Positions 1-64,000 of a stretch of DNA of 64,000 nt are shown here, in pieces. Location of the stretch: the NCBI GenBank assembly GCA_963785235.1, contig CAWAUM010000001.1, forward strand, positions 704,001 through 768,000, read 5' to 3'. Under the pieces are notes generated by a model. The model was given only the letters and a program-made list of their open reading frames with translations. It made no database searches and was not told where the DNA came from. Positions within the stretch are counted from its first letter, which is position 1. Every line of letters begins with the position of its first letter. The translations under genes and the position numbers were made by a program. This stretch comes from an uncultured delta proteobacterium (GTDB lineage Bacteria; Desulfobacterota; Desulfomonilia; UBA1062).

Positions 1-615
1 AAAGGCATAGGCAGGCACCGTATGGCTGCCGTGCACATAACCCAGCAGACCGGAACACGAGTTGGCCAGAATGAAGAAGGCCGATACCGCAGCCGTCTCC
101 TTGTTTCCTGCCCAGCCCATGAGAATGAGCAGTGGGCTCAAGAAGATACCCCCACCCACGCCGATGAGGCCGGAGAATAAGCCCAGTACTGCCCCAATAA
201 GCAGTGAAAGGGCGGTAGAAGGCAGGCGTATCCCGCTGATAAGCATTGCCGGCCTTACAAAGAGCTGAACTGCTGAAAACCACAAGATGAGCACCACGAT
301 GTACTTATAGAAATATGCAGGCAGGACAAAATAGCCCCCGATAAAGGCACAGGGGATGGATGTGGCGGCAAAACGCCAGAAGGCTGACCAGCGGAAATAA
401 CCTGCCCGGTAAAACTGGACCGAGGCGATGAGCGATACCAGGATGTTCAGCACCAGGGCAGTGGGTTTGATGGCGAGAGGAGTAAGCCCGAAGAGTGTCA
501 TGATGGCTATGTATCCCGATGCGCCCCCATGCCCGACGCAGGAATACAACACCGCGATGGTAAAGATGCAGATGAGCAGAAATGTTAAGGTCGACGGGTC
601 CATCTGTTGCTCCAT
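1..615 (-). CDS. Sulfite exporter TauE/SafE family membrane protein (3' end runs off window)
   Basis: Own translation from ATG at 615: MEQQMDPSTLTFLLICIFTIAVLYSCVGHGGASGYIA...GLFSGLIGVGGGIFLSPLL. Two GxGGG-type TauE motifs; hydrophobic throughout. Not in the ORF track. Confidence 0.85.
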   Translation of the reverse strand, partial: MEQQMDPSTLTFLLICIFTIAVLYSCVGHGGASGYIAIMTLFGLTPLAIKPTALVLNILVSLIASVQFYRAGYFRWSAFWRFAATSIPCAFIGGYFVLPAYFYKYIVVLILWFSAVQLFVRPAMLISGIRLPSTALSLLIGAVLGLFSGLIGVGGGIFLSPLLILMGWAGNKETAAVSAFFILANSCSGLLGYVHGSHTVPAYAF

Positions 616-646
616 GAGTAAGGACTGATCATAATCGTTTCCAGTC

Positions 647-1217
647 CTACAGGTATGGCCCTTGTCCCCGGCAGGCCGGGCAGGTCTCACCTAGATCTCT
701 CCGATAGGCCTCTTTGCAGGAAGGGCACAGCGCTATTGCAGACCTCTTCTTTTTCGAATCGGTGATGTATGAGAGGCTTTACCGTGACTTTTTCTGTGCT
801 GTAGATACCTGTCCCAGCCCTTTTGAACTCGTCTAAGATCAGCTCCAAGACCTGTTCTTTCTTGGGTCTTTCCTTCAGGAACCAGGCCCTGATTGCAGGC
901 CAGTCCATAAGTTTTGCCGCATCGAGGTATACCCTGATGCCTGCGCCGGTGTACTTGTTGTAGAAGGTGAGGCTGTAGCGGCTGGTATCTGCGATCTTGA
1001 GCCACCGGTTGCCGATGGTGCAGGGCGTGAGCAGCTGCACTGCGTCCGGCAGGCAGTGCTGGCTCTCGCAGATGACATCGAAGAACTCTCCCTCGGGGAG
1101 ATTTGCCCTGGCAATGTCAACCATTATTCCGCCCGCGACAATGCCCGGGGCGATGCTCCCGTGGAAGGACTTTATCTTTTCAATGAATTCTTCAAAACTG
1201 TATGGTCCTATGTTCAT
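647..1217 (-). CDS. FmdE (formylmethanofuran dehydrogenase subunit E) family protein with C-terminal Cys4 zinc finger; frameshift near 760
   Basis: FHGSIAPG, CESQHCLPDAVQLLTPCTIGN motifs; an alternative frame continues CPSCKEAY...TCPACRGQGPYL-stop at 647. Confidence 0.8.
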
Positions 1218-1285
1218 GCTGAACTCCTTTTTCTGTGACCACTCACTCGCCAACTCCCTCTCCCACGAGGGGCGAGGGAGCTAAG

Positions 1286-3547
1286 TCAGGTATGAATCAG
1301 ACAGCCTCGACCCTGCACCTCACATATCGGTGCAGTGGCGTGCCTGCGAATTTGTCCCGATAGGTATTCTTGGTGAGCCGGTTGGCATTTGCGCCGTGAG
1401 GCCTTACCCTCATACACCATGCCGAACCCGTGGGGGATGATCACCTGGCCTTTGCGGGTGGACTCGGTCAGTCTCGGCCTCGATCTCCACCTGACCTGCA
1501 TCGGTTATGACGCGGACCATCTGACCGTCAGTGATGTGGAGTCTGTGCCGCATCATCGGGGTGCATGGCCAGGGTGCATGCCCGTTTGCCTGCATTCCAT
1601 GCAGGGTCGCGCATGAGGGTGTTGGCGTTCATGCTCATGTGGCGGCCTGCCTGGAGGATGAGGGGGTAGGCTGGATCGGGCTGCAGGGCCTTTTCTTCTG
1701 ATTCGGGCATCGATGCTGTTCACCCAGTCGGCCATCTCGGGGATGTGGACGTGGATCTTTCCATCCTCGTGGGTGATCATATGAGAAGTTTTCGGCCGGA
1801 TCGACCCGGCCGATGATGATCCCTTCCGGGTGGTCGAGGATGGCCTGGAATACCTCCTCGCCGAGCATGATGCCCGGGGTGAACCCGGCCCGGAGCCGCT
1901 GCCTTGCGGAATGCTTTCGGTGCGGCCTGGAGCAGTGCCCCATATGGCAGCCAGGTTGGGCGAGCCGAGCGTGACGCCCAGGGTCTTGGCCAGGACGTAG
2001 GGCATGTCTGGAATGGCCTTGGGGTTTTCCTGGATGAACTTCATGAGCTCCATGCCGAAGGTCATGCGGTCCTTTGATGCTGCATCCATCAGCGATTGCG
2101 GTATGGCAGGGATGAGGCCCAGGGCATCGGCGAGCCTGACCAGGATCTCGCTCAAATGGAGCTGCTCCCCTAGAGGTTCCACCACCGGACGGCGCATCTG
2201 GAAGTAGATCTCCGGGAAGGTCCAGGTGAAAAAGGTGCCGTCCCATGATTCGTAGCCCGAGCAGAGCCGGGCAGTACGTAGTGGGACAGGGCCGCTGTCT
2301 CGGTCATGGCAAGCTCGCAGGTCACCAGCAGATCGAGCTTCTTGAAGGCCTCCTCGTAGGCTGGTGGTGTCTGCATACGAGCGCAGGGGGTTTGACTGGC
2401 AGCACATCACTGATCCTGGTCCTGTCCTTGTGGTCGCTCAGGATTTCCTCAGGCAGCACATTGGGAGGAAACACGCCCATGAGCGCCGGGAAGTCCGTGG
2501 TCACGGTGCGCCAGGTCTTGGGGTCGCGCTCGTCCGTGTGGGCGCCCAGCGGCATGAGGCTCCCGGGGATCGGGTTGCCTCCGGGGACGCAGAGCCTGCC
2601 GCAGATGGCGGCCAGGAGCAGGTGGAGGTAGGATGCAACCGTGCTGTGGCGGTTCATATAGATGCCGAGGTCCGTGTGCATGCACCACTTCCTGGTGGCG
2701 AGTAGCCTGCACACCTCGCGGACCTGCTCGTAGTCGAGCTCGCAGACCGCGACAGGCCGCCTTTGCATCGAAGCCTGAAAACCAGGGCTCGATCTCTTCA
2801 AATCCGGTCAACATGCTGCTCGATATATTCCTTGTTCTGCCAGCCCTCCTCAAGGATGATGGCGATCATGGCCCGGGTGAGCAGGGCATCGGTGCCGGGC
2901 CGGACGGCCAGGTGGATGTCTGCGATCTCGGCGGTCTCGGATTTTCTGGGGTCGATGACCACCAGAAGCTTGTCCGGGTTCTTTGAGAATTCCTTGAGCA
3001 CGAGCGGGGCCCGCGGCATCTGGTGGCTCTGCATGCCGTTCCAGCCGATGGCCAGGATCATGTCGGAAGCATGCTCGTCCGGGATGCCGAAGAGGTACTG
3101 CTTGCCCGCGAATCTGCCTGAGGCCCAGAAGATGCCCGTGAGCTCCTGGGCAAGGGGGCTGTAGTGGTAGCGGGAGCCGAGCGCGCGCATGAGCCTCACC
3201 CCGAAGGCGGCATCGAAGTGGCAGCCCTGGCCTCCTCCGCCCATGTAGGCATAGGATTTCGGACCATGCTCAGAGATGATTTCCTTGATCCTGAGCGCGA
3301 TCTCGCTGATGGCCTGCTCCCAGGAGATACGTTCGAATTTGTCCCCCACGCGCTTCAGCGGGTGGGTGAGCCGGTCTTTGTGGTGCTGGTGAAAGGCGAT
3401 GTTGGCCCCCTTGCGGCAGACATAGCCCTTGGAGCGGGGATTGTCCTTGTCGCCCCTGGTCTTTACAATCCGGTTATCCTCGACATACACCTCAAGCCCG
3501 CAGTTCTGTGCGCAGAGCACGCAGCCGGTCTTCTTCCATTCACCCAT
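1286..3547 (-). CDS. Molybdopterin-dependent oxidoreductase (DMSO reductase superfamily), broken by several frameshifts
   Basis: N-terminal CxxCxxxC...C Fe-S motif (CVLCAQNCG...GYVCRKG), VIDPRKSETA, VRPGTD, KLDLLVTCELAMTETA, C-terminal MHPDDA and IPHGFG. Fragments span at least 6 ORFs. Confidence 0.85.
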
Positions 3548-4164
3548 GTGTTGTCCTCCTCTTTCCCGAGCCGGATTGGCTGATTTTCAGGATATGATCA
3601 AAAACCATGTGCTTGAATATAATAAGCGGCTCGATATTCTTGACGAGTTTCATGTGCATGATGGCGCCCTCCCAGCTGTTCAGGATGAACTGGGCGGTAG
3701 TGGCCGGGTCCATCCCGGCAGGGAGTTCTCCCAGGTCTTTCGCCTCCATGAGCATCTGTGGCAATATGGCCGTGCATGCGTGCGTAGATATCGCCCACCT
3801 TTTCCCTGAACGGCTCGCTTAAATCACTCATCTCCTGCATGAGATTGCCGATGGGGCACCCGCATCGCATCTCCATATTTTCGAACATCTCCTGGTAGGC
3901 ATCCATGAAGCCCGAGAGCCTCTCCATGGGGGGGATGCTGCTGTCGCTCAGGTATTTTTCACCCATGGCCTCGATGAACTTCCAGTAGTAGTCCACAAGC
4001 TCCAGGCCGAAGTCATCCTTGCTCTTGAAATAGAAGTAGAACGAGCCCTTGGGTATCTGGGCAGCATTCAGGATCTCCTGGAGGCCGGTTTTGTTGAATC
4101 CCTTGGCGTGAATGAGGCGCGCCCCTTCCCGGAGGATGGTTTTCTTTGAGGTATCGCGTGCCAT
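3540..4164 (-). CDS. TetR/AcrR family regulator (NemR/LmrA-like); frameshift near 3770
   Basis: HTH GFNKTGLQEILNAAQIPKGSFYFYFKSKDD, GCPIGNL motif; C-terminus (GELPAGMD...SWEGA) in ORF 3540..3764. Confidence 0.9.
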
Positions 4165-4171
4165 GCCGCTG

Positions 4172-4201
4172 ATAATAGACCAGTCGTCTAGTGCCTGTCA
4201 A
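4172..4201 (-). promoter_or_regulatory. sigma70 promoter with embedded palindromic TetR operator; probably a leaderless transcript
   Basis: Minus strand TTGACA(4201-4196)-N18-TATTAT(4177-4172). Palindrome TAGAC-CAGTC-GTCTA at 4176-4190. ATG lies 7 nt after the -10 box. Confidence 0.7.
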
Positions 4202-4364
4202 CCCCGGTTTCCCTCTGTCCGGCTGCAAAGGTTTTTTTGAATCATCTTTTCCTTGTGCGATCAAAGACTTCCCCCTAACATCAATATCAGTTATTATTAA
4301 AAAAAATTTAGCCCACGATAGATCAATACTTCATTAAAGCATGGGAAGAGGGGAGAATCCTAGA

Positions 4365-6025
4365 ATGGGAGTCCATCATCTGGCAGGTAAACCGGCACCA
4401 AAAGAGATGCTTGTAAATGTGCAGGCACTTATGGATGCCTACTATTCGTTGCATCCCGATATGAATGTCGCTTCCCACAGGGTATCATTCGGTACCTCCG
4501 GCCATCGCGGGTCTTCTTTTTCTTACAGTTTCAATGAGGACCACATCCTTGCCATCACCCAGGCCATCTGCGACTATAAGAAGGAGCTCGCCATTGACGG
4601 GCCGCTGTTCATGGGCAAGGATACCCATGCGCTTTCCGAGCCGGCATTCCGGACAGCCCTGGAGGTCCTTGCAGCCAATGCCGTAACGGTCATGATCCAG
4701 GAAGGCGGCGGGTTTACACCCACACCGGTGATCTCGCACGCAATACTCGATTATAACAGGGGCAGGCAAGGCTCGCTCTCAGACGGCATTGTGGTGACGC
4801 CGTCTCACAATCCACCCGAGGACGGGGGTTTCAAGTATAACCCGCCTGAAGGGGGGCCTGCGGATACGAATATTACGGCATGGATCGCAACGAGAGCCAA
4901 CAAGATCCTTGAAAGTCGCAATGCCTCAGTAAGGCGCATCCCCTTTGAGCGGGCAATCAAGGCGCCTACCACGACCCTGTATGATTACATCGGTCCGTAT
5001 GTGGAAGGGCTCTCCAGCATTGTGAACATGGATGCCATCTCTTCTGCAGGGCTTAAGCTCGGCGCCGATGCCTTAGGCGGTGCAGGCTTTGCCTTCTGGC
5101 CCCATATAGCCCAGCGTTACGGGCTTGATATCGAGCTTATGCACGGCAAGGCCGACCCTACCTTCTCCTTCATGACCGTGGATCACGACGGCAAGATCAG
5201 GATGGACTGCTCTTCGCCCTACGCCATGGCAGGCCTCATCAGCCTGAGAGACCGTTTCGACCTTGCCTTCGGCAATGATCCTGATTTTGACCGGCATGGT
5301 ATCGTAACCAAGACAGGCGGGCTCATGAATCCTAACCACTACCTGGCCGTTGCCATCGAATATCTCTTCTACAACAAGGGATGCAGTGGAGGAAAGACAC
5401 CGGCATAGGCAAGACTCTGGTGAGCAGCTCCATGATCGATAGGGTTGCCCATTCTCGGGGCAGGCAGCTTGTTGAGGTGCCGGTGGGGTTCAAGTGGTTC
5501 GTCAAGGGGCTTATGGACGGCTCGCTGGGCTTCGGAGGCGAAGAGAGCGCCGGTGCATCGTTCCTGCGTACGGACGGTGCGGTGTGGACAACGGACAAGG
5601 ATGGCATTATTATGGACCTCCTTGCTGCAGAGATGATGGCAGTGTGGGGCAAGGACCCATCCGAGATATATCACGGGCTTGAATTGCAGTTCGGCGCGTT
5701 TGCCTATGAACGTATGGATGTCCCGGCAAGCGCTGCCCAGAAGGCAGTGCTTGGCAAGATCTCTCCGGAACTTATTGCCAAAGGGGACCTGGCAGGTGAT
5801 GCAATCCAATCTGTCCTCACCGAGGCCCCGGCCAACCAGGCCCCCATAGGCGGGATCAAGGTAATCACCGGCGGCGGCTGGTTCGCAGCGCGTCCCTCGG
5901 GTACGGAGGATATCTACAAGATCTATGCGGAAAGCTTCAAAGGTGACGAACACCTGAAGCAGCTGCAGGAAGGGGCCCGTGACCTTATTAACCAGGCGTT
6001 TGTCAATGCAGGGCTCGGCAGGTAG
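4365..6025 (+). CDS. pgm: Phosphoglucomutase, alpha-D-glucose-phosphate specific; frameshift near 5380
   Basis: [14 protein letters not shown] phosphoserine motif, DPDFDR, GGEESAG, RPSGTE. Confidence 0.95.
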
Positions 6026-6177
6026 TTGTTGCTGCTTACCCCTTGACCGCTGATATACAATCTTAATCTCTCAAGGAGAGAGGGGGCAGGAGGAAAATAG
6101 CCTTATGGAAAAAAGGAACACCCATGCGCAGCTCTCACCCGGACGCATAAGCATGGGCAGGGTGTTCGTTAGATCTC

Positions 6178-6930
6178 ATGAAGTACATCATACTCATGAC
6201 CCTGCTCGTGTTGCTTATGGCCAAAGGCACAGCAACGCTGGGCTATAACTGGCAATGGTACAGGATTCCAAAATATCTCTTCACCATTACGGATGCCGGC
6301 TTTGCTGCAGGGCCGCTTTTGAAAGGGCTCATGGTAACACTGCGTATCACAGTAGTAAGCATGGTACTGGCATTCGCCATTGGCCTTGTAACAGTGCTGT
6401 TCCGGCTTTCCAACTCGTTTTCCGCCCGGGCCCTTGCCAGGGCATACCTGGAACTGATCCGGAACACCCCACTGCTCATCCAGCTGTTTTTGATCTACTT
6501 TGTCATCTCACCCATAGCAGGTATCGGGGCCTTTACCTCTGCGGTGCTCGCTTTGAGCCTTTTTGAAGGGGCCTATATCTCAGAGATCTTCCGGTCAGGG
6601 ATCGAGTCCATCTCCAAAGGGCAATGGGAGGCGAGCCTGAGCTCGGGCCTTTCCACCTTTGAGGCCTACAGGTTCGTGATACTCCCGCAGGCCATCCGCC
6701 GTATCCTGCCGCCGCTTACCAGTCAGGCAGTATCACTCATCAAAGACTCGGCCCTGGTGAGTACCATTGCAATCTATGACCTGGCCATGCAGGGCCAGGC
6801 TATCGTTGCCGAGACATTTCTGGTTTTTGAGGTCTGGTTTACCATAGCGGCCATATACCTGGTTATAACCATAAGCCTCTCAACGCTTGTGTATGAGATG
6901 GAAAAACATATGAAGAGAACCCTTGCATGA
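6178..6930 (+). CDS. Polar amino acid ABC transporter permease (HisM/GlnP type); true start may be ~6105
   Basis: RNTPLLIQL, AYISEIFRSGI, GQWEA (EAA loop), ILPQA, LIKDSALVS. Confidence 0.9.
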   Translation: MKYIILMTLLVLLMAKGTATLGYNWQWYRIPKYLFTITDAGFAAGPLLKGLMVTLRITVVSMVLAFAIGLVTVLFRLSNSFSARALARAYLELIRNTPLLIQLFLIYFVISPIAGIGAFTSAVLALSLFEGAYISEIFRSGIESISKGQWEASLSSGLSTFEAYRFVILPQAIRRILPPLTSQAVSLIKDSALVSTIAIYDLAMQGQAIVAETFLVFEVWFTIAAIYLVITISLSTLVYEMEKHMKRTLA

Positions 6931-7116
6931 ATGGTGATTTATATATGAATCATCCCGTTTCAGGGCAATTATCGCGACTTTCACCAATGCTCACCCCCCC
7001 TGCCGTAAGGGTGTGGAAAAGTATGGCACGCTACATAACTCACCATTTCTCTGGTTCCGGAAGATGAATTACTCTACAAATCCTTTTTAATGAATCAATA
7101 TGGTGTCTCCTGCTTT

Positions 7117-9288
7117 TTACTCCTTGGATTTAACTCGCTTATCCGGATTTGGCGGCTTCACGCCTTCAGATCCCACCTGCACGGGCTGAACCGGCAGCTT
7201 CTGTGGCCTGCTGATTTTACCGGGCTTTCCAGTTTGGCCGGGTTTTTGCGGAGCAATCCGTTCCTGCGCCCTTGCTTTGCCGGGTTTTTCCTGCAGGGGC
7301 TGTGGTGACGGCTTCACACGTTCAGTGCTCACCTGCTCGGGCTGTATCGGCGGCTTGTGTGGTTTGCGAATTTGACCGGGTTTTTCAGGTTGTCCGGATA
7401 TTTGCGGAGCGACCTGTTCCGGCGCTCTGGCTTTGACCGGTTTTTCCTGCAGGGCTTGTGGAGTCGGCTTCACACGTTCAGATCCCACCTGCACGGGCTG
7501 AACCGGTGGCTTCTGTTGTTTGCTAATTTTACCGGGTTTTTCAGGTTGGTCGGGTATTTGCGGAGCGATCCGTTCCGGCGCTCTGGCTTTGCCGGGTTTT
7601 TCCTGCAGGGCCGGTGGTGCCGGCTTCACGCGTTCTGATCCCACCTGCTCGGGTCGTACCGGCTGCTTCTGTGGTCTGCCGATTTGACCTGGACGTGTTT
7701 CTGTTGCTCCCTCTCCGCGCCTTTTGATTTCTTTCTTCTGGAACTTCACTTCAGATTCCGGCCGGTTTACCTCTTTAGCTGGAACGATACGGTTCGTTAT
7801 CTTGGGTGCCTCGACCCGGGATTCCCGGTTGATCCTGCCTTCCGGTGTTCGCTTCACTTGCTGCTGGAGCACGGCGGCGTTTTCTCTCCTGTCCTTATCC
7901 TTGTGTATGATCGTTTCATTTTGCTCTATACGTTTGATTACGCTCTTGTGCGGCTTCTGATTTACAGTTTTGTTCGTGTAGTTGTAACGCTGTTTGTTCG
8001 TTTCGTAATTGTTAATAACCGTATTATTGACTACCGGCGCGGCGCGGTAGTTATTGATGATGGTGGTGTTATTTATGTTGGTCACCCGGACATTTCTGTA
8101 ATTGTTCACATTATAAAAATTGTTCTGGTTGACCACGATGGCACGATTTGCATAGGCATAATTCCGGACATTGATGTTGATCCGGGTGATGTTGACATTG
8201 TTCACAACCACCGCATGCGGGTCTCCCCAGTGGCGGTGACTGTAATAGGTCTCGCGCGGGGCCAGAGGCACCCATCCTACATAAGCCCCGCTGTAAATCC
8301 ATGAAACCCTGCCGGGATTCCAGAAAAAACCCACGTTGAGCAGGGGAAGACCGATCTGCACCCTTGCTACAGGCGGAGCCCAGTACCAGTTATTGCTTAC
8401 ATAAACCCAGTTACCGTAATGGTGGGTGATATAACCGAATGACTCTGCAGGGATCCATGTTTGGTCCCCGTCCCAATCGGTCCATCGGCCCATGGTAAAA
8501 GGTGACCAGCCTATGACTACGGTGGTGGGCCGCCAGAACCAGCGAGGGCTTCCCTCATAGGGAACCCTCTCCCATCTTCCATTCTCTTCAAGGGTATATG
8601 CCTCGTCCCGGAGGCTGGGCGGGAGATAATTTGCCGAACGCCCCCTATGCCTCGCCTTTTCCGCCCAAAATTTATCACGCTTCGAGTTCCACCTGTCCCA
8701 GTCCGGATCGACGGTTCCGTCACCTGATGACACCTGGTTATAGTCGGCGAGTAATCGACGGAGAACCGGCCGCCACGTCGTATCTGGCCTCATTTGCCGA
8801 CTGGACGAAACTCACTTTCCCCCTCACCGCAACCACTTCGACAGAGTCTTCGCCCACATAGAAGTCAAAGACCGTACCCGGATAGGCCAAGACGTACCCG
8901 TAGGGACTTGTGCCTTTAATGGCGGTACCGGAGCTTTTATTGTAGAACCTGGCTACGCCAGAAGCTACGTCCATTTCAGACAGGTCAGTGTCAAGGGCGA
9001 TGAACTGGATCTGCGTGTTGTTCCCGGTCCTGATCCAGGTCCCGTTGGGAACGATCAACTCTGCCATCTCCCCGTGCTTCCTGAATAGAGGGTGTCCCCT
9101 GCACCGAACGGCGCGTCCTTGACTAAAGCCACCCAGTCCTTTTCATCAGGAACATAACGGAGCAGATCCCCTTCGATCTGGTAGACTCGACCAACCACCA
9201 CGGACGGGTCCGCTGCAGCAAGAGAGGGGAGAACCAGAATACTCATTGCAAGAATCAAAAAGACCAGCGATTTAAACCATTTATTCAT
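7117..9288 (-). CDS. Secreted FecR-like / DUF6600-type protein with Pro/Gln/Lys-rich C-terminal repeats; two frameshifts (~9060, ~8760)
   Basis: Signal peptide MNKWFKSLVFLIL...AAA; FecR-like GDTLYSG..AEL; Trp-rich segment WSPFTMGRW, FGYITHHYGNW, YVGWVPLAPRE; then Asn-rich and repeat regions. Confidence 0.75.
7150..7692. repeat. Intragenic tandem repeat, 156-bp (52 aa) unit, about 3.5 copies
   Basis: CGGCTTCAC recurs at 7153, 7309, 7465 and 7621 (period 156); peptide QVGSERVKP..LQEKPGKARA.. Confidence 0.9.
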
Positions 9289-9467
9289 TTTTCTCTCCCT
9301 CATGCAAAACAATACGAAGACCTTTTTATTGGAACCTTACATATAATAGTCATGAATTTGTTCCAGACAAGGGTATGGGTACATCCAAACGGAAAATCTG
9401 GGATTAATGGTGATTCTGACCCTTCAGGAACAGAGGAACAATCCGGCCAAACATTTCCCCTGGTTAT

Positions 9468-10412
9468 TCACATGCTCATTACGCCCCTGCTTTTTGCTCT
9501 TTGATAATACCATGACCCATGGATGTTCTGGTAGGTCCATACCAGCCGGAACAAGGACGGCAGCCTGGGGATCCAGAAGGAGGTGGTGGGCCCCAGACTT
9601 GGGGCAGTGCGTCCAATGGTGATCTTGGATATGAGCACACCTTCACCCTCCTCCCTGCTCATTCGTGCCAGGACCACCCCAGCCCCGTCTACGATCTGGG
9701 TTTCTCCCAGATAATACGATTCATAGGGCACCCCGGGCAGCCACGGCATGAATGCCCTGAAATTCCCTGCATGGGCTGCGTGGATCACCGGGACACCGAG
9801 GAGTCGAGAGAAGGTTGCCGGGGTTGAAGCCATGACATTCAGGTTTCTGCAGTGGTGCCAGTCCCAGAAAGACTTGGGCGGCCAACCTTGAGGCATTGTC
9901 CACCAGCAAGATCCGCCCACCACGAGGTCGACCTTGCCCAGGAGACGCCTTACCGTACGGGTTCTCACGAACTCCCAGCACAAAGCGGATCCCATCTCGC
10001 CCAGCGGGGTGGAAATGATGCCGTCATCATGGCCCCCCACATAGTAGCAGTTCTCCCACATGGTGGGCTGGTCCTTGTCGTGGAACTCCGTTGAGCCGTC
10101 CGGCATGGCAAGGACAAAGGTGTTGTAGCGTTCGCTGGATCTTGATGCGATGAATGAACCGCCCACATAGAGCTGGTGCTTTTTTGCCTTGGATACAAGG
10201 AATTCGGTTGCCTTGCCGTTTAGGGGGAGAACAGCATCGAGCAGGCTTGGGTGAAAGGCGGCAGCGCTCGTGAAGAACTCAGGCAAGATGATTATCTGTG
10301 CACCTTTTCCGGCAGCCTCCTCCACAAGCCTGTCTGCCTTTTCAAGATTGGCTGGGACATTTCCCAGAACCGCTTTCATCTGCACTGCTGCTGCCTTTAA
10401 TGTCTTCGCCAT
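9468..10412 (-). CDS. Carbon-nitrogen hydrolase (nitrilase superfamily)
   Basis: AAAVQM start; catalytic E (LPEFF), K (HDK), C (LCWE). Confidence 0.9.
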   Translation of the reverse strand: MAKTLKAAAVQMKAVLGNVPANLEKADRLVEEAAGKGAQIIILPEFFTSAAAFHPSLLDAVLPLNGKATEFLVSKAKKHQLYVGGSFIASRSSERYNTFVLAMPDGSTEFHDKDQPTMWENCYYVGGHDDGIISTPLGEMGSALCWEFVRTRTVRRLLGKVDLVVGGSCWWTMPQGWPPKSFWDWHHCRNLNVMASTPATFSRLLGVPVIHAAHAGNFRAFMPWLPGVPYESYYLGETQIVDGAGVVLARMSREEGEGVLISKITIGRTAPSLGPTTSFWIPRLPSLFRLVWTYQNIHGSWYYQRAKSRGVMSM

Positions 10413-10447
10413 GTCTTCTCCTGTAACTGATGATAGGAAAGAATAAG

Positions 10448-10494
10448 GCCCTCCTTCCATGCCCTAAAAGGGGAAATTCCGGAAATGGAGGGCC
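10448..10494 (-). terminator. Probable intrinsic terminator or hairpin downstream of the Rho-N protein
   Basis: GGCCCTCC...GGAGGGCC inverted repeat followed on the minus strand by TTATTCTTT. Confidence 0.45.
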
Positions 10495-10510
10495 CGTTTA
10501 TCTAGTCGTT

Positions 10511-10882
10511 TCAGGCTATCTTTCTGCTCAACTTTTTTAACCTACTGATGCGCCGGCGCAGGATGGCAACCCTGGTTTCTTCCTTATTCTCATGTGCAAC
10601 GGCTTTTGCCTTTTTGATTTCCCTGATCTTGGCCTTGATATCGGGCTTGGACAATATAACCTTTGCTTTAGGCTTTTTCTTCTTCTTGTCATGATGCACA
10701 GGCCCCTCGTCCTTGATGCCTTTTGCCTGCTTGATAAAAATAATGAGCTGCTCTTTGGTCATGTCCCGGACAGCGACTTCGGTGTGCTCGTGGGGGATCT
10801 CCAGAGCGACTTCCCTGAGTTCCTTGATGGTCATCTTGTCAACGGGTTTTTCATGGTTATGCTTCTTGGTTTCTTCTGACAT
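10511..10882 (-). CDS. Small basic protein with Rho termination factor N-terminal-like domain
   Basis: KMTIKELREVALEI...MTKEQLIIFI resembles Rho_N; Lys/Arg-rich coiled C-terminus. Confidence 0.65.
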   Translation of the reverse strand: MSEETKKHNHEKPVDKMTIKELREVALEIPHEHTEVAVRDMTKEQLIIFIKQAKGIKDEGPVHHDKKKKKPKAKVILSKPDIKAKIREIKKAKAVAHENKEETRVAILRRRISRLKKLSRKIA

Positions 10883-11107
10883 AGTTTTGATTATCCTCCT
10901 TTGTCAATAGTTTCAAGATATTTGGGCCATATGATCAAAGAGGCTCTGAGGAATGTTTTTCGTGGCGTTTGTCTGCATCCTAAGGAGCTTCTTGGATGAT
11001 GCGGCCGATGAAACATTGTAACGGACTGGACATTTTCAGACAACAGGAAAATCTTTGTCTTTATGAACAGGAATGTTGATGATATGCAAAAGGGGCAGAG
11101 ACAATGT

Positions 11108-12028
11108 ATGGAAGAAGATACTATCAAGATCATGAATGAACATATTCCCCATTCTCCCTTAGGCTTGGTCAAGGCCAATGGAATCGAAATTGCTTATGAT
11201 ACCTTCGGCAACAAGGATGATGAACCGATCCTACTTATCATGGGATTAAGTTGCCAGATGATCATATGGGAGGACGAATTCTGTTTCAGGCTTGCTGAAA
11301 AAGGTTTTTATGTAATCCGTTTCGACAACCGTGATGTAGGCATGTCCACGAAAATGACCGCATTGGGAATGCCCCATATCCAAGGACTGTTATTAGGAAA
11401 GTTCTCTGTCGGTCCGTATACGATTTCTGACATGGCAAAGGATACGGTCGGTCTGCTCGATGCGCTCCGGATTGAAAAGGCCCATGTTGTCGGGGTATCC
11501 ATGGGGGGTATGATCGGCCAGGAGATTGCCATTTCTTATCCGGAGAGCCTCATGACATTAATATCCATCATGTCCACTACAGGGAGTCCTCTGCTGCCAC
11601 CACCTTCTTCAGAGGTAATCGAGCTGCTCTTCAGGCCTATTCCCACAACCCAGGACACCTTTGTGTCATATTTCAGGGATGTCTGGAGGGTCTTGAGCGG
11701 ACGACGTTTCCCAATGGATGATACCACAGCAGTCAGGCTTGGAAGGGAGACGTATCGAAGGGGGGTTGACCCGGCTGGAAATGCCCGGCAGCTCGCAGCG
11801 ATCATTGTCTCGGGCAGCAGGAAGGAGAGGCTGGCAACAGTGAAGTGCCCCACGCTCGTGATACACGGCACCCAAGATCCGCTGGTATCTGTAGAAGGTG
11901 GTGTAGATACGGCAGAGTCAATACCGAGGGCGGATTTGAAGATCTTCGATGGCATGGGCCACTGGCTTGCACCTGGATTATGGCCCGAGATCATCGGGGC
12001 AATTGCTGGTCATGTGCAGAGATATTGA
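11108..12028 (+). CDS. Alpha/beta hydrolase (esterase)
   Basis: LLIMGL, RFDNRDVGMS, nucleophile elbow GVSMGG, HGTQDPL, GMGH. Confidence 0.9.
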   Translation: MEEDTIKIMNEHIPHSPLGLVKANGIEIAYDTFGNKDDEPILLIMGLSCQMIIWEDEFCFRLAEKGFYVIRFDNRDVGMSTKMTALGMPHIQGLLLGKFSVGPYTISDMAKDTVGLLDALRIEKAHVVGVSMGGMIGQEIAISYPESLMTLISIMSTTGSPLLPPPSSEVIELLFRPIPTTQDTFVSYFRDVWRVLSGRRFPMDDTTAVRLGRETYRRGVDPAGNARQLAAIIVSGSRKERLATVKCPTLVIHGTQDPLVSVEGGVDTAESIPRADLKIFDGMGHWLAPGLWPEIIGAIAGHVQRY

Positions 12029-12056
12029 CCCGGATAAAAGGTATGAGGATAAAACG

Positions 12057-12563
12057 ATGGCTAAGATAAAGAGTACGCTGGATCTGGTCATGGAGAGGAC
12101 TAAGAACCTCGCCCTGAGCCCTGAGGATAGAGATGCCCAGCAGCGAAAGGAATGGGAAGACAAGGCCAGGGGATGGGTTCGGATGCTTATAGATCAGAAT
12201 ATCACCATTGATGGGCTCATGAAAGAGTTTACTGTTGAGTCATCCCGCTACAGCGCATTAGCTGAAATCCTCCATGCTGAGTTAACCCGCCATATTGAGC
12301 CCGATGGGGACAACAGCATAATCCTTAAGGCCCTTACAGAGGTTCTCGGGTTTGAAATGAAGCCGTTTGTCGATTTTATTAATGATAGCCATGCTCAGTA
12401 TGAGCTGTACAGGCAAGAACACCAGGTGCGCCTGTTGTCCGAATTCAAGGCAAAAGGGATCTCAGGCACAGCCCTGGTGCCTAATATGGATAATGATGAG
12501 GTCTGGCTGAACTTTGCAAAAGGCCTCAGGGATGAATTTAAGCAAAAGATCCAGGCTCTCTAA
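12057..12563 (+). CDS. Hypothetical protein
   Basis: SD-like GAGG, ATG at 12057, MAKIKSTLDLVMERTK helical protein; converges on the next gene. Confidence 0.7.
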   Translation: MAKIKSTLDLVMERTKNLALSPEDRDAQQRKEWEDKARGWVRMLIDQNITIDGLMKEFTVESSRYSALAEILHAELTRHIEPDGDNSIILKALTEVLGFEMKPFVDFINDSHAQYELYRQEHQVRLLSEFKAKGISGTALVPNMDNDEVWLNFAKGLRDEFKQKIQAL

Positions 12564-13207
12564 AGATATCTGAACCAGTACTCCTTGATCTGCTTGAAGT
12601 TGTCTTTTACCGCCCTTGCTCCACTGATTACATTGCCATGGCCAGGGAAAAGGTATTGAGCCGGTAAAGATTCCACCTTAAGGATGCTGTCCTTAAGCTG
12701 ACTGCCGCTGCCTCCGGGGAGATCCGTCCGTCCTATGCCCTGCTCGAAGATGAGATCCCCGGTGAAGAGCGCCCCATGCTTGGGCCAGTAAAGGCAGATG
12801 GACCCGGGCGTGTGGCCGGGCGTATCCATGACCTCGAACTGGAGGCTTCCGACTTCCAGCTCCCCTGGTGCTAAAAAGAAATCCGGTTCCGGTACCTTGT
12901 AATACTCCCCTGCCAGTTCCTTGATGTATCGGAACTCGGTAGCTCCCATGGTTAGTTGGCAGGGTTTCTTGAAGAGCTGGGCGGCCTCCATGTGATCGGG
13001 ATGTGCATGGGTAATGATGATGAGGTCAATGGAGGCCGTGTCTATTTTAAGTGATGCTAAACCCTGTTCTACATGGCTGAACAGGTGGCTGTGTCCCGGG
13101 TCGATGAGGATGCGTTTCCCGTCGTCGATGAGGTAGCTGTTGCAGTTGTTCTGCCGGTTATCCTGCCAGATGAATGCATACAATCCTTCAAAGACCTTCC
13201 TGACCAT
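12560..13207 (-). CDS. MBL-fold metallo-hydrolase (glyoxalase II-like)
   Basis: THAHPDH, TPGHTPGS, FTGD, GRTDLPGG, PGHG. Confidence 0.9.
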   Translation of the reverse strand: MVRKVFEGLYAFIWQDNRQNNCNSYLIDDGKRILIDPGHSHLFSHVEQGLASLKIDTASIDLIIITHAHPDHMEAAQLFKKPCQLTMGATEFRYIKELAGEYYKVPEPDFFLAPGELEVGSLQFEVMDTPGHTPGSICLYWPKHGALFTGDLIFEQGIGRTDLPGGSGSQLKDSILKVESLPAQYLFPGHGNVISGARAVKDNFKQIKEYWFRYL

Positions 13208-13280
13208 AGTTTTAAGTCCTTTCTCTTCGCAGTGTGAAAGATGCTAACCCAAAGAAAAGAATTTTATGGGTTGCTCTCCT

Positions 13281-13874
13281 TTAAGATGTTGAATCCTGGG
13301 GTTCTCCCTTCAGGCCGATTGTTTCTGCCACCTCGCGCATGCCCATGATGGTGTCCTCGATGAGCTGGTCTAAGGTAATACCAAGCATTTCCGCTCCTTT
13401 GGTTATAATCGACCGGTTCACCCCAGCGGCGAATGCGCTCGTCTTCCACTTCTTTTTAACCGAGCTCACGGAGAGGTCAAGGACACTCTTGGAAGGCCTT
13501 ACTAATGCACTTGCAGCAACAAGACCTGTGAGTTCATCTATGGTATAGAGCGTCTTCTCAAGATCGGTCAGCGGTTCCACTTCCGAGCAGATACCCCACC
13601 CGTGAGAGGCTACTGCCCGGACATACTCCTCAGGCCAGCCGTTCTCCTCAAGGATCTGCCTGGTCTTGGCGCAGTGCTGCTCCGGGAACTGCTCATAGTC
13701 GAGGTCATGAATCAGGCCGACGATACCCCATTTATCTTCATCCTGCCCTCGTTTCCGGGCGATATAGCGCATAACAGCCTCCACGCAATATGCGTGACTG
13801 CGCAGGTTGTCCGTCTGGTTGTAGGAATGGAGTAGGTCAAGAGCCTCTTTGCGAGTGGGAACATGCTCGGGCAT
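13281..13874 (-). CDS. HD-domain phosphohydrolase
   Basis: H..VEAVMR, GLIHDLDYE, VASHG, DELTGL, FAAGVNR. Confidence 0.85.
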   Translation of the reverse strand: MPEHVPTRKEALDLLHSYNQTDNLRSHAYCVEAVMRYIARKRGQDEDKWGIVGLIHDLDYEQFPEQHCAKTRQILEENGWPEEYVRAVASHGWGICSEVEPLTDLEKTLYTIDELTGLVAASALVRPSKSVLDLSVSSVKKKWKTSAFAAGVNRSIITKGAEMLGITLDQLIEDTIMGMREVAETIGLKGEPQDSTS

Positions 13875-13924
13875 GGTAGGCCTCCTCTCTTGTTTTCGTA
13901 AGAGTATTACTTTTTGCGGGTAAG

Positions 13925-14115
13925 AGGCAACCCCTAGGTTGCTTCTTTTTTAAAATAGCGTCCGTTCAAAGTCTCAATCTTGCAGCCTTCGTGGAACGTT
14001 AATTTTATTGGTCCTTCAAGGCTGCAAGATTGAGACTTTGAACGGATCAGGTTTTTACTCTTCTTCGTTATGACCGTCCCCGGGCATGGGGGTTAAACGC
14101 AAAATCTGGATTTAA
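13925..14115. repeat. Dispersed palindromic element, copy 1 (core hairpin 13961-14046)
   Basis: Perfect 29-bp arms TCCGTTCAAAGTCTCAATCTTGCAGCCTT (13961-13989) / AAGGCTGCAAGATTGAGACTTTGAACGGA (14018-14046); loop contains GTGGAACG..ATTTTAT..GTCCTTC; tail ...AAACGCAAAATCTG. Confidence 0.9.
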
Positions 14116-14335
14116 GAGGGCACTGGGAGCAAACAAGAAATGACAGGATAGATACAATGGGGAGATCCGTCATGAAACATGGAATTCCAAAAAAATGGGA
14201 AAAAATAAGAAATAATTTACATAATAATTGAGAGATCACAGGAGGTTTGGATTGGGGCACATATAGATAATAGCTTAACAATATTATAAAAATAAACAAT
14301 ACTATACTTTGGCACAACTCTTGAATATATTGTTT

Positions 14336-14485
14336 ATTCGCCCTTGAGCGAGGCTGATGCAAGGTATGGCCACCTAAGTATGCTGGGCGAAATGAATTAC
14401 GGTTAACTTAAAGAACCCTTAGGATAGACATATCCTATTCCTCCTCAGGCCGCATCCGGCATAGTGTCGGATGCGGCCTGCTCCC
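14336..14485 (+). ncRNA. Candidate sigma54-dependent small RNA
   Basis: TGGCAC-N5-TTGA at 14310-14324; stem TTCGCCC/GGGCGAA (14337-14391); hairpin AGGATA/TATCCT; TTCCTCCTC tract; 16-bp GC hairpin 14446-14480; no credible ORF. Confidence 0.35.
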
Positions 14486-14517
14486 TCAAATTGCTCATGG
14501 GTGAAGTAACTTCATGT

Positions 14518-15744
14518 CTATTCTATCACCTCAATGCGAAGCCCGAATTTAGACATGGCTTCACATTTATTCGTCAGGATAAGGATAGGATTCTCATACC
14601 GGAACCCGATCTTTTCATCAGGGCATGCATACTGCATTGCACAGATGAGGACTTCATTTTCCTGATAGATATGGTCGGGGTCCGTCCAGTAGGGGAAGGG
14701 CCCTTCACCTGTTCCTATGCGCCATTCATCGCCCAACATCCCAATCCCGTGTTCGAAGCCTGGGACCATGAATTCTGCAAAACCCCTTTCCTCGGCAAAG
14801 GCCATCATCTCTTCTGCTATGGACAAGGGGCTGGCGCCAACCTTATACGCCTTCAATGTCTTGGATACGATGTCGATGAAGTTGTGGGCATGCCAAAGTT
14901 GGCGTTTTGTAGCATGGCCGATAAAATAGTTGTGGGCATGGTCACCCAGGGCCAGCTTGAACATGGCGTGGATGTCCACCATAAGGGGCTCACCCTTTTT
15001 CAGCTTCTTGGTGGTGGCAGGGGTGCATGCACAGCCTGCCATGCCGGTGCGGTAGCCGCATGCGATTTCGTTACCGCCGGTGAAGGACCACTCCCACACA
15101 CTACCTGCCTTGCGCATGGCAAGGGCTGCAATGCCCGCGACCTCGGTTTCGGTCATGCCCTGCCATCCGCCGTTGGAAATAGCCTCTTTGACCGCCTTAT
15201 GGCCTTCATCAACGATGCGCGATGCCTTTCTGAAGCGGTTGATAGTTCCCTCATCCTTAATTACAGAGAGCCTGTCGATAATCGCATGGGCATTTACGAG
15301 TTTTGAGCCTGCAAGCGCATCTTCAAAACCTTCGTACTCGAAGTGTGTCAGGTTTCCCTCGGGCAGGTAGTTGGATACCCCTGTCTCATATCCGATGCGG
15401 CCTTTTTTGCCCTTAAGGATATCCTTTATAAAATCCGCAATGATGGTGATCTGGTCCATGCCGCCCATGGGTGCATAGCCCAGCACATGGTCTTCGTCCA
15501 GCCAGGATTCGTCGATGATCCTGGCTGCATCTATGACAAAGGTAAAGACCGTGGGCAGGCCCTCGGGCGGGATTACCACATAACTCCTCCATGGACAGAA
15601 GGCATCTGATATCCACGAGATGGTCCGTAATCGGGAACCCAGGTATACATCAATCTTTTCTGTTGCCATCTGCTGCTGTATCTGTTCCACCCGTTTGGGA
15701 AAATCGATGTAACAAGGGTCTTTCTTGTTGAATATCTTGGGCAT
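14518..15744 (-). CDS. M24 family (Xaa-Pro peptidase/creatinase-like) hydrolase
   Basis: Creatinase-type N domain; VIKDEGTI..RKA; LMVD..GD, EHGIG, GFRYEN. Confidence 0.85.
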   Translation of the reverse strand: MPKIFNKKDPCYIDFPKRVEQIQQQMATEKIDVYLGSRLRTISWISDAFCPWRSYVVIPPEGLPTVFTFVIDAARIIDESWLDEDHVLGYAPMGGMDQITIIADFIKDILKGKKGRIGYETGVSNYLPEGNLTHFEYEGFEDALAGSKLVNAHAIIDRLSVIKDEGTINRFRKASRIVDEGHKAVKEAISNGGWQGMTETEVAGIAALAMRKAGSVWEWSFTGGNEIACGYRTGMAGCACTPATTKKLKKGEPLMVDIHAMFKLALGDHAHNYFIGHATKRQLWHAHNFIDIVSKTLKAYKVGASPLSIAEEMMAFAEERGFAEFMVPGFEHGIGMLGDEWRIGTGEGPFPYWTDPDHIYQENEVLICAMQYACPDEKIGFRYENPILILTNKCEAMSKFGLRIEVIE

Positions 15745-15759
15745 ATCAGCACCTCCTCA

Positions 15760-16161
15760 TCAGTATTGGGTAGGGATCTTTGCAAGGACCTTGTTGATCC
15801 GGTCGGCGAGTGATGCAAGCTTGAGGGCCTTGACCATGTTACCTTTGAGTTTAAGTTTTCCGCTCATGAGGGCACGCTGGGATGATACCTTTCCCTGGCT
15901 GAGATCTGCAAAGAGAATGTACGGCCCGGTAACCCTGAACTCGGCTATGGGCGGCTCGCCATCGCCCACCAGGACCTGGGCGAACGCACCGTTTTCGGTC
16001 TTGAAGTAGAGGTACTTGTCTTTTCCGCCCGGGCAGCCGACATACACATAGGCCACAGATGTGGTGAGGCTCTTCATCTTATCGGTCGTGATCTCTGCGT
16101 TCAGCCTCTTTTCGACCTCATCGCGCCATTCATGGCTCAGGTAGGCGACAGTCTTCTCCAT
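15760..16161 (-). CDS. SCP2 sterol/lipid-binding domain protein
   Basis: YLSHEW start; C-terminal ALMSGKLKLKGNMVKALKL SCP2 signature. Confidence 0.85.
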   Translation of the reverse strand: MEKTVAYLSHEWRDEVEKRLNAEITTDKMKSLTTSVAYVYVGCPGGKDKYLYFKTENGAFAQVLVGDGEPPIAEFRVTGPYILFADLSQGKVSSQRALMSGKLKLKGNMVKALKLASLADRINKVLAKIPTQY

Positions 16162-16253
16162 AACAATCCTCCTATCATTGATTTACTTAAAATATATTGT
16201 TGGTGTATTGGTGATGGTATAGATGAAATAATGAACAATGAATTCATATATTC

Positions 16254-16281
16254 AGTATAGATAAATCATTGATCATGTCAA
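16254..16281 (-). promoter_or_regulatory. sigma70 promoter for the SCP2-M24 operon
   Basis: Minus strand TTGACA(16281-16276)-N16-TATACT(16259-16254). Confidence 0.55.
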
Positions 16282-16351
16282 TACTCAATCCCTGTAGTTT
16301 CTTTGCTGGACTGTGGGCCTGAATAATACTGGATGACGTGTTAAGCTGCGA

Positions 16352-16490
16352 AAAAAAACTTGGTCCGTTAAAATCCTTCACCAAAGCAGCCATTACGGAA
16401 TGCTCATTTTCCTGGTTCGGTAGGCTGCTTTGGTGAAGGATTTTAATGGATCAGATTTTGCGTTTCATAAACGCAAAATCTGCGGTTATG
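16352..16490. repeat. Dispersed palindromic element, copy 2 (core hairpin 16364-16450)
   Basis: 28-bp arms TCCGTTAAAATCCTTCACCAAAGCAGCC / GGCTGCTTTGGTGAAGGATTTTAATGGA (one G.T); followed by a perfect 14-bp hairpin CAGATTTTGCGTTT-cat-AAACGCAAAATCTG (16452-16482). Confidence 0.9.
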
Positions 16491-16588
16491 GACACATGCA
16501 ATTATAGAATACTGGTTTATACGGGTCCCCATGTGTGAGAGCCTTTAAGGGTTTTCTCTTCTGAAACAAGCAGCCATAACGTGACAGG

Positions 16589-17533
16589 TTAATCAGGCGA
16601 AGGTATCTTCGCATGCTCCTTGAGAAAGGTGACATAATCCACAGCTGCCTCCTTGGGCCTTTCCAGCATGGGCATATGTCCGCAGTCGGGCATGATAACT
16701 GTTTTTGAGTTCGGCAGGTAGCGTTCCAGCACCTGCACCGAAGAGACGTGGGTAATCCGGTCCCGGGAGCCCCAGAGGATAAGCACCGGCAGCCTCAGGT
16801 CGGGCAGCACGCTTGCTACGTCCTTATAGGTGCTCCGGATATCATTCCACATCTTCTGCTTGAAAGGGGCATCAGCAACTGACTTTCTGGCAAGTACCGA
16901 AGGTGCAGGCCAGGGGATGAAAGGTTCTTTGTAGAATGCATATCCCATGAGTTCTGTAAAGGCATCTTCAGAGGTCGGGATAAGAATGTTCTGACCTTTT
17001 TCAATGGCCTTGAGGAGATCGCTTGGCTCAGGTGAGTTGATGCCTGCTGTATCAAAGAGGCCCAGCGTGATGACCCGTTCAGGGTTCCGGTTTGTGTAGA
17101 GTATGCCCACCCAACCGCCCATGGAGTTTCCCGCGATATGGAAACGATCCAGTTTGAGGGCATCTGCAGCATCGGCAAATCCAAGTGTTATGAAGTCGAT
17201 CGTATAGGTCTTGTCATTCTCTCTTGAATTGTCTCCATGTCCCGGCAGGTCAAAGGCAATTACGCGGTATTCCTTGGGAAGAGACCTGGTGAAACGGATC
17301 CAGTTGTCCTTGTTTGCACCGAAACCATGGAGAAGCACAATAGTCTCGCCACTGCCCTGGCGCTCGAGATATGCGATCTTTTGCCCCTGCACGGAAACAT
17401 AGGCTTCATCCATCCCAGAGAGCAAACGTTCTGCAGAGATGCCGGCATCAAATATGGACTCCTGGACCGAAGCGCAGCTGTTAAGGAAGGTTAATAACAG
17501 GATTAAAAACAGGATATAAGTAACTTTTTTCAT
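16589..17533 (-). CDS. Alpha/beta hydrolase (lipase), probable lipoprotein
   Basis: Lipobox LNSC; LLHGFG, DLPGHG, GNSMGG, WGSRD, CGH. Confidence 0.9.
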   Translation of the reverse strand: MKKVTYILFLILLLTFLNSCASVQESIFDAGISAERLLSGMDEAYVSVQGQKIAYLERQGSGETIVLLHGFGANKDNWIRFTRSLPKEYRVIAFDLPGHGDNSRENDKTYTIDFITLGFADAADALKLDRFHIAGNSMGGWVGILYTNRNPERVITLGLFDTAGINSPEPSDLLKAIEKGQNILIPTSEDAFTELMGYAFYKEPFIPWPAPSVLARKSVADAPFKQKMWNDIRSTYKDVASVLPDLRLPVLILWGSRDRITHVSSVQVLERYLPNSKTVIMPDCGHMPMLERPKEAAVDYVTFLKEHAKIPSPD

Positions 17534-17559
17534 AGAAACCCCTTTTTATTTTATGAGCA

Positions 17560-18186
17560 TCACGAGTTCGTTATCACCCATGACAAATATGGCCTGATTT
17601 CCGCAAGAGTAGCCTTCATCTTGTTTCCATAGGAGTGGCCGGGCCAGATGATGGTGTTGTCCGGCAGGTCCATAATCCGGGTAATACTCTTTTTCAGGTG
17701 TGCCATGTTGCCGCCCGGAATGTCTGTCCTGCCTATTCCATCTGCAAAAATCGTATCGCCTGAGATGAGATTTCCTCCCCAGTATAAACAGATAGAGCCG
17801 GGAGAGTGTCCGGGTGTATGGAACACTTCGATATTTGTGTCTCCCAGGATGATCCGCGTATTTTCGGAAAGGGTAAAGGAGATCCTCGGATGGATACGTC
17901 CTGTAAGGAGAAAGGTGAACAGGGTATTGTACAATCTGAGAAACCAAGTGTTTTCTGCCGGATGGGCAAGAGCTGGCGCCATGTCGGCCAGACTCCGATT
18001 CCCCATGGTGTGGTCAGGGTGGATGTGGGTGTTGATGATTGCCTTGATTCTCAATGCATCAAGACCATGCCGACGGGCAATATGGAGTGGGGGATCTATG
18101 ATGAGGCCCTCACCGGCAGCATCATCACGGATGATGTAGCTCAGGAGGTTGAAGCCCTGGGTTGCGATCTGCTCAATAGTGAGCAT
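17560..18186 (-). CDS. MBL-fold metallo-hydrolase
   Basis: THIHPDH, TPGHSPGS, SGD, GRTDIPGG, PGH. Confidence 0.9.
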   Translation of the reverse strand: MLTIEQIATQGFNLLSYIIRDDAAGEGLIIDPPLHIARRHGLDALRIKAIINTHIHPDHTMGNRSLADMAPALAHPAENTWFLRLYNTLFTFLLTGRIHPRISFTLSENTRIILGDTNIEVFHTPGHSPGSICLYWGGNLISGDTIFADGIGRTDIPGGNMAHLKKSITRIMDLPDNTIIWPGHSYGNKMKATLAEIRPYLSWVITNS

Positions 18187-18198
18187 GGTAATCCTTTA

Positions 18199-18714
18199 TT
18201 AGTTCATTTCAGGTCGTGTTGTCCTGATGATCCTGCCGAATACAGGAAGCAGCAGTGTAGCCAATATGACGCTGCCCCCGGCCTGGAGGAGGTTCGCAGG
18301 CACCTCGGCAAGGGCGGCCTTCTGGTCGTACATGAAAACTTCGGTTGCATAATAGCCGAGTACCATCCAGGCAGTTGATGCGATGAAGCATAGAATGATA
18401 AATAGGGTGATCCTCTCAGTGTTGATCTTCAGATACTTTACGCTAAGGCCCATGAGCATCGCCTCGATTCCTTTGATGAACAATGTCCAGGGGGCCCACT
18501 GGTAGTAGCCCCCAAAGATGTCGGCCAGGGCCGATCCGATACCCCCGGCCATGAAGCCCAGGCTGGGCCCGAAAAACAGGCCACTGAGCAGTACCATGCT
18601 GTCGCCCAGGTTCATGTACCCATTGGTCTGGGGTATGGGGATGCGCACGACCATTGTGGCAACGGCCACCAGGGCCATGAAGAGTGCTACCAGGGCGAGT
18701 TGCTTCACGTTCAT
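18199..18714 (-). CDS. ECF transporter S component
   Basis: IPIPQTNGYMNLGD, GGIGSALAD, WAPWTLFIKG; several TM helices. Confidence 0.85.
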   Translation of the reverse strand: MNVKQLALVALFMALVAVATMVVRIPIPQTNGYMNLGDSMVLLSGLFFGPSLGFMAGGIGSALADIFGGYYQWAPWTLFIKGIEAMLMGLSVKYLKINTERITLFIILCFIASTAWMVLGYYATEVFMYDQKAALAEVPANLLQAGGSVILATLLLPVFGRIIRTTRPEMN

Positions 18715-18742
18715 GTCTATCTCCGTAGGCGGATTTTAAAAA

Positions 18743-20140
18743 TTATGTCTGCATGGAGGAAAGGGCCTTTTCAAGCCTGGAAAGAACCGTTTTTTTCCCG
18801 AGGGTCAGCATGATCTCGAACAGGCCTGGAGAAACCGTTTTGCCGGTCAGTGCTATCCTTATGGGCTGCGCGATGGTCTTGAACTTCAGGTTGAATTCCT
18901 CGAGGATGGCTTTAACGGCGTCTTCCATGTGCTCCTTGTCCCACAGGTCAAGCTGCTCGAAACGGCCTTTGATGGCTTTGAATACCGGCTCTATGTCCGG
19001 GGTATAAAATTGTTTCTTGAGATCTTCCATAGGGTCTATGTCCTGGAAGTAGAAGCCACCGAAGTCCGTTATCTCTTCGACGGTCTTGGTGCGGTCCCTC
19101 ACGTCAATGACTACCTTCGTGATGTATTCCTTTTCGGGCAGTTCATACCCTTTTTTCGTTATGAAATCCGCGACGAGCCCGGCAAGCCTCTGTGGATCGC
19201 CGTTTTTGATATAGTGGTGGTTGAGCCACAGGAGTTTTTCAGGATTGAATACGGCAGCAGCCCTTCCCACGTCGTGGATGTCGAAATACTTTTTGAGCTC
19301 ATCAAGGGTGAAGATCTCCTGGTCTCCGTGTGACCATGAAAGCCTTACCAGGTAGTTTACAAGGGCTTCAGGAAGGTACCCCATTTCCTGGTATGCCATG
19401 GCCGATGTAGCGCCGTGCCTCTTGGAAAGTTTGGTCTTGTCAGGTCCCAGAATCATGGGGACATGGGCAAACAGGGGCAGTTCGAACCCTAGGGCCTCAT
19501 AAATCTTCACCTGTCTTGGGGTGTTGTTTACATGGTCATCACCCCGTATGACATGGGTCATGTTCATGGTGGCATCATCTATGACCACGGTGAAATTGTA
19601 GGTCGGCATTTCATCGGAACGGAGCAGGATGAGATCGTCCAATTCGGCGTTGTCCATAGTGATCCTGCCCTTGATCATGTCATCGAAGGAGGTGACACCT
19701 GCATCGGGCATGAGGAAGCGCACCACCCTTCCCGGGCCGGGACCCAACCCTTTGTTTCTGCACGTGCCGTCATATTTGGGCTTTTTCCCTTCTGCAAGGG
19801 CCTGGCTGCGTTTCTTTTCCAGGTTGTCGGGGGTGCACTCGCACCAGTAGGCCTTGCCTTCATCGACGAGCTTCAAGATATAAGACTTGTAGATATCGAG
19901 CCGGTCTGACTGGAAGAAAGGGCCCTCATCCCAGTCAAGGCCGAGCCATTCCATGGATGCCAGGATCTGTTTGGTGTTGTCATCCGTGGAGCGTTCGGCA
20001 TCCGTGTCTTCTATCCGCAGTATGAACTTCCCGCCTGAGTGCCTGGCATGAAGCCACGAGAACAATGCCGTCCTTACTCCACCGATGTGGAGCTGGCCTG
20101 TTGGTGATGGTGCAAACCGAGTTCTTATCTCTTGGGACAT
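18743..20140 (-). CDS. gltX: Glutamate-tRNA ligase
   Basis: RFAPSPTG.LHIGG, LRIEDTD, HVIRGDDH, KLSKR. Confidence 0.97.
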   Translation of the reverse strand: MSQEIRTRFAPSPTGQLHIGGVRTALFSWLHARHSGGKFILRIEDTDAERSTDDNTKQILASMEWLGLDWDEGPFFQSDRLDIYKSYILKLVDEGKAYWCECTPDNLEKKRSQALAEGKKPKYDGTCRNKGLGPGPGRVVRFLMPDAGVTSFDDMIKGRITMDNAELDDLILLRSDEMPTYNFTVVIDDATMNMTHVIRGDDHVNNTPRQVKIYEALGFELPLFAHVPMILGPDKTKLSKRHGATSAMAYQEMGYLPEALVNYLVRLSWSHGDQEIFTLDELKKYFDIHDVGRAAAVFNPEKLLWLNHHYIKNGDPQRLAGLVADFITKKGYELPEKEYITKVVIDVRDRTKTVEEITDFGGFYFQDIDPMEDLKKQFYTPDIEPVFKAIKGRFEQLDLWDKEHMEDAVKAILEEFNLKFKTIAQPIRIALTGKTVSPGLFEIMLTLGKKTVLSRLEKALSSMQT

Positions 20141-20141
20141 A

Positions 20142-22061
20142 TCAGCCTCGTACCTTTTTATTGATAAAGTTTAGCAGCCCGCCTTCTCTAAGGATCTCGC
20201 TTTCGCGTTCGGAAAGGGTCAGGGTGCAGTTCAGGTGCTTGTCAGCATTTATCATGGATACCTCTATGGGTGACGATTTTGAAAGGGCAGCATGGATGTT
20301 CTTTATTGACACCGCTGTGCCCTTTTCGATCGCCCTGTATCCTTTTTCATCAACTCCTATGGGCAGGATCCCAAAGTTGATGAGGTTGGATCTGTGGATG
20401 CGCGCAAAGGATTTGGCGAACACGGCCTTTATGCCCAGGTGCATGGGGGCCAGCGCTGCATGCTCCCGGGAAGAACCCTGGCCGTAGTTGTCGCCTGCCA
20501 GTATGAAGCCGGCCTGGGAGGCCTTTGCATGTTCTGCAAAGTCCTTGTCTATACCGGAGAACACATAGCGCGAGATGGCATCGATATTGGAGCGTAGCGG
20601 CAGGATTTTGGAGCCCGCCGGCATGATGTCATCGGTGGTGATGTTGTCCTTGAGCTTCAGGACGGCTGTAAGTTTCAGGGTGTCCTCCATGGGTCCACGT
20701 TTGGGCAGGGGACGGATGTTGGGGCCCCTTCGGACTTCAATGTTTGCGGATTTTTTCACAGGCCTTATGATCATGGAGTCATCAATATGGAAAGACTCGG
20801 GCAGTTTTATTGCGGGGTAAGCACCCAGTTCCCTTGGGTCAATAAAGCTCCCGGTAAGGGCGCATGCCACTGCCACCTCGGGGGATGCAAGATAGACCTC
20901 GGCGTCTTCAGTACCGGAGCGGCCTTTGAAGTTGCGGTTGAATGTGCGCACTGACACGGCGCCGGAGGAAGGCGCCTGACCCATGCCGATGCACGGACCG
21001 CAAGCCGTCTCCAGTATCCTAGCGCCCGAGGCGATAATATCTGTAAACCCCCCGTTTGACGCAAGCATCTCCATGACCTGGCGGGAGCCCGGGGCAATGG
21101 CGAGGCTCACGTCCGGGTGGAGCTTTTTGCCTTTGAGGACGGCAGCCACCATCATAAGGTCTTTCAGCGACGAGTTTGTGCATGACCCGATAAGCACCTG
21201 GTCCACCTTAATGCCGGCGAGCTGGCGTATTGTCCTAATGTTGTCAGGGCTGTGCGGGCAAGAGGCAAGGGGCTCGATTGTTGAAAGGTCGATCTCCATG
21301 GTCTCGTCATAGGCTGCCCCTTCATCGGCGCAGAGTTCTATCCAGGCCTCCTCGCGGTCCTGGGCCTTCAGGAAGGCACGCGTCACCTCGTCGCTGGGGA
21401 AGATGGAGGAAGTGGCCCCCAGCTCTGCCCCCATGTTGGTTATGGTGGCGCGCTCCGGGACGCTCAATGTCTTCACGCCGGGTCCGTAGTACTCGAATAT
21501 CCTACCCAGGCCTCCCTTGACCGTGAGCCGGCGCAGGACCTCCAGGATGATGTCCTTGGCGCTTACCCAGGGTTTAAGGCTTGCACTCAAATGGACACCT
21601 ACCACCTTGGGCGTTGGGATGTTAAAGGGCATGCCTGCCATGGCCGCAGCAACGTCCAGCCCGCCTGCACCGATGGCCAGCATCCCCATTCCGCCTCCCG
21701 TGGGTGTATGGCTGTCAGAGCCCAGCAGGGTCTTGCCGGGAACGCTGAAGCGTTCAAGGTGCACCTGGTGGCAGATGCCGTTGCCCGGTCTGGAAAAGTA
21801 TATACCGTACTTGTTGGCCACATCCTGGAGAAAGCGGTGGTCATCGGCATTTTCAAATCCGGTCTGGAGGGTATTATGGTCCACATAGCTAACGGAGAGC
21901 TCTGTCTTGACACGGTCAAGCCCGATGGCCTCGAACTCGAGATATGCCATGGTTCCCGTAGCGTCCTGAGTCAGAGTCTGGTCGATCTTCAGGGTATATT
22001 CCGTATCCGTGGCCTCCATAAGGTGGCTTTCAATAATCTTGGCGGTAAGGGTCTGGGCCAT
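20142..22061 (-). CDS. Aconitate hydratase (short Aquifex/Clostridium type)
   Basis: QDATG, DHN, GICHQ, GSDSHT, IGSCTN, ACGPCIG, RNFKGR, GSSRE. Confidence 0.92.
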   Translation of the reverse strand: MAQTLTAKIIESHLMEATDTEYTLKIDQTLTQDATGTMAYLEFEAIGLDRVKTELSVSYVDHNTLQTGFENADDHRFLQDVANKYGIYFSRPGNGICHQVHLERFSVPGKTLLGSDSHTPTGGGMGMLAIGAGGLDVAAAMAGMPFNIPTPKVVGVHLSASLKPWVSAKDIILEVLRRLTVKGGLGRIFEYYGPGVKTLSVPERATITNMGAELGATSSIFPSDEVTRAFLKAQDREEAWIELCADEGAAYDETMEIDLSTIEPLASCPHSPDNIRTIRQLAGIKVDQVLIGSCTNSSLKDLMMVAAVLKGKKLHPDVSLAIAPGSRQVMEMLASNGGFTDIIASGARILETACGPCIGMGQAPSSGAVSVRTFNRNFKGRSGTEDAEVYLASPEVAVACALTGSFIDPRELGAYPAIKLPESFHIDDSMIIRPVKKSANIEVRRGPNIRPLPKRGPMEDTLKLTAVLKLKDNITTDDIMPAGSKILPLRSNIDAISRYVFSGIDKDFAEHAKASQAGFILAGDNYGQGSSREHAALAPMHLGIKAVFAKSFARIHRSNLINFGILPIGVDEKGYRAIEKGTAVSIKNIHAALSKSSPIEVSMINADKHLNCTLTLSERESEILREGGLLNFINKKVRG

Positions 22062-22229
22062 GGTATCTCCTTAAAAATGTCCATTCATCTCTAATGGAAG
22101 AGGGGCTCCTCGTCAAGGATGTTGGTTTTAGGATTTATTTTAACCCGGATATAGAAATTGGATGTATCCATAATTTTTTCATGCATCTCTGTTGGCCTTA
22201 AGCATAGTAATCATAGTGATCATGGAATT

Positions 22230-22368
22230 GTTTTAAATAAGTTCGTTAAAATCCTTCATCTTGAAGCCTTTATGGAATGTTCATCTTCCCGGTTCGGGAG
22301 GCTGCAAGATGAAGGATCTTAACGGAACAAGTTTTTACTCTTCAAAACGTAAAATTTGGGATTAAGGA
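22230..22368. repeat. Dispersed palindromic element, copy 3 (core hairpin 22242-22326)
   Basis: 28-bp arms TTCGTTAAAATCCTTCATCTTGAAGCCT / AGGCTGCAAGATGAAGGATCTTAACGGA (2 mismatches, 1 wobble); loop TATGGAATGTTCATCTTCCCGGTTCGGG; tail CAAGTTTTTACTCTTC..AAACGTAAAATTTG. Confidence 0.88.
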
Positions 22369-22407
22369 TGCAGGGGGCGAGCCTTGTGCCCACCCTTTTT
22401 CATAATC

Positions 22408-23442
22408 CTAGAATATTCTCCCCAGTGCAAACGACAGCAGATATGCCAGGCCACCGGAGGCAGGGATGGTAAAGAGCCAGGTTAGCAGCAGATCCTTGGC
22501 AAGCCCCCAACGGACAATGCCCAGGCGCTGCGCCGCCCCTCCTCCTACAATACCCGAGGAGGCGATATGCGTGGTGCTCACGGGAAACCCGAAAAGTGAG
22601 CAGATGAACACGACAATGGCAGTGGACAGCATGGCCCCGAAGCCATGGACCGGTCTTATCTTGAAGAGCTTCATGCCCATGGTCTTTATGATCCGTTTTC
22701 CACCTGTGAGCATGCCCAGCGACAAGGCCAGCGAGCATGCAAGGATGACCCAGTCGGGGACCATGAAGGTCCCGCCGGGGCCAGGGGTATAAAAATGTGC
22801 CATGGTTACAGGGTCGTATCGGAACAGGATAAGCAAGCTCAGGGTAATGAGCCCCATGGCCTTCTGTGCGTCATTCGTCCCATGGGAGATGGCGAGCATG
22901 GCTGCGGAAAAGATCTGGAGTCTTTTGAGAATGAGCGTTGCCGCCACCGGTTGGACATGCCGGAAGAGGCGGAAGTTCATCTTGGTGAGATGGAATGCGC
23001 TTATGAAGCCAAGGAGTGGAGAAATCAGGATCACCCCGAATATGAGCAGGACGCTCTTCCATTGAATGGAATTCACCCCTGAAATCTGTAGTGCCGCCCC
23101 CATGAGCCCTCCGATAATGGCATGGGAAGAGGACGAAGGGAGTCCGATGACCCAGGTGAGGATATTCCAGAGCGTGGCGGCCGTAATGGCTGCAATGATA
23201 CCCCTGATGGTCATGGAGTCGATGCCGACGATACCCTGCCCAATGGTTTTTGCAACAGCGGTGCCAAAGATGAGAGATCCTAGGAATACGAGCAGGGCAG
23301 TCATGATGAGTGCCCTTTGCATGCTCATGGCCCTGGATGAAACAATGGTGCTCACAATGTTGGATGCATCGTGAAATCCGTTACTGAAGTTGAAGAACAA
23401 CCCCAGCACTATGGTTAAATATGCCACTTCCAGGATGCCCAT
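22408..23442 (-). CDS. Inorganic phosphate transporter (PiT family)
   Basis: NGFHDASN, PSSSSHA, HGTNDAQK, PVSTTH motifs. Confidence 0.92.
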   Translation of the reverse strand: MGILEVAYLTIVLGLFFNFSNGFHDASNIVSTIVSSRAMSMQRALIMTALLVFLGSLIFGTAVAKTIGQGIVGIDSMTIRGIIAAITAATLWNILTWVIGLPSSSSHAIIGGLMGAALQISGVNSIQWKSVLLIFGVILISPLLGFISAFHLTKMNFRLFRHVQPVAATLILKRLQIFSAAMLAISHGTNDAQKAMGLITLSLLILFRYDPVTMAHFYTPGPGGTFMVPDWVILACSLALSLGMLTGGKRIIKTMGMKLFKIRPVHGFGAMLSTAIVVFICSLFGFPVSTTHIASSGIVGGGAAQRLGIVRWGLAKDLLLTWLFTIPASGGLAYLLSFALGRIF

Positions 23443-23592
23443 GCAGGCATGATACCTGAAAATGAAATCATAAGGCTACCCCTTAAGGGCAACAATCTTT
23501 GCAAGGTCCGGTGAGGTTAAGGAAAAAAAGGGCTCTGACCGATAACATGATCCTGATGGATAGGTGTGACCTGAACACGATCGGGAGGTTGC

Positions 23593-25140
23593 GTGGCCGA
23601 TAAACAGATGATGGGCGAAGTCCTGGTGGAGCTTGGACTTATCGATGAACACAGGCTCAGGCATGCCCTGGAAGTTTCCAAGAAAGAACGGCTAAAGCTC
23701 GGTGAGATGCTCATCCGCCTGGGGTATCTCAGTGAAGACCAGGTCCTGGATATCCTCAGGAATTTAACCGGGGTTGTGACCTTGAACATGAGGGCATGGA
23801 CCATTAAAAAACATGCCCAGGTCATGCTGCCGCCTGAGCGCATGAGGGAAATGAAGGCCATCCCCCTGGATGCAAATAACAAGAGGGCGGCTGTAGCCTT
23901 TGCCGATCCTTTTAACTATAAGGTGGTTGAGAACATCAAATTTCTCATCAACAAGAGCGTAACCCCTGTGTTCGCCTCCCTTGCTCAGATCAATGACATA
24001 CTGGCTCATCTCGATAATGTAGGGTACGGCATAAGGAACCTGCCTCTGAATGAAGTGAAGCGAAGCATTATGAACCTTGTCGCCCTGGATATGGATGCCA
24101 CTGCAGTGCTGAAACTTCTGGAAGAGCCTGGGTGCACGGGTCTCCATATCTCCATTGGGACAACACCGGCGATCCGGTTGGGTGGGCGTTTCAGGCGATG
24201 CAACCTCCCCATCATAACTGAAATCATTATGGATAAGATCCTTAAGGAAATGTTGTCTGAACAGGATTTTGAGATCCTTAAGGAAAAGAAAGAGGTCGAG
24301 TGTACGTATATCAAGTCCGGGCATGGAAGATACCGTCTTAACATCTATCTCCAGAAAGGTGGTGAGATAACTATCGCTGCAAAAAAGCTTGTAGAGGTGA
24401 TCCCTTCCGTTACTTCACTGGGGTTGCCTGGAATGCTCACCTCCCTGCTTGACAGGCGTGGGCTCCTGCTCGTTAGCAGTGCCAGGGGGCAGGGTAAGGA
24501 TACGACAATAGCCGCATTGATCAACCATATAAACAACACGCAAAGCTGCAACATAATCACCTTCGAAGATCCTATCGATTATATTCATCACCACAGACGC
24601 TCCAATGTGAATCAGCGTGAGATAGGCCATGATACCGACAAGGACCTGTCCGAGGTCTTTGATAAGGTCATCAAGCTGGACCCCGATGTCCTGGTGATAA
24701 CAAATCTCAAGGATATGTTCATGATGGACACTGCCGTGCGTGCCGCACACAAGGGCATCCTTGTGATTGCGGGCATGAATGCCCTGGATGTCTTCAGTTC
24801 CATAGAACAGTTCATGTCTTCGCTGTCGAGCGATTACATGAGGGGACTCTTCTCCCGTTCCATTCTGGGTGCTTACTCGCAGCGGCTGATATGGTCGAAA
24901 AATCATAGAAAGATGGTATCAGCCTGGGAAGGACTGCTTGCCACACCAAGGATCCAGAAATATATAAGAGATGAAAAGGTGTATTATATAAAAGGACAGG
25001 GGGCTTCCTTGCGGGGAGAGTATTTCCCCATTGAAGAGAGTATCGCTGAAGCTATAAAGGCAAACCGCATCGATTATGAATCAGTGATCACTGAAACTTG
25101 GGTTAACCCGGACACCTTAAAGGCTCTCTTGGAGCGGTGA
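23593..25140 (+). CDS. MshEN-domain / PilT-PilU-like ATPase fusion with degenerate catalytic motifs
   Basis: Reads on the + strand (GTG GCC GAT AAA CAG at 23593, SD GGAGG upstream); ORF-track strand label is wrong. MGEVLVELGLI...KLGEMLIRLGYL; GRYRLNIY, ITFEDPID, VNQREIG. Confidence 0.85.
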   Translation: MADKQMMGEVLVELGLIDEHRLRHALEVSKKERLKLGEMLIRLGYLSEDQVLDILRNLTGVVTLNMRAWTIKKHAQVMLPPERMREMKAIPLDANNKRAAVAFADPFNYKVVENIKFLINKSVTPVFASLAQINDILAHLDNVGYGIRNLPLNEVKRSIMNLVALDMDATAVLKLLEEPGCTGLHISIGTTPAIRLGGRFRRCNLPIITEIIMDKILKEMLSEQDFEILKEKKEVECTYIKSGHGRYRLNIYLQKGGEITIAAKKLVEVIPSVTSLGLPGMLTSLLDRRGLLLVSSARGQGKDTTIAALINHINNTQSCNIITFEDPIDYIHHHRRSNVNQREIGHDTDKDLSEVFDKVIKLDPDVLVITNLKDMFMMDTAVRAAHKGILVIAGMNALDVFSSIEQFMSSLSSDYMRGLFSRSILGAYSQRLIWSKNHRKMVSAWEGLLATPRIQKYIRDEKVYYIKGQGASLRGEYFPIEESIAEAIKANRIDYESVITETWVNPDTLKALLER

Positions 25141-25291
25141 TACAAACGAAAACGCACCTCGTTTTTTCATGAACGAGGAGTCATTCAGTTCAACTTTTTG
25201 CTTGCATAGACACTCCCAATAGTGTATTAAATGAACCATGATTCAGAATAATTCTCTGAATTCATGAATAAAAAACTCTAAGGAGTGTGCG

Positions 25292-25660
25292 ATGAGCAGA
25301 TTAATGACCTTTGTATTTGTTGCAATGATGACCTTAGTTGTATCCAGTATGGCTTTTGCTGCGGACGCAGCACAGGCACAGCCGGTTTTTGTTGATTGGG
25401 CCAAGGTTATCTTTGTGGCTGCATCCATCATTGCCGCAGGTCTTTGCATGGGTATCGGTGCTACAGGAGCCGGTTCAGGAATGGGTGCCGCATTGGCAGG
25501 AGCAACCGAGGCAGTTGGTCGCAACCCTGATGCACAGGGCAAGATCATGCTCACCCTCATGGTCGGTCTTGCTATGATTGAATCCATTGCAATCTACGCA
25601 CTGGTTATTTCGCTCATCATCCTGTACGCCAATCCGTTCAAAGCAGTCATTCTCGGATAG
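25292..25660 (+). CDS. atpE: F0F1 ATP synthase subunit c (standalone)
   Basis: GxGxGxG helix, RNP loop, AMIESIAIY; N-terminal leader extension; SD AAGGAG; upstream TTGCAT-N17-TATTAA. Confidence 0.93.
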   Translation: MSRLMTFVFVAMMTLVVSSMAFAADAAQAQPVFVDWAKVIFVAASIIAAGLCMGIGATGAGSGMGAALAGATEAVGRNPDAQGKIMLTLMVGLAMIESIAIYALVISLIILYANPFKAVILG

Positions 25661-25847
25661 CTTGTGAAAGGTTGAACCCTTTGGAAGAATCCAGGCAATC
25701 GGAATCGGCCCATTCTTTTTTCAGCATATTGTGGGTTGACCATGCCTGGTATGCAGGGGGCGGGCGGAATTCGTTTTGTGAACCGTGAGGTTGCAGTGTT
25801 ATCGAGACGCTTTTTTTAAGTTCGCATAACACGATCAGGAGATTGAT

Positions 25848-27143
25848 ATGGAACAGGGAGCAAAAAAGAATTTCAGTTTTGCCAGTATTGCAATTAGTTT
25901 CTTTATTCTCATTGTGCTTCCCCTTACCATAACCGGCGTTATCATCAGCAAGGGAGTTATTAAGGTAGGGGAGGAGGCAACGCAGGCAAACTTGCGAATT
26001 CTCGATGATAATCAGAAGCTATCCATTGCGGGTAGGGCTCAGAATGTGGGTGATGCGGTAGCTCAGTTTCTCACAGATCGGGAGAAGGATATAAGGATAG
26101 CAACTATCCTTCCGAGAGACGATCAGTCATATAACACATTTCTGAAATCCAATACCAGGGGTGTTATCCAGTCCTCGAATGTGGGCATTGTGAAGATCCC
26201 CGTGCCTGTCTATAAAGAGATCGCCTTCCTTGATAAGACCGGAAAAGAGATTTTGAAGGTCACCGCCCAAGGTGTGGTGCCTAAAGACAAGCTAAAGGAT
26301 ATGTCTGATCCGGCCAATGGCGATTTTGGTGCTGAAGATTATTTTCAGAAGGCGAAGCAACTGTCCCCAGGTGATATATACATGGGCAATGTTGTTGGTT
26401 ACCACGTGACGAAGCAGGAGTTTGAGGCAGGAAAACAGTTCAATGGAATCATCCGTATAGCAGCGCCGGTCTTTGATTCCACCGGTTTTGCAGGGGTGGT
26501 GGAACTTGCCTTGGACTTCAGCCATATCATGGAGTTCACAGGACATATTGTGCCCACAGAGCCGGGTATGGTCTTTTCCAAGGTGAACCCTGATGATGTT
26601 AACTATACCTTCCTTATAGGCCGGGACGGCTCAACCCTTGCTCATCCGGCGCAATACCTTATCGGCGGCCTTGGGGCTGACAATAAGGCCGTGCCCACGA
26701 TGGATGACAAGAGTTATAATGAGTTGATCAAGACCGGTTCAGGCGGCATGAATGTACTGAATATGGGTTTTTTGGATGAGAATCTCCCCAAGATTCATGC
26801 ACTGGCTGTCTCCGGGAAGTCCGGATCATTCACCTATACTGTGGATAATAAAAGGGTCTTCATCTCCTATGCGCACATCCCTTATTACGGCTCTATCTAC
26901 AGCAAGCCAGAAGGGTTCGGCTGGGTCGGCATGATGGTCGATATTGACAAGTATCACAAGCTGAGCGAGGAAAAGGTTAAGGATATTCAGCTCAAGGTTG
27001 AACGGTGGCAGAAATCGAGCATTGTTGTGGTGTTCGTATCGCTCATCCTCCTATTCATCATTGCATTGATCCTTGCACGAGGTCTGTACAGGTCAATCCA
27101 GAAGCGTGACGGCGCCATAGCGCACCTTGATGATGAGGACTAG
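25848..27143 (+). CDS. Two-TM membrane protein with a large periplasmic Cache-like domain and no cytoplasmic output domain
   Basis: TM1 near aa 10-33; YKEIAFLDKTGKE, DYFQKA, AAPVFD..FAGVV, YTFLIGRDG..LAHP; TM2 then a short acidic tail. Confidence 0.75.
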   Translation: MEQGAKKNFSFASIAISFFILIVLPLTITGVIISKGVIKVGEEATQANLRILDDNQKLSIAGRAQNVGDAVAQFLTDREKDIRIATILPRDDQSYNTFLKSNTRGVIQSSNVGIVKIPVPVYKEIAFLDKTGKEILKVTAQGVVPKDKLKDMSDPANGDFGAEDYFQKAKQLSPGDIYMGNVVGYHVTKQEFEAGKQFNGIIRIAAPVFDSTGFAGVVELALDFSHIMEFTGHIVPTEPGMVFSKVNPDDVNYTFLIGRDGSTLAHPAQYLIGGLGADNKAVPTMDDKSYNELIKTGSGGMNVLNMGFLDENLPKIHALAVSGKSGSFTYTVDNKRVFISYAHIPYYGSIYSKPEGFGWVGMMVDIDKYHKLSEEKVKDIQLKVERWQKSSIVVVFVSLILLFIIALILARGLYRSIQKRDGAIAHLDDED

Positions 27144-27177
27144 GCGCATACACCTATAAAATAGGAGCAAACAGACA

Positions 27178-27229
27178 AGTTGCAGGAGGCGATGCTGGGG
27201 CACCATCATCAGTCTCCTGCAACTTTTTT
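27178..27229 (+). terminator. Intrinsic terminator
   Basis: AGTTGCAGGAG...CTCCTGCAACT followed by a T run. Confidence 0.7.
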
Positions 27230-27285
27230 ATTAGAGAATGAACGAAAAAAGGCTAGCTCAAAGAGTTAGGGATAATGGAGGGAGT

Positions 27286-28137
27286 ATGTCAGCCAAGATT
27301 CTTGAGAAACAGCAGTTATCCGAAAACGTGTTTAAGATGGTGCTCGATGGCCCGAAGATAGCCAAGAGACGTAAGGCCGGACAGTTCGTGGTTATAAGGA
27401 TCCACGAAGAGGGCGAAAGGGTCCCCCTGACCATTGCCGATGCCGACCCGGTAAAGGGGACCGTTACGATCATCTTCCAGGTGGTCGGGAAGTCTACGGG
27501 GATTCTTGCGGACATGAATGTCGGCGATATGCTGATGGATCTCGTAGGTCCGCTCGGTAAGCCCACCCATATTGAGAAGGTGGGAACCATTGCCTGTATC
27601 GGCGGCGGTGTTGGGATCGCACCTGTTTTTCCTATCACCCAGGCCTTGAAGAACGCGGGCAACCACATCATTTCCATCATCGGGGCTCGCACCAAGGACC
27701 TCATCATTATGGAAGAGGACATGAAGGCTGTATCTGATGAGTTCATTGTGGCAACAGATGACGGCACATACGGCTATAAGGGTTTTGTAAGCCAGGCCCT
27801 GGAGAATAAATACCTCCTGCCGGGTAAGAAGATCGATATGGTTGTAGCCATCGGCCCGGTGCCCATGATGAGGGCGGTCTGTGACACCACAAAAAAATAT
27901 AACGTGAAGACGGTCGTATCATTGAATTCCATTATGGTCGATGCAACAGGCATGTGCGGCGCGTGCCGGGTAAGTGTCGGCGGCAAGACGCAGTTCGTAT
28001 GCGTGGACGGGCCCGAGTTTGACGGCCATCAGGTTGACTTCCGGGAACTCATAGACAGGCAGAGGATTTACCTCACCGAAGAGAAGGAATGCTACGACCA
28101 CTACTGCTCATGCAAACTTGGGAAGGGAGGCAAGTAA
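27286..28137 (+). CDS. nfnA: NADH-dependent reduced ferredoxin:NADP oxidoreductase subunit A (PyrK/SudB-like)
   Basis: AGQFV..GERVPLTIAD, GPLG, GGGVGIAP, DATGMCGAC...CVDGPEF 2Fe-2S motif. Confidence 0.88.
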   Translation: MSAKILEKQQLSENVFKMVLDGPKIAKRRKAGQFVVIRIHEEGERVPLTIADADPVKGTVTIIFQVVGKSTGILADMNVGDMLMDLVGPLGKPTHIEKVGTIACIGGGVGIAPVFPITQALKNAGNHIISIIGARTKDLIIMEEDMKAVSDEFIVATDDGTYGYKGFVSQALENKYLLPGKKIDMVVAIGPVPMMRAVCDTTKKYNVKTVVSLNSIMVDATGMCGACRVSVGGKTQFVCVDGPEFDGHQVDFRELIDRQRIYLTEEKECYDHYCSCKLGKGGK

Positions 28138-28138
28138 C

Positions 28139-29545
28139 ATGGATATGAAAGACAGACTCAAGATCCCCCGTCAACCGATGCCGGAGCAGGACCCCAAGGT
28201 ACGGGCACGGAATTTCGATGAGGTCCCGCTCGGATATACCCCTGAAATGGCCAAGACAGAGGCGCTTCGGTGCATCACGTGCAAGAGCCCCGCTTGCGTC
28301 CAGGGATGCCCTGTGGAAGTCGATATCCCTGGTTTCATCGCATTGGTTATGGAAGGTGATTTTATCGGTGCAGCGAAAAAGATAAAGACAACCAACGCAC
28401 TGCCCGCTGTATGTGGAAGGGTATGTCCTCAGGAAGTGCAGTGTGAGGCCCAGTGTGTGCGCGGGAAGAAGGCTGAGCCGGTGGCCATTGGCAGGCTCGA
28501 ACGGTTTGTGGCAGACTATGAACGGGGAACAGGCGAGGTCTCCATACCTGAGAAACCAACCCCCACAGGCAAAAAGGTTGCAGTTGTCGGCTCAGGCCCT
28601 TCAGGCCTGACTGTTGCCGGTGATCTGGTTCAGCTTGGCCATGAGGTCACCATCTTTGAGGCCCTTCACAAAACAGGCGGGGTTCTGGTCTATGGCATCC
28701 CGGAGTTCAGACTCCCCAAGGCCATTGTGGCTGCTGAGGTGGATTACCTCGAGAAGCTGGGCGCGAAAATCGAAACATCGAGCGTCATCGGTAAGGTCGC
28801 CACTGTCGATGAGCTTTTTGAGGAAGGATACGATGCCGTCTATCTCGGGACCGGCGCGGGTCTGCCCACCTTTATGAATATCCCCGGCGAGAACCTCAAT
28901 GGTGTCTATTCCGCCAATGAGTACCTTACCCGGAGCAATCTCATGAAGGCATACAAGTTCCCTGAATATGACACCCCCATTGTAAAGGGTAAGAATGTGG
29001 CAGTCGTGGGTGGCGGGAATGTGGCTATGGATTCAGCACGCACGGCCATGAGACTCGGCGCAGACCATGTCTACCTCGTTTATCGCCGGTCCAGGGATGA
29101 AATGCCTGCCAGAATCGAGGAGATCCACCATGCCGAGCAGGAGGGCATAGAACTGCATCTCCTGACCAACCCAATACGTTATATAGGCAATGACAAGGGA
29201 TGGGTGGTAGGTGTAGAGTGTCTGAAGATGGAACTGGGCGAACCTGACGAATCCGGTAGGAGAAGGCCGGTACCCATGAAGGGCAGTGAGTTTGTCATTG
29301 ATATCGACACTGCCGTTATTGCCATAGGTGCAGGCGCGAACCCGCTGGTCCAGAGCACTACCCCGGGGCTTAAGACGAACAAATGGAACTACATAGTTGC
29401 TGATGAAGAGACTGGACAAACATCACGGGAAGGTGTATTTGCAGGCGGCGACATTGTTACCGGGGCTGCCACGGTCATCCTTGCAATGGGTGCCGGAAGG
29501 AAGGCAGCCAATGCAATTCATCAGTACCTGATGACGAAGAAATAA
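28139..29545 (+). CDS. nfnB: NfnB / glutamate synthase small-subunit homolog
   Basis: RCITC..PACVQGCP, CGRVCPQEVQCE, GSGPSG, YGIPEFRLP, GGGNVAMD, GGDIVTG; coupled to nfnA. Confidence 0.88.
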   Translation: MDMKDRLKIPRQPMPEQDPKVRARNFDEVPLGYTPEMAKTEALRCITCKSPACVQGCPVEVDIPGFIALVMEGDFIGAAKKIKTTNALPAVCGRVCPQEVQCEAQCVRGKKAEPVAIGRLERFVADYERGTGEVSIPEKPTPTGKKVAVVGSGPSGLTVAGDLVQLGHEVTIFEALHKTGGVLVYGIPEFRLPKAIVAAEVDYLEKLGAKIETSSVIGKVATVDELFEEGYDAVYLGTGAGLPTFMNIPGENLNGVYSANEYLTRSNLMKAYKFPEYDTPIVKGKNVAVVGGGNVAMDSARTAMRLGADHVYLVYRRSRDEMPARIEEIHHAEQEGIELHLLTNPIRYIGNDKGWVVGVECLKMELGEPDESGRRRPVPMKGSEFVIDIDTAVIAIGAGANPLVQSTTPGLKTNKWNYIVADEETGQTSREGVFAGGDIVTGAATVILAMGAGRKAANAIHQYLMTKK

Positions 29546-29569
29546 CGTTTCTGAGAGAGGAGAGGGTGT

Positions 29570-29939
29570 ATGACCCTTGCGGAGGTAAAAAAGATCCTCG
29601 ATGCTGATGTGATTGTTGGTGAGGACAGGCTGGATATGGAGGTCGGGAAGGGATTTGCCGCTGACCTCATGAGCGATGTTCTTGCTTTTGCAAAAGAAGG
29701 ATCTATGCTTCTCACCGGCCTCACGAACCCCTTGGTGGTCCGTACGGCCGATACGCTGGACCTCAAGGTCATCATCTTCGTTACGGGGAAAACGCCCGGC
29801 TCCTGATGCCATCAAACTGGCCAAGGAGAAGAACATCCCCCTGCTCGCCACCCGTTACATCCTGTTTGAATCATGTGGCAGACTCTTCGAGGCGGGCATG
29901 CGCGGATCAGTACAGAAAGTGGGAGAGTCGCAGGATTAG
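29570..29939 (+). CDS. DRTGG-domain protein; frameshift near 29785
   Basis: ADLMSDVLA..LLTGLTN.VVRTA, then RGKRP..LLAT..FESCGRL in the next frame. Confidence 0.8.
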
Positions 29940-30030
29940 GCGCCTCTCCCACTATGTTTTTCTCGACGTTTTTTTCTTAAGTAATTAACTCTACGACTCC
30001 TGAGGTTTCTGCAGGTTACTCTTTACAATT

Positions 30031-30058
30031 TCAAGTATAAGTGGATATATGTCGATAA
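30031..30058 (+). promoter_or_regulatory. Putative sigma28 (FliA) promoter
   Basis: TCAAG-N15-GTCGATAA, close to consensus TAAA-N15-GCCGATAA, upstream of flagellum-related genes. Confidence 0.5.
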
Positions 30059-30079
30059 AGGTTATGAGAGGGAAAGGCA

Positions 30080-30385
30080 ATGGCAGGACCGTCTGACATT
30101 TCTACTATACTCTCCCAGGCAGGGAGGATTGAGAAGATCAATCAGAACACCTTTGCCCAATCGGAGTTCGCACGTCAGATTCTCACCGAACAAGAGGCAA
30201 AGGCAAGGCTGCTCAGAAGCAGGGAAGTGGCCCAAACCAAGAAGGCCCAGGAAATATCGGTGAGTGACAAGGCAAAAGAGGAACACCGAAAAGAGAATCC
30301 CAAGGAAGACAAGTCCAAGGCCCTGATCGATTCAGAAGAGGAAAACCCCCAAGGGGAGAAACACATCATCGATGTGGTGGTGTAA
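30080..30385 (+). CDS. Hypothetical protein (flagellar-cluster associated)
   Basis: Charged 101-aa ORF ending HIIDVVV; first gene of the operon. Confidence 0.6.
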   Translation: MAGPSDISTILSQAGRIEKINQNTFAQSEFARQILTEQEAKARLLRSREVAQTKKAQEISVSDKAKEEHRKENPKEDKSKALIDSEEENPQGEKHIIDVVV

Positions 30386-30387
30386 TC

Positions 30388-30828
30388 TTGCAGCTTCCTG
30401 GTGTTGATCCTACAAGACTCCTCCTTATTGCACAAGTCATCATCCAGATAATCCTGATTGCTTTCGTGGTGTTTCTCCTTGTCCTGGAAAAAAAGAGAAA
30501 GGTTAAGCCTGACGCCCTTGAAGAGCTCAAGGCGGTAGTGAAGCAAACACAGGATCTCTCGAATGCCTTCCACACTAATGTCCAGCAGAGAATCGACCTG
30601 GTCTCCAAGGTCATGAGTGACCTTGACAGTAAAATTCGAAACGCCGAGGGCCTCATGAAGGCATTGGAAGAGACATCGCTGAAGGTGAAGAAGGCCAGGC
30701 AGTTCAATTCATCGGATGTCCTGAAACTGCACAGTGGAGGTTTCGATGCCCTTGAGATCTCCCAGATCACCGGGGTACCTGTGGGTGAGATTGAGCTCAT
30801 GATCAAGGTAAGTAATCCCCAGGGCTAA
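30388..30828 (+). CDS. Membrane-anchored coiled-coil protein with C-terminal HTH-like tail (DUF2802-like)
   Basis: N-terminal TM, coiled coil, EISQITGVPVGEIELM. Confidence 0.6.
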   Translation: MQLPGVDPTRLLLIAQVIIQIILIAFVVFLLVLEKKRKVKPDALEELKAVVKQTQDLSNAFHTNVQQRIDLVSKVMSDLDSKIRNAEGLMKALEETSLKVKKARQFNSSDVLKLHSGGFDALEISQITGVPVGEIELMIKVSNPQG

Positions 30829-30842
30829 ATCAAAAAGAAGTT

Positions 30843-31610
30843 ATGCGTATTATCCCTGCCCAGATCACTGCCGGCGATATTATTGTAAAAGACAAGATGC
30901 CAGCGCTGGTTATCGGGCGGCAGGTTATCGCCACCGTGCTCGCCAGTGCGAAAGACGGACTTGTCCTGATCTCCATGTTCGGGAAGCAATTCTTTGTGGA
31001 GACGACCCTTGACCTGCAAAAGGATCAGATACTCAACCTCAAGGTGTATGCCACCACCCCTAAGGTTATCATGAAACCTGTTGAGTCGAATCCTGAAGTG
31101 AGATCTTCAATCAAGCTGATGGATAACCTTGTGGAGCAGCTTGTGGGAAAATTCGGCAGTACCCAAATACAGGCCTTTGATCTTAAAGAGATCCTGAAGA
31201 AGCTTATATCCGATGCCCCTGACGAGAAGATGGCTGTACAGCTTGCCCAGAAGTTTATCCAAGACTTTTCGCAGTTACCGATCAATACAATTGCTTATCT
31301 CCTGATCCCTCTTGTGGGTGAAGATACCCGTGGCAGGGCCCAGGTAACAATTGAAAAGGATGGGCAGGATTACCGGTTGCATTTTGATATGGAGACCGAT
31401 GCCCTGGGTCTTATTGAAAGCACTGTCTTAAAGACAAAAGCAGGGATATCTGTTGAAATCTCTTCTGCGCTCGGAGAGGTTGTGGATTTTTTGAAGGCGA
31501 ATGTGAAAGATCTTGGTGCAAGCCTTGAGCCTTTTGGGATTATGGGTATTGAGATTGTGCAGAAGAAACCAACTGCAGCGCAGCGTACTCCGGTGGATGT
31601 GGTGGTATGA
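30843..31610 (+). CDS. FliK-C-like hypothetical protein
   Basis: C-terminal LHFDMETDALGLIES..ISVEI..LKANV.DL, ends VDVVV; overlaps the FlhB-like gene. Confidence 0.5.
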   Translation: MRIIPAQITAGDIIVKDKMPALVIGRQVIATVLASAKDGLVLISMFGKQFFVETTLDLQKDQILNLKVYATTPKVIMKPVESNPEVRSSIKLMDNLVEQLVGKFGSTQIQAFDLKEILKKLISDAPDEKMAVQLAQKFIQDFSQLPINTIAYLLIPLVGEDTRGRAQVTIEKDGQDYRLHFDMETDALGLIESTVLKTKAGISVEISSALGEVVDFLKANVKDLGASLEPFGIMGIEIVQKKPTAAQRTPVDVVV

Positions 31611-31888
31611 AGAAAGAGGACAGGATAAAAAAGGCTGTTGCCTTGAAATACGAAAGGGGAAAAGATGCCGCCCCGAAGGTTACGGCAAAGGGCAGAGGCG
31701 CCATAGCAGATAAGATCCTTGCCTTGGCCAAAGAGCACAAGATCCCTATCGAAAAGGATTCAACCCTGATGGAGGCGCTCTACCGTCTGGATATCAATGA
31801 GGGGATCCCTGAAGAGCTCTACAAGGTTGTTGCTGAGCTCCTGGCGTTTATTTATCGTATGAATGCCCTCAAGAAGGGCAGATCTTAA
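31607..31888 (+). CDS. FlhB cytoplasmic-domain-like protein (EscU/YscU switch family, YlqH/FlhX type)
   Basis: KAVALKY...APKVTAKGRG.IADKI..A..HKIPI...IPEELYKVVAELLAFIY. Confidence 0.9.
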   Translation: MKKEDRIKKAVALKYERGKDAAPKVTAKGRGAIADKILALAKEHKIPIEKDSTLMEALYRLDINEGIPEELYKVVAELLAFIYRMNALKKGRS

Positions 31889-32137
31889 ATTCTCTGTAGA
31901 ATATCTTGTAACCATCTTGACTGATGTTCCCATCCTTTTATATATAGTTCCGTGCCGTTTGAGCAGCTTTTTTATGTGAAAATACATATTGTTATTATAC
32001 TGAAAGCAGTTATATGCTAGGTGTCATGTGCATAAAGGATCATCTTAAGTGACAAGATCCTTTGATGATAAGGGTTAAAAAGTGAGGAAACAGCTACATT
32101 AGGTCGTCTATCAAAAACTACAAAGGGAGGAAAAGGG

Positions 32138-32599
32138 ATGAAAAGATTAATGGTGGCATTTATTCTCGTGAGTTTTTTCGTATTGCCCGCATCGGTCTGT
32201 TTTGCTGTAAATCAGAAGAATACGGGTTGTGGTCTCGGTTCCATAGTGATGCAGGGTAACGATGGTCTGGTTTTCCAGGTCCTGGCTGCAACAACCAATG
32301 GAACGTCCGGCAACCAGACCTTCGGCATGACCTCAGGCACTTCGAATTGTGAAAAGCCGAACCGTTTTGTAAGTATTGAGAGAATCAATACATACGTTGC
32401 AGACAACATGGATAATCTGGCCAATGACATTGCCAAGGGAAATGGGGAATATCTCAATACCCTGGCAGTTCTTATGGATGTTCCCGAAAACTCAAGGGCC
32501 GGTTTTTATTCAAAACTCCAGAACAATTTTTCCCGGATTTATCCATCAACAGATATCAGCAGCATTGATGTGGTCAAGAATATCGAAGCCCTGATATAG
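32138..32599 (+). CDS. DUF3015-family secreted protein
   Basis: Signal peptide; GCGLGS, TTNGTSGNQTFGMTSGTSNC, LANDIAKGNGEYL. Confidence 0.85.
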   Translation: MKRLMVAFILVSFFVLPASVCFAVNQKNTGCGLGSIVMQGNDGLVFQVLAATTNGTSGNQTFGMTSGTSNCEKPNRFVSIERINTYVADNMDNLANDIAKGNGEYLNTLAVLMDVPENSRAGFYSKLQNNFSRIYPSTDISSIDVVKNIEALI

Positions 32600-32608
32600 T
32601 ACTGTTAA

Positions 32609-34541
32609 GTGTATACAGGAACAGGAAGGAGATACACAGGGCATCAAGGTTGCATCTCCTTCCTGTTCCTTATACTCCTTTTATTATCTTTGTGTATTCC
32701 TCAGGCTCATGCCCAGGATTCACCATATCTGTCCCAGATACTGGCTTCAGCACATCAGATGAAGCTCCATGAAGATCCCTACTGGCATATCCTTCTCCAT
32801 TATAAACCAGGTGCATCCGGGTATGAGAGCCTCGTTGATGATCCGAATTTTTTCCTCGCCCCTGATGGTAAAACAAACCCTGAGGCCGAGCTCGATGCCA
32901 CTATCCGCGCCTTTTTTGAACCGCAGGGAGATGAAGAGAAATCTGCAGTGTGCAGGTTTGTAGCCCGGTATGAGTGGATTAGGGAAAGGTTGAAAATCGA
33001 TCCCGAACAACTTCCCATGACCGAATGCCGGTCCTTTGAGAACTACATGGACAAGATGAAACCTGAGTCGGTCACCCTGATCTTTCCCTCAGCCCACCTG
33101 AATAGTCCGGCATCCATGTTCGGCCATACCCTTCTGACCATTGAAACGGCAAACAAAAGCAAACTCCTCGCCTATGCGGTCAATTATACGGCGGTTACGA
33201 ACGAGACCTTCGGTCCCTTGTTTGCAGTAAAGGGGTTGTTCGGATTATATCCGGGATATTTCTCTGTGCTGCCGTATTATACGAAGCTCCAGGAATACAG
33301 TGATGTCGATCACCGGGATATCTGGGAATATCCCCTCAATCTCACAGGGCCTGAAATCAGAAAGATGATGCTGCATATCCGTGAGATGGATGGCATTGCG
33401 TCAGATTATTACTTTTTTGACGAGAACTGTTCCTATGATCTATTATTTCTTCTGGAGGCGGCACGTCCGAGCGTAAAGCTCACCGATCAGGTTCATGCGT
33501 GGCTGATACCCCTTGATTCCATAAGAATGGTCGAGAGGGAGGGTTTCATTACAGGCGTTTTCTACAGACCCTCAAGAACGACAAAGATCAAATACCTTGC
33601 ATCTCATTTATCAGCGCAGGGACAGGACAGGGCGTTGGCACTGGCCAGCGGCGAACTTAAGGAGGATCCATTTACCGGCAAGGATATACCCGATCAGGAG
33701 AAGATCAAGACACTGGATCTTGCCAGTGAGTATCTGCAATATCTTTATACCAAGCGAGGGGTTCCCCAGGATATTTATCAGGCACGGTTGTTGAAGATCC
33801 TCAGTGAGCGAAGCCTGCTGGGCAGATCCGGAGATGATGCTTTGTTTCAAATCCCTTCACCCATGCAGCCTGATAAAGGACACGAATCCAACCGCTTTGC
33901 CATTGGCGCTGGAGTAAAAAGAGACGAAGTTTTATGGAAATCAGGATCAGGCCGGCGTACCACGATCTGATGGACTGCGATGAAGGCTATGTCGAAGGGG
34001 CACAGCTTAATATTTACCGAAGCAGCCTTCCGGTATTATCCGTCGGATAGAAAGGTCAGCCTGGAGAATTTAGATATCATTGATATTATTTCTCTCTCGC
34101 CAAGGGATAAGTTTTTTCATCCCATATCATGGAAGGTAAAGACAGGATTGACCCGTATGACCTTGAAAGATGATAAGGATCACCTGGTATATGAGGTCAA
34201 TCCGGGTGGCGGATTTGCTTATAAACATGACGCGATAGGTTTGATGTATGCTATGCTGGAAACAGACCTCAAGGTGAGTGGGGCATTAGAGAATAATTAT
34301 GCAGCAGGGATCGGAGGCTCAGCCGGTGTTATGAGAAAGCTGAGTAACTGCTGGAAAGCCCACCTTTTTGTGAAAGGCCTCTCTTATGGTCTGGGGGATC
34401 GATTCAATACCTTTGAAGCGAGTATGCAACAGAGTTTCACCATTAATGCGGACCAGGAGCATATCTGTGGATGTAAAACGATGTAAAACGAGAGAGTTCT
34501 ATCAGACTGAGGCAAAGGTCCTCTGGAACCTGTTCTTTTAA
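32609..34541 (+). CDS. DUF4105 (Lnb N-terminal-like) outer-membrane protein; frameshifts near 33930-34010 and 34450
   Basis: CRFVARY, SMFGHTLL, RDIWEYPL, YYFFDENCS; beta-strand-rich C-terminus ending WNLFF-stop at 34541. Confidence 0.8.
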
Positions 34542-35364
34542 ATGGCCCATATGCTCAAGTCTGACAGGATAAAATCCGTCATCTTAGTCGGTTTACTGCT
34601 CTGTCGTAGCAGGGTGCGTATCTAATGTCCTCTATCAGCCCCAGAGGGTAGTAAGATATACCCCTCATGATGCACAATTGAACTATGAAGATGTCTCTTT
34701 CCAAACACAAGACGGCGTGAAGATATCAGGCTGGTGGGTTCCTGCGGAACAGGCGAGGGGTACCGTGCTGTTTTGTCATGGCAACGGCGGGAATGTCTCC
34801 AGTTGCCTGGACACTCTTCTGATCATGAACAACCTGAGACTGAATGCGCTTATTTTCGATTACCGGGGATATGGAAACAGTGAGGGTTCTCCAACTGAGA
34901 AGGGGACTTATGCGGATGCAGAGGCGGCCTGGAGTTACCTGGTGACAGAAAGGAAGGTTCCTCCGGACAGGATAATTATCTGGGGCAGGTCCCTCGGGGG
35001 TGCAATTGCCGCCAGGACTGCTGCAAAACATCGTGCCGGGATAGTCATTGTCGAATCCACGTTCACCTCACTGAAGGATCTCGTCCATGACCGCATGAGC
35101 TGGGTTCCTTCATGGATCCTTGCTAACTACTCCTATGATACCAGGCATTATCTTAAGGAGGTGAATGTCCCTGTGCTTGTCATCCACAGCCCTGATGATG
35201 AAATGATCCCTTTCCGGCATGGGAAGAATCTGTATGATTCAGTTCCAGGACCAAAGTCTTTCTCAGAGATCAAGGGTTCCCATAACCGAGGTTTTATCGA
35301 TTCGATAGCCGTGTATGAATCATCGATCAATGATTTTATCACTCGTTACTTGGAAAAGCAGTGA
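34542..35364 (+). CDS. Alpha/beta hydrolase (YfhR/ABHD13-like), probable lipoprotein; frameshift in the signal region
   Basis: Upstream in-frame VAGC lipobox; HGNGGN, DYRGYG, GRSLGG, HSPDDE, GSHN. Confidence 0.85.
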
Positions 35365-35411
35365 TCTCAAAGTGAGGTAGATGATGAAGCGGATATCCAT
35401 GTTTACTGGTA

Positions 35412-35939
35412 TTGATACTGGCCCTGGCCGCAAGATGTTCTTATGCCCTGGATCTTCCCGATGACGCCCTTCGATTACTCGCCGAGGCGTCAGCGGACCC
35501 CTGTTCTATCTGCGTAAAGCAGAAGTTGGAGAAGGCCTTTCTTGCCATGAATGTCAGGTTCAGCCCCGGCCTCGTGATAAACAGCGATGATAAGTGCCGG
35601 CTGGTAAAAGTAGATTCAGGGGATGACAACGAATTGTCGCTGACCTGTTATCCGCCGGACACGTTGAAGAAATCTCTCAAGGAAGGTGAAGAACTGCCGC
35701 AATTGATATTCAGATTCTATACGCCCGGAAAGCGGCTTGTGGGCATCTGTGAGAATGATTACACAAGCACGACCATGGCGGATTTATACCATGCATCGAA
35801 ACCCGGGACAGTTTTTGAAGGCCGGATTAAACTTATCCCTTACAAATACGGTGATGGTCCAACCTATAACTTTTTCCAGCAGACCAATAAACTGCTGATT
35901 CACTGTACAGTATTACAGCTGAAACCATTGGCACGATAA
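35412..35939 (+). CDS. Hypothetical secreted protein (probable start ~35381, frameshifted leader)
   Basis: Signal-like N-terminus, CxxC and further Cys residues; SD GAGG before 35381. Confidence 0.55.
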   Translation: MILALAARCSYALDLPDDALRLLAEASADPCSICVKQKLEKAFLAMNVRFSPGLVINSDDKCRLVKVDSGDDNELSLTCYPPDTLKKSLKEGEELPQLIFRFYTPGKRLVGICENDYTSTTMADLYHASKPGTVFEGRIKLIPYKYGDGPTYNFFQQTNKLLIHCTVLQLKPLAR

Positions 35940-36032
35940 GCCGTTAATCTTGGATGTAAAGCTGGTCATATCATTGATATCCCTGGAATACACCGATACC
36001 CTGTGGATAATGTATCACCTTCGAGAATGGTC

Positions 36033-37269
36033 TTACCCCCCGAAATGTTCTTTAACGATCCTGAACCCTGTATCCGCCACCTCAAGGGTCTTGTTGATAT
36101 CCTCCATCGTATGGGCAGCGGAGAGGAACCAGTTGTGGTGCGGGTTGAAGAAGACTCCGCGCTTGGCGCATTCCCCGCAGAAGAGCTGGGAACGAAGGAA
36201 GTTTGTTTCATTGGCGAACTTCATGAAGGGAATGGCCGGCGGACCGGTGATGGAAACCTTCAGGCCGTGAACCGAGGCCAGATCAGCGAGGCCTTTCAAG
36301 AGGGTCTCTCCCAGCTCCTTGACCACCTTGGTGATGTTTATCCTCTCCATCTCATCGAGGCATACCAGGGCGACCGCCATCTCAGGGGCATTCATCCAGA
36401 ACGAGCCGGTCATGTAGGCCTTGGATGCGGTTATCCTGAGCTTTTCGGCCCCCACGAGCATGGAGATGGCATATCCATTGGCCATGCCCTTGCTGAAGCA
36501 GGCCATGTCGGGTCTGAAGCCGAAGTAGTGGGCCGAGCCCTTGAGGTCGAGCCGCCATCCTGCCCTGACATCGTCGATGATGAGCACGATGTCGTTCTCA
36601 TCGCATAACTTTCTCATCTCGGGCCAGAAAGAGGGCTCAGGCATCCTCTGGTCGGCTAAGACAGGGTGGTGATACGGGGTGAGCATAACCCCTGCAATCT
36701 GGTCTTTATGGATGGCGATCACTTCTTTGAAGGCATTGAGGTCACCCCAGGGCACCATGACGATGTCAGCCCTGTCTGAAGGATTTATGCCCACTGTGTT
36801 GTTGCCTGACCAGGCCTGGGTGCCGTGATACCCTTCCTCAGCCAGGACGATCTTTGTCCGTTTCTTGTAGCCGCGGGCCAGCATGATTGCCATGGATGTC
36901 GCATCCGCACCGTTCTTGGCAAACATTACCCAGTCGGCTCCGTCAATGGTACGGGTTACCCGTTCTGCCAGGTCTACGGACAGATTGGTCGCTATGGAAC
37001 AGCAGGTACCGAGGCCTGCCTGCTTCCGATATGCATCATCGACCTTGTCATTGGCATAACCCAGGATCATGGGGCCGTAGCCGCACATGTAGTCGATGAT
37101 ATTCGTTGCCGTCCACATCCCAGAAGTGCGAACCCTTGGCCCTTTCCACAAAATACGGGTATGAGCCCGGCACCGTGATGACCGGGGTGAAATGGCCGTA
37201 GATGCCCTGGGGGATGACGCGAGCCGCGCGCGCAAACAGTTCATGTGATTTTTTGAATGAGTAGCTCAC
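36033..37269 (-). CDS. Class III PLP aminotransferase (glutamate-1-semialdehyde aminomutase-like); frameshift near 37100
   Basis: AKGSHFWDVDGNE, DYMCGYGPMILG, KNGADAT, YHG, LIIDDVRAG, FSKGMANG. Confidence 0.88.
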
Positions 37270-38027
37270 TGCGCCACCTCCTTCGGGGGAAGATAAACAC
37301 CTACCTTGTCAAGAAAAACATTCACGATCTGGGCCATGTGGAGATCTCCCTTGAAGATGATATTCAAAAGACCTGCTTGGGCCAATACATCCACCTTATC
37401 TTGTGATACCTTCAGGAAAAGGTCATCAGTAGCGAATTCAAGCAGAAAGTCAGGTGACTGGGCTGTTCCTATCATGCCCTTCGGTTCGCTCCGAGTGAAA
37501 TCAACATGGACTGCATGGCCGTCTTTGATCCTGAACTCGGCCTTGCCGTGAAGCTTCCTGGCAAGAGGACTTAATTCAGGGTCTTCCCGGGAGATGATGG
37601 CCATGGTCCTGGCCAGTATGTCCAGGGTCAATCGTGCCCTGAGTTTCTCAGGTGCTGTGCCTCCATCAAGTATTTTTTCCATATGCTTGGCAAGGCGCGA
37701 GAACACCATCAGGCCCTTGAGCCGTGAAAGGCCTTTCAGTGGAATCGGGATGCTTAAGCCTTTGCCGGAGAAAAGTGCGTTCAGCATGGTGGCGGTAGGG
37801 AAGAAGAGATAGATGTCGGAAGGCCCCTGTGCTCCTGGCTCTACTTTCACCTTGGAATCCTTGAAAACAACATCACATCGAGGTCCTCTTAGGCCCACAG
37901 CAAACCGGATTCTTCCCGTCCACTGTCCCGCATAGGATGAAGCCACTTGATCTTCGATGGAAAGGGCCTCCATTGTGGGCAGTACGGCGCCGAGATAAAT
38001 CTTTGACAGAACCTTTTGATCGATCAT
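37266..38027 (-). CDS. Hypothetical protein with SCP2-like segments
   Basis: Stop overlaps the next GTG (GTGA); C-terminal PDFLLEF...IIFKGDLHMA resembles SCP2. Confidence 0.55.
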   Translation of the reverse strand: MIDQKVLSKIYLGAVLPTMEALSIEDQVASSYAGQWTGRIRFAVGLRGPRCDVVFKDSKVKVEPGAQGPSDIYLFFPTATMLNALFSGKGLSIPIPLKGLSRLKGLMVFSRLAKHMEKILDGGTAPEKLRARLTLDILARTMAIISREDPELSPLARKLHGKAEFRIKDGHAVHVDFTRSEPKGMIGTAQSPDFLLEFATDDLFLKVSQDKVDVLAQAGLLNIIFKGDLHMAQIVNVFLDKVGVYLPPKEVAQ

Positions 38028-38108
38028 AACCACCCCACAGATTCAAGGAATAATTATTACTTATGTATAAGAAGTGCCTGGATTAAATCAATCACTGATG
38101 CCGGCAGG

Positions 38109-39200
38109 TTATCTGAAATGGATTACAACGATGTCGTTGTCCCTCAGGATGAATTCCCTGCCCTCAATGAGTATGACGCCTGCATCGCGTGCACCATGGA
38201 GCCCGTTGTATTTCCGGAAGTCATCGAGCGATATGACATCCGCCTTGATGAAACCCTTCTGGATGTCGGTGTGGATGAGACCTGCAGCTTCAAATGCCGT
38301 GCCGCCTTTCTTAAGGGTCCAGGCCCGCAGCTCTTTGCCGACAGGTGTGTAGAAGGTTATGAGATCCAGAAGCTTATAGCACGTGCTGATGAGCGCCTCG
38401 GTGCCCGAGCGTTCTATGCCGATGGACTCCAGAAATTCCCTGCGCTCCGCTTCATCGAGCTCGGAGGCCTCGAGTTCGAACCTGGAGCAGATGGGAACCA
38501 CCATCTTGCCCTTCTTTTCTGCCCAGGCCTTCAGGTTATCCAGATGGACCGATCCCTTGGTGATGTCATCCTCGCCGACATTTGCCACGATAACATATGG
38601 TTTGGCCGTGAGGAGACCCAAGGCCTTCATCTCACCCTGATCAAAGGAGATGCCTGCATCAACTATACAGATACCCTTGGACAGTGTCTCCTGGATGGTT
38701 TCCAGAAGTTCCATCTCGCCCACCGCCATGTCTTTTTTGCCGAGCCTGAGGCCTTTTTTCAGGGTTTCAAGCCTGTTCTGGACAAGCTCCAGGTCCGCCA
38801 TTACCAGTTCCGTAAGGATTATCTCCAGGTCTGTACACGGATTTATGTCTGTATAGACATGGCTTACGTTTACATCCTGGAAGCACCTGACTACATGGAT
38901 AATGGCATCCACTCCCCTTATCTGGCCAAGGAACTGGTTTCCGAGACCCTCACCCTTAAAGGCCCCTTTGACGAGACCGGCTATGTCAAAAAGTTTTAAT
39001 GTGGTGGAAGTAATCTTCTCCGGCTTTATGATTTGGGCAATGGCCTTGAGGTTGTCATCGGGCACATTTACGACCCCGATGTTCGGGTCTATGGTGCAGA
39101 AGGGATAATTCTCAGCCGGGGCATTTGCCTTTGTGATGAGGTTAAACAGGGTGGATTTGCCCGCATTGGGCAGTCCCACTATGCCGCAGGTAAAGCTCAT
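38109..39200 (-). CDS. ychF: Ribosome-binding ATPase YchF
   Basis: GIVGLPNAGKSTLFN, NYPFCTIDPN, DIAGLVKGA, GLGNQFL, IHTD..KGFI. Confidence 0.95.
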   Translation of the reverse strand: MSFTCGIVGLPNAGKSTLFNLITKANAPAENYPFCTIDPNIGVVNVPDDNLKAIAQIIKPEKITSTTLKLFDIAGLVKGAFKGEGLGNQFLGQIRGVDAIIHVVRCFQDVNVSHVYTDINPCTDLEIILTELVMADLELVQNRLETLKKGLRLGKKDMAVGEMELLETIQETLSKGICIVDAGISFDQGEMKALGLLTAKPYVIVANVGEDDITKGSVHLDNLKAWAEKKGKMVVPICSRFELEASELDEAERREFLESIGIERSGTEALISTCYKLLDLITFYTPVGKELRAWTLKKGGTAFEAAGLIHTDIQKGFIKADVISLDDFRKYNGLHGARDAGVILIEGREFILRDNDIVVIHFR

Positions 39201-39209
39201 TGCGGAGCC

Positions 39210-39703
39210 TTAGAGCGCAGTGTAATCTATGCGGGCCAACAGGGCGCCGAGCAGATCACAGATGATGGATGCAATGAGCATGTCATCCTTGGTGAACCCC
39301 CCTGAGTCTTATCAGCCAGGTTTAAGATGCCGAGCATCTTTTCCTTCTGCCTGATAAGTATGCACATGAAGGATTTTGTGGTGTACTTTTCCTTGTTCTG
39401 CAGCCCGATCTCCTCTTCGATGTCCTTTATGATGAGGGAACTGTTGCGAGCCAGTGCAAGGTTCATGATGCTGTCCCTTTGGGTCCCCACAGAGATAAAG
39501 GGATCCTGCCCTATGTCGATATGATTATGGGCCTTGATCTCAAGGTCACCGGACGAGGGGTTCCGTGTGAAGAGAGAGCAGTATTTCGCATCCAGAACCT
39601 TTGGAAGATGATTCACCACCGTGTCGAATATTGTCGGCAGGTCCTCGGCTTCATTCAGATGTCTGGCCATTTCAAAGAGTGTCTCAAGGTAGGGTCTCTC
39701 CAT
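39210..39703 (-). CDS. Standalone GAF-domain protein; frameshift near 39300
   Basis: CSLF, SFMCIL..LGILNLADK, continuing FTKDDMLIA..RIDYTAL-stop (39210). Confidence 0.75.
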
Positions 39704-39843
39704 AAAGCACCTCCAAATAATATTCTTCTTATCATATCGGTCCCAGGTGCGTCATGTGTGAATATTCATATAAATAAGTATCTTGACTTTGATAGGCAGC
39801 ATAGATGTATAATCATTAAGGGATAATAAAAGGAGACTATCTT

Positions 39844-40056
39844 TTGGAGATACTCGAGATCCTTGAAGAAAAGGTATATGAATTAGTTGAAAAGGTGAAT
39901 AGCCTGAAAAAAACCAATGAAGAATTGACTATCAAGCTCAGAGAAAAGGAGGAAGAAGCAAAAGGATTAAAGCGGGAGATGGACAATCTCTTGGGAGAGA
40001 AAGAACAGGTCAAACAGAAGGTGGCACACCTAATTAAGTGCGTGGAAGCATTGTAA
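39844..40056 (+). CDS. zapB: ZapB-like coiled-coil cell division protein
   Basis: 70-aa heptad coiled coil immediately before zapA. Confidence 0.65.
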   Translation: MEILEILEEKVYELVEKVNSLKKTNEELTIKLREKEEEAKGLKREMDNLLGEKEQVKQKVAHLIKCVEAL

Positions 40057-40060
40057 GATT

Positions 40061-40342
40061 TTGTACAACACAGTAACCATACAGATACTCGGGCAGGAAT
40101 ATAAGGTAAAGGCCGGGGGGGATGCTGGCCACATTGCGTCATTGTCGAGATATATCAATGAGAAGGTATTTGATGTTCAACAAAGAGGCACTGCAGTGAC
40201 GACCACGGAACTGGTGGCAATGGTCATGTTACACATGGCCGATGATGTGGCAAAGACTCGTCAGGAACTGGAGATAGTGAAAAGTTCGGTGACAGAAAAG
40301 ATAGAACATCTGATAGAGCACATAGATAAGGTAACAATATGA
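40061..40342 (+). CDS. zapA: Cell division protein ZapA
   Basis: VTIQILGQEY...A.V.LHMADD; synteny. Confidence 0.85.
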   Translation: MYNTVTIQILGQEYKVKAGGDAGHIASLSRYINEKVFDVQQRGTAVTTTELVAMVMLHMADDVAKTRQELEIVKSSVTEKIEHLIEHIDKVTI

Positions 40343-40355
40343 AGAAGATACGGTC

Positions 40356-40521
40356 TGCCCCTGGCCACAAGACTATAACATCCCGAGAAAGTATGAGTAT
40401 GGGACATCGCCATTAATCAACGTGGTAAAAGGTTTTCCGCTGAGAGGAAAACCTGAAGTGTAAGCGGTTTGCGGCGAGCGGAATAAGACCACCGTAGGTC
40501 CTATACAAACTTGTGTTGGCA
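40356..40521 (+). ncRNA. ssrS: 6S RNA
   Basis: Canonical position between zapA and 5-FTHF cyclo-ligase; nested long-range pairs TGCC/GGCA, CACAAG/CTTGTG, GTATGGGAC/GTCCTATAC, GTGGT/ACCAC with an internal bubble. Ends approximate. Confidence 0.7.
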
Positions 40522-40589
40522 TCACCTTAATAAGGTTTTATTGCAAAATCTTAACCTTCCACCCCTTCCCTCTTGAATAGGGGGGGAAT

Positions 40590-41135
40590 ATGCATGACAA
40601 GTCGCAATTGCGTAAAGCGATGCTTGCAAGACGTCAAGCGATTGCCGAGGATGAGCTGAAACGTCACGAACCGGCGATTATAAAGCACATCCTGGCATTG
40701 CCATGTTATGGCAATGCGTCATCCATGGCCCTGTATATGCCCATCCGGGGGGAGGTAAGCCTCCTTTCCCTGTGGCGACCTGAACAAAGAACGATCCTCT
40801 TCCCAAAGGTGTCAGGGGATAATCTGGCCTTTTCATCTGCCGCGTCAGTTAAAGAGTTTAGGCAGGGGGCTTATGGGATCCTCGAGCCCGTTTCGCACAG
40901 AAACATGGAACTAAGCGAAATCGATTTGATTTTTGTCCCCGGAGTAGCCTTTGACCGGTACGGCCACCGGCTTGGGTACGGGAAAGGCTACTACGACAGG
41001 CTGATTGACAAGTGTCCGGACATTACCTTCATAGGGATTTGTCTGGATGAGTTTTACCTTGAAAAATTGCCTGTGGACCCATGGGACGCTTTTGTCGATT
41101 TCGTGGTAACCCAAGCCGGAATATATAAAAGGTGA
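40590..41135 (+). CDS. ygfA: 5-formyltetrahydrofolate cyclo-ligase
   Basis: KSQLRK, GEV, YGILEP, VPGVAFD..GHRLGYGKGYYDR. Confidence 0.93.
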   Translation: MHDKSQLRKAMLARRQAIAEDELKRHEPAIIKHILALPCYGNASSMALYMPIRGEVSLLSLWRPEQRTILFPKVSGDNLAFSSAASVKEFRQGAYGILEPVSHRNMELSEIDLIFVPGVAFDRYGHRLGYGKGYYDRLIDKCPDITFIGICLDEFYLEKLPVDPWDAFVDFVVTQAGIYKR

Positions 41136-41144
41136 GGTATAGCG

Positions 41145-42698
41145 ATGGAACAACTAGCGTATATAATCGTTGCACTGCTCATAGGCGCAGGTATCGGATT
41201 CGGTGTAAACTTTCTCATGAAAGGCAAGGCCATCAGTGATGCAAATGAAGAGGCATCACGCAAAATCGAAGATGCCCAGAAAAAGGCGGCAAACATAATT
41301 TCCGATGTGCAGCTTGAGGCAAAAGAGATTATTTTCGCGGCAAAGGCTCAGAGTGATGCCGAGTCCAAAGAACGTCTCAAAGAAGTATCCGCTATAGAAA
41401 AACGGATTCACCAGCGGGAAGAGTTGATTGACAACAAGCTTACCCAGTTCGATAAACGAGATCAGGAGATCAAAAAGAACGAACAATCCATAGCTGACAA
41501 GACAAGGAACCTTGAGGCCATAAAGGCTGAGGTGGAAAGTCTCAAGAACCAACAGGTACAAAAACTCGAGGAGATCAGCGGCATGGACTCCAAGCAGGCC
41601 AAGGAGGCGCTCATGCAGTCTCTGGAGAGTGAGGCCAGGCATGAGGCGGCAAAGCTCTTGAAGCAGATTCAGGATGAGGCCGAAGCGGAGGCGGACAAGC
41701 GGGCCAAGAGGATCCTGGCGACCGCCATACAGCGTTATTCCACCGATGTCGTGAGCGCACGGACCGTCTCGGTGGTGAACCTGCCGAGCGAGGAGATGAA
41801 AGGCCGTATCATAGGCCGCGAAGGGCGCAACATCCGCTCCATTGAGGCGGTAACAGGCGTTGACCTCATCATTGACGACACGCCCGATGCCGTTATCATC
41901 TCGAGTTTTGACCCGATCAAGCGTGAGATCGCACGGCTCTCCCTGGAGACCCTTGTCGTTGATGGAAGGATTCATCCCTCCCGCATCGAGGATGTGGTGG
42001 AGAAGGTAACCAAGGAGATGAATGACAATGTCTGGGAGGCCGGCCAGCAGGCTACCTTCGAGCTCGGACTGCATGGGATAAATCCGGAGCTCATCAAGCT
42101 TATAGGCAGGCTGAAATACCGGACAAGTTTTTCACAGAATGTATACCAGCACTCCCTCGAAGTAGCCCATTTATGTGGCATCATCGCTGCGGAGCTGGGC
42201 GTAAACCAGAAGAATGCCAAGCGCATTGGCCTGCTCCACGATATCGGCAAGGCAGTGGATCATGAGGTTGAAGGTTCGCATGCCATCATCGGGGCCGATA
42301 TCGCCAAACGTTATGGCGAGTCGGTCAAGGTAGTTGAAGCCATTGCCTCACACCACAACGAGTCCCCGGTCAATTCGGTCTATGGATTTCTGGTCCAGGC
42401 CGCTGATTCGCTTTCTGCCGCACGTCCCGGTGCGCGCCACGAGATGCTGGAAAATTATGTCAAGAGGCTTGTGGAGCTTGAGGGCATTGCGACCTCTTTC
42501 GATGGGGTTGCCAAGGCCTTTGCCGTCCAGGCAGGCCGGGAGGTTCGCATCATGGTGGATGTGGACAAGGTCAGCGACGATGGTGCTGATCGTCTTGCGC
42601 AGGACATCACCAAGGCCATTGAGGAGAAACTCACCTATCCCGGCCAGATCAGGGTGGTGGTGATCCGCGAGAGCAGGGCAATCAGGTTTGCAAAATAG
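41145..42698 (+). CDS. rny: Ribonuclease Y
   Basis: N-terminal TM, coiled coil, KH motif MKGRIIGREGRNIR, HD motif GLLHDIGK, AADSLSAARPGAR. Confidence 0.97.
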   Translation: MEQLAYIIVALLIGAGIGFGVNFLMKGKAISDANEEASRKIEDAQKKAANIISDVQLEAKEIIFAAKAQSDAESKERLKEVSAIEKRIHQREELIDNKLTQFDKRDQEIKKNEQSIADKTRNLEAIKAEVESLKNQQVQKLEEISGMDSKQAKEALMQSLESEARHEAAKLLKQIQDEAEAEADKRAKRILATAIQRYSTDVVSARTVSVVNLPSEEMKGRIIGREGRNIRSIEAVTGVDLIIDDTPDAVIISSFDPIKREIARLSLETLVVDGRIHPSRIEDVVEKVTKEMNDNVWEAGQQATFELGLHGINPELIKLIGRLKYRTSFSQNVYQHSLEVAHLCGIIAAELGVNQKNAKRIGLLHDIGKAVDHEVEGSHAIIGADIAKRYGESVKVVEAIASHHNESPVNSVYGFLVQAADSLSAARPGARHEMLENYVKRLVELEGIATSFDGVAKAFAVQAGREVRIMVDVDKVSDDGADRLAQDITKAIEEKLTYPGQIRVVVIRESRAIRFAK

Positions 42699-42708
42699 AT
42701 TATAATAA

Positions 42709-42788
42709 GGGTCAGGTCTTGCTTTTTGCCTACGATATCCGGATATGGATGTTTCAAGGGAAATAAGGCAAAAAGCAAGACCTGACCC
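42709..42788. repeat. Perfect 23-bp inverted repeat (REP-like palindrome)
   Basis: GGGTCAGGTCTTGCTTTTTGCCT (42709-42731) / AGGCAAAAAGCAAGACCTGACCC (42766-42788), 34-nt spacer. Confidence 0.85.
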
Positions 42789-42812
42789 CTCTCAGAAAGA
42801 AAGGGGAGCATC

Positions 42813-44000
42813 GTGTTCGAACAACAATTAGCTGAACTCAAACGGGGCATCGTTGACATCGTCTCAGAACAAGAGCTCATTGCCAAACTCAAAAAGGGCA
42901 GGCCTCTGAGGATCAAGGTCGGCTTTGACCCGACAGCGCCGGATATCCATCTGGGCCATACGGTGGTGCTCCAGAAGATGAGGCAATTCCAGGATGCCGG
43001 GCATGACGTGATCTGCCTTATCGGAGATTTCACCGGCATGATCGGCGACCCCAGCGGCAGGAGCTCCACCAGGCCGCCGCTCACCAGAACAGAAGTTCTC
43101 GAGAACGCCAAGACCTACCAGGACCAGGTGAAGAAGATCCTGGATCCGGTCCGTACGATCATGAGGTTCAATTCCGAGTGGATGGACAATATGGTGGTCG
43201 CTGACTTTATCAAGCTCACCTCTGTCCAGACAGTTGCACGCATGCTGGAGCGGGATGATTTCAAGAAGCGCTTTGTTGCCCAACATCCCATCAGCATCCA
43301 CGAGTTCCTCTATCCCTTTGTCCAGGGCTATGATTCGGTTGCCTTAGAGGCTGATGTCGAGTTGGGCGGCACTGACCAGGTCTTCAACCTGCTTATGGGC
43401 CGCGAGGTACAGAAGGCCTTTGGCCAGGAGCCACAGGTCATTATGACCCTGCCGCTGCTTGAAGGTACTGACGGTGTCCAGAAGATGAGCAAGTCATATA
43501 ACAATTACATCGGGGTGGATGATGCCCCAGGTGAAATATTCGGTAAGGTAATGTCCATTACGGACGCACTCATGTGGAAGTACTATGAGCTGCTGAGTTC
43601 CAAAACCTTACCCCAGATTGAGAGATTGAAGAAGGCAGTCGAGGCCGGCAGCCTGCACCCCATGGATGCCAAGATGAAGCTGGCATACGAGATGGTGGAG
43701 CGGTTTCATGGTAAAGAACAGGCAGATGCAGCCCTGACAGGCTTTGTGAAGGTCTTTAAGTCCAGGGAATTGCCCGAGGACATTCCTGTGGTCACCCTCA
43801 ATTTGGAAAGGCCGTGGATCTGCGCGGTGCTCAAGGAGGCAGGACTCGTGGCAGGCACATCCGAGGCCAGGCGTATGATTGCACAGGGCGCCGTTCATAT
43901 AGGTGAGGAGAAGATCGCTGATGGTGAATATGTTCTTCCCAAGGGCAGCCATGTCATAAAAGTGGGTAAGCGCAGGTTTGCACGGGTAGAGATTGTTTGA
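42813..44000 (+). CDS. tyrS: Tyrosine-tRNA ligase
   Basis: [30 protein letters not shown]-terminal S4 domain. Confidence 0.97.
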
Positions 44001-44050
44001 GGGTCTGAACTTTCGTAATGGTGATTTGAGATGAAATGAAGGGTGTTGGC

Positions 44051-44708
44051 ATGAGAAGAAATACAATTGGTTTTATCATGTTATTCACTATCGGCCTTTT
44101 TTCAGATGTTTTCGGGCAGTCTGCCAAGGACGCAATAATGGCGCTTATGAAGCTTCAGATGAAATGTGAAACAGGCATTTTATACAGCGACTATCTGCCC
44201 GCAATTACCCAGGCAAAGACACCGGTTACGGCATATATTGAAAGCCCTGCATCAAAAAACGCACCGGAATTTTCAGAAGCCCTGAGCAGTGCCCTTGTCG
44301 CATTATGAGCTCGCCGGCAGTATATTTGAATATATGTTTCATGCCGGAGCCGGGCAGCATTTTGTATCAACACAGAATCCAACGCTGTTTCATAAGATAA
44401 GACAAATCTATCCTGAATTGCATATTTATGAAAAGAAAGATGAATCCGGATTCTCTTATTCAGAGGCAATACAGATCATGTGGACAAGGGCTGCATCGGA
44501 AATAGAGAGGGCATCAGAAAAGATACCATCAGTCGCTGTAGAATCAACAACAAAGAATAATGATGAGAAGAATAACTCGGGGCAGATAAATGTCATAAAT
44601 ACCAAATTATCAAGACAGGTCCATGCCCTGAAAAATGAGAATCTAAGGCTCAGGAAACAAAATAAAGAACTCAGGAGAGAGCTCGATAAACTCAAGGGAA
44701 GGCAATAA
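44051..44708 (+). CDS. Hypothetical secreted protein with C-terminal coiled coil; frameshift near 44300
   Basis: Two overlapping ORFs (44036..44308, 44289..44708); signal-like start. Confidence 0.5.
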
Positions 44709-44823
44709 GAACAGGCCGATCTTCCAAAATGATCGTATCTATCGATTCTCTGCAGGCGATTTTAGAAAGGGGAGAACTATTACCCTTTACTTAATGAAAT
44801 TATTATATTAAATCCTTGATCCT

Positions 44824-45381
44824 ATGGATAGAAACACGCTGTCCCTTGTTCCTCTCTGTGCAGCTCTGACGGCTGCCGGAGCACTTATCAAGATTCCGCT
44901 CTGGCCGGTGCCGATAACACTCCAGACCTTCTTCGTTATCCTGTCAGGGATCATCCTCGGCCCACGGTATGGGGCATTGAGCCAACTAGTTTATATCATC
45001 ATAGGGTTACTAGGGCTTCCGGTATTCTCAGGAGGCGGTGGACTTGCATACCTTATGCAGCCGTCCTTTGGGTATCTTATAGGTTTTGTACTATCACCTC
45101 TGGCAGTGGGGAGCCTCGTGAAAAATAAAGCCCTCACCCCTATTTTGGTATTAATGGCCGCGCTTCTAGGTACACTTGTTATCTATAGCATCGGTATACC
45201 CTATCTTGCTGTTTACATGCACTTGGTGCTGAAAAAACCGGATGCAGTAAGCCTGGCTGTTAAGACCGGGGCACTGATCTTTTTGCCCGGGGACATCATC
45301 AAATGCCTTATCTTGGCCCTCATTGTTCCCAAGCTCAAGCTTCAAAGGCATATGCCCTTTAGTTGTATGATCTTGGGATGA
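44824..45381 (+). CDS. bioY: Biotin ECF S component BioY
   Basis: PVPITLQT, GLLGLPVFSGG, PSFGYLIGF, FLPGDIIK. Confidence 0.93.
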   Translation: MDRNTLSLVPLCAALTAAGALIKIPLWPVPITLQTFFVILSGIILGPRYGALSQLVYIIIGLLGLPVFSGGGGLAYLMQPSFGYLIGFVLSPLAVGSLVKNKALTPILVLMAALLGTLVIYSIGIPYLAVYMHLVLKKPDAVSLAVKTGALIFLPGDIIKCLILALIVPKLKLQRHMPFSCMILG

Positions 45382-45398
45382 TGATTATCCTCGATTCC

Positions 45399-46094
45399 TT
45401 ATTGGGCTTTGTCTATAATCTTGAGGAAGCTCTCCCTGAATCTGAGCACTTCGGGTGTGGCCGTTTCAACCTTACCCCAGAGTACTTCTTTGGCTGACAG
45501 CCCCTTTTTCCCGTATAGTGTTGCGGTTGCTGCATTGTCAAGCCGCAATGTGGCCCCCTGGAGGGCGAATCCGGCATTCAGGCCTGAAGATCTTGAGAAA
45601 GAATATATCTCGGCATTGAGACCGGAATCTGTAGTCTCGTCCATGTGTAATGCTATGGTGCCGGCCACGATGGACACGTCTGTTCCCAGTATGACATTTT
45701 TTGTTGCCTTCATCTCCAGTGCCCGGCTTCGTCTGAAGACCAGTATGAGATCAGTGGATTGCAGTCCCATCTGCAGGCCGAAGCTTCCTCCATTGATGTT
45801 AATAAGGGCCGGGTTACCCCACAGGCCGTTTTTTTCCCTGACCATGAGCACGCCCTTGCCGTACCTGGCGCCTACAAAAAAACTGGCCCTGACCATGCCC
45901 GGGATAATTGCTATCCCCTCAGCCTTCTGGAGGAGAATGGACGGTATGGCAGTTTGGGGGGATGCCATGGTCTTTGAAAATGTAAGCAGCGAATCCTGAA
46001 GCCGGAGGGATAGAGCCGGATCTGCTGCTGCAGGGCCTTGAACAGGGAAGAGGATGAGAAGCAGCAGTGACATGAACAACCATAATCGATTCAT
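45399..46094 (-). CDS. Ysc84/SYLF lipid-binding domain protein, secreted
   Basis: Signal peptide; AEGIAIIP, GARYGKG, GGSFGLQMG..STD, YSFSRSSGL.AG. Confidence 0.85.
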   Translation of the reverse strand: MNRLWLFMSLLLLILFPVQGPAAADPALSLRLQDSLLTFSKTMASPQTAIPSILLQKAEGIAIIPGMVRASFFVGARYGKGVLMVREKNGLWGNPALININGGSFGLQMGLQSTDLILVFRRSRALEMKATKNVILGTDVSIVAGTIALHMDETTDSGLNAEIYSFSRSSGLNAGFALQGATLRLDNAATATLYGKKGLSAKEVLWGKVETATPEVLRFRESFLKIIDKAQ

Positions 46095-46230
46095 AGGCCC
46101 TCTCTTTTCCTTAGGTGTTCCATCATGTGAGTACGCAAAGTCTACTAAAAACCAATCCAGGAGTCTATGGATTAAAATGAAGGGTGAACATCAAGTTATG
46201 TAACATACAGGCTTTGTTGATTCAATATTC

Positions 46231-47295
46231 CTAAACATGCTCCGGCGCTTCGATATCTTGTTGAGCAGGAGGCACTTCGGAACCCAGGAGGATTGCGATC
46301 CACCTTGTGGCCGGGAAACCCTCGCATGTTATTTTGAATATCATGGTAAGCGGTACGGACAGCAGCACTCCTACCGGGCCAAGCACCCATCCCCAGAAGA
46401 TTAAAGATAGAATGACCACGAGCATTGAAAGAGAAAGGCCTTTGCCCATAAATATGGGTTCCAGGATGTCGCCTATCACTGTCTTGATAACAATAAATCC
46501 AAATGTCACCAGGCCGGCTGAACCCAGACCCTGGTCGACGAGCGCGAGAAGAATAGGGGGTATGGCAGCAATGAAGGGGCCGATGTTTGGTATATAGTTC
46601 AAGAGGAAGGACATCAAACCCCACAAAATGGCATAATTGACCCCGATCTCCATGAGCCAGAGCGTCACTACGATTCCGGTAGCCAGGCTTATCCAGGTTT
46701 TGAGTGCAATGTACTTCTCCATACTTTGCACGATCCGGTCGATGGTCTCCTGGGTATGTAATGATGTGCCGCACACGAGGACCTTTTTTGAAAAGCCCGA
46801 AGCCTCAACGAGGATGAATACAACCGTGAAGAGGATCAGGAAGGCATAGGTGAGCGCGCTTCCGAGTCCGCTTAAGAGATTGGCAATGATCTCCATGATT
46901 GAACCGGGGTCAAAATACTGGAGGATCATCCTCTCGGAGATGTAGATATGGAAGGTCCTCAGCCATTTAATGATCATAATCATCAGGACATGGATGCGTT
47001 TCTGATACAGCGGCAGCTGTTGAAGAAAATCACTTACCGATGAACCGATATACGCCCCCACACCGAAGATTACACCGAAGATAACAACAAAGATGATAAG
47101 AATTCCAAGAGATGTGGGGACACCTTTTCTACGCATCCAGGAGAACGGTCTGCCGCACATTATTGCTATGAAGATTGAGAGAAGAAACGGCACGATGATG
47201 GCAGAGGCCGCACGCATGCCGGCAATTATGATTACAGCGCACGCAAGGGTAATGATGATTCTGCCATTTTCGAATTTATTCTGGTCAATATCCAT
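46231..47295 (-). CDS. AI-2E family transporter
   Basis: LLNYIPNIGP, LEPIFMG..L.LS, FWGWVLGPVG.LLSVPLT; own promoter TTGACA(47333)-N17-GATAAT. Confidence 0.9.
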   Translation of the reverse strand: MDIDQNKFENGRIIITLACAVIIIAGMRAASAIIVPFLLSIFIAIMCGRPFSWMRRKGVPTSLGILIIFVVIFGVIFGVGAYIGSSVSDFLQQLPLYQKRIHVLMIMIIKWLRTFHIYISERMILQYFDPGSIMEIIANLLSGLGSALTYAFLILFTVVFILVEASGFSKKVLVCGTSLHTQETIDRIVQSMEKYIALKTWISLATGIVVTLWLMEIGVNYAILWGLMSFLLNYIPNIGPFIAAIPPILLALVDQGLGSAGLVTFGFIVIKTVIGDILEPIFMGKGLSLSMLVVILSLIFWGWVLGPVGVLLSVPLTMIFKITCEGFPATRWIAILLGSEVPPAQQDIEAPEHV

Positions 47296-47390
47296 GATGC
47301 TTAGATTATCCCTAATGGTGTCCGGTATGTCAAGAAATGGACATGGGGATATGTATCGAGGCTATCCCGGAAGCTTAGGTGATGGATGGT

Positions 47391-47547
47391 TCCTTATCCC
47401 GGGTTTTGTTTAGAAACCTTATCCGTTTAAAACCTTTATCTTGCAGCCTGGTGTGGAACGCAGATTTTATCAGTCCTTCAAGGCTGCAAGATAAAGGTTT
47501 TAAACGGACCTATTAAAAGAAGCATTACCTTGGTCGTAATGAGCTTC
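47391..47547. repeat. Dispersed palindromic element, copy 4 (core hairpin 47422-47508; flanks inverted relative to the loop)
   Basis: Perfect 28-bp arms TCCGTTTAAAACCTTTATCTTGCAGCCT / AGGCTGCAAGATAAAGGTTTTAAACGGA; loop GTGTGGAACGCAGATTTTATCAGTCCTTCA. Confidence 0.9.
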
Positions 47548-47610
47548 ATACTTAAGGCTACCTGAAGTGTATAGAGTATGAATGGGTACATTCAATTGTA
47601 AAATCCTGGT

Positions 47611-48378
47611 TTATTTCTTAGTAACCGGATTTTTCACAGAACACGGCAGCCCGCAGCAGCACTTGCCGCACACATCAGCATGCCCTTCAAGATGGAACCT
47701 TGCCTCATTTTCAAGGAGTCTCCCATAACATTGCTGCCTGTTAAAGTTGTCTTTCTGCAAGGCACTGCAAGGGCACCTGTCAAGGCAGGCAGAGCATGAT
47801 CCATTATGGAGATAAAGGCAGTGATCACCCTTGATCCTTTCATCCGGTGCCAGTTCAAGCTCAGTCACTATGCTCCCGAACCTTCCTGCGCAGCCCTTGT
47901 CGGTAATCAGCATCCTGTTCAGGCCAAATGTGCCCAACCCGGCGATATAGGCTACATGGCGGTGGGACCATGCGCTCATGAGACTGATAGGGTCGAAGTT
48001 ATGGGTAGCGGGTATGGTGCATGCCCGGTAACCTTTGATGTGAAGGAGTGATTCGAGCCCCTTGTTTATGAGGGTGATCAGCTCATTGGTTTGACCATAT
48101 GCATAAGCCCACTGGGTACTCGGGAATTCCCCTAAGGCATTGCTTGTAACGATTGACTCGGCAAAGGGCAGGAAATAGGCAATTACTGTCCTGGCGCCCT
48201 CAAGCAGGTCTGTGGGTAAAAGGTGACCTTGGTGTGCAGTCTGCTTCAGGTGTTCAAAAAGGGGATCTGCGGCACTTGCATAACCAATGAGCGGGGACTT
48301 CCACAAAACTTTGCCGGATACTGAGGATGGGTGACCGGCCATGACTCCTTCAATCTGTTGACAGATGAAGTCTTTCAT
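47611..48378 (-). CDS. Epoxyqueuosine reductase-like 4Fe-4S protein
   Basis: WSHRHVAYIAGLGTFG, GRFGS, CxxCxxxCP, CGKCC..LPC. Confidence 0.8.
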   Translation of the reverse strand: MKDFICQQIEGVMAGHPSSVSGKVLWKSPLIGYASAADPLFEHLKQTAHQGHLLPTDLLEGARTVIAYFLPFAESIVTSNALGEFPSTQWAYAYGQTNELITLINKGLESLLHIKGYRACTIPATHNFDPISLMSAWSHRHVAYIAGLGTFGLNRMLITDKGCAGRFGSIVTELELAPDERIKGDHCLYLHNGSCSACLDRCPCSALQKDNFNRQQCYGRLLENEARFHLEGHADVCGKCCCGLPCSVKNPVTKK

Positions 48379-48419
48379 ATAAGAATTATGTACCGGTTCA
48401 AAAAGCAGTACCTCTCGTA

Positions 48420-49745
48420 TCAGGGCCTGATTCTTCTGCATTCAACATAATAACGCTTTTCTTCGGCATGGCCCATGGAGAATGCCTTTCTGGGAAGGAC
48501 CCCTTCTAAGATGATGGTCTTGAAGAGATCGTGTTTTGAGAGCACAGGCAGCAGGAAACCTATGGCTCCTGTCTTTGACCCGAGGTCGCGCACCACATCG
48601 TCACCGTGGATATAGTCGATCTCAGCGTCCCGGTGGTCATTGCAATAGACGTCAAGAAAGGACTGAAGACTCCCCACTTCAAGATTCCATCGGGGGTTGG
48701 ATATGAGGATGCGGCCGTGAGAATTCTGGGTTATAAACTCGATCGTATGTGCGTTCTTCTGTTGTTCAAGCTCAGGCTCATCATCAGTGATGACGGATAC
48801 CTCTGAATCCTTAGGCGTAAAGAAATCCGTCATGGCAGCAAAGACGTCATCGCTTTCCACATTAAAGAGTACCCGGTGGATTGGCTCGAATTCAAGGCCT
48901 TTATCGTGGATGTTGACCAGTTCCACCAGTGCAAAACGGGCAGGGTGGCTCATAATGGCCACTTTGTCGTCGGAGCGGTCTTTAATCTGTTCCCAGAAGA
49001 GCTTTGCAGATGCCAGGGAATGGTTGCCGTCGCCTACTGCATACAGAAGCACGTCAGCAGAATCCCTGAGCCCGTACCGATCGCTTAACCGTGCGGGATC
49101 AGCAAGCCGCATGAGGCTTCGGGTAATATCCCGGATCGCTCTTTCATCACCAACATGGTATCCCCTGATATGACCGCCGTTCATCATGAGGTCAAAATCA
49201 TAGAGCTTGGTGAGCCTCCTGCCGAACAGGGGCTCTATGACGGTCATCTCCGGGTCGTCGATGAGCACCATGATGTGCGGCAGCTCGATTGTTGCATTGG
49301 CCCTAATTTTAACGCGCACGGGAAGGCGTTCCACAACGGTCCCTTCAGTGGCCCGGATGAGACACGTAGAACCTTCCTTGAAGTCGTAGTGCTCCAGGTC
49401 CAGGCAGACGAGCAGCCCGCGTCTTATGATGCCCCGGGCTGTGGTGCGCTCGATCAGGACAAAGCCTTCCTTCTGGGGTTCGAGAATGCCTTGTGCAAGG
49501 TAGCTCTCCATGACCTTGCTGATCTTGTCGATCTGTTCATCGTTGTCTGTGGAGTTCAGGTATGCCTCGGGATAGATCAGGCGCAATGTGGAGGGTGAGA
49601 GTCCCACGAGTTCGTCCACCTGCTTCCAGTATTCTCCCTGGGAGGTAAACTGGTCACAGGCAACAACCGACCACCTGGTAAGGTCCGTTCCCTTTCCTGG
49701 CAGGAGTATTTGGGGTACATGCAGGGCTACTGTTTCGAGGCTCAT
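48420..49745 (-). CDS. DUF1015 family protein
   Basis: WSVVACDQFTS, IRATEGT, GDGNHSLA, FEPIHR, DYIHG, LPRK.FSMG. Confidence 0.88.
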   Translation of the reverse strand: MSLETVALHVPQILLPGKGTDLTRWSVVACDQFTSQGEYWKQVDELVGLSPSTLRLIYPEAYLNSTDNDEQIDKISKVMESYLAQGILEPQKEGFVLIERTTARGIIRRGLLVCLDLEHYDFKEGSTCLIRATEGTVVERLPVRVKIRANATIELPHIMVLIDDPEMTVIEPLFGRRLTKLYDFDLMMNGGHIRGYHVGDERAIRDITRSLMRLADPARLSDRYGLRDSADVLLYAVGDGNHSLASAKLFWEQIKDRSDDKVAIMSHPARFALVELVNIHDKGLEFEPIHRVLFNVESDDVFAAMTDFFTPKDSEVSVITDDEPELEQQKNAHTIEFITQNSHGRILISNPRWNLEVGSLQSFLDVYCNDHRDAEIDYIHGDDVVRDLGSKTGAIGFLLPVLSKHDLFKTIILEGVLPRKAFSMGHAEEKRYYVECRRIRP

Positions 49746-49858
49746 GGCCAGCTTCTCCTCTTGGTGAGTGGAATCGTCTGTTGTTGATGTATGCTGATCT
49801 TCATACCAGAACCATCACCGTGCTTGTCAACTGCATTGAGCATGAACGGAGAACTCCA

Positions 49859-52431
49859 TCACGGGGTAAGCACCAAAACATCCCGGTACTGGGCCTTGAG
49901 CGCCCCTTCCTTGAAGGGGAAGGTGATATATTCCCCATTTCGCCAGGTCTTTATGCCGTCATCGTAGTGCGGGCTTGAAGGGTTGTCGGACTGGCCCGAG
50001 CTGTTGACGCCGAACATGGGCTCTTCCAGGCTGAAGTCCACCACGATCCTCATGGCAGGGATAAGCCATGTGTCGAAGTCTCTGCCCATGGTATAGGCCG
50101 AAACGTTGAGCGTGAAGATATCCCCTGGTGCAGGGTACGGTCCCCTGTTGAAGTATGACCACAGGAGATTCATGGCGGTCCTTTCCATGAACCCCATATC
50201 TGTGCGGTTTTGGAGGCCTCGGTCTCCCAGACATAGGTGTGCAGAGCCCCCCAGTTCCATTTAGCGGGGTCACTGCCCTGCCTTGATTCCAGAGATGACA
50301 CGGCATTAAAGAGCGATTCAGCGATAATGGCCGCCTTGGTCTCCTTCAAGGTGGTCTTCACGTCGTCCCAGAAAGGGCTCTCATCCCCGCGGATGAGGAG
50401 ATGGTCGCAGGTTGCGTTATAGCTCTCGTTATTCATGACCAGGAAGGACTTCCATGCCCTCGAATCCTCAGGGCCCAGCTCGTCGAGAAAGATGTTTCTG
50501 GTTGCGCAGTCAAGCAGGACCCCCACCAGCGCAGCTCCGCTCGATCCGGCCTGCATGTCGCCATCGAAGTCCCGGAGCATATCGAGGGCGAGCTGTGCCT
50601 TTTTTCTCTTCTCAGGGTCTTTCCAGCTGTTGATCTCCCTGGTAATTTCCTCTGCAAGTTTTCCGCTTAAGAAGGACGGCCTTGAGCTTGGGTACGAACA
50701 GGGAATGGGTGTCGAGCTGCATGTCCATGCAGGTCCTTGCCGTATGTTCGGTGGTGGCAGAGGCCATCTGGGCGATGCGCTCGGCCCGCTCAGGCCAGTA
50801 CCATGATGATGAGAGGGTTTGGGGGTGGTCCTTTGCAACAGTGCGGTTGTTGGCCGTGCCGATGAATCCCTCGGGGGGGTTCTTTGAACCCGGCAGGACT
50901 TCCGGGTTCAGGAGACCGGTCCAGTCATACTCGCCGGTCCATCCGGGTGAGGGCATGAGGCCCCGGCCTTTGGCCCGGACAGGGTAGTTGCCGATCACCT
51001 GCCAGGCAATGTTGTCCTTGTCAGCCAGGACCATATTCAGGGCAATGGCCCTGATCCGTTTCATAATGGGTATGGCCTCCTCAACCGAACCGTGCGGAAC
51101 TCAGGCTGAAAAAGGCATTCATGCTGTCGTCGTCTTCTGTTACAGTAGCCCAGCTCAGTGCAATCCCGTAAGGCAGGGCCACGGCCCTTGGCTGGAAGAG
51201 CTGGATGGGTTCCTTTGTGAGGGCATCGCCCAGGAGCGGCCCGTGGATGGTTTCATGGATGGTGATGCTCACCGGGGCCTTGCCTTTGACCTGTGATGGT
51301 TTCCTTTCGATCGCTTGTGGGCAGCCATTTGCCCTTGTAGAGGTAGTGGAGCCTGCCGCCTATGTCCTTGAGCCTCTCCAGGAAGATGTCCTGGTTGTCC
51401 GCCATGACCATGGTCATGCCCCAGGCGATATGTCCGTTATATCCGGCTATCACAACAGGGACGCCCGATAACGCTTATGCCTGCAACATCATACCCGCCA
51501 CACCTGACATGGATCATGTTCCACATGGATGGCATGCTCAACAGGAGGTGGGTATCGTTGCACAGGATGCTCGCATTGCCTTTTGTCCTGCCCTTGGAGA
51601 TGGCCCAGTTGTTTGAGGCGGCAATGCCTCCGAGTCCCAGGGAGCTCAGGAGGGGCTGGACCTTGGTGATCCCTGCCAAGGCCGATACCGCACTGTTCAG
51701 ATCGATTCCGGAGAGTTTATCCGCCTCATCAAAGGGTATGGGCTCATCAGGATAGATGGGCAGCAGCCATGCGGTCTTCTGCTGCTCCTATGGCCTGGGC
51801 CACATTCAAGGCGAGCGATCTCTTCGTGGAGATTGAAGGAGAGTGCGAGATCCAGCAGGGCATACACCATGATGGAGTCGATGGGTTTCCAGTATTCCGG
51901 CGTGTATCCGGCCAGCGCAAGTTCCGCAGGCAGTATTGTCCTTATGCCGGTCCAGGTAGGCGTTCACCCCCGTACAGTATCGCTCCAGCAGGGCCAGGTT
52001 CTCGGGGCTGATGTTTTTGAGCAGGTTCAGGGCTGTTTGTCTGAGGTTCATGGTGCGCATGTACAGGTCCAGGTCGATCATGGACGCTCCGGCCATCTCG
52101 CTCAGGCGGCCTTCGGACATGAGCCTGATGGCCGCCATCTGGGTGAGCCGGTCAGAGGCATGGACATAGCCCATGGCCATGGCCATATCACCCATGGTCC
52201 TCGCCTCGATGAAGGGGATGCCAAGGGCGTCCCTCCTCACGGTGACCGGTTCTGTAAGGCCGGGCAGGTTCATGGTCCCCTTGGTTATATCAACGGTTTT
52301 CTCAAAGTGCTGTGCCACCATGTTGGTGCAGCCGCCCATGAAAAGGCCCAGGATCAATCCATGCATAAGATTAACCATACCGGGCTGCTGTTGCTTCTTG
52401 GTATACAGAAATTTTCATGTGCTGCCTTCAT
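49859..52431 (-). CDS. Penicillin acylase / AHL-acylase family Ntn hydrolase (lipoprotein), heavily frameshifted
   Basis: RDALGIPFI, GYVHASDRLTQM, SNNWAI (catalytic Ser), NDTHL, GYNGHIAWG.T, IGTANN, SGQS.NP.SPHYDD. Confidence 0.85.
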
Positions 52432-52499
52432 GGCTCCTCCTCTCATGTTCAGGGGTGCAAAAGAATATCGCTTCAATCATAATACATGATGATGCAGGG

Positions 52500-53282
52500 C
52501 TACCCTAGGGTGATCGTCCCCTGCATATATTTCACGGCCCGGCCCGAGATGATGACCCGCTCTCCCATATCCCTGCAGAAGAGCTCACCGCCACGCTCAG
52601 AGACCTGGAGGGCATGGAGCTCTTTCTTGCCGAGCCTTTTTGACCAGTATGGAATCAGCGCACAGTGGGCCGATCCGGTCACAGGGTCTTCATCAATCCC
52701 CAGCCTTGGCGCAAAGAACCGGGATACAAAATCCGAACAGATCCCGGGTGCAGTAACAATGACGCCGCGCAGGTCCACTTTCTTCAACAGGTCCATGTTA
52801 GGCCTCAGAGAACGGATATCCTCCTCCTGATCATAGACTACAAAATAATCCGAGCTTTTCAGTACTGCAGCCGGCTTCATTCCAAGGGCTTCAATCAGTT
52901 CTGCCGGTGGAGCACAGACAGTTGGCGGCTGTGATGGGAAATCGAGCGATAAAATATCTCCCGTACGCTCTACCCCCAAAGGACCGCTTCGTGAATCAAA
53001 CAAGACATGGGAAATTTTCAAGTCGAGTTCGGTAAAGATGATGAAGGCAGAGGCAAGGGTAGCATGACCACAGAGATCGACCTCTTCTACAGGCGTGAAC
53101 CAGCGGATTCGGTAATGATCACCCTCAAGGACAAAAAATGCGGTCTCCGAGAGGTTGTTCTCCCGGGCAATGAGCTGCATGGTCTTTTCATCAAGCCAAT
53201 GGAGGAGCGGGCACACGGCAGCGGGGTTGCCGGAGAAGACTTTGGATGAGAATGCATCGACCTGGTAGATAGGTATATTCAT
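52500..53282 (-). CDS. PhzF family epimerase/isomerase
   Basis: QVDAF..GNPAAV, NLSETAF, RWFTP..EVDLCGHATLA, EDPVTGSAH. Confidence 0.93.
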   Translation of the reverse strand: MNIPIYQVDAFSSKVFSGNPAAVCPLLHWLDEKTMQLIARENNLSETAFFVLEGDHYRIRWFTPVEEVDLCGHATLASAFIIFTELDLKISHVLFDSRSGPLGVERTGDILSLDFPSQPPTVCAPPAELIEALGMKPAAVLKSSDYFVVYDQEEDIRSLRPNMDLLKKVDLRGVIVTAPGICSDFVSRFFAPRLGIDEDPVTGSAHCALIPYWSKRLGKKELHALQVSERGGELFCRDMGERVIISGRAVKYMQGTITLG

Positions 53283-53527
53283 GGTCTTTATTCACCCTTC
53301 TTAACATGGATGTTAAAGAAGCATACAACTGCAGATAGCCATATTGTCAGATATGGATGCGCATCCGCCTGCCAAGCCATAAAATTGTACTCCCATGGGC
53401 ATTGGTCCTGCAATGACAATCTCAAGAACGGAATAAATATACCTATTATGGATAAAAAAAGTAACATCCAGCAACGCTCTTTTTGGGCAGACATCATTAA
53501 CTTATTGAAATAATGAATAAATATGAG

Positions 53528-53543
53528 TGGCATGCCATTTGCT
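53528..53543 (+). promoter_or_regulatory. sigma54 (-24/-12) promoter
   Basis: TGGCATGCCATTTGCT matches TGGCAYG-N4-TTGCW; long AT-rich upstream region. Confidence 0.7.
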
Positions 53544-53614
53544 GTTCATTCTCTATCAGCCATAAGATAGGGAAATGACCATAATTCGGGCAAGAAAGGC
53601 GGCTCCAGGAAGCT

Positions 53615-53890
53615 ATGATTTTTGATGAAGAACAACTCCTTAAGATAGAATCTCAGCGAAGAGAGAACCCGCAGGTCGAGCATCTTATTGCCCAGAGGAA
53701 TCAGTTACTCAAAGACCATCCCCACCTCCGGGAACTCCAGGATGAGGTTGATGCCCTCCTGAGTACCACAATCAATCCTGTAATAAGGCTGGAAATCCTC
53801 TTCATGCTCATGACCGACAGGCTCATGGAGATGAGGACTGTCTTTACAGAGCTCATAAAGATGGCCCATACTGCTTCTCTTGATAAATAA
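53615..53890 (+). CDS. Small helical hypothetical protein
   Basis: 91-aa ORF with SD-like AGGA, downstream of the sigma54 site. Confidence 0.6.
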   Translation: MIFDEEQLLKIESQRRENPQVEHLIAQRNQLLKDHPHLRELQDEVDALLSTTINPVIRLEILFMLMTDRLMEMRTVFTELIKMAHTASLDK

Positions 53891-53958
53891 TTTCAAATTC
53901 GTATTACTTCTATTAAATCAGTCTTAGTAATACCGGGAACCTCTGTAATGAGGAATCT

Positions 53959-55392
53959 ATGGTAGATGGTCCTGACATGAAAAAGCAAGACCCCCTGGGG
54001 ATTCGGCCCCCCATTGAAGCTAATCCCCTCACCACCGGAAGGACATGGGGCACCATGTGGCGCCTTACCTGGCCTATGCTGCTCATCATGGTCCTCAACT
54101 TCTTTGTGGGTTTCACTGATATTTATGTGGCCGGGCTCATCAGCAGTGATGTTCAGGCTGCCATTGGATACGTTTCGCAACTTTATTTTCTCTTTATTAT
54201 CCTGGGAAATGCCATCAGCATCGGTACAGTGGCCCTGGTATCGAGGGCCTTTGGGGCACTGGAGTTTGAGAAGGCCTCATCTTATGTAAAACAGTCGCTG
54301 ATCTTCGGCCTTATGGTTGCCCTTCTTCTCATGATAGTCGGTATTCTCTTTCATGAGCCCATTATCAGGATTGCAGGCTTTCCTCTTAGGATAAGAACCA
54401 TTGCGGAGACATTTTTTGTTATTTTTTCCTTTGCCCTGGGTTCGAATTATATCCTTATCATCAGCTCGGGGATCTTCCGCGCAAGCGCAGAGGTTATGAA
54501 GCCCCTAATTGCCATGTCCGTGTTCTGTTTCATCAACATAGTGCTGGATTTTGCCCTGGTGTTCGGTTGGGGACTAATTCCCGCCCTGGGATATAAGGGG
54601 ATCGGTTATTCCACGGCCATAGCCGCTACCGTGAGCATGGTGGTAAGCATCCTGTTCTTCTTTACCGGCAGGTGGAGAAAACTATTGAGAGGAGTCTGGG
54701 GTATAGAGGGCCGTACGATTATTCAGATAATAAGGCTCGGCTGGCCGGCAGGATTGCTCCAGGTGGCATGGAACGCGGGGAGCATCATTCTCTACCATAT
54801 CCTTTCCGGCCTCGGCAGCCAGAGCATTACTGCACTGGCCTCCATCACCAATGGACTCAGGATTGAGGCGATAATCTTCATGCCTGCCTTTGCCATGAAC
54901 ATGACCGCTTCAGTCCTGGTAGGTCAGAACCTCGGCGCAGGTAAACCCCAAAGGGCTGCCAGGCTTGGGTGGAAAATAGCCTTTACCGCCATGGTCACGT
55001 TGAGTCTGCTGTCCTGCGTAATCTATATGGGGGCTGATTTCTTTGCCTCGCTCCTTGCCAGCGACCCTGCTGTGCTCAAGGAAACAGCCAGATACCTGAG
55101 GGTGAACATGTTTTCAGAGCCGTTTATGGCCTTGAGTCTGGTGCTTGGCGGGGCCCTGCAGGGGGCGGGCGACACCAAGGGAAATATGTGGGTCATCATT
55201 TTCTGCATGTGGGTCATACGGCTGCCGCTTGCCTTTGTTCTGGCAATACCGCTTGAATTCGGTGCCTTGGGGGTATGGATGGCCATGGTCGTGTCCATGG
55301 TGTTCCAGGGTTTGCTCATGGCAATGAGATTTTACCGGGGCAGGTGGAAGACATTGAAGATAGACGGGTTGGCGACGCGTGAGCAGGGATGA
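53959..55392 (+). CDS. MATE family efflux transporter
   Basis: L.WP.L, D..VAG, VGQNLGAG, LQGAGDT; about 12 TM segments. Confidence 0.92.
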   Translation: MVDGPDMKKQDPLGIRPPIEANPLTTGRTWGTMWRLTWPMLLIMVLNFFVGFTDIYVAGLISSDVQAAIGYVSQLYFLFIILGNAISIGTVALVSRAFGALEFEKASSYVKQSLIFGLMVALLLMIVGILFHEPIIRIAGFPLRIRTIAETFFVIFSFALGSNYILIISSGIFRASAEVMKPLIAMSVFCFINIVLDFALVFGWGLIPALGYKGIGYSTAIAATVSMVVSILFFFTGRWRKLLRGVWGIEGRTIIQIIRLGWPAGLLQVAWNAGSIILYHILSGLGSQSITALASITNGLRIEAIIFMPAFAMNMTASVLVGQNLGAGKPQRAARLGWKIAFTAMVTLSLLSCVIYMGADFFASLLASDPAVLKETARYLRVNMFSEPFMALSLVLGGALQGAGDTKGNMWVIIFCMWVIRLPLAFVLAIPLEFGALGVWMAMVVSMVFQGLLMAMRFYRGRWKTLKIDGLATREQG

Positions 55393-55435
55393 GATCTGCT
55401 GCCCGGTTTTAGCCTTGGTGTTTTTTCGTTCCTCG

Positions 55436-56203
55436 TTAGATCTTCTTCAGAAAGGCATCGATCACATCATATGAAGACCTGCTGAGTCGAGTCATCTTGC
55501 CGGGTACTGTCACCAATGTTCCATCCTTTATCAGCTCTTCCATGGCCATGCCGGTGATGAGCTTATTATGGTCCCAGCGCATGAGCTTATGAGGATATGA
55601 ATTTCTGAGGAGATCGGTGAAGCATACTATATGGTTTTCAGATGAGGAGTTTGTACCTTCCACCTCGATTTCATAGTGGAGTATGCTGCAACCGGAGATA
55701 CTGTAGCTGACTTCATCCAGGGCAAGCTCGGCAATGGTTTCTCTTCTATCTACAGATGAAACATCTAGCACGAGTCTTATTGTCTTTCTTGACTGAACAG
55801 GGAAAAGGCCCAGGCGGGCAAGGCATTGCGTAGGTGAATCCACATGGGATGGGACCTCGATGGGGCTTGTGGGTGGAGCCTGTATGATGCGGGCTGCATG
55901 GTCCAGGCATTGCACTGACCAGGGAAACTCCAGTTCTTCCCTTACCGCAGCACCGGTAGCCTGTATGCGCTCGCCCTGTTTGATACAGAAGATCACCGAG
56001 CCTGCCGTGTCCCTGGTCCTCAGGGCGATCCCCCTTCCTGAGAGCGAACGTTCCAAGGTGTCAAAATAGGTGTCCGTGAAGACCTTCATACCCCGGGAGG
56101 CGAGGCGGTAAGGGCCAATGACCTCATGAGTGGATAATTCTTCCATGAGGTTTTGAGGCTCGTCTCCCAGTACGACAAGGGTGGTCTCCATCTCTGTGGC
56201 CAT
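55436..56203 (-). CDS. CYTH-domain protein
   Basis: EMET, DTYFDT..L..RGIALRTR, K, REELE, ELALDEV, EIEVE. Confidence 0.8.
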   Translation of the reverse strand: MATEMETTLVVLGDEPQNLMEELSTHEVIGPYRLASRGMKVFTDTYFDTLERSLSGRGIALRTRDTAGSVIFCIKQGERIQATGAAVREELEFPWSVQCLDHAARIIQAPPTSPIEVPSHVDSPTQCLARLGLFPVQSRKTIRLVLDVSSVDRRETIAELALDEVSYSISGCSILHYEIEVEGTNSSSENHIVCFTDLLRNSYPHKLMRWDHNKLITGMAMEELIKDGTLVTVPGKMTRLSRSSYDVIDAFLKKI

Positions 56204-56396
56204 GAGAGGATATAAGCACGAATGCCTCATACGATGCAACCGGGGTTGCCATGAATAGGATAATGGGGTTATGTGTTTCTGGACAAACACATGGCAGGCA
56301 ATTACTATAACACATACATATGTATAGAAGCTCTCACAACCTGAAGAATGTACCGGTCATGTCCGGTTATAGCCGTGTTTTTGCGGAGGATGTATC

Positions 56397-57725
56397 ATGG
56401 TCGAGAAGGTCATCATCATGGGTGCGGCAGGCAGGGATTTTCACAACTTCAATACCTATTTCAAGGACAATCCGCGCTACCGGGTTGTAGCTTTCACTGC
56501 AGCACAGATACCTGATATCGAACAGAGATCCTATCCTGAACAGCTTGCAGGAGAACTTTACCCAAAGGGTATCCCCATTTATCCCGAGACCATGCTCTCA
56601 AGGCTTATTACGGATAATCAGGTGGACCTGGTGGCCTTCTCCTACAGCGATGTCCCGTATGTGGAGCTCATGCACAAGGCATCCATCGCTATGGCCTGCG
56701 GGGCCGATTTCATTATGATTGCTGCCAGTTACACCATGCTCAAGGCCCACAAGCCCGTGGTGGCAGTGTGCGCTGTCCGGACCGGCTGTGGAAAGTCGCA
56801 GACCACGCGTAAGGTTTGCACAATCCTGAGAGAGATCGGCAAGAAGGTAGTGGTGGTCCGCCACCCCATGCCTTATGGAGACCTTCTGGCCCAGGAGGTA
56901 CAGAGATTCTCCGCATATGAGGATTTTGCTCGCCACAAGTGCACCATTGAGGAGCGTGAGGAATATGAGCCCATTGTAGACCAGGGTATCGTGGTCTATG
57001 CAGGTGTCGATTACGGCAAGATCCTTGCAAGGGCCCAGGAAGAGGCAGATATCATTGTCTGGGATGGAGGCAACAATGACACCCCTTTCTACCGGCCTGA
57101 CGTGCATATAGTACTCTTTGATCCGCACCGGAGCGGTCATGAACTGCTGTACTACCCGGGCGAGACAAACATGCGCATGGCAAAGATCGCCATCATCAAC
57201 AAGGTGGACAGTGCAGAACCCTCTCAGGTGGAGCAGATAAGGTCAAACATCGAGAGATGTAATCCACAGGCAAGCATTATCCTGGCCTCTTCTCCCGTTA
57301 TCGTGAACGAGCCGGAACGCCTCAGGGGTATGCGGGTACTGGTGGTGGAGGACGGGCCGACGCTTACCCACGGAGGGATGACCTTTGGCGCAGGCCTCAT
57401 AGCCGCTCAAACATTCAAGGCCCTGGAGATTGTTGATCCCAGGCCTTATGCGGCGGGCTCAATCAGTGACACGTATAGGACATATCCCCATATCGGCCCG
57501 GTACTGCCTGCCATGGGCTACAGTACAGAGCAGATCAGGGATCTTGAAGAAACCATTAACGCCTCTGATTGTGACCTCGTACTCTTTGCCACCCCCATCC
57601 AGCTCACCAGAATCGTGTCCATCAACAAGCCCGCAATCCGCGTACGATATGAGTATGAGGACAACGGGAGTCCTACCTTGCAGGATGTCCTTCTGGGTGA
57701 GCTTAAGGGAAGGGGGCTTATCTAA
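56397..57725 (+). CDS. Arginine synthetase ArcE-like P-loop ligase (cDPGS/GTPase family)
   Basis: GAAGRDFHNFN, AVRTGCGKS, RHPMPYG, TIEEREEYE, WDGGNND, EDGPTLTHG, PAMGY; directly upstream of carbamate kinase. Confidence 0.75.
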   Translation: MVEKVIIMGAAGRDFHNFNTYFKDNPRYRVVAFTAAQIPDIEQRSYPEQLAGELYPKGIPIYPETMLSRLITDNQVDLVAFSYSDVPYVELMHKASIAMACGADFIMIAASYTMLKAHKPVVAVCAVRTGCGKSQTTRKVCTILREIGKKVVVVRHPMPYGDLLAQEVQRFSAYEDFARHKCTIEEREEYEPIVDQGIVVYAGVDYGKILARAQEEADIIVWDGGNNDTPFYRPDVHIVLFDPHRSGHELLYYPGETNMRMAKIAIINKVDSAEPSQVEQIRSNIERCNPQASIILASSPVIVNEPERLRGMRVLVVEDGPTLTHGGMTFGAGLIAAQTFKALEIVDPRPYAAGSISDTYRTYPHIGPVLPAMGYSTEQIRDLEETINASDCDLVLFATPIQLTRIVSINKPAIRVRYEYEDNGSPTLQDVLLGELKGRGLI

Positions 57726-57747
57726 TGGATAAAAAGAGGTGTGAGAA

Positions 57748-58704
57748 ATGGCGTCGGTGAGTGAGCAGGATAATCGGAGCAAACCCATATTGCTTGTAGC
57801 CTTAGGCGGCAATGCCCTGATCAGAAAAGGGCAGCAAGGGACTATTGAGGAGCAGTTCGAGAACCTCAAGGTCCCCATCAGCCAGATTGCGAGGCTTACC
57901 AGGGATTACCGCATCATCATAACCCATGGAAACGGTCCCCAGGTTGGCAACCTCCTGCTCCAGCAGGAGTGTTGCAATGATGTGCCCAAGATGCCGCTAG
58001 AGATCCTGGTGGCGCAGACCCAGGGAGCCATCGGTTACATGATCGAATCCACGCTGGACAGCGAGCTCATGCGCCAGGGCATCGCCACCAGCAAGCCCCT
58101 GGTGAGCCTTATCAGTTATGTGGTGGTTGATGAAAACAGCCAGGCCTTCAGGAATCCCACCAAGCCCATAGGCCCGGGCTTCACTGAGGAAAGGGCTGCC
58201 ATGTTGCCCTACATGACCAGGAAGACCGATAATGGTTTTCGCAGGGTGGTGGCATCCCCTGAGCCGGTAACCATTGTGGAAAAGAATGAGATCATGAGGC
58301 TTATCGAGATGGATTTCGTGGTCATCTGCTGCGGAGGGGGAGGGATACCGGTTGTACGGGAGGGTAGGTCATTTGCCGGCGTAGACGCGGTCATAGACAA
58401 AGATCTGGCCAGTGCCAAGCTTGCCTGCGAGGTGGGTGTGGACACGTTCATCATCGCAACCGATGTGAAGGGTGTTGCCATCAACTATGAAAAGGAAAAT
58501 CGGCAATTTCTTAGAACCCTCACCCTGGATCAGGCCAGGCAGTATGAAGGGCAGCTGCACTTTTCCCAAGGGTCCATGCTGCCCAAGGTCCAGGCCGCAA
58601 CGGCCTTTCTTCGCTCAGGGGGCAGGAGGACAGTCATAACCTCCATGGAGACCATCGAAGATGCAGTGGCAGGCCGGGCCGGTACTGAGATCATCCGGGA
58701 ATAA
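57748..58704 (+). CDS. arcC: Carbamate kinase
   Basis: ALGGNAL, THGNGPQVG, PTKPIG, RRVVASP, GGGGIPV, AVIDKD, GSMLPKV. Confidence 0.95.
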   Translation: MASVSEQDNRSKPILLVALGGNALIRKGQQGTIEEQFENLKVPISQIARLTRDYRIIITHGNGPQVGNLLLQQECCNDVPKMPLEILVAQTQGAIGYMIESTLDSELMRQGIATSKPLVSLISYVVVDENSQAFRNPTKPIGPGFTEERAAMLPYMTRKTDNGFRRVVASPEPVTIVEKNEIMRLIEMDFVVICCGGGGIPVVREGRSFAGVDAVIDKDLASAKLACEVGVDTFIIATDVKGVAINYEKENRQFLRTLTLDQARQYEGQLHFSQGSMLPKVQAATAFLRSGGRRTVITSMETIEDAVAGRAGTEIIRE

Positions 58705-58782
58705 CGAGTACTCCCTACAAGGGAATCATTACTCTTGTATTAGAAACATAATGTTTTATTGTGAAAATGTAGCTCATCCAAG

Positions 58783-59439
58783 TCATAGGATTGATGCTTC
58801 AGGAAACATCATTAAAAAATTTCGAGCTTTGACTGTACAGAGGATTCGTCCCTGGGTGATATCCGGGAAAAAAGACTCGTCAATAGTAACTCCTGTCAGC
58901 TTTGCAAAAGATAGTGCCCCACGTGCTTTGGGCGTGGTTAGGTAAGTTTTTTCTTTATAATGATGGGCTAAGGTATGAAGGCCTGAAGGAACCAGCGTGG
59001 TAGTACATGGGATTGAGCAGGGACAGGAGTTGAAACTCAACTCAGCAAAGAGATGGTTGTCCTTTCTGATTCGGACGCAGTCAATGGAATTCTTTTCAAC
59101 AAATTCAAAATCTGCATACTCTTTAGGAATCCCCCAATTGTTCTGTCCATTCATGACACTCTTAGTCGTGGAAACATAGATCTTAGTGATGGAAAAATAG
59201 TTTTTGTTGTGAAATGAGAACATGCCGGGAATAAACAGAAGCTCTTGATAAGGCCCCACATCGGATGAAATATAGTCTACATACATGATAATGCCCATGC
59301 CGCCCGCGAAAGATCTTTCGAGAGTTTCTGGTATGAATCCTTTTTCTTCAATGAACTTACGCTGAAACTTTACAAGAATTATATACCCACTTCCCACTAA
59401 CGACCAAGGGGCAGGGACATCAATCGATCCTTCTCCCAT
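58783..59439 (-). CDS. Acetoacetate decarboxylase family protein
   Basis: PAPWSL.G, VDY..SDVGPYQEL, KIYVS..S..NG..NWGIPK. Confidence 0.8.
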   Translation of the reverse strand: MGEGSIDVPAPWSLVGSGYIILVKFQRKFIEEKGFIPETLERSFAGGMGIIMYVDYISSDVGPYQELLFIPGMFSFHNKNYFSITKIYVSTTKSVMNGQNNWGIPKEYADFEFVEKNSIDCVRIRKDNHLFAELSFNSCPCSIPCTTTLVPSGLHTLAHHYKEKTYLTTPKARGALSFAKLTGVTIDESFFPDITQGRILCTVKARNFLMMFPEASIL

Positions 59440-59533
59440 AGTTCTCTCTTCATCAGAATAGTATATGATTGGTGAAAAAAATTCCTCACATTGTCAGTTG
59501 GTTGTGTTTTGTTCTGTCAAGCCTACCTGCAGT

Positions 59534-60637
59534 TTATCCGGTGCGCATCCTCAGTCCCCGCTCCACGGTCACCACGAAGTCCTGTACGTTCGTCAGAATG
59601 GACCTTGCAGTCAGCGATCCCCGGTTGGCGAGCTTGTTCACGGCAAACTCCGACATGTCCACCGTGTAGAAATACACGGGCCTTACGGTCCCGTCGGACT
59701 CAACCCGGTAGGAAGGGGCCATGTTTCCTGTTGCAATGGCATGGAGCTGGGTGGCCATGGCTATGACCGTGGTGGCCTTTTTTGTTATGGCGCGCATGCT
59801 GTCCTGGGCGGCATAGGCATCGCGGGTTACCTCGGGAAGCGGGCCATCGTCCCTTATGGAGCTTGCCAGTACAAAGGGGACGCCTTTTTGGATCACTGCC
59901 CTCATGACCCCGTCTTTGATGATCCCCTGGTCTATGGCAGTCTTCAAAGAGCCGAGCCTGCGGATGGCATTGATGGCATCCAGGTGGTGGTAGTGGCCGA
60001 GAGGCACGGTGCGTTTGGTATAGATATCCTGGCCGAGCCCGGTGGAGAACAGGGAGGCCTCAACATCATGGGTGGCCAGGGCATTTCCGGCGAGCAGCGC
60101 ATGTACATAGCCCCTGCTCACAAGCTCTGCAAAGGCGTTTCTTGCGTCCCTGTCAAAGACCACTGCAGGCCCAAGCACCCAGACGATGAAGCCCTGGTCC
60201 CGCTCATACTCCAACAGGTCGTAGAGCTCATCGTAATCGATGGAAAAAGACGTCTCCCTGGTGATGCGGCTTCTGAATGCGAATTTTTCGCTTGCAGCAT
60301 CCATGAAGTCAAAGGCCCGGATATGGACAAAGATCCCGTCTTCGCCGTTCTCATGCCTGCCGCAGGCTATCTTGTCTCCGCCCTTGATATTCCGGAATTC
60401 TTTGACGGTTAAGGAATCGTTATCTTCCAGCACTGCAACGCAGTCCATGCGGGATTCCCTGGGCAGGATCCACTGGCCCTTTCTGATGTGAAAATATTCC
60501 GGATAGATGGATGTGGCGTGATAATTATCAGGTGCTACACCGTCTTTTTCCGCCCTGATGAACGTTGCTGTGGGCGCTCCGGAAAATTCACTGCTGCTGA
60601 AATCAGGATGCATATACATAGGAAGGATAAAAGGCAT
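59534..60637 (-). CDS. TIGR00300 / ArgZ C-terminal-type ornithine cyclodeaminase-like protein
   Basis: DGVAPDNYHATS, RMDC, GPAVV, AGNALATHDVE..L..T.LG, SIRDDGPLP, LHAIATGN, NKL.NRGS. Confidence 0.75.
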   Translation of the reverse strand: MPFILPMYMHPDFSSSEFSGAPTATFIRAEKDGVAPDNYHATSIYPEYFHIRKGQWILPRESRMDCVAVLEDNDSLTVKEFRNIKGGDKIACGRHENGEDGIFVHIRAFDFMDAASEKFAFRSRITRETSFSIDYDELYDLLEYERDQGFIVWVLGPAVVFDRDARNAFAELVSRGYVHALLAGNALATHDVEASLFSTGLGQDIYTKRTVPLGHYHHLDAINAIRRLGSLKTAIDQGIIKDGVMRAVIQKGVPFVLASSIRDDGPLPEVTRDAYAAQDSMRAITKKATTVIAMATQLHAIATGNMAPSYRVESDGTVRPVYFYTVDMSEFAVNKLANRGSLTARSILTNVQDFVVTVERGLRMRTG

Positions 60638-61296
60638 ATCTCACCTCCTCATTATTGAAAATAGTACTGTGCAATCCTTGCCAGTCAAGTCTAGATGAAG
60701 TGCAGGATACCTGTCAAAGGCATTTGGATGCCTTTGGCTCAAACTGTAACTTAATCAGTGGTGGATATCTTCTTGATGAAGACCGAAATCCCGATAAGGA
60801 CACAACCTGTAACGAACATGCTGATCATTTCATAGCCCTCGCGTTTTATGCCAAGGCACGAGCCTGGCGGATATACCAAAAGTTCCCATTATTATGGGTA
60901 TAGGTGCACTATCAATCCTGGACGAATACGGGTTTACCGATATCAGCTCAAGGAAAAACCTGCATATTCTGCAGGTGCTGGAGTCACATAAAGAACTTTA
61001 GAGAATAAATCAAGAACAAAATTAATTTAAGGAGTTGGCAGGAAAATAAGGGTTTATTTGTTTTTCAAAGTCCACGAGGTAAAAGCAAGATTTCACTACA
61101 AATCTCTTAACTCACAGGTTGATACCGCATATTGATATGTATCTTGTCGGACACAATGAAATGAGCCATGCAGCCTGGAAAGCCAACATGACGATAGCAT
61201 AGTATGCCCTATAAATGGTATAAAGCTTAAGGCAGGCAGCTATTTCATAAATCAGCAGTGAAAACGTTTGCGATAAATAAAAGGAGGATTCAAAGC

Positions 61297-61569
61297 ATGA
61301 CAAAGTCAGATTTGGTGGATATCCTGGCAAGGAAAACGGACATAACCAAGACAAGCGCGGTAGAGGCAATTGATGTATTCACCCAGACAATTGCCGATGC
61401 ACTGAAGAAAGGCGATAAGGTCACCCTGATAGGTTTCGGGACATTCGACGTTGCACACAGAGCTGCCAGAGAAGGAGTGAACCCCCAGACCAGGCAGAAG
61501 ATTAAGATCAAAGCCAGCAAGGCCCCAAGGTTCAAAGCAGGAAAAGCATTGAAGGACGCGGTCAATTAA
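61297..61569 (+). CDS. hup: DNA-binding protein HU
   Basis: SD AGGAGG; MTKSDLV..GFGTF..RAAREG.NPQT..P.FKAGK.LK. Confidence 0.95.
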   Translation: MTKSDLVDILARKTDITKTSAVEAIDVFTQTIADALKKGDKVTLIGFGTFDVAHRAAREGVNPQTRQKIKIKASKAPRFKAGKALKDAVN

Positions 61570-61592
61570 GAGGACCATACCCTTCCTGACTA

Positions 61593-61650
61593 TAGAGGGC
61601 CACAAGCCAAGACAAGGGGCTTGGCTGTGGCACTCTAGTGTTTATTTTGT
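61593..61650 (+). terminator. Terminator after hup
   Basis: TAGAG.GCCAC.AGCCAAG / CTTGGCTGTGGC.CTCTA hairpin followed by TTTTATTTT. Confidence 0.6.
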
Positions 61651-61738
61651 GATCCTCAAAAGTGGAAAATACCGGATAATCTCAGAATTGAAGAGATACT
61701 AAGAATCAATTGCAATTCATAGATTAGCTTTAGAAAAG

Positions 61739-61823
61739 TGCCCGAGGCCGGACTTGAACCGGCACAGAACTAAGTTCCGAGGGATTTTAAGTCCCTTGCG
61801 TCTACCAATTCCGCCACTCGGGC
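61739..61823 (-). tRNA. tRNA-Leu (anticodon UAA); CCA not encoded
   Basis: GCCCGAG-TGGCGGAATTGGTAGACGC-AAGGGAC-TTAAAA-TCCCT, long variable arm, GGTTCAAGTCC, CTCGGGC-A. Confidence 0.97.
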
Positions 61824-61992
61824 AGGCAAGAGTGGATGTAAACGCATCGCATAAGTCCTGTCAAGCATCTCCTCATCTTTTTTTCGTTTCTCTTCATGAA
61901 TAGGCATTCTTGTGATATTGCCATAAATCAATAGGGAATTGTTACAAACTTATGAGTAGGGGCATAGAGATGCAACTTGAAAGGAGAATGGT

Positions 61993-63600
61993 ATGGTGAA
62001 GGTGACCTGCCTTGGTGCTGCCGGGACTGTTACTGGTTCGAATTTCCTTGTAGAGACTACATCGGGTAAGAGGTTCCTGGTGGATTGTGGTATGTTCCAG
62101 GGTGGCAAAAAGATGGAGCTGCGCAACTGGAGGGAGTGGGACTTCGACCCATCGCAGATCAGTGCGGTCTTTCTCACGCACGCCCACATCGACCACAGCG
62201 GCCGTTTGCCAAAGCTGGTAAGGGATGGTTTCAAGGGCAGGATCATCACCACTTTCCCTACAGCCCAGCTCTGTGAGATCATGTTTCTGGACTCGGCCCA
62301 CGTTCAGGAGATGGAGGCCCAGTGGCAGAGCAAGAGGAACAAGCGCAAGGCCCACGAAGAGATCAGGCCGCTCTACACCACGGATGATGCCCGGAACAGC
62401 CTCCAGTACCTCAATCCTGTCAAGGGTGACGAGATCATCAATATAGAGGAGGGGATCCGTATTCGTTTCAAGAATGCAGGTCACATCCTGGGGTCGTCCA
62501 TCCTGGAGATGTGGGTAACTGAGAACAGCCATGAGATAAAGATCGTATTTTCAGGTGACATCGGAAAGGCCAACCAGCTCATCTTAAAGGACCCGGCCGA
62601 GATCTTCAATGCGGATTATCTGTTCGTGGAGTCCACCTATGGCAACCGTGTGCACAAGCCTATGGGAGAGAGCGAGGCCGAGCTGCTCTCGGCCATCGGT
62701 TATGCCTATAAGAATGGCGAGAAGGTTATTATCCCCGCCTTTGCTGTTGAACGTACCCAGGAGGTCCTCTACCTCTTAGGTGAGTTCCAGAGGCAGGGCA
62801 AACTGCCTGACATACCGATTTATCTCGACAGCCCGCTGGCTATCAAGGCCACCGAGATCTTCAAGCGGAATAAACAGGATTATGATGAAGAGGCAACAGC
62901 CATTGTGAAGAACGGCATTGACCCCTTCAGCCTGCCTAATCTCCATTATTGCGAGACCTCAGCCGAGTCCATGGCCATCAACGAACACAATGGCCCGGCC
63001 ATAGTGATTGCCGGAAACGGCATGTGTACGGCAGGGCGTATAAAGCACCACCTCAAGCACAATTTATGGAGGGAAGGTGCGAGCATTGTGATAGTCGGAT
63101 TTCAGGCTAACGGTTCCACCGGCAGGAAGATTGTTGACGGATACGAGTCAGTGAAAATTTTTGGTGACGATGTTGCCGTGAAGGCAAAGGTGTTCACCAT
63201 TGGCGGGTTCTCTGCACATGCAGACCAGAATGACCTTATGGCGTGGGTAGGAAACTTCAGCGAGTCCAGGCCCAAGGTGTTTGTGGTGCATGGTGAGTCT
63301 TTGGTATCCGAGGAATTCGCCCGTCTCATAACTGAAAAGAAAGGGTTTGTTGCCTACGTGCCGCACTGGAGAGAGCGCCTTATCCTCAAGGCCAAGGAAT
63401 TCATCACCCAGGCACCTGCACCTGAAGAAGCGCCAGTGGATACCAAGGCCGACATGCTTACGGTCTTTGCCGATGTTGAACGCCAACTCGCCATTTTAAA
63501 GAAGCGAATTGAAAAGGATGAATACCGTACCCTCATCACTGAAGATGAGATTGACCGGCTCAGATATGTTGAGGAGGAATTGAGCGGGATATTGGTTTAG
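61993..63600 (+). CDS. MBL-fold beta-CASP ribonuclease (CPSF73/YSH1-like)
   Basis: VTGS, VDCGMFQG, THAHIDHSG, AGHILGS, FSGD, ESTYG, PAFAV.R.QE, FSAHAD, VVHGE. Confidence 0.92.
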   Translation: MVKVTCLGAAGTVTGSNFLVETTSGKRFLVDCGMFQGGKKMELRNWREWDFDPSQISAVFLTHAHIDHSGRLPKLVRDGFKGRIITTFPTAQLCEIMFLDSAHVQEMEAQWQSKRNKRKAHEEIRPLYTTDDARNSLQYLNPVKGDEIINIEEGIRIRFKNAGHILGSSILEMWVTENSHEIKIVFSGDIGKANQLILKDPAEIFNADYLFVESTYGNRVHKPMGESEAELLSAIGYAYKNGEKVIIPAFAVERTQEVLYLLGEFQRQGKLPDIPIYLDSPLAIKATEIFKRNKQDYDEEATAIVKNGIDPFSLPNLHYCETSAESMAINEHNGPAIVIAGNGMCTAGRIKHHLKHNLWREGASIVIVGFQANGSTGRKIVDGYESVKIFGDDVAVKAKVFTIGGFSAHADQNDLMAWVGNFSESRPKVFVVHGESLVSEEFARLITEKKGFVAYVPHWRERLILKAKEFITQAPAPEEAPVDTKADMLTVFADVERQLAILKKRIEKDEYRTLITEDEIDRLRYVEEELSGILV

Positions 63601-63721
63601 GGAGGATTCCTTCCCCCTTTCTCATATGTGCAGTGGGTTGTTTTGATTTGAAGTTTGGAAAAGACTGAATCCGGAATTGATTAGAGAATGTATCGGCCCC
63701 ATGAATAATGGAAAAAGCATA

Positions 63722-63768
63722 CAAAAAAATCAATACCGACCACCCTCGGTAATTTACCGAGGGTGGTC
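63722..63768 (-). terminator. Intrinsic terminator
   Basis: GACCACCCTCGGTAA-T-TTACCGAGGGTGGTC (63738-63768), with a T-rich tail on the minus strand. Confidence 0.7.
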
Positions 63769-63802
63769 TTGGTGCATCGTCAGAAAAATGTTACGAGCTG
63801 TC

Positions 63803-64000
63803 TTACTTAGGTGCGTCAGCTGGAGCCGGGGCTTCAGCAGGGGCTGCTGCGCCGCCTGTTGTTGCGGGCATTGCCTCAGGTGCTGCTGCTTCTGGAGCTG
63901 TCTCTGTTACTGCGGGTGTTTCGGTTGCTGCTTCCTTTTTCTGGCAAGCGGTTATGTTCAACATAAGCCCAAACACGACAACCACAAACAAAACCCATAA
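63803..64000 (-). CDS. Small Ala/Pro/Glu-rich lipoprotein (5' end outside window)
   Basis: Hydrophobic stretch, ITAC lipobox, then low-complexity APEAAAP..; terminator follows. Confidence 0.7.
   Translation of the reverse strand, partial: LWVLFVVVVFGLMLNITACQKKEAATETPAVTETAPEAAAPEAMPATTGGAAAPAEAPAPADAPK

Follow-up and report, generated by a model that had tools for sequence, protein, structure and literature searches.

A 64,000-nt stretch of the genome of an uncultured delta proteobacterium (GCA_963785235.1, contig CAWAUM010000001.1, positions 704,001 to 768,000; hereafter the window) carries four long intergenic hairpins of related sequence, and the question raised by this locus is what the hairpins are and what keeps their arms complementary. 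The original prediction treated them as a four-copy family, either an undescribed non-autonomous mobile element (MITE- or REPIN-like, perhaps HUH-mobilised) or a multicopy structured RNA, with the caveat that co-variation of the arms could also come from template switching at the DNA level.

Hairpin cores and the element that contains them

The four cores, hairpins of about 90 nt with stems of 25-30 bp and loops of about 30 nt, were found where they had been claimed (13958-14050, 16360-16454, 22239-22330 and 47419-47512). Each formed one long hairpin whichever strand was folded, with energies of -40 to -60 kcal/mol and z values of -6.3 to -13.7, which none of 200 shuffles equalled. The alignments of the window copies also bore out the proposed shared motif, with outer TCCGTT...AACGGA and inner GCAGCC/GGCTGC blocks common to the copies, variable arm middles and two loop subtypes (copies 1 and 4 versus copies 2 and 3). 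The family size of four proved far too small: 84 intact and 2 partial cores were counted in the same genome (G000), where 129 loci matched the full-element model (nhmmer, 226 positions; full-length copies of about 200-250 bp).

On one side of the 84 cores the flanks were homologous to one another, and the aligned A and B modules ended in inverted 15-mers. The full element, about 205-225 bp long, is modular and reads in the order terminal repeat, A module (about 20 nt), palindrome (arms of 28 bp, spacer of 30 nt), B module (about 85-100 nt) and terminal repeat, the terminal repeats being inverted and 15 bp long. Forty-two of the 129 loci were full length (A-hairpin-B), 18 were B-truncated and 24 consisted of A module and hairpin only, the remainder being solo or partial. 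The features in the window are as follows.

13944..14109, unstranded: copy 1, A module and hairpin of a truncated element that lacks B (nhmmer full-element model positions 4-139)
13958..14050, unstranded: copy 1 hairpin core, stem of about 30 bp, loop of about 30 nt (-57.9 kcal/mol, z -11.9; covariance model 107 bits)
14095..14109, unstranded: copy 1 terminal inverted repeat, AAACGCAAAATCTGG (direct reading; boundary identical in genomes G011 and G008)
16254..16281, minus strand: promoter-like sequence of sigma-70 type in the gap that separates copy 2 from the SCP2 gene, not part of the element (a consensus match only, at 11 of 12 positions)
16331..16485, unstranded: copy 2, A-type modules flanking the hairpin on both sides (model positions 6-125; end class 'AA')
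16360..16454, unstranded: copy 2 hairpin core (-60.2 kcal/mol, z -11.9; covariance model 87.6 bits)
16469..16482, unstranded: copy 2 terminal inverted repeat, AAACGCAAAATCTG (direct reading and terminal-repeat scan)
22139..22365, unstranded: copy 3, full-length element including both flanking 5-mers (model positions 3-226; flanks read directly)
22144..22158, unstranded: copy 3 B-end terminal repeat, degenerate, beginning CCCGGAT (direct reading; end listing of full-length copies)
22239..22330, unstranded: copy 3 hairpin core, interrupted by a single bulge and a single mismatch (covariance model 94.4 bits)
22346..22360, unstranded: copy 3 A-end terminal repeat, AACGTAAAATTTGGG (direct reading; end listing of full-length copies)
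47410..47610, unstranded: copy 4, hairpin, complete B module and terminal repeat, A module truncated (model positions 26-225)
47419..47512, unstranded: copy 4 hairpin core (-49.4 kcal/mol, z -10.1; covariance model 100.3 bits)
47594..47609, unstranded: copy 4 B-end terminal repeat, AATTGTAAAATCCTGG (direct reading)

The neighbours of copy 1, whose A module (terminal repeat to core) contains an extra insert, are minus-strand genes that Pfam assigns to an HD-domain protein (13281-13874) and an M24 peptidase (14518-15744). Those of copy 2, again on the minus strand, encode an SCP2 protein (15760-16161) and an alpha/beta hydrolase (16589-17533). The 'second hairpin' that had been described beside the core corresponds to the A module plus the terminal inverted repeat; in copy 2 it spans 16452-16482, and the terminal repeat is its outer half. 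The sigma70 promoter proposed between copy 2 and the next gene was recovered as a strong TTGACA-16-TATACT match on the minus strand (16281-16254), and promoter-like sites were not enriched in the region overall (13 versus 10.2 ± 3.2 in shuffles). On the plus strand copy 3 reads repeat, B module, hairpin, A module, repeat; it is flanked by TTTAA (22139-22143) and ATTAA (22361-22365), and the minus-strand genes on its two sides encode an aconitase (20142-22061) and a PHO4 transporter (22408-23442). Its core folded at -40.5 kcal/mol (z -6.3) on the plus strand and at -43.2 kcal/mol (z -8.4) on the minus strand. Copy 4 abuts the stop codon of a minus-strand gene at 47611-48441 (ORF list).

MITEs are under about 600 bp long and have no coding capacity. 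The element described here is short and non-coding, 80 of the 84 cores overlapping no ORF call. Inverted 15-mer ends were present in 17 of 76 oriented copies in a strict motif search, and 33 non-redundant copies reached both ends by the model (positions ≤6 to ≥221). None of the 3486 core pairs was at least 98% identical (median 76%), and therefore there is no sign of very recent bursts.

Target sites, distribution and a proposed IS1380 link

The element has inserted into AT-rich, TTTAA-like intergenic pentamers and is flanked by AT-rich target duplications of 4-5 bp. The flanking 4-mers were identical in 10 of the 33 full-length copies versus 3.95 expected (2 of 5000 shuffles reached 10), and the flanking 5-mers matched at 107 of 165 letters versus 89.6 expected (0 of 5000 shuffles reached 107); the flanks are often imperfect, those of 23 of the 33 copies being non-identical. 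The search for empty sites proposed in the original prediction was productive, in relatives, in G000 and in one metagenome contig. Locus L077 gave a clean filled/empty pair with ATTAA duplicated, and L090 was filled where the corresponding G000 site was empty. Five of 31 sister-MAG insertions were empty in G000, and another five were represented there by a fragment or a different insert. A contig from the public run X2 lacks copy 3 exactly, position 22138 being joined to 22364 with ATA between them and 225 nt skipped; the copy 3 site is also empty in G009, G010 and G012. The site orthologous to copy 1 had no element in G003 and G004, a differently decayed element in G011 and a solo terminal repeat in G008, and was covered by a larger deletion in G002. 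At the site orthologous to copy 2 in G011, the A and B modules were joined and the hairpin was missing. Target duplication and multiple copies with filled and empty sites, both found here, are further marks of MITEs. Among the genus and family genomes compared, the distribution was patchy and limited to one genus: three of the 14 other species of the genus were carriers, and none of 37 genomes from 13 other genera of the family was positive. The MITE-like part of the mobile-element prediction is thus upheld by about 130 loci, terminal repeats, duplications, empty sites and confinement to one genus.

MITEs draw their transposase from an autonomous element that has the same ends. A genome of the same family (G120) contained a 1601-bp IS1380-family element (transposase 336 bits) with the ends GCCGGATTTTGCCC and CCCGGATTATGCAC. 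Alignment of the MITE ends to the ends of this element gave scores of 40 versus 19.6 ± 3.6 (0 of 500 shuffles) and 29 versus 15.6 (1 of 500). In 19 of 80 metagenome IS1380 loci a site within three mismatches of the MITE end was found, the best match being 13/15 (L134), and about 14 of these 19 sites sit at IS ends in the expected orientation. Comparison of the MITE ends with the L114 element gave 12/14 identical letters at each of its ends. A complete 1643-bp IS1380-family copy (L189) had perfect 15-bp repeats and CTAG flanks. ISEcp1, of the IS1380 family, makes 5-bp direct repeats according to the available text of PMC6061673, and its left repeat, as given there, is identical to the MITE end at 10 of 14 letters. 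With an end identity of 12/14 to 13/15 and a duplication of 4-5 bp, the element is a candidate IS1380-family derivative. Searches of G000, G008 and G011 revealed no IS1380 transposase, whole-element nhmmer returned no match in 14 + 80 IS1380 loci, and among the IS1380 loci searched no IS homology was found past about 15-45 nt of the ends, so the partner is deduced entirely from short end similarity and duplication length.

Arm covariation, loop inversion and competing explanations

The arms covary far above chance. In an alignment of 38 loci read on both strands (76 rows), pairing held for 97.2% of cells versus 86.6% after shuffling, and both sides changed in 22 of 33 pairs, which none of 500 shuffles reached; when partner columns were slid, pairing fell to 30-49%. 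Helix 1 was 99.1% paired, with 19 of its 28 pairs varying on both sides, and 1795 of 1839 cells were canonical across the 84 genome copies. One orthologous locus had changed on both arms in situ. The spacer is inverted at orthologous loci: in comparison with a sister-species MAG the loop was flipped at 9 of 18 loci, the calls being verified by alignment for two flipped cases and one unflipped case, and loop orientation relative to the asymmetric element ends was 48:28. The palindrome is also lost by deletion, in independent events whose breakpoints differ and which yield hairpin-less and solo-module derivatives. Alternatively, copies may have exchanged sequence by gene conversion, or assemblers may have resolved mixed populations differently; either could produce loop flips.

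We consider it probable that the hairpins form the middle part of a non-autonomous DNA transposon (MITE) mobilised in trans by an IS1380-type enzyme, with a palindrome under template switching, and we regard the family as new among MITEs and its invertible palindromic core as unusual. An IS1380-family DDE transposase recognising the 15-bp ends would have moved the element in trans, and this enzyme may since have gone from the carrier genomes or may be unassembled in them, so that the family would now be largely a decaying relic. Polymerase template switching between the palindrome arms would invert the spacer and would also copy changes from arm to arm, giving rise to apparent compensatory covariation without RNA-level selection. 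In the available text of PMC8604942, switching between inverted-repeat arms homogenises the arms and inverts spacers, and in that of PMC8794818 it is able to maintain perfect stems. The palindrome appears to behave like the short inverted repeats reported during replication, and what the original prediction had added as a caveat is now the best-supported explanation of the covariation.

A constraint beyond template switching is hinted at by the conserved-variable-conserved pattern of the arms and by the conservation of motifs in the loop. There is a small but appreciable chance that the palindrome is a selected, recombinase-independent 'flip-flop' module whose conserved outer and inner stem blocks and loop motifs are recognised, whether by the transposase, by a host protein or by a factor that binds cruciforms; a hypervariable, always-paired stem middle and a freely inverting spacer would then be tolerated or even used, possibly to draw the two ends of the 220-bp element close to each other or as an orientation-independent insulator. 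If true, the invertible core would be a functional part of the MITE architecture, and the 84 loci in one genome would offer a natural setting in which to measure template-switch inversion rates. Host use as a two-way terminator or insulator, with mobility only as the mode of spread, is unlikely to be what chiefly preserves the hairpin. With an A-run that precedes the stem by 4-5 nt and a T-run that follows at 3-4 nt, both strands do have a stem and then a T-run, and, by the crude ORF calls from which gene contexts derive, 32 of 84 copies (38%) lie in convergent gaps (19.5% of all intergenic gaps) and 11 (13%) in divergent gaps (21% of all). Intrinsic terminators have a GC-rich stem with a U-run directly after it and terminate in vivo. 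Against this reading, the T-run here is offset from the stem, a simple terminator scan limited to loops of 3-8 nt and stem-to-T-run gaps of 0-2 nt left the hairpins unflagged, hairpin deletions are frequent, and a convergent bias is expected for any mobile element under selection against promoter disruption. For a MITE with a template-switching palindrome, the same A-run/stem/T-run layout might, speculatively, give the hairpin a weak terminating effect on transcription in both directions and thereby make insertion less costly.

Pairing selection on a structured-RNA family (small RNA genes or cis-regulatory leaders) would account for the very strong covariation and the conserved loop motifs, but we hold it to be very unlikely. 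In a permissive scan the best Rfam scores of the hairpins were 16-27 bits versus gathering scores of 43-160, a threshold that one tRNA and no hairpin reached in the window. The loops of the four window copies do share one orientation, as had been pointed out, but this is a coincidence, since genome-wide the tandem contexts divided 21:20 when sorted by the orientation of the loop and 18:18 when sorted by that of the element. Fold stability had no strand bias either (sense better in 21 of 41, antisense in 20 of 41), the hairpin sits inside a bounded mobile unit, and an oriented RNA would not tolerate the observed inversions of the loop; on these grounds the predicted multicopy structured RNA was left unsupported. 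It is extremely unlikely that the hairpin is a REPIN-like doublet, two inverted REPs recognised as single-stranded DNA and moved by a RAYT (HUH/Y1 transposase), although it is long, multicopy and intergenic with covarying arms, and the genome has two Y1_Tnp homologues (54 and 47 bits). RAYT genes are flanked by the same REPs, and REPINs have neither terminal inverted repeats nor target duplication. The search for copies flanking a RAYT/IS200-type transposase, which the original prediction had advised, located none for several kb around the two Y1 genes. One of these genes has another motif, of 19 nt, in inverted copies on its two sides (9 sites genome-wide at ≤2 mismatches), and Y1 homologues were present in 10 of 11 genus genomes without the element. 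Presence and absence concern the whole 220-bp element, bounded by inverted ends and duplications of 4-5 bp, and not the hairpin by itself. REPIN/RAYT membership was rejected on both counts, gene flanking and the hairpin as mobile unit, and the HUH variant of the mobile-element prediction is unsupported because inverted-repeat ends and duplicated targets mark a DDE transposase.

Comparison with known systems

Correia elements (Neisseria), ERIC and RUP are bacterial MITEs. The MaeMITEs of Microcystis, as presented in the available text of PMC2779907, are bacterial MITEs as well. The element described here resembles this class in being non-coding, multicopy, intergenic and about 220 bp long, with terminal inverted repeats and short target duplications, in its presence or absence between relatives and in its truncated and solo remnants. 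Unlike in bacterial MITEs, the long hairpin is formed not by the terminal repeats but by a separate, off-centre internal palindrome, the spacer of which is inverted at half of the compared orthologous loci, and no autonomous partner was found in the carrier genomes. With IS1380 elements it shares ends that begin CCCGGATT and a short duplication (4-5 bp here, 5 bp in ISEcp1, CTAG in L189); it differs from them in having no transposase gene, no homology detected beyond about 45 nt of the ends and an internal palindrome without counterpart in the examined IS copies. Like REPs and REPINs it is multicopy and intergenic and folds into a hairpin through complementary arms, and it is set apart from them by terminal inverted repeats, target duplications and the absence of linkage to Y1 genes. 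BOX elements of Streptococcus pneumoniae have a modular boxA-boxB-boxC structure, and the likeness to them is one of build, as some copies of either lack at least one module; we know of no report of an invertible palindromic core in BOX. Arm homogenisation and spacer inversion, the two outcomes of template switching in the available texts of PMC8604942, PMC8794818 and PMC7202029, were both seen here. Relative to that literature, the process is one that we infer for all 84 copies, and whereas the earlier work, as far as those texts extend, dealt with isolated repeats, the present comparison covers 18 orthologous loci of one bacterial mobile-element family.

Hairpin cores and the modular element around them

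The original prediction placed four long hairpins in the window, and all four were found where it had put them. Rfam, searched at gathering and permissive thresholds, held no relevant family for the hairpins.

Features of the window
13958-14050: hairpin core, copy 1
16360-16454: hairpin core, copy 2
22239-22330: hairpin core, copy 3
47419-47512: hairpin core, copy 4
61739-61823, minus strand: tRNA gene, the sole Rfam match in the window at the gathering threshold

Each copy folds into one long hairpin on either strand, with a stem of 25-30 bp and a loop of approximately 30 nt (-40 to -60 kcal/mol; z-scores of -6.3 to -13.7; equalled by 0 of 200 shuffles). The alignments showed all the features described earlier: a common outer motif, GCAGCC/GGCTGC as the inner block, arms that vary in their middles, and two subtypes of loop. 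An iterative nhmmer search of the whole genome carrying the window (G000; 3.91 Mb in 13 contigs, the window being C1:704001-768000) converged on 86 loci, 84 of which were full-length cores, and a covariance model based on the four hairpins of the window recovered the same locus set. Across all 84 copies, 1795 of the 1839 cells over 22 consensus pairs were canonical, and two to four pair types occurred at high frequency in six pair positions. In a set of 38 loci taken on both strands (76 rows), the share of paired cells was 97.2% versus 86.6% in shuffles, and 22 of 33 pairs had changed on both sides; the observed values were reached by none of 500 shuffles. Pairing in this set fell to 30-49% when the partner columns were slid.

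The sequence directly outside the stem was asymmetric: one side had an A-rich junction, the other CCTATTTT. The flanks of different copies were mutually homologous. Orienting the copies by their ends and aligning them gave an A module of approximately 35 nt and a B module of approximately 100 nt, both including the end. A 15-mer with the tip CCCGGATTTTGCGTT closes each module, in inverted orientation at the two ends. The second hairpin proposed beside the core is the A module with its terminal repeat. A whole-element model of 226 positions matched 129 loci in G000. Of the four window copies, only copy 3 is full length; the B module is missing from copies 1 and 2, and most of the A module from copy 4.

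Forms of the element among the 129 loci of G000
Full length (A, hairpin, B): 42 loci
B module truncated: 18 loci
A and hairpin only: 24 loci
Solo A: 12 loci
Solo or partial B: 20 loci
Other partial forms: 13 loci

Compound arrangements were also seen. At the end of a MAG contig (L090), a full element lies inside a hairpin-less one, at the expected place of the hairpin, and two elements abut end to end in the related genome G008 (L032). The 78-kb contig C9 held 14 element loci, that is 18 per 100 kb versus 0.6-5 on the other element-carrying contigs.

G000 also has another hairpin family, of smaller size, with at least six copies. Its stem starts like the core (CCCGTTCAAA...), its loop is 3-7 nt long, and the hairpins are flanked by an A-run and a T-run; by sequence, they look like two-way terminators. 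A single related hairpin occurs in the relative G009 (L033).

Short-loop hairpins in G000
C1:144479-144558
C1:238682-238756
C1:466062-466133
C11:239709-239787
C3:296809-296877
C7:93194-93298

Target duplication, filled and empty sites

Flanking 4-mers were identical in 10 of 33 full-length copies versus 3.95 expected when the right flanks were shuffled among copies (reached by 2 of 5000 shuffles). For flanking 5-mers of the same copies, 107 of 165 letters were shared versus 89.6 expected (0 of 5000 shuffles). Non-consensus pairs, among them TTCA/TTCA and ATAA/ATAA, show duplication and not merely target preference.

A pattern scan of the contigs of other genomes returned 35 loci, 31 of them from one sister-species MAG, with flanks 81-98% identical to G000. 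The other four comprised three loci from other MAGs and one unrelated chance hairpin (L102); two of the three are probably mis-binned relatives, because their flanks match G000.

State in G000 of the 31 insertion loci of the sister MAG
Element shared: 18 (17 distinct G000 sites)
Clean empty site: 5
Fragment only or different insert: 5
Unresolved: 3

Empty orthologous sites, which the original prediction had proposed to seek in relatives, came to light at several loci. In the filled and empty pair at L077, ATTAA was duplicated exactly, and the nested elements of L090, on a contig of another MAG, stand where G000 is empty. At the copy 3 site, a contig from a public metagenome run (X2) leaves out 225 nt and connects 22138 with 22364 through ATA; the element is also absent there from three related genomes (G009, G010 and G012). 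The copy 1 site holds a differently decayed element with the same end boundary in G011, only a solo terminal repeat in G008, no element in G003 and G004, and a larger deletion across the site in G002. Some insertions or losses are younger than the divergence from the sister species. Over the element, the public-run contigs show depth peaks that reflect copy number only.

The core model matched 3 of the 14 other species of the genus, two of them with many matches (among the 82-105 candidates scored, both strands counted) and the third with 2 weak matches. It found no match among 37 genomes that represent 13 other genera of the family. G002 lacks the element though it is the second closest relative in the window region (88-90% identity), whereas the more distant G008 (77-78%) carries many copies. 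None of 3486 core pairs was at least 98% identical, and the median identity was 76%. The family now looks largely inactive, given the lack of near-identical cores, the many truncated copies and the absence of a partner enzyme.

Several observations concern assembly and particular loci. The G011 assembly is fragmented (530 contigs) and holds many element copies; an N run in its contig C55 around 8726-8825 (L061) coincides exactly with the position orthologous to window copy 3. In short-read assemblies, such repeats seem to cause breaks or gaps. They mark intergenic hot spots, which matters for annotating these uncultured genomes. At C3:296700-297070, G000 carries an insert of approximately 300 nt with a short-loop hairpin, and the sister MAG has a long-loop element there (L093); both inserts lie between AATAT repeats and are not alignable to each other. 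Approximately 4.2 kb of the window (14514-18757), with M24 peptidase, SCP2 and alpha/beta-hydrolase genes plus two ORFs, are absent from G002 (C32) and present in other genus members. Between its aconitase and PHO4 genes, G002 has approximately 12 kb of additional sequence.

Palindrome dynamics and alternative readings

With the asymmetric A and B ends as reference, 48 copies had the loop in one orientation and 28 in the opposite one (8 were ambiguous); both orientations occurred in six arm haplotypes. At the 18 loci orthologous with the sister MAG, the loop was the same in 9 and inverted in 9. Direct alignment of two flipped loci and one unflipped locus showed flanks and arms aligning at 87-95%, and the flipped spacers matched only as the reverse complement. 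One aligned locus had changed in situ on both arms (CTTTATC/GATAAAG versus CTCAATC/GATTGAG). The differing breakpoints of hairpin-less derivatives indicate that the palindrome was lost repeatedly by deletion.

Polymerase template switching between inverted-repeat arms is described as inverting the spacer and homogenising the arms (PMC8604942), and it is reported to keep stems perfect (PMC8794818). Switching between the palindrome arms during DNA copying would invert the spacer and, by copying changes from arm to arm, would homogenise the arms and create covariation at the DNA level. The caveat attached to the original prediction, that arm covariation might have such an origin, fits the flips at 9 of 18 loci. 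In-situ flips could also be mimicked by gene conversion between copies or by mixed populations that assemblers resolved differently. One genome holds 84 copies, and half of the orthologues in the sister species are flipped, which makes the family an unusually rich natural record of inverted-repeat template switching in bacteria; the core record covers arm homogenisation, spacer inversion and palindrome deletion, and is usable for estimating event rates.

Strong stem covariation in multicopy DNA is no evidence for a functional RNA. The suggested structured RNA was not borne out: orientation relative to the flanking genes was random (21:20 by loop, 18:18 by element ends), and folding was no better on the sense strand (21 versus 20 of 41). 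The suggested REPIN/RAYT link also failed, with no hairpin copies near either of the two homologues of Y1 (IS200) transposase in G000 and such homologues also present in species lacking the element. The hairpin family is neither a new RNA class nor a REPIN. At C1:221412-222272, outside the window, one Y1 (IS200/RAYT-like) gene of 241 aa is flanked by inverted copies of a 19-nt motif, GGGGACGGGTTCTCATTTC. Genome-wide, 9 sites match this motif with no more than 2 mismatches. Gene and motif resemble a small REP/RAYT-like system in its own right, without relation to the hairpin family.

The genes beside the window copies are ordinary housekeeping genes. According to crude longest-ORF calls, convergent-gene gaps were favoured (38% of copies versus 19.5% of all gaps) and divergent-gene gaps avoided (13% versus 21%). 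A terminator role of the hairpin would give this excess and shortage, and so would simple purifying selection against promoter hits. A simple terminator scan (loop limit 3-8 nt, at most 2 nt between stem and T-run) left the hairpins unflagged.

Terminal repeats and the IS1380 family

No IS1380 transposase was detected in the carrier genomes G000, G008 and G011, and only fragments in G002, itself lacking the element. Elsewhere in the class, a search at E <= 1e-30 found IS1380-family elements in 36 of 122 genomes, among them 2 of the family's 51. One of 1601 bp, in the same-family genome G120 (L114), has the ends GCCGGATTTTGCCC and CCCGGATTATGCAC, each sharing 12 of 14 letters with the tip of our element. 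Over the first 45 nt, the B end aligned to L114 with a score of 40 versus 19.6 +/- 3.6 (0 of 500 shuffles) and the A end with 29 versus 15.6 (1 of 500). Among 80 metagenome loci encoding relatives of the L114 transposase, 19 held a site within 3 mismatches of the element's end, approximately 14 of these in the expected orientation at IS ends (best, L134, 13/15). The metagenome loci included a complete 1643-bp IS1380-family copy with perfect 15-bp repeats flanked by CTAG.

In G000, 104 terminal-repeat sites were found at up to 2 mismatches, 55 near cores and 49 elsewhere, against a chance expectation of approximately 25 (17 in 2.7 Mb of shuffled sequence); no IS-sized pair of them in G000 was convincing by eye. 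The whole-element nhmmer model had no match in 14 + 80 IS1380 loci, and no homology extending past the ends came to light. The IS1380 link therefore rests on end similarity and duplication length, from which IS1380 is the likely enzyme family.

What appeared as a family of covarying hairpins is now a mobile element of defined extent, with known ends and target and a probable enzyme family: a new MITE (miniature inverted-repeat transposable element) family with IS1380-type ends in an uncultured genus. A narrow literature search on IS1380-related miniature elements and the ISEcp1 repeat found no description of it. Elements of this kind are known; what sets this one apart is its architecture, with an unusual internal palindrome, an inverting spacer and concertedly evolving arms. 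ISEcp1, which belongs to the IS1380 family, generates direct repeats of 5 bp, and its left repeat is CCTAGATTCTACGT (PMC6061673); this left repeat shares 10 of 14 letters with the end of the MITE.
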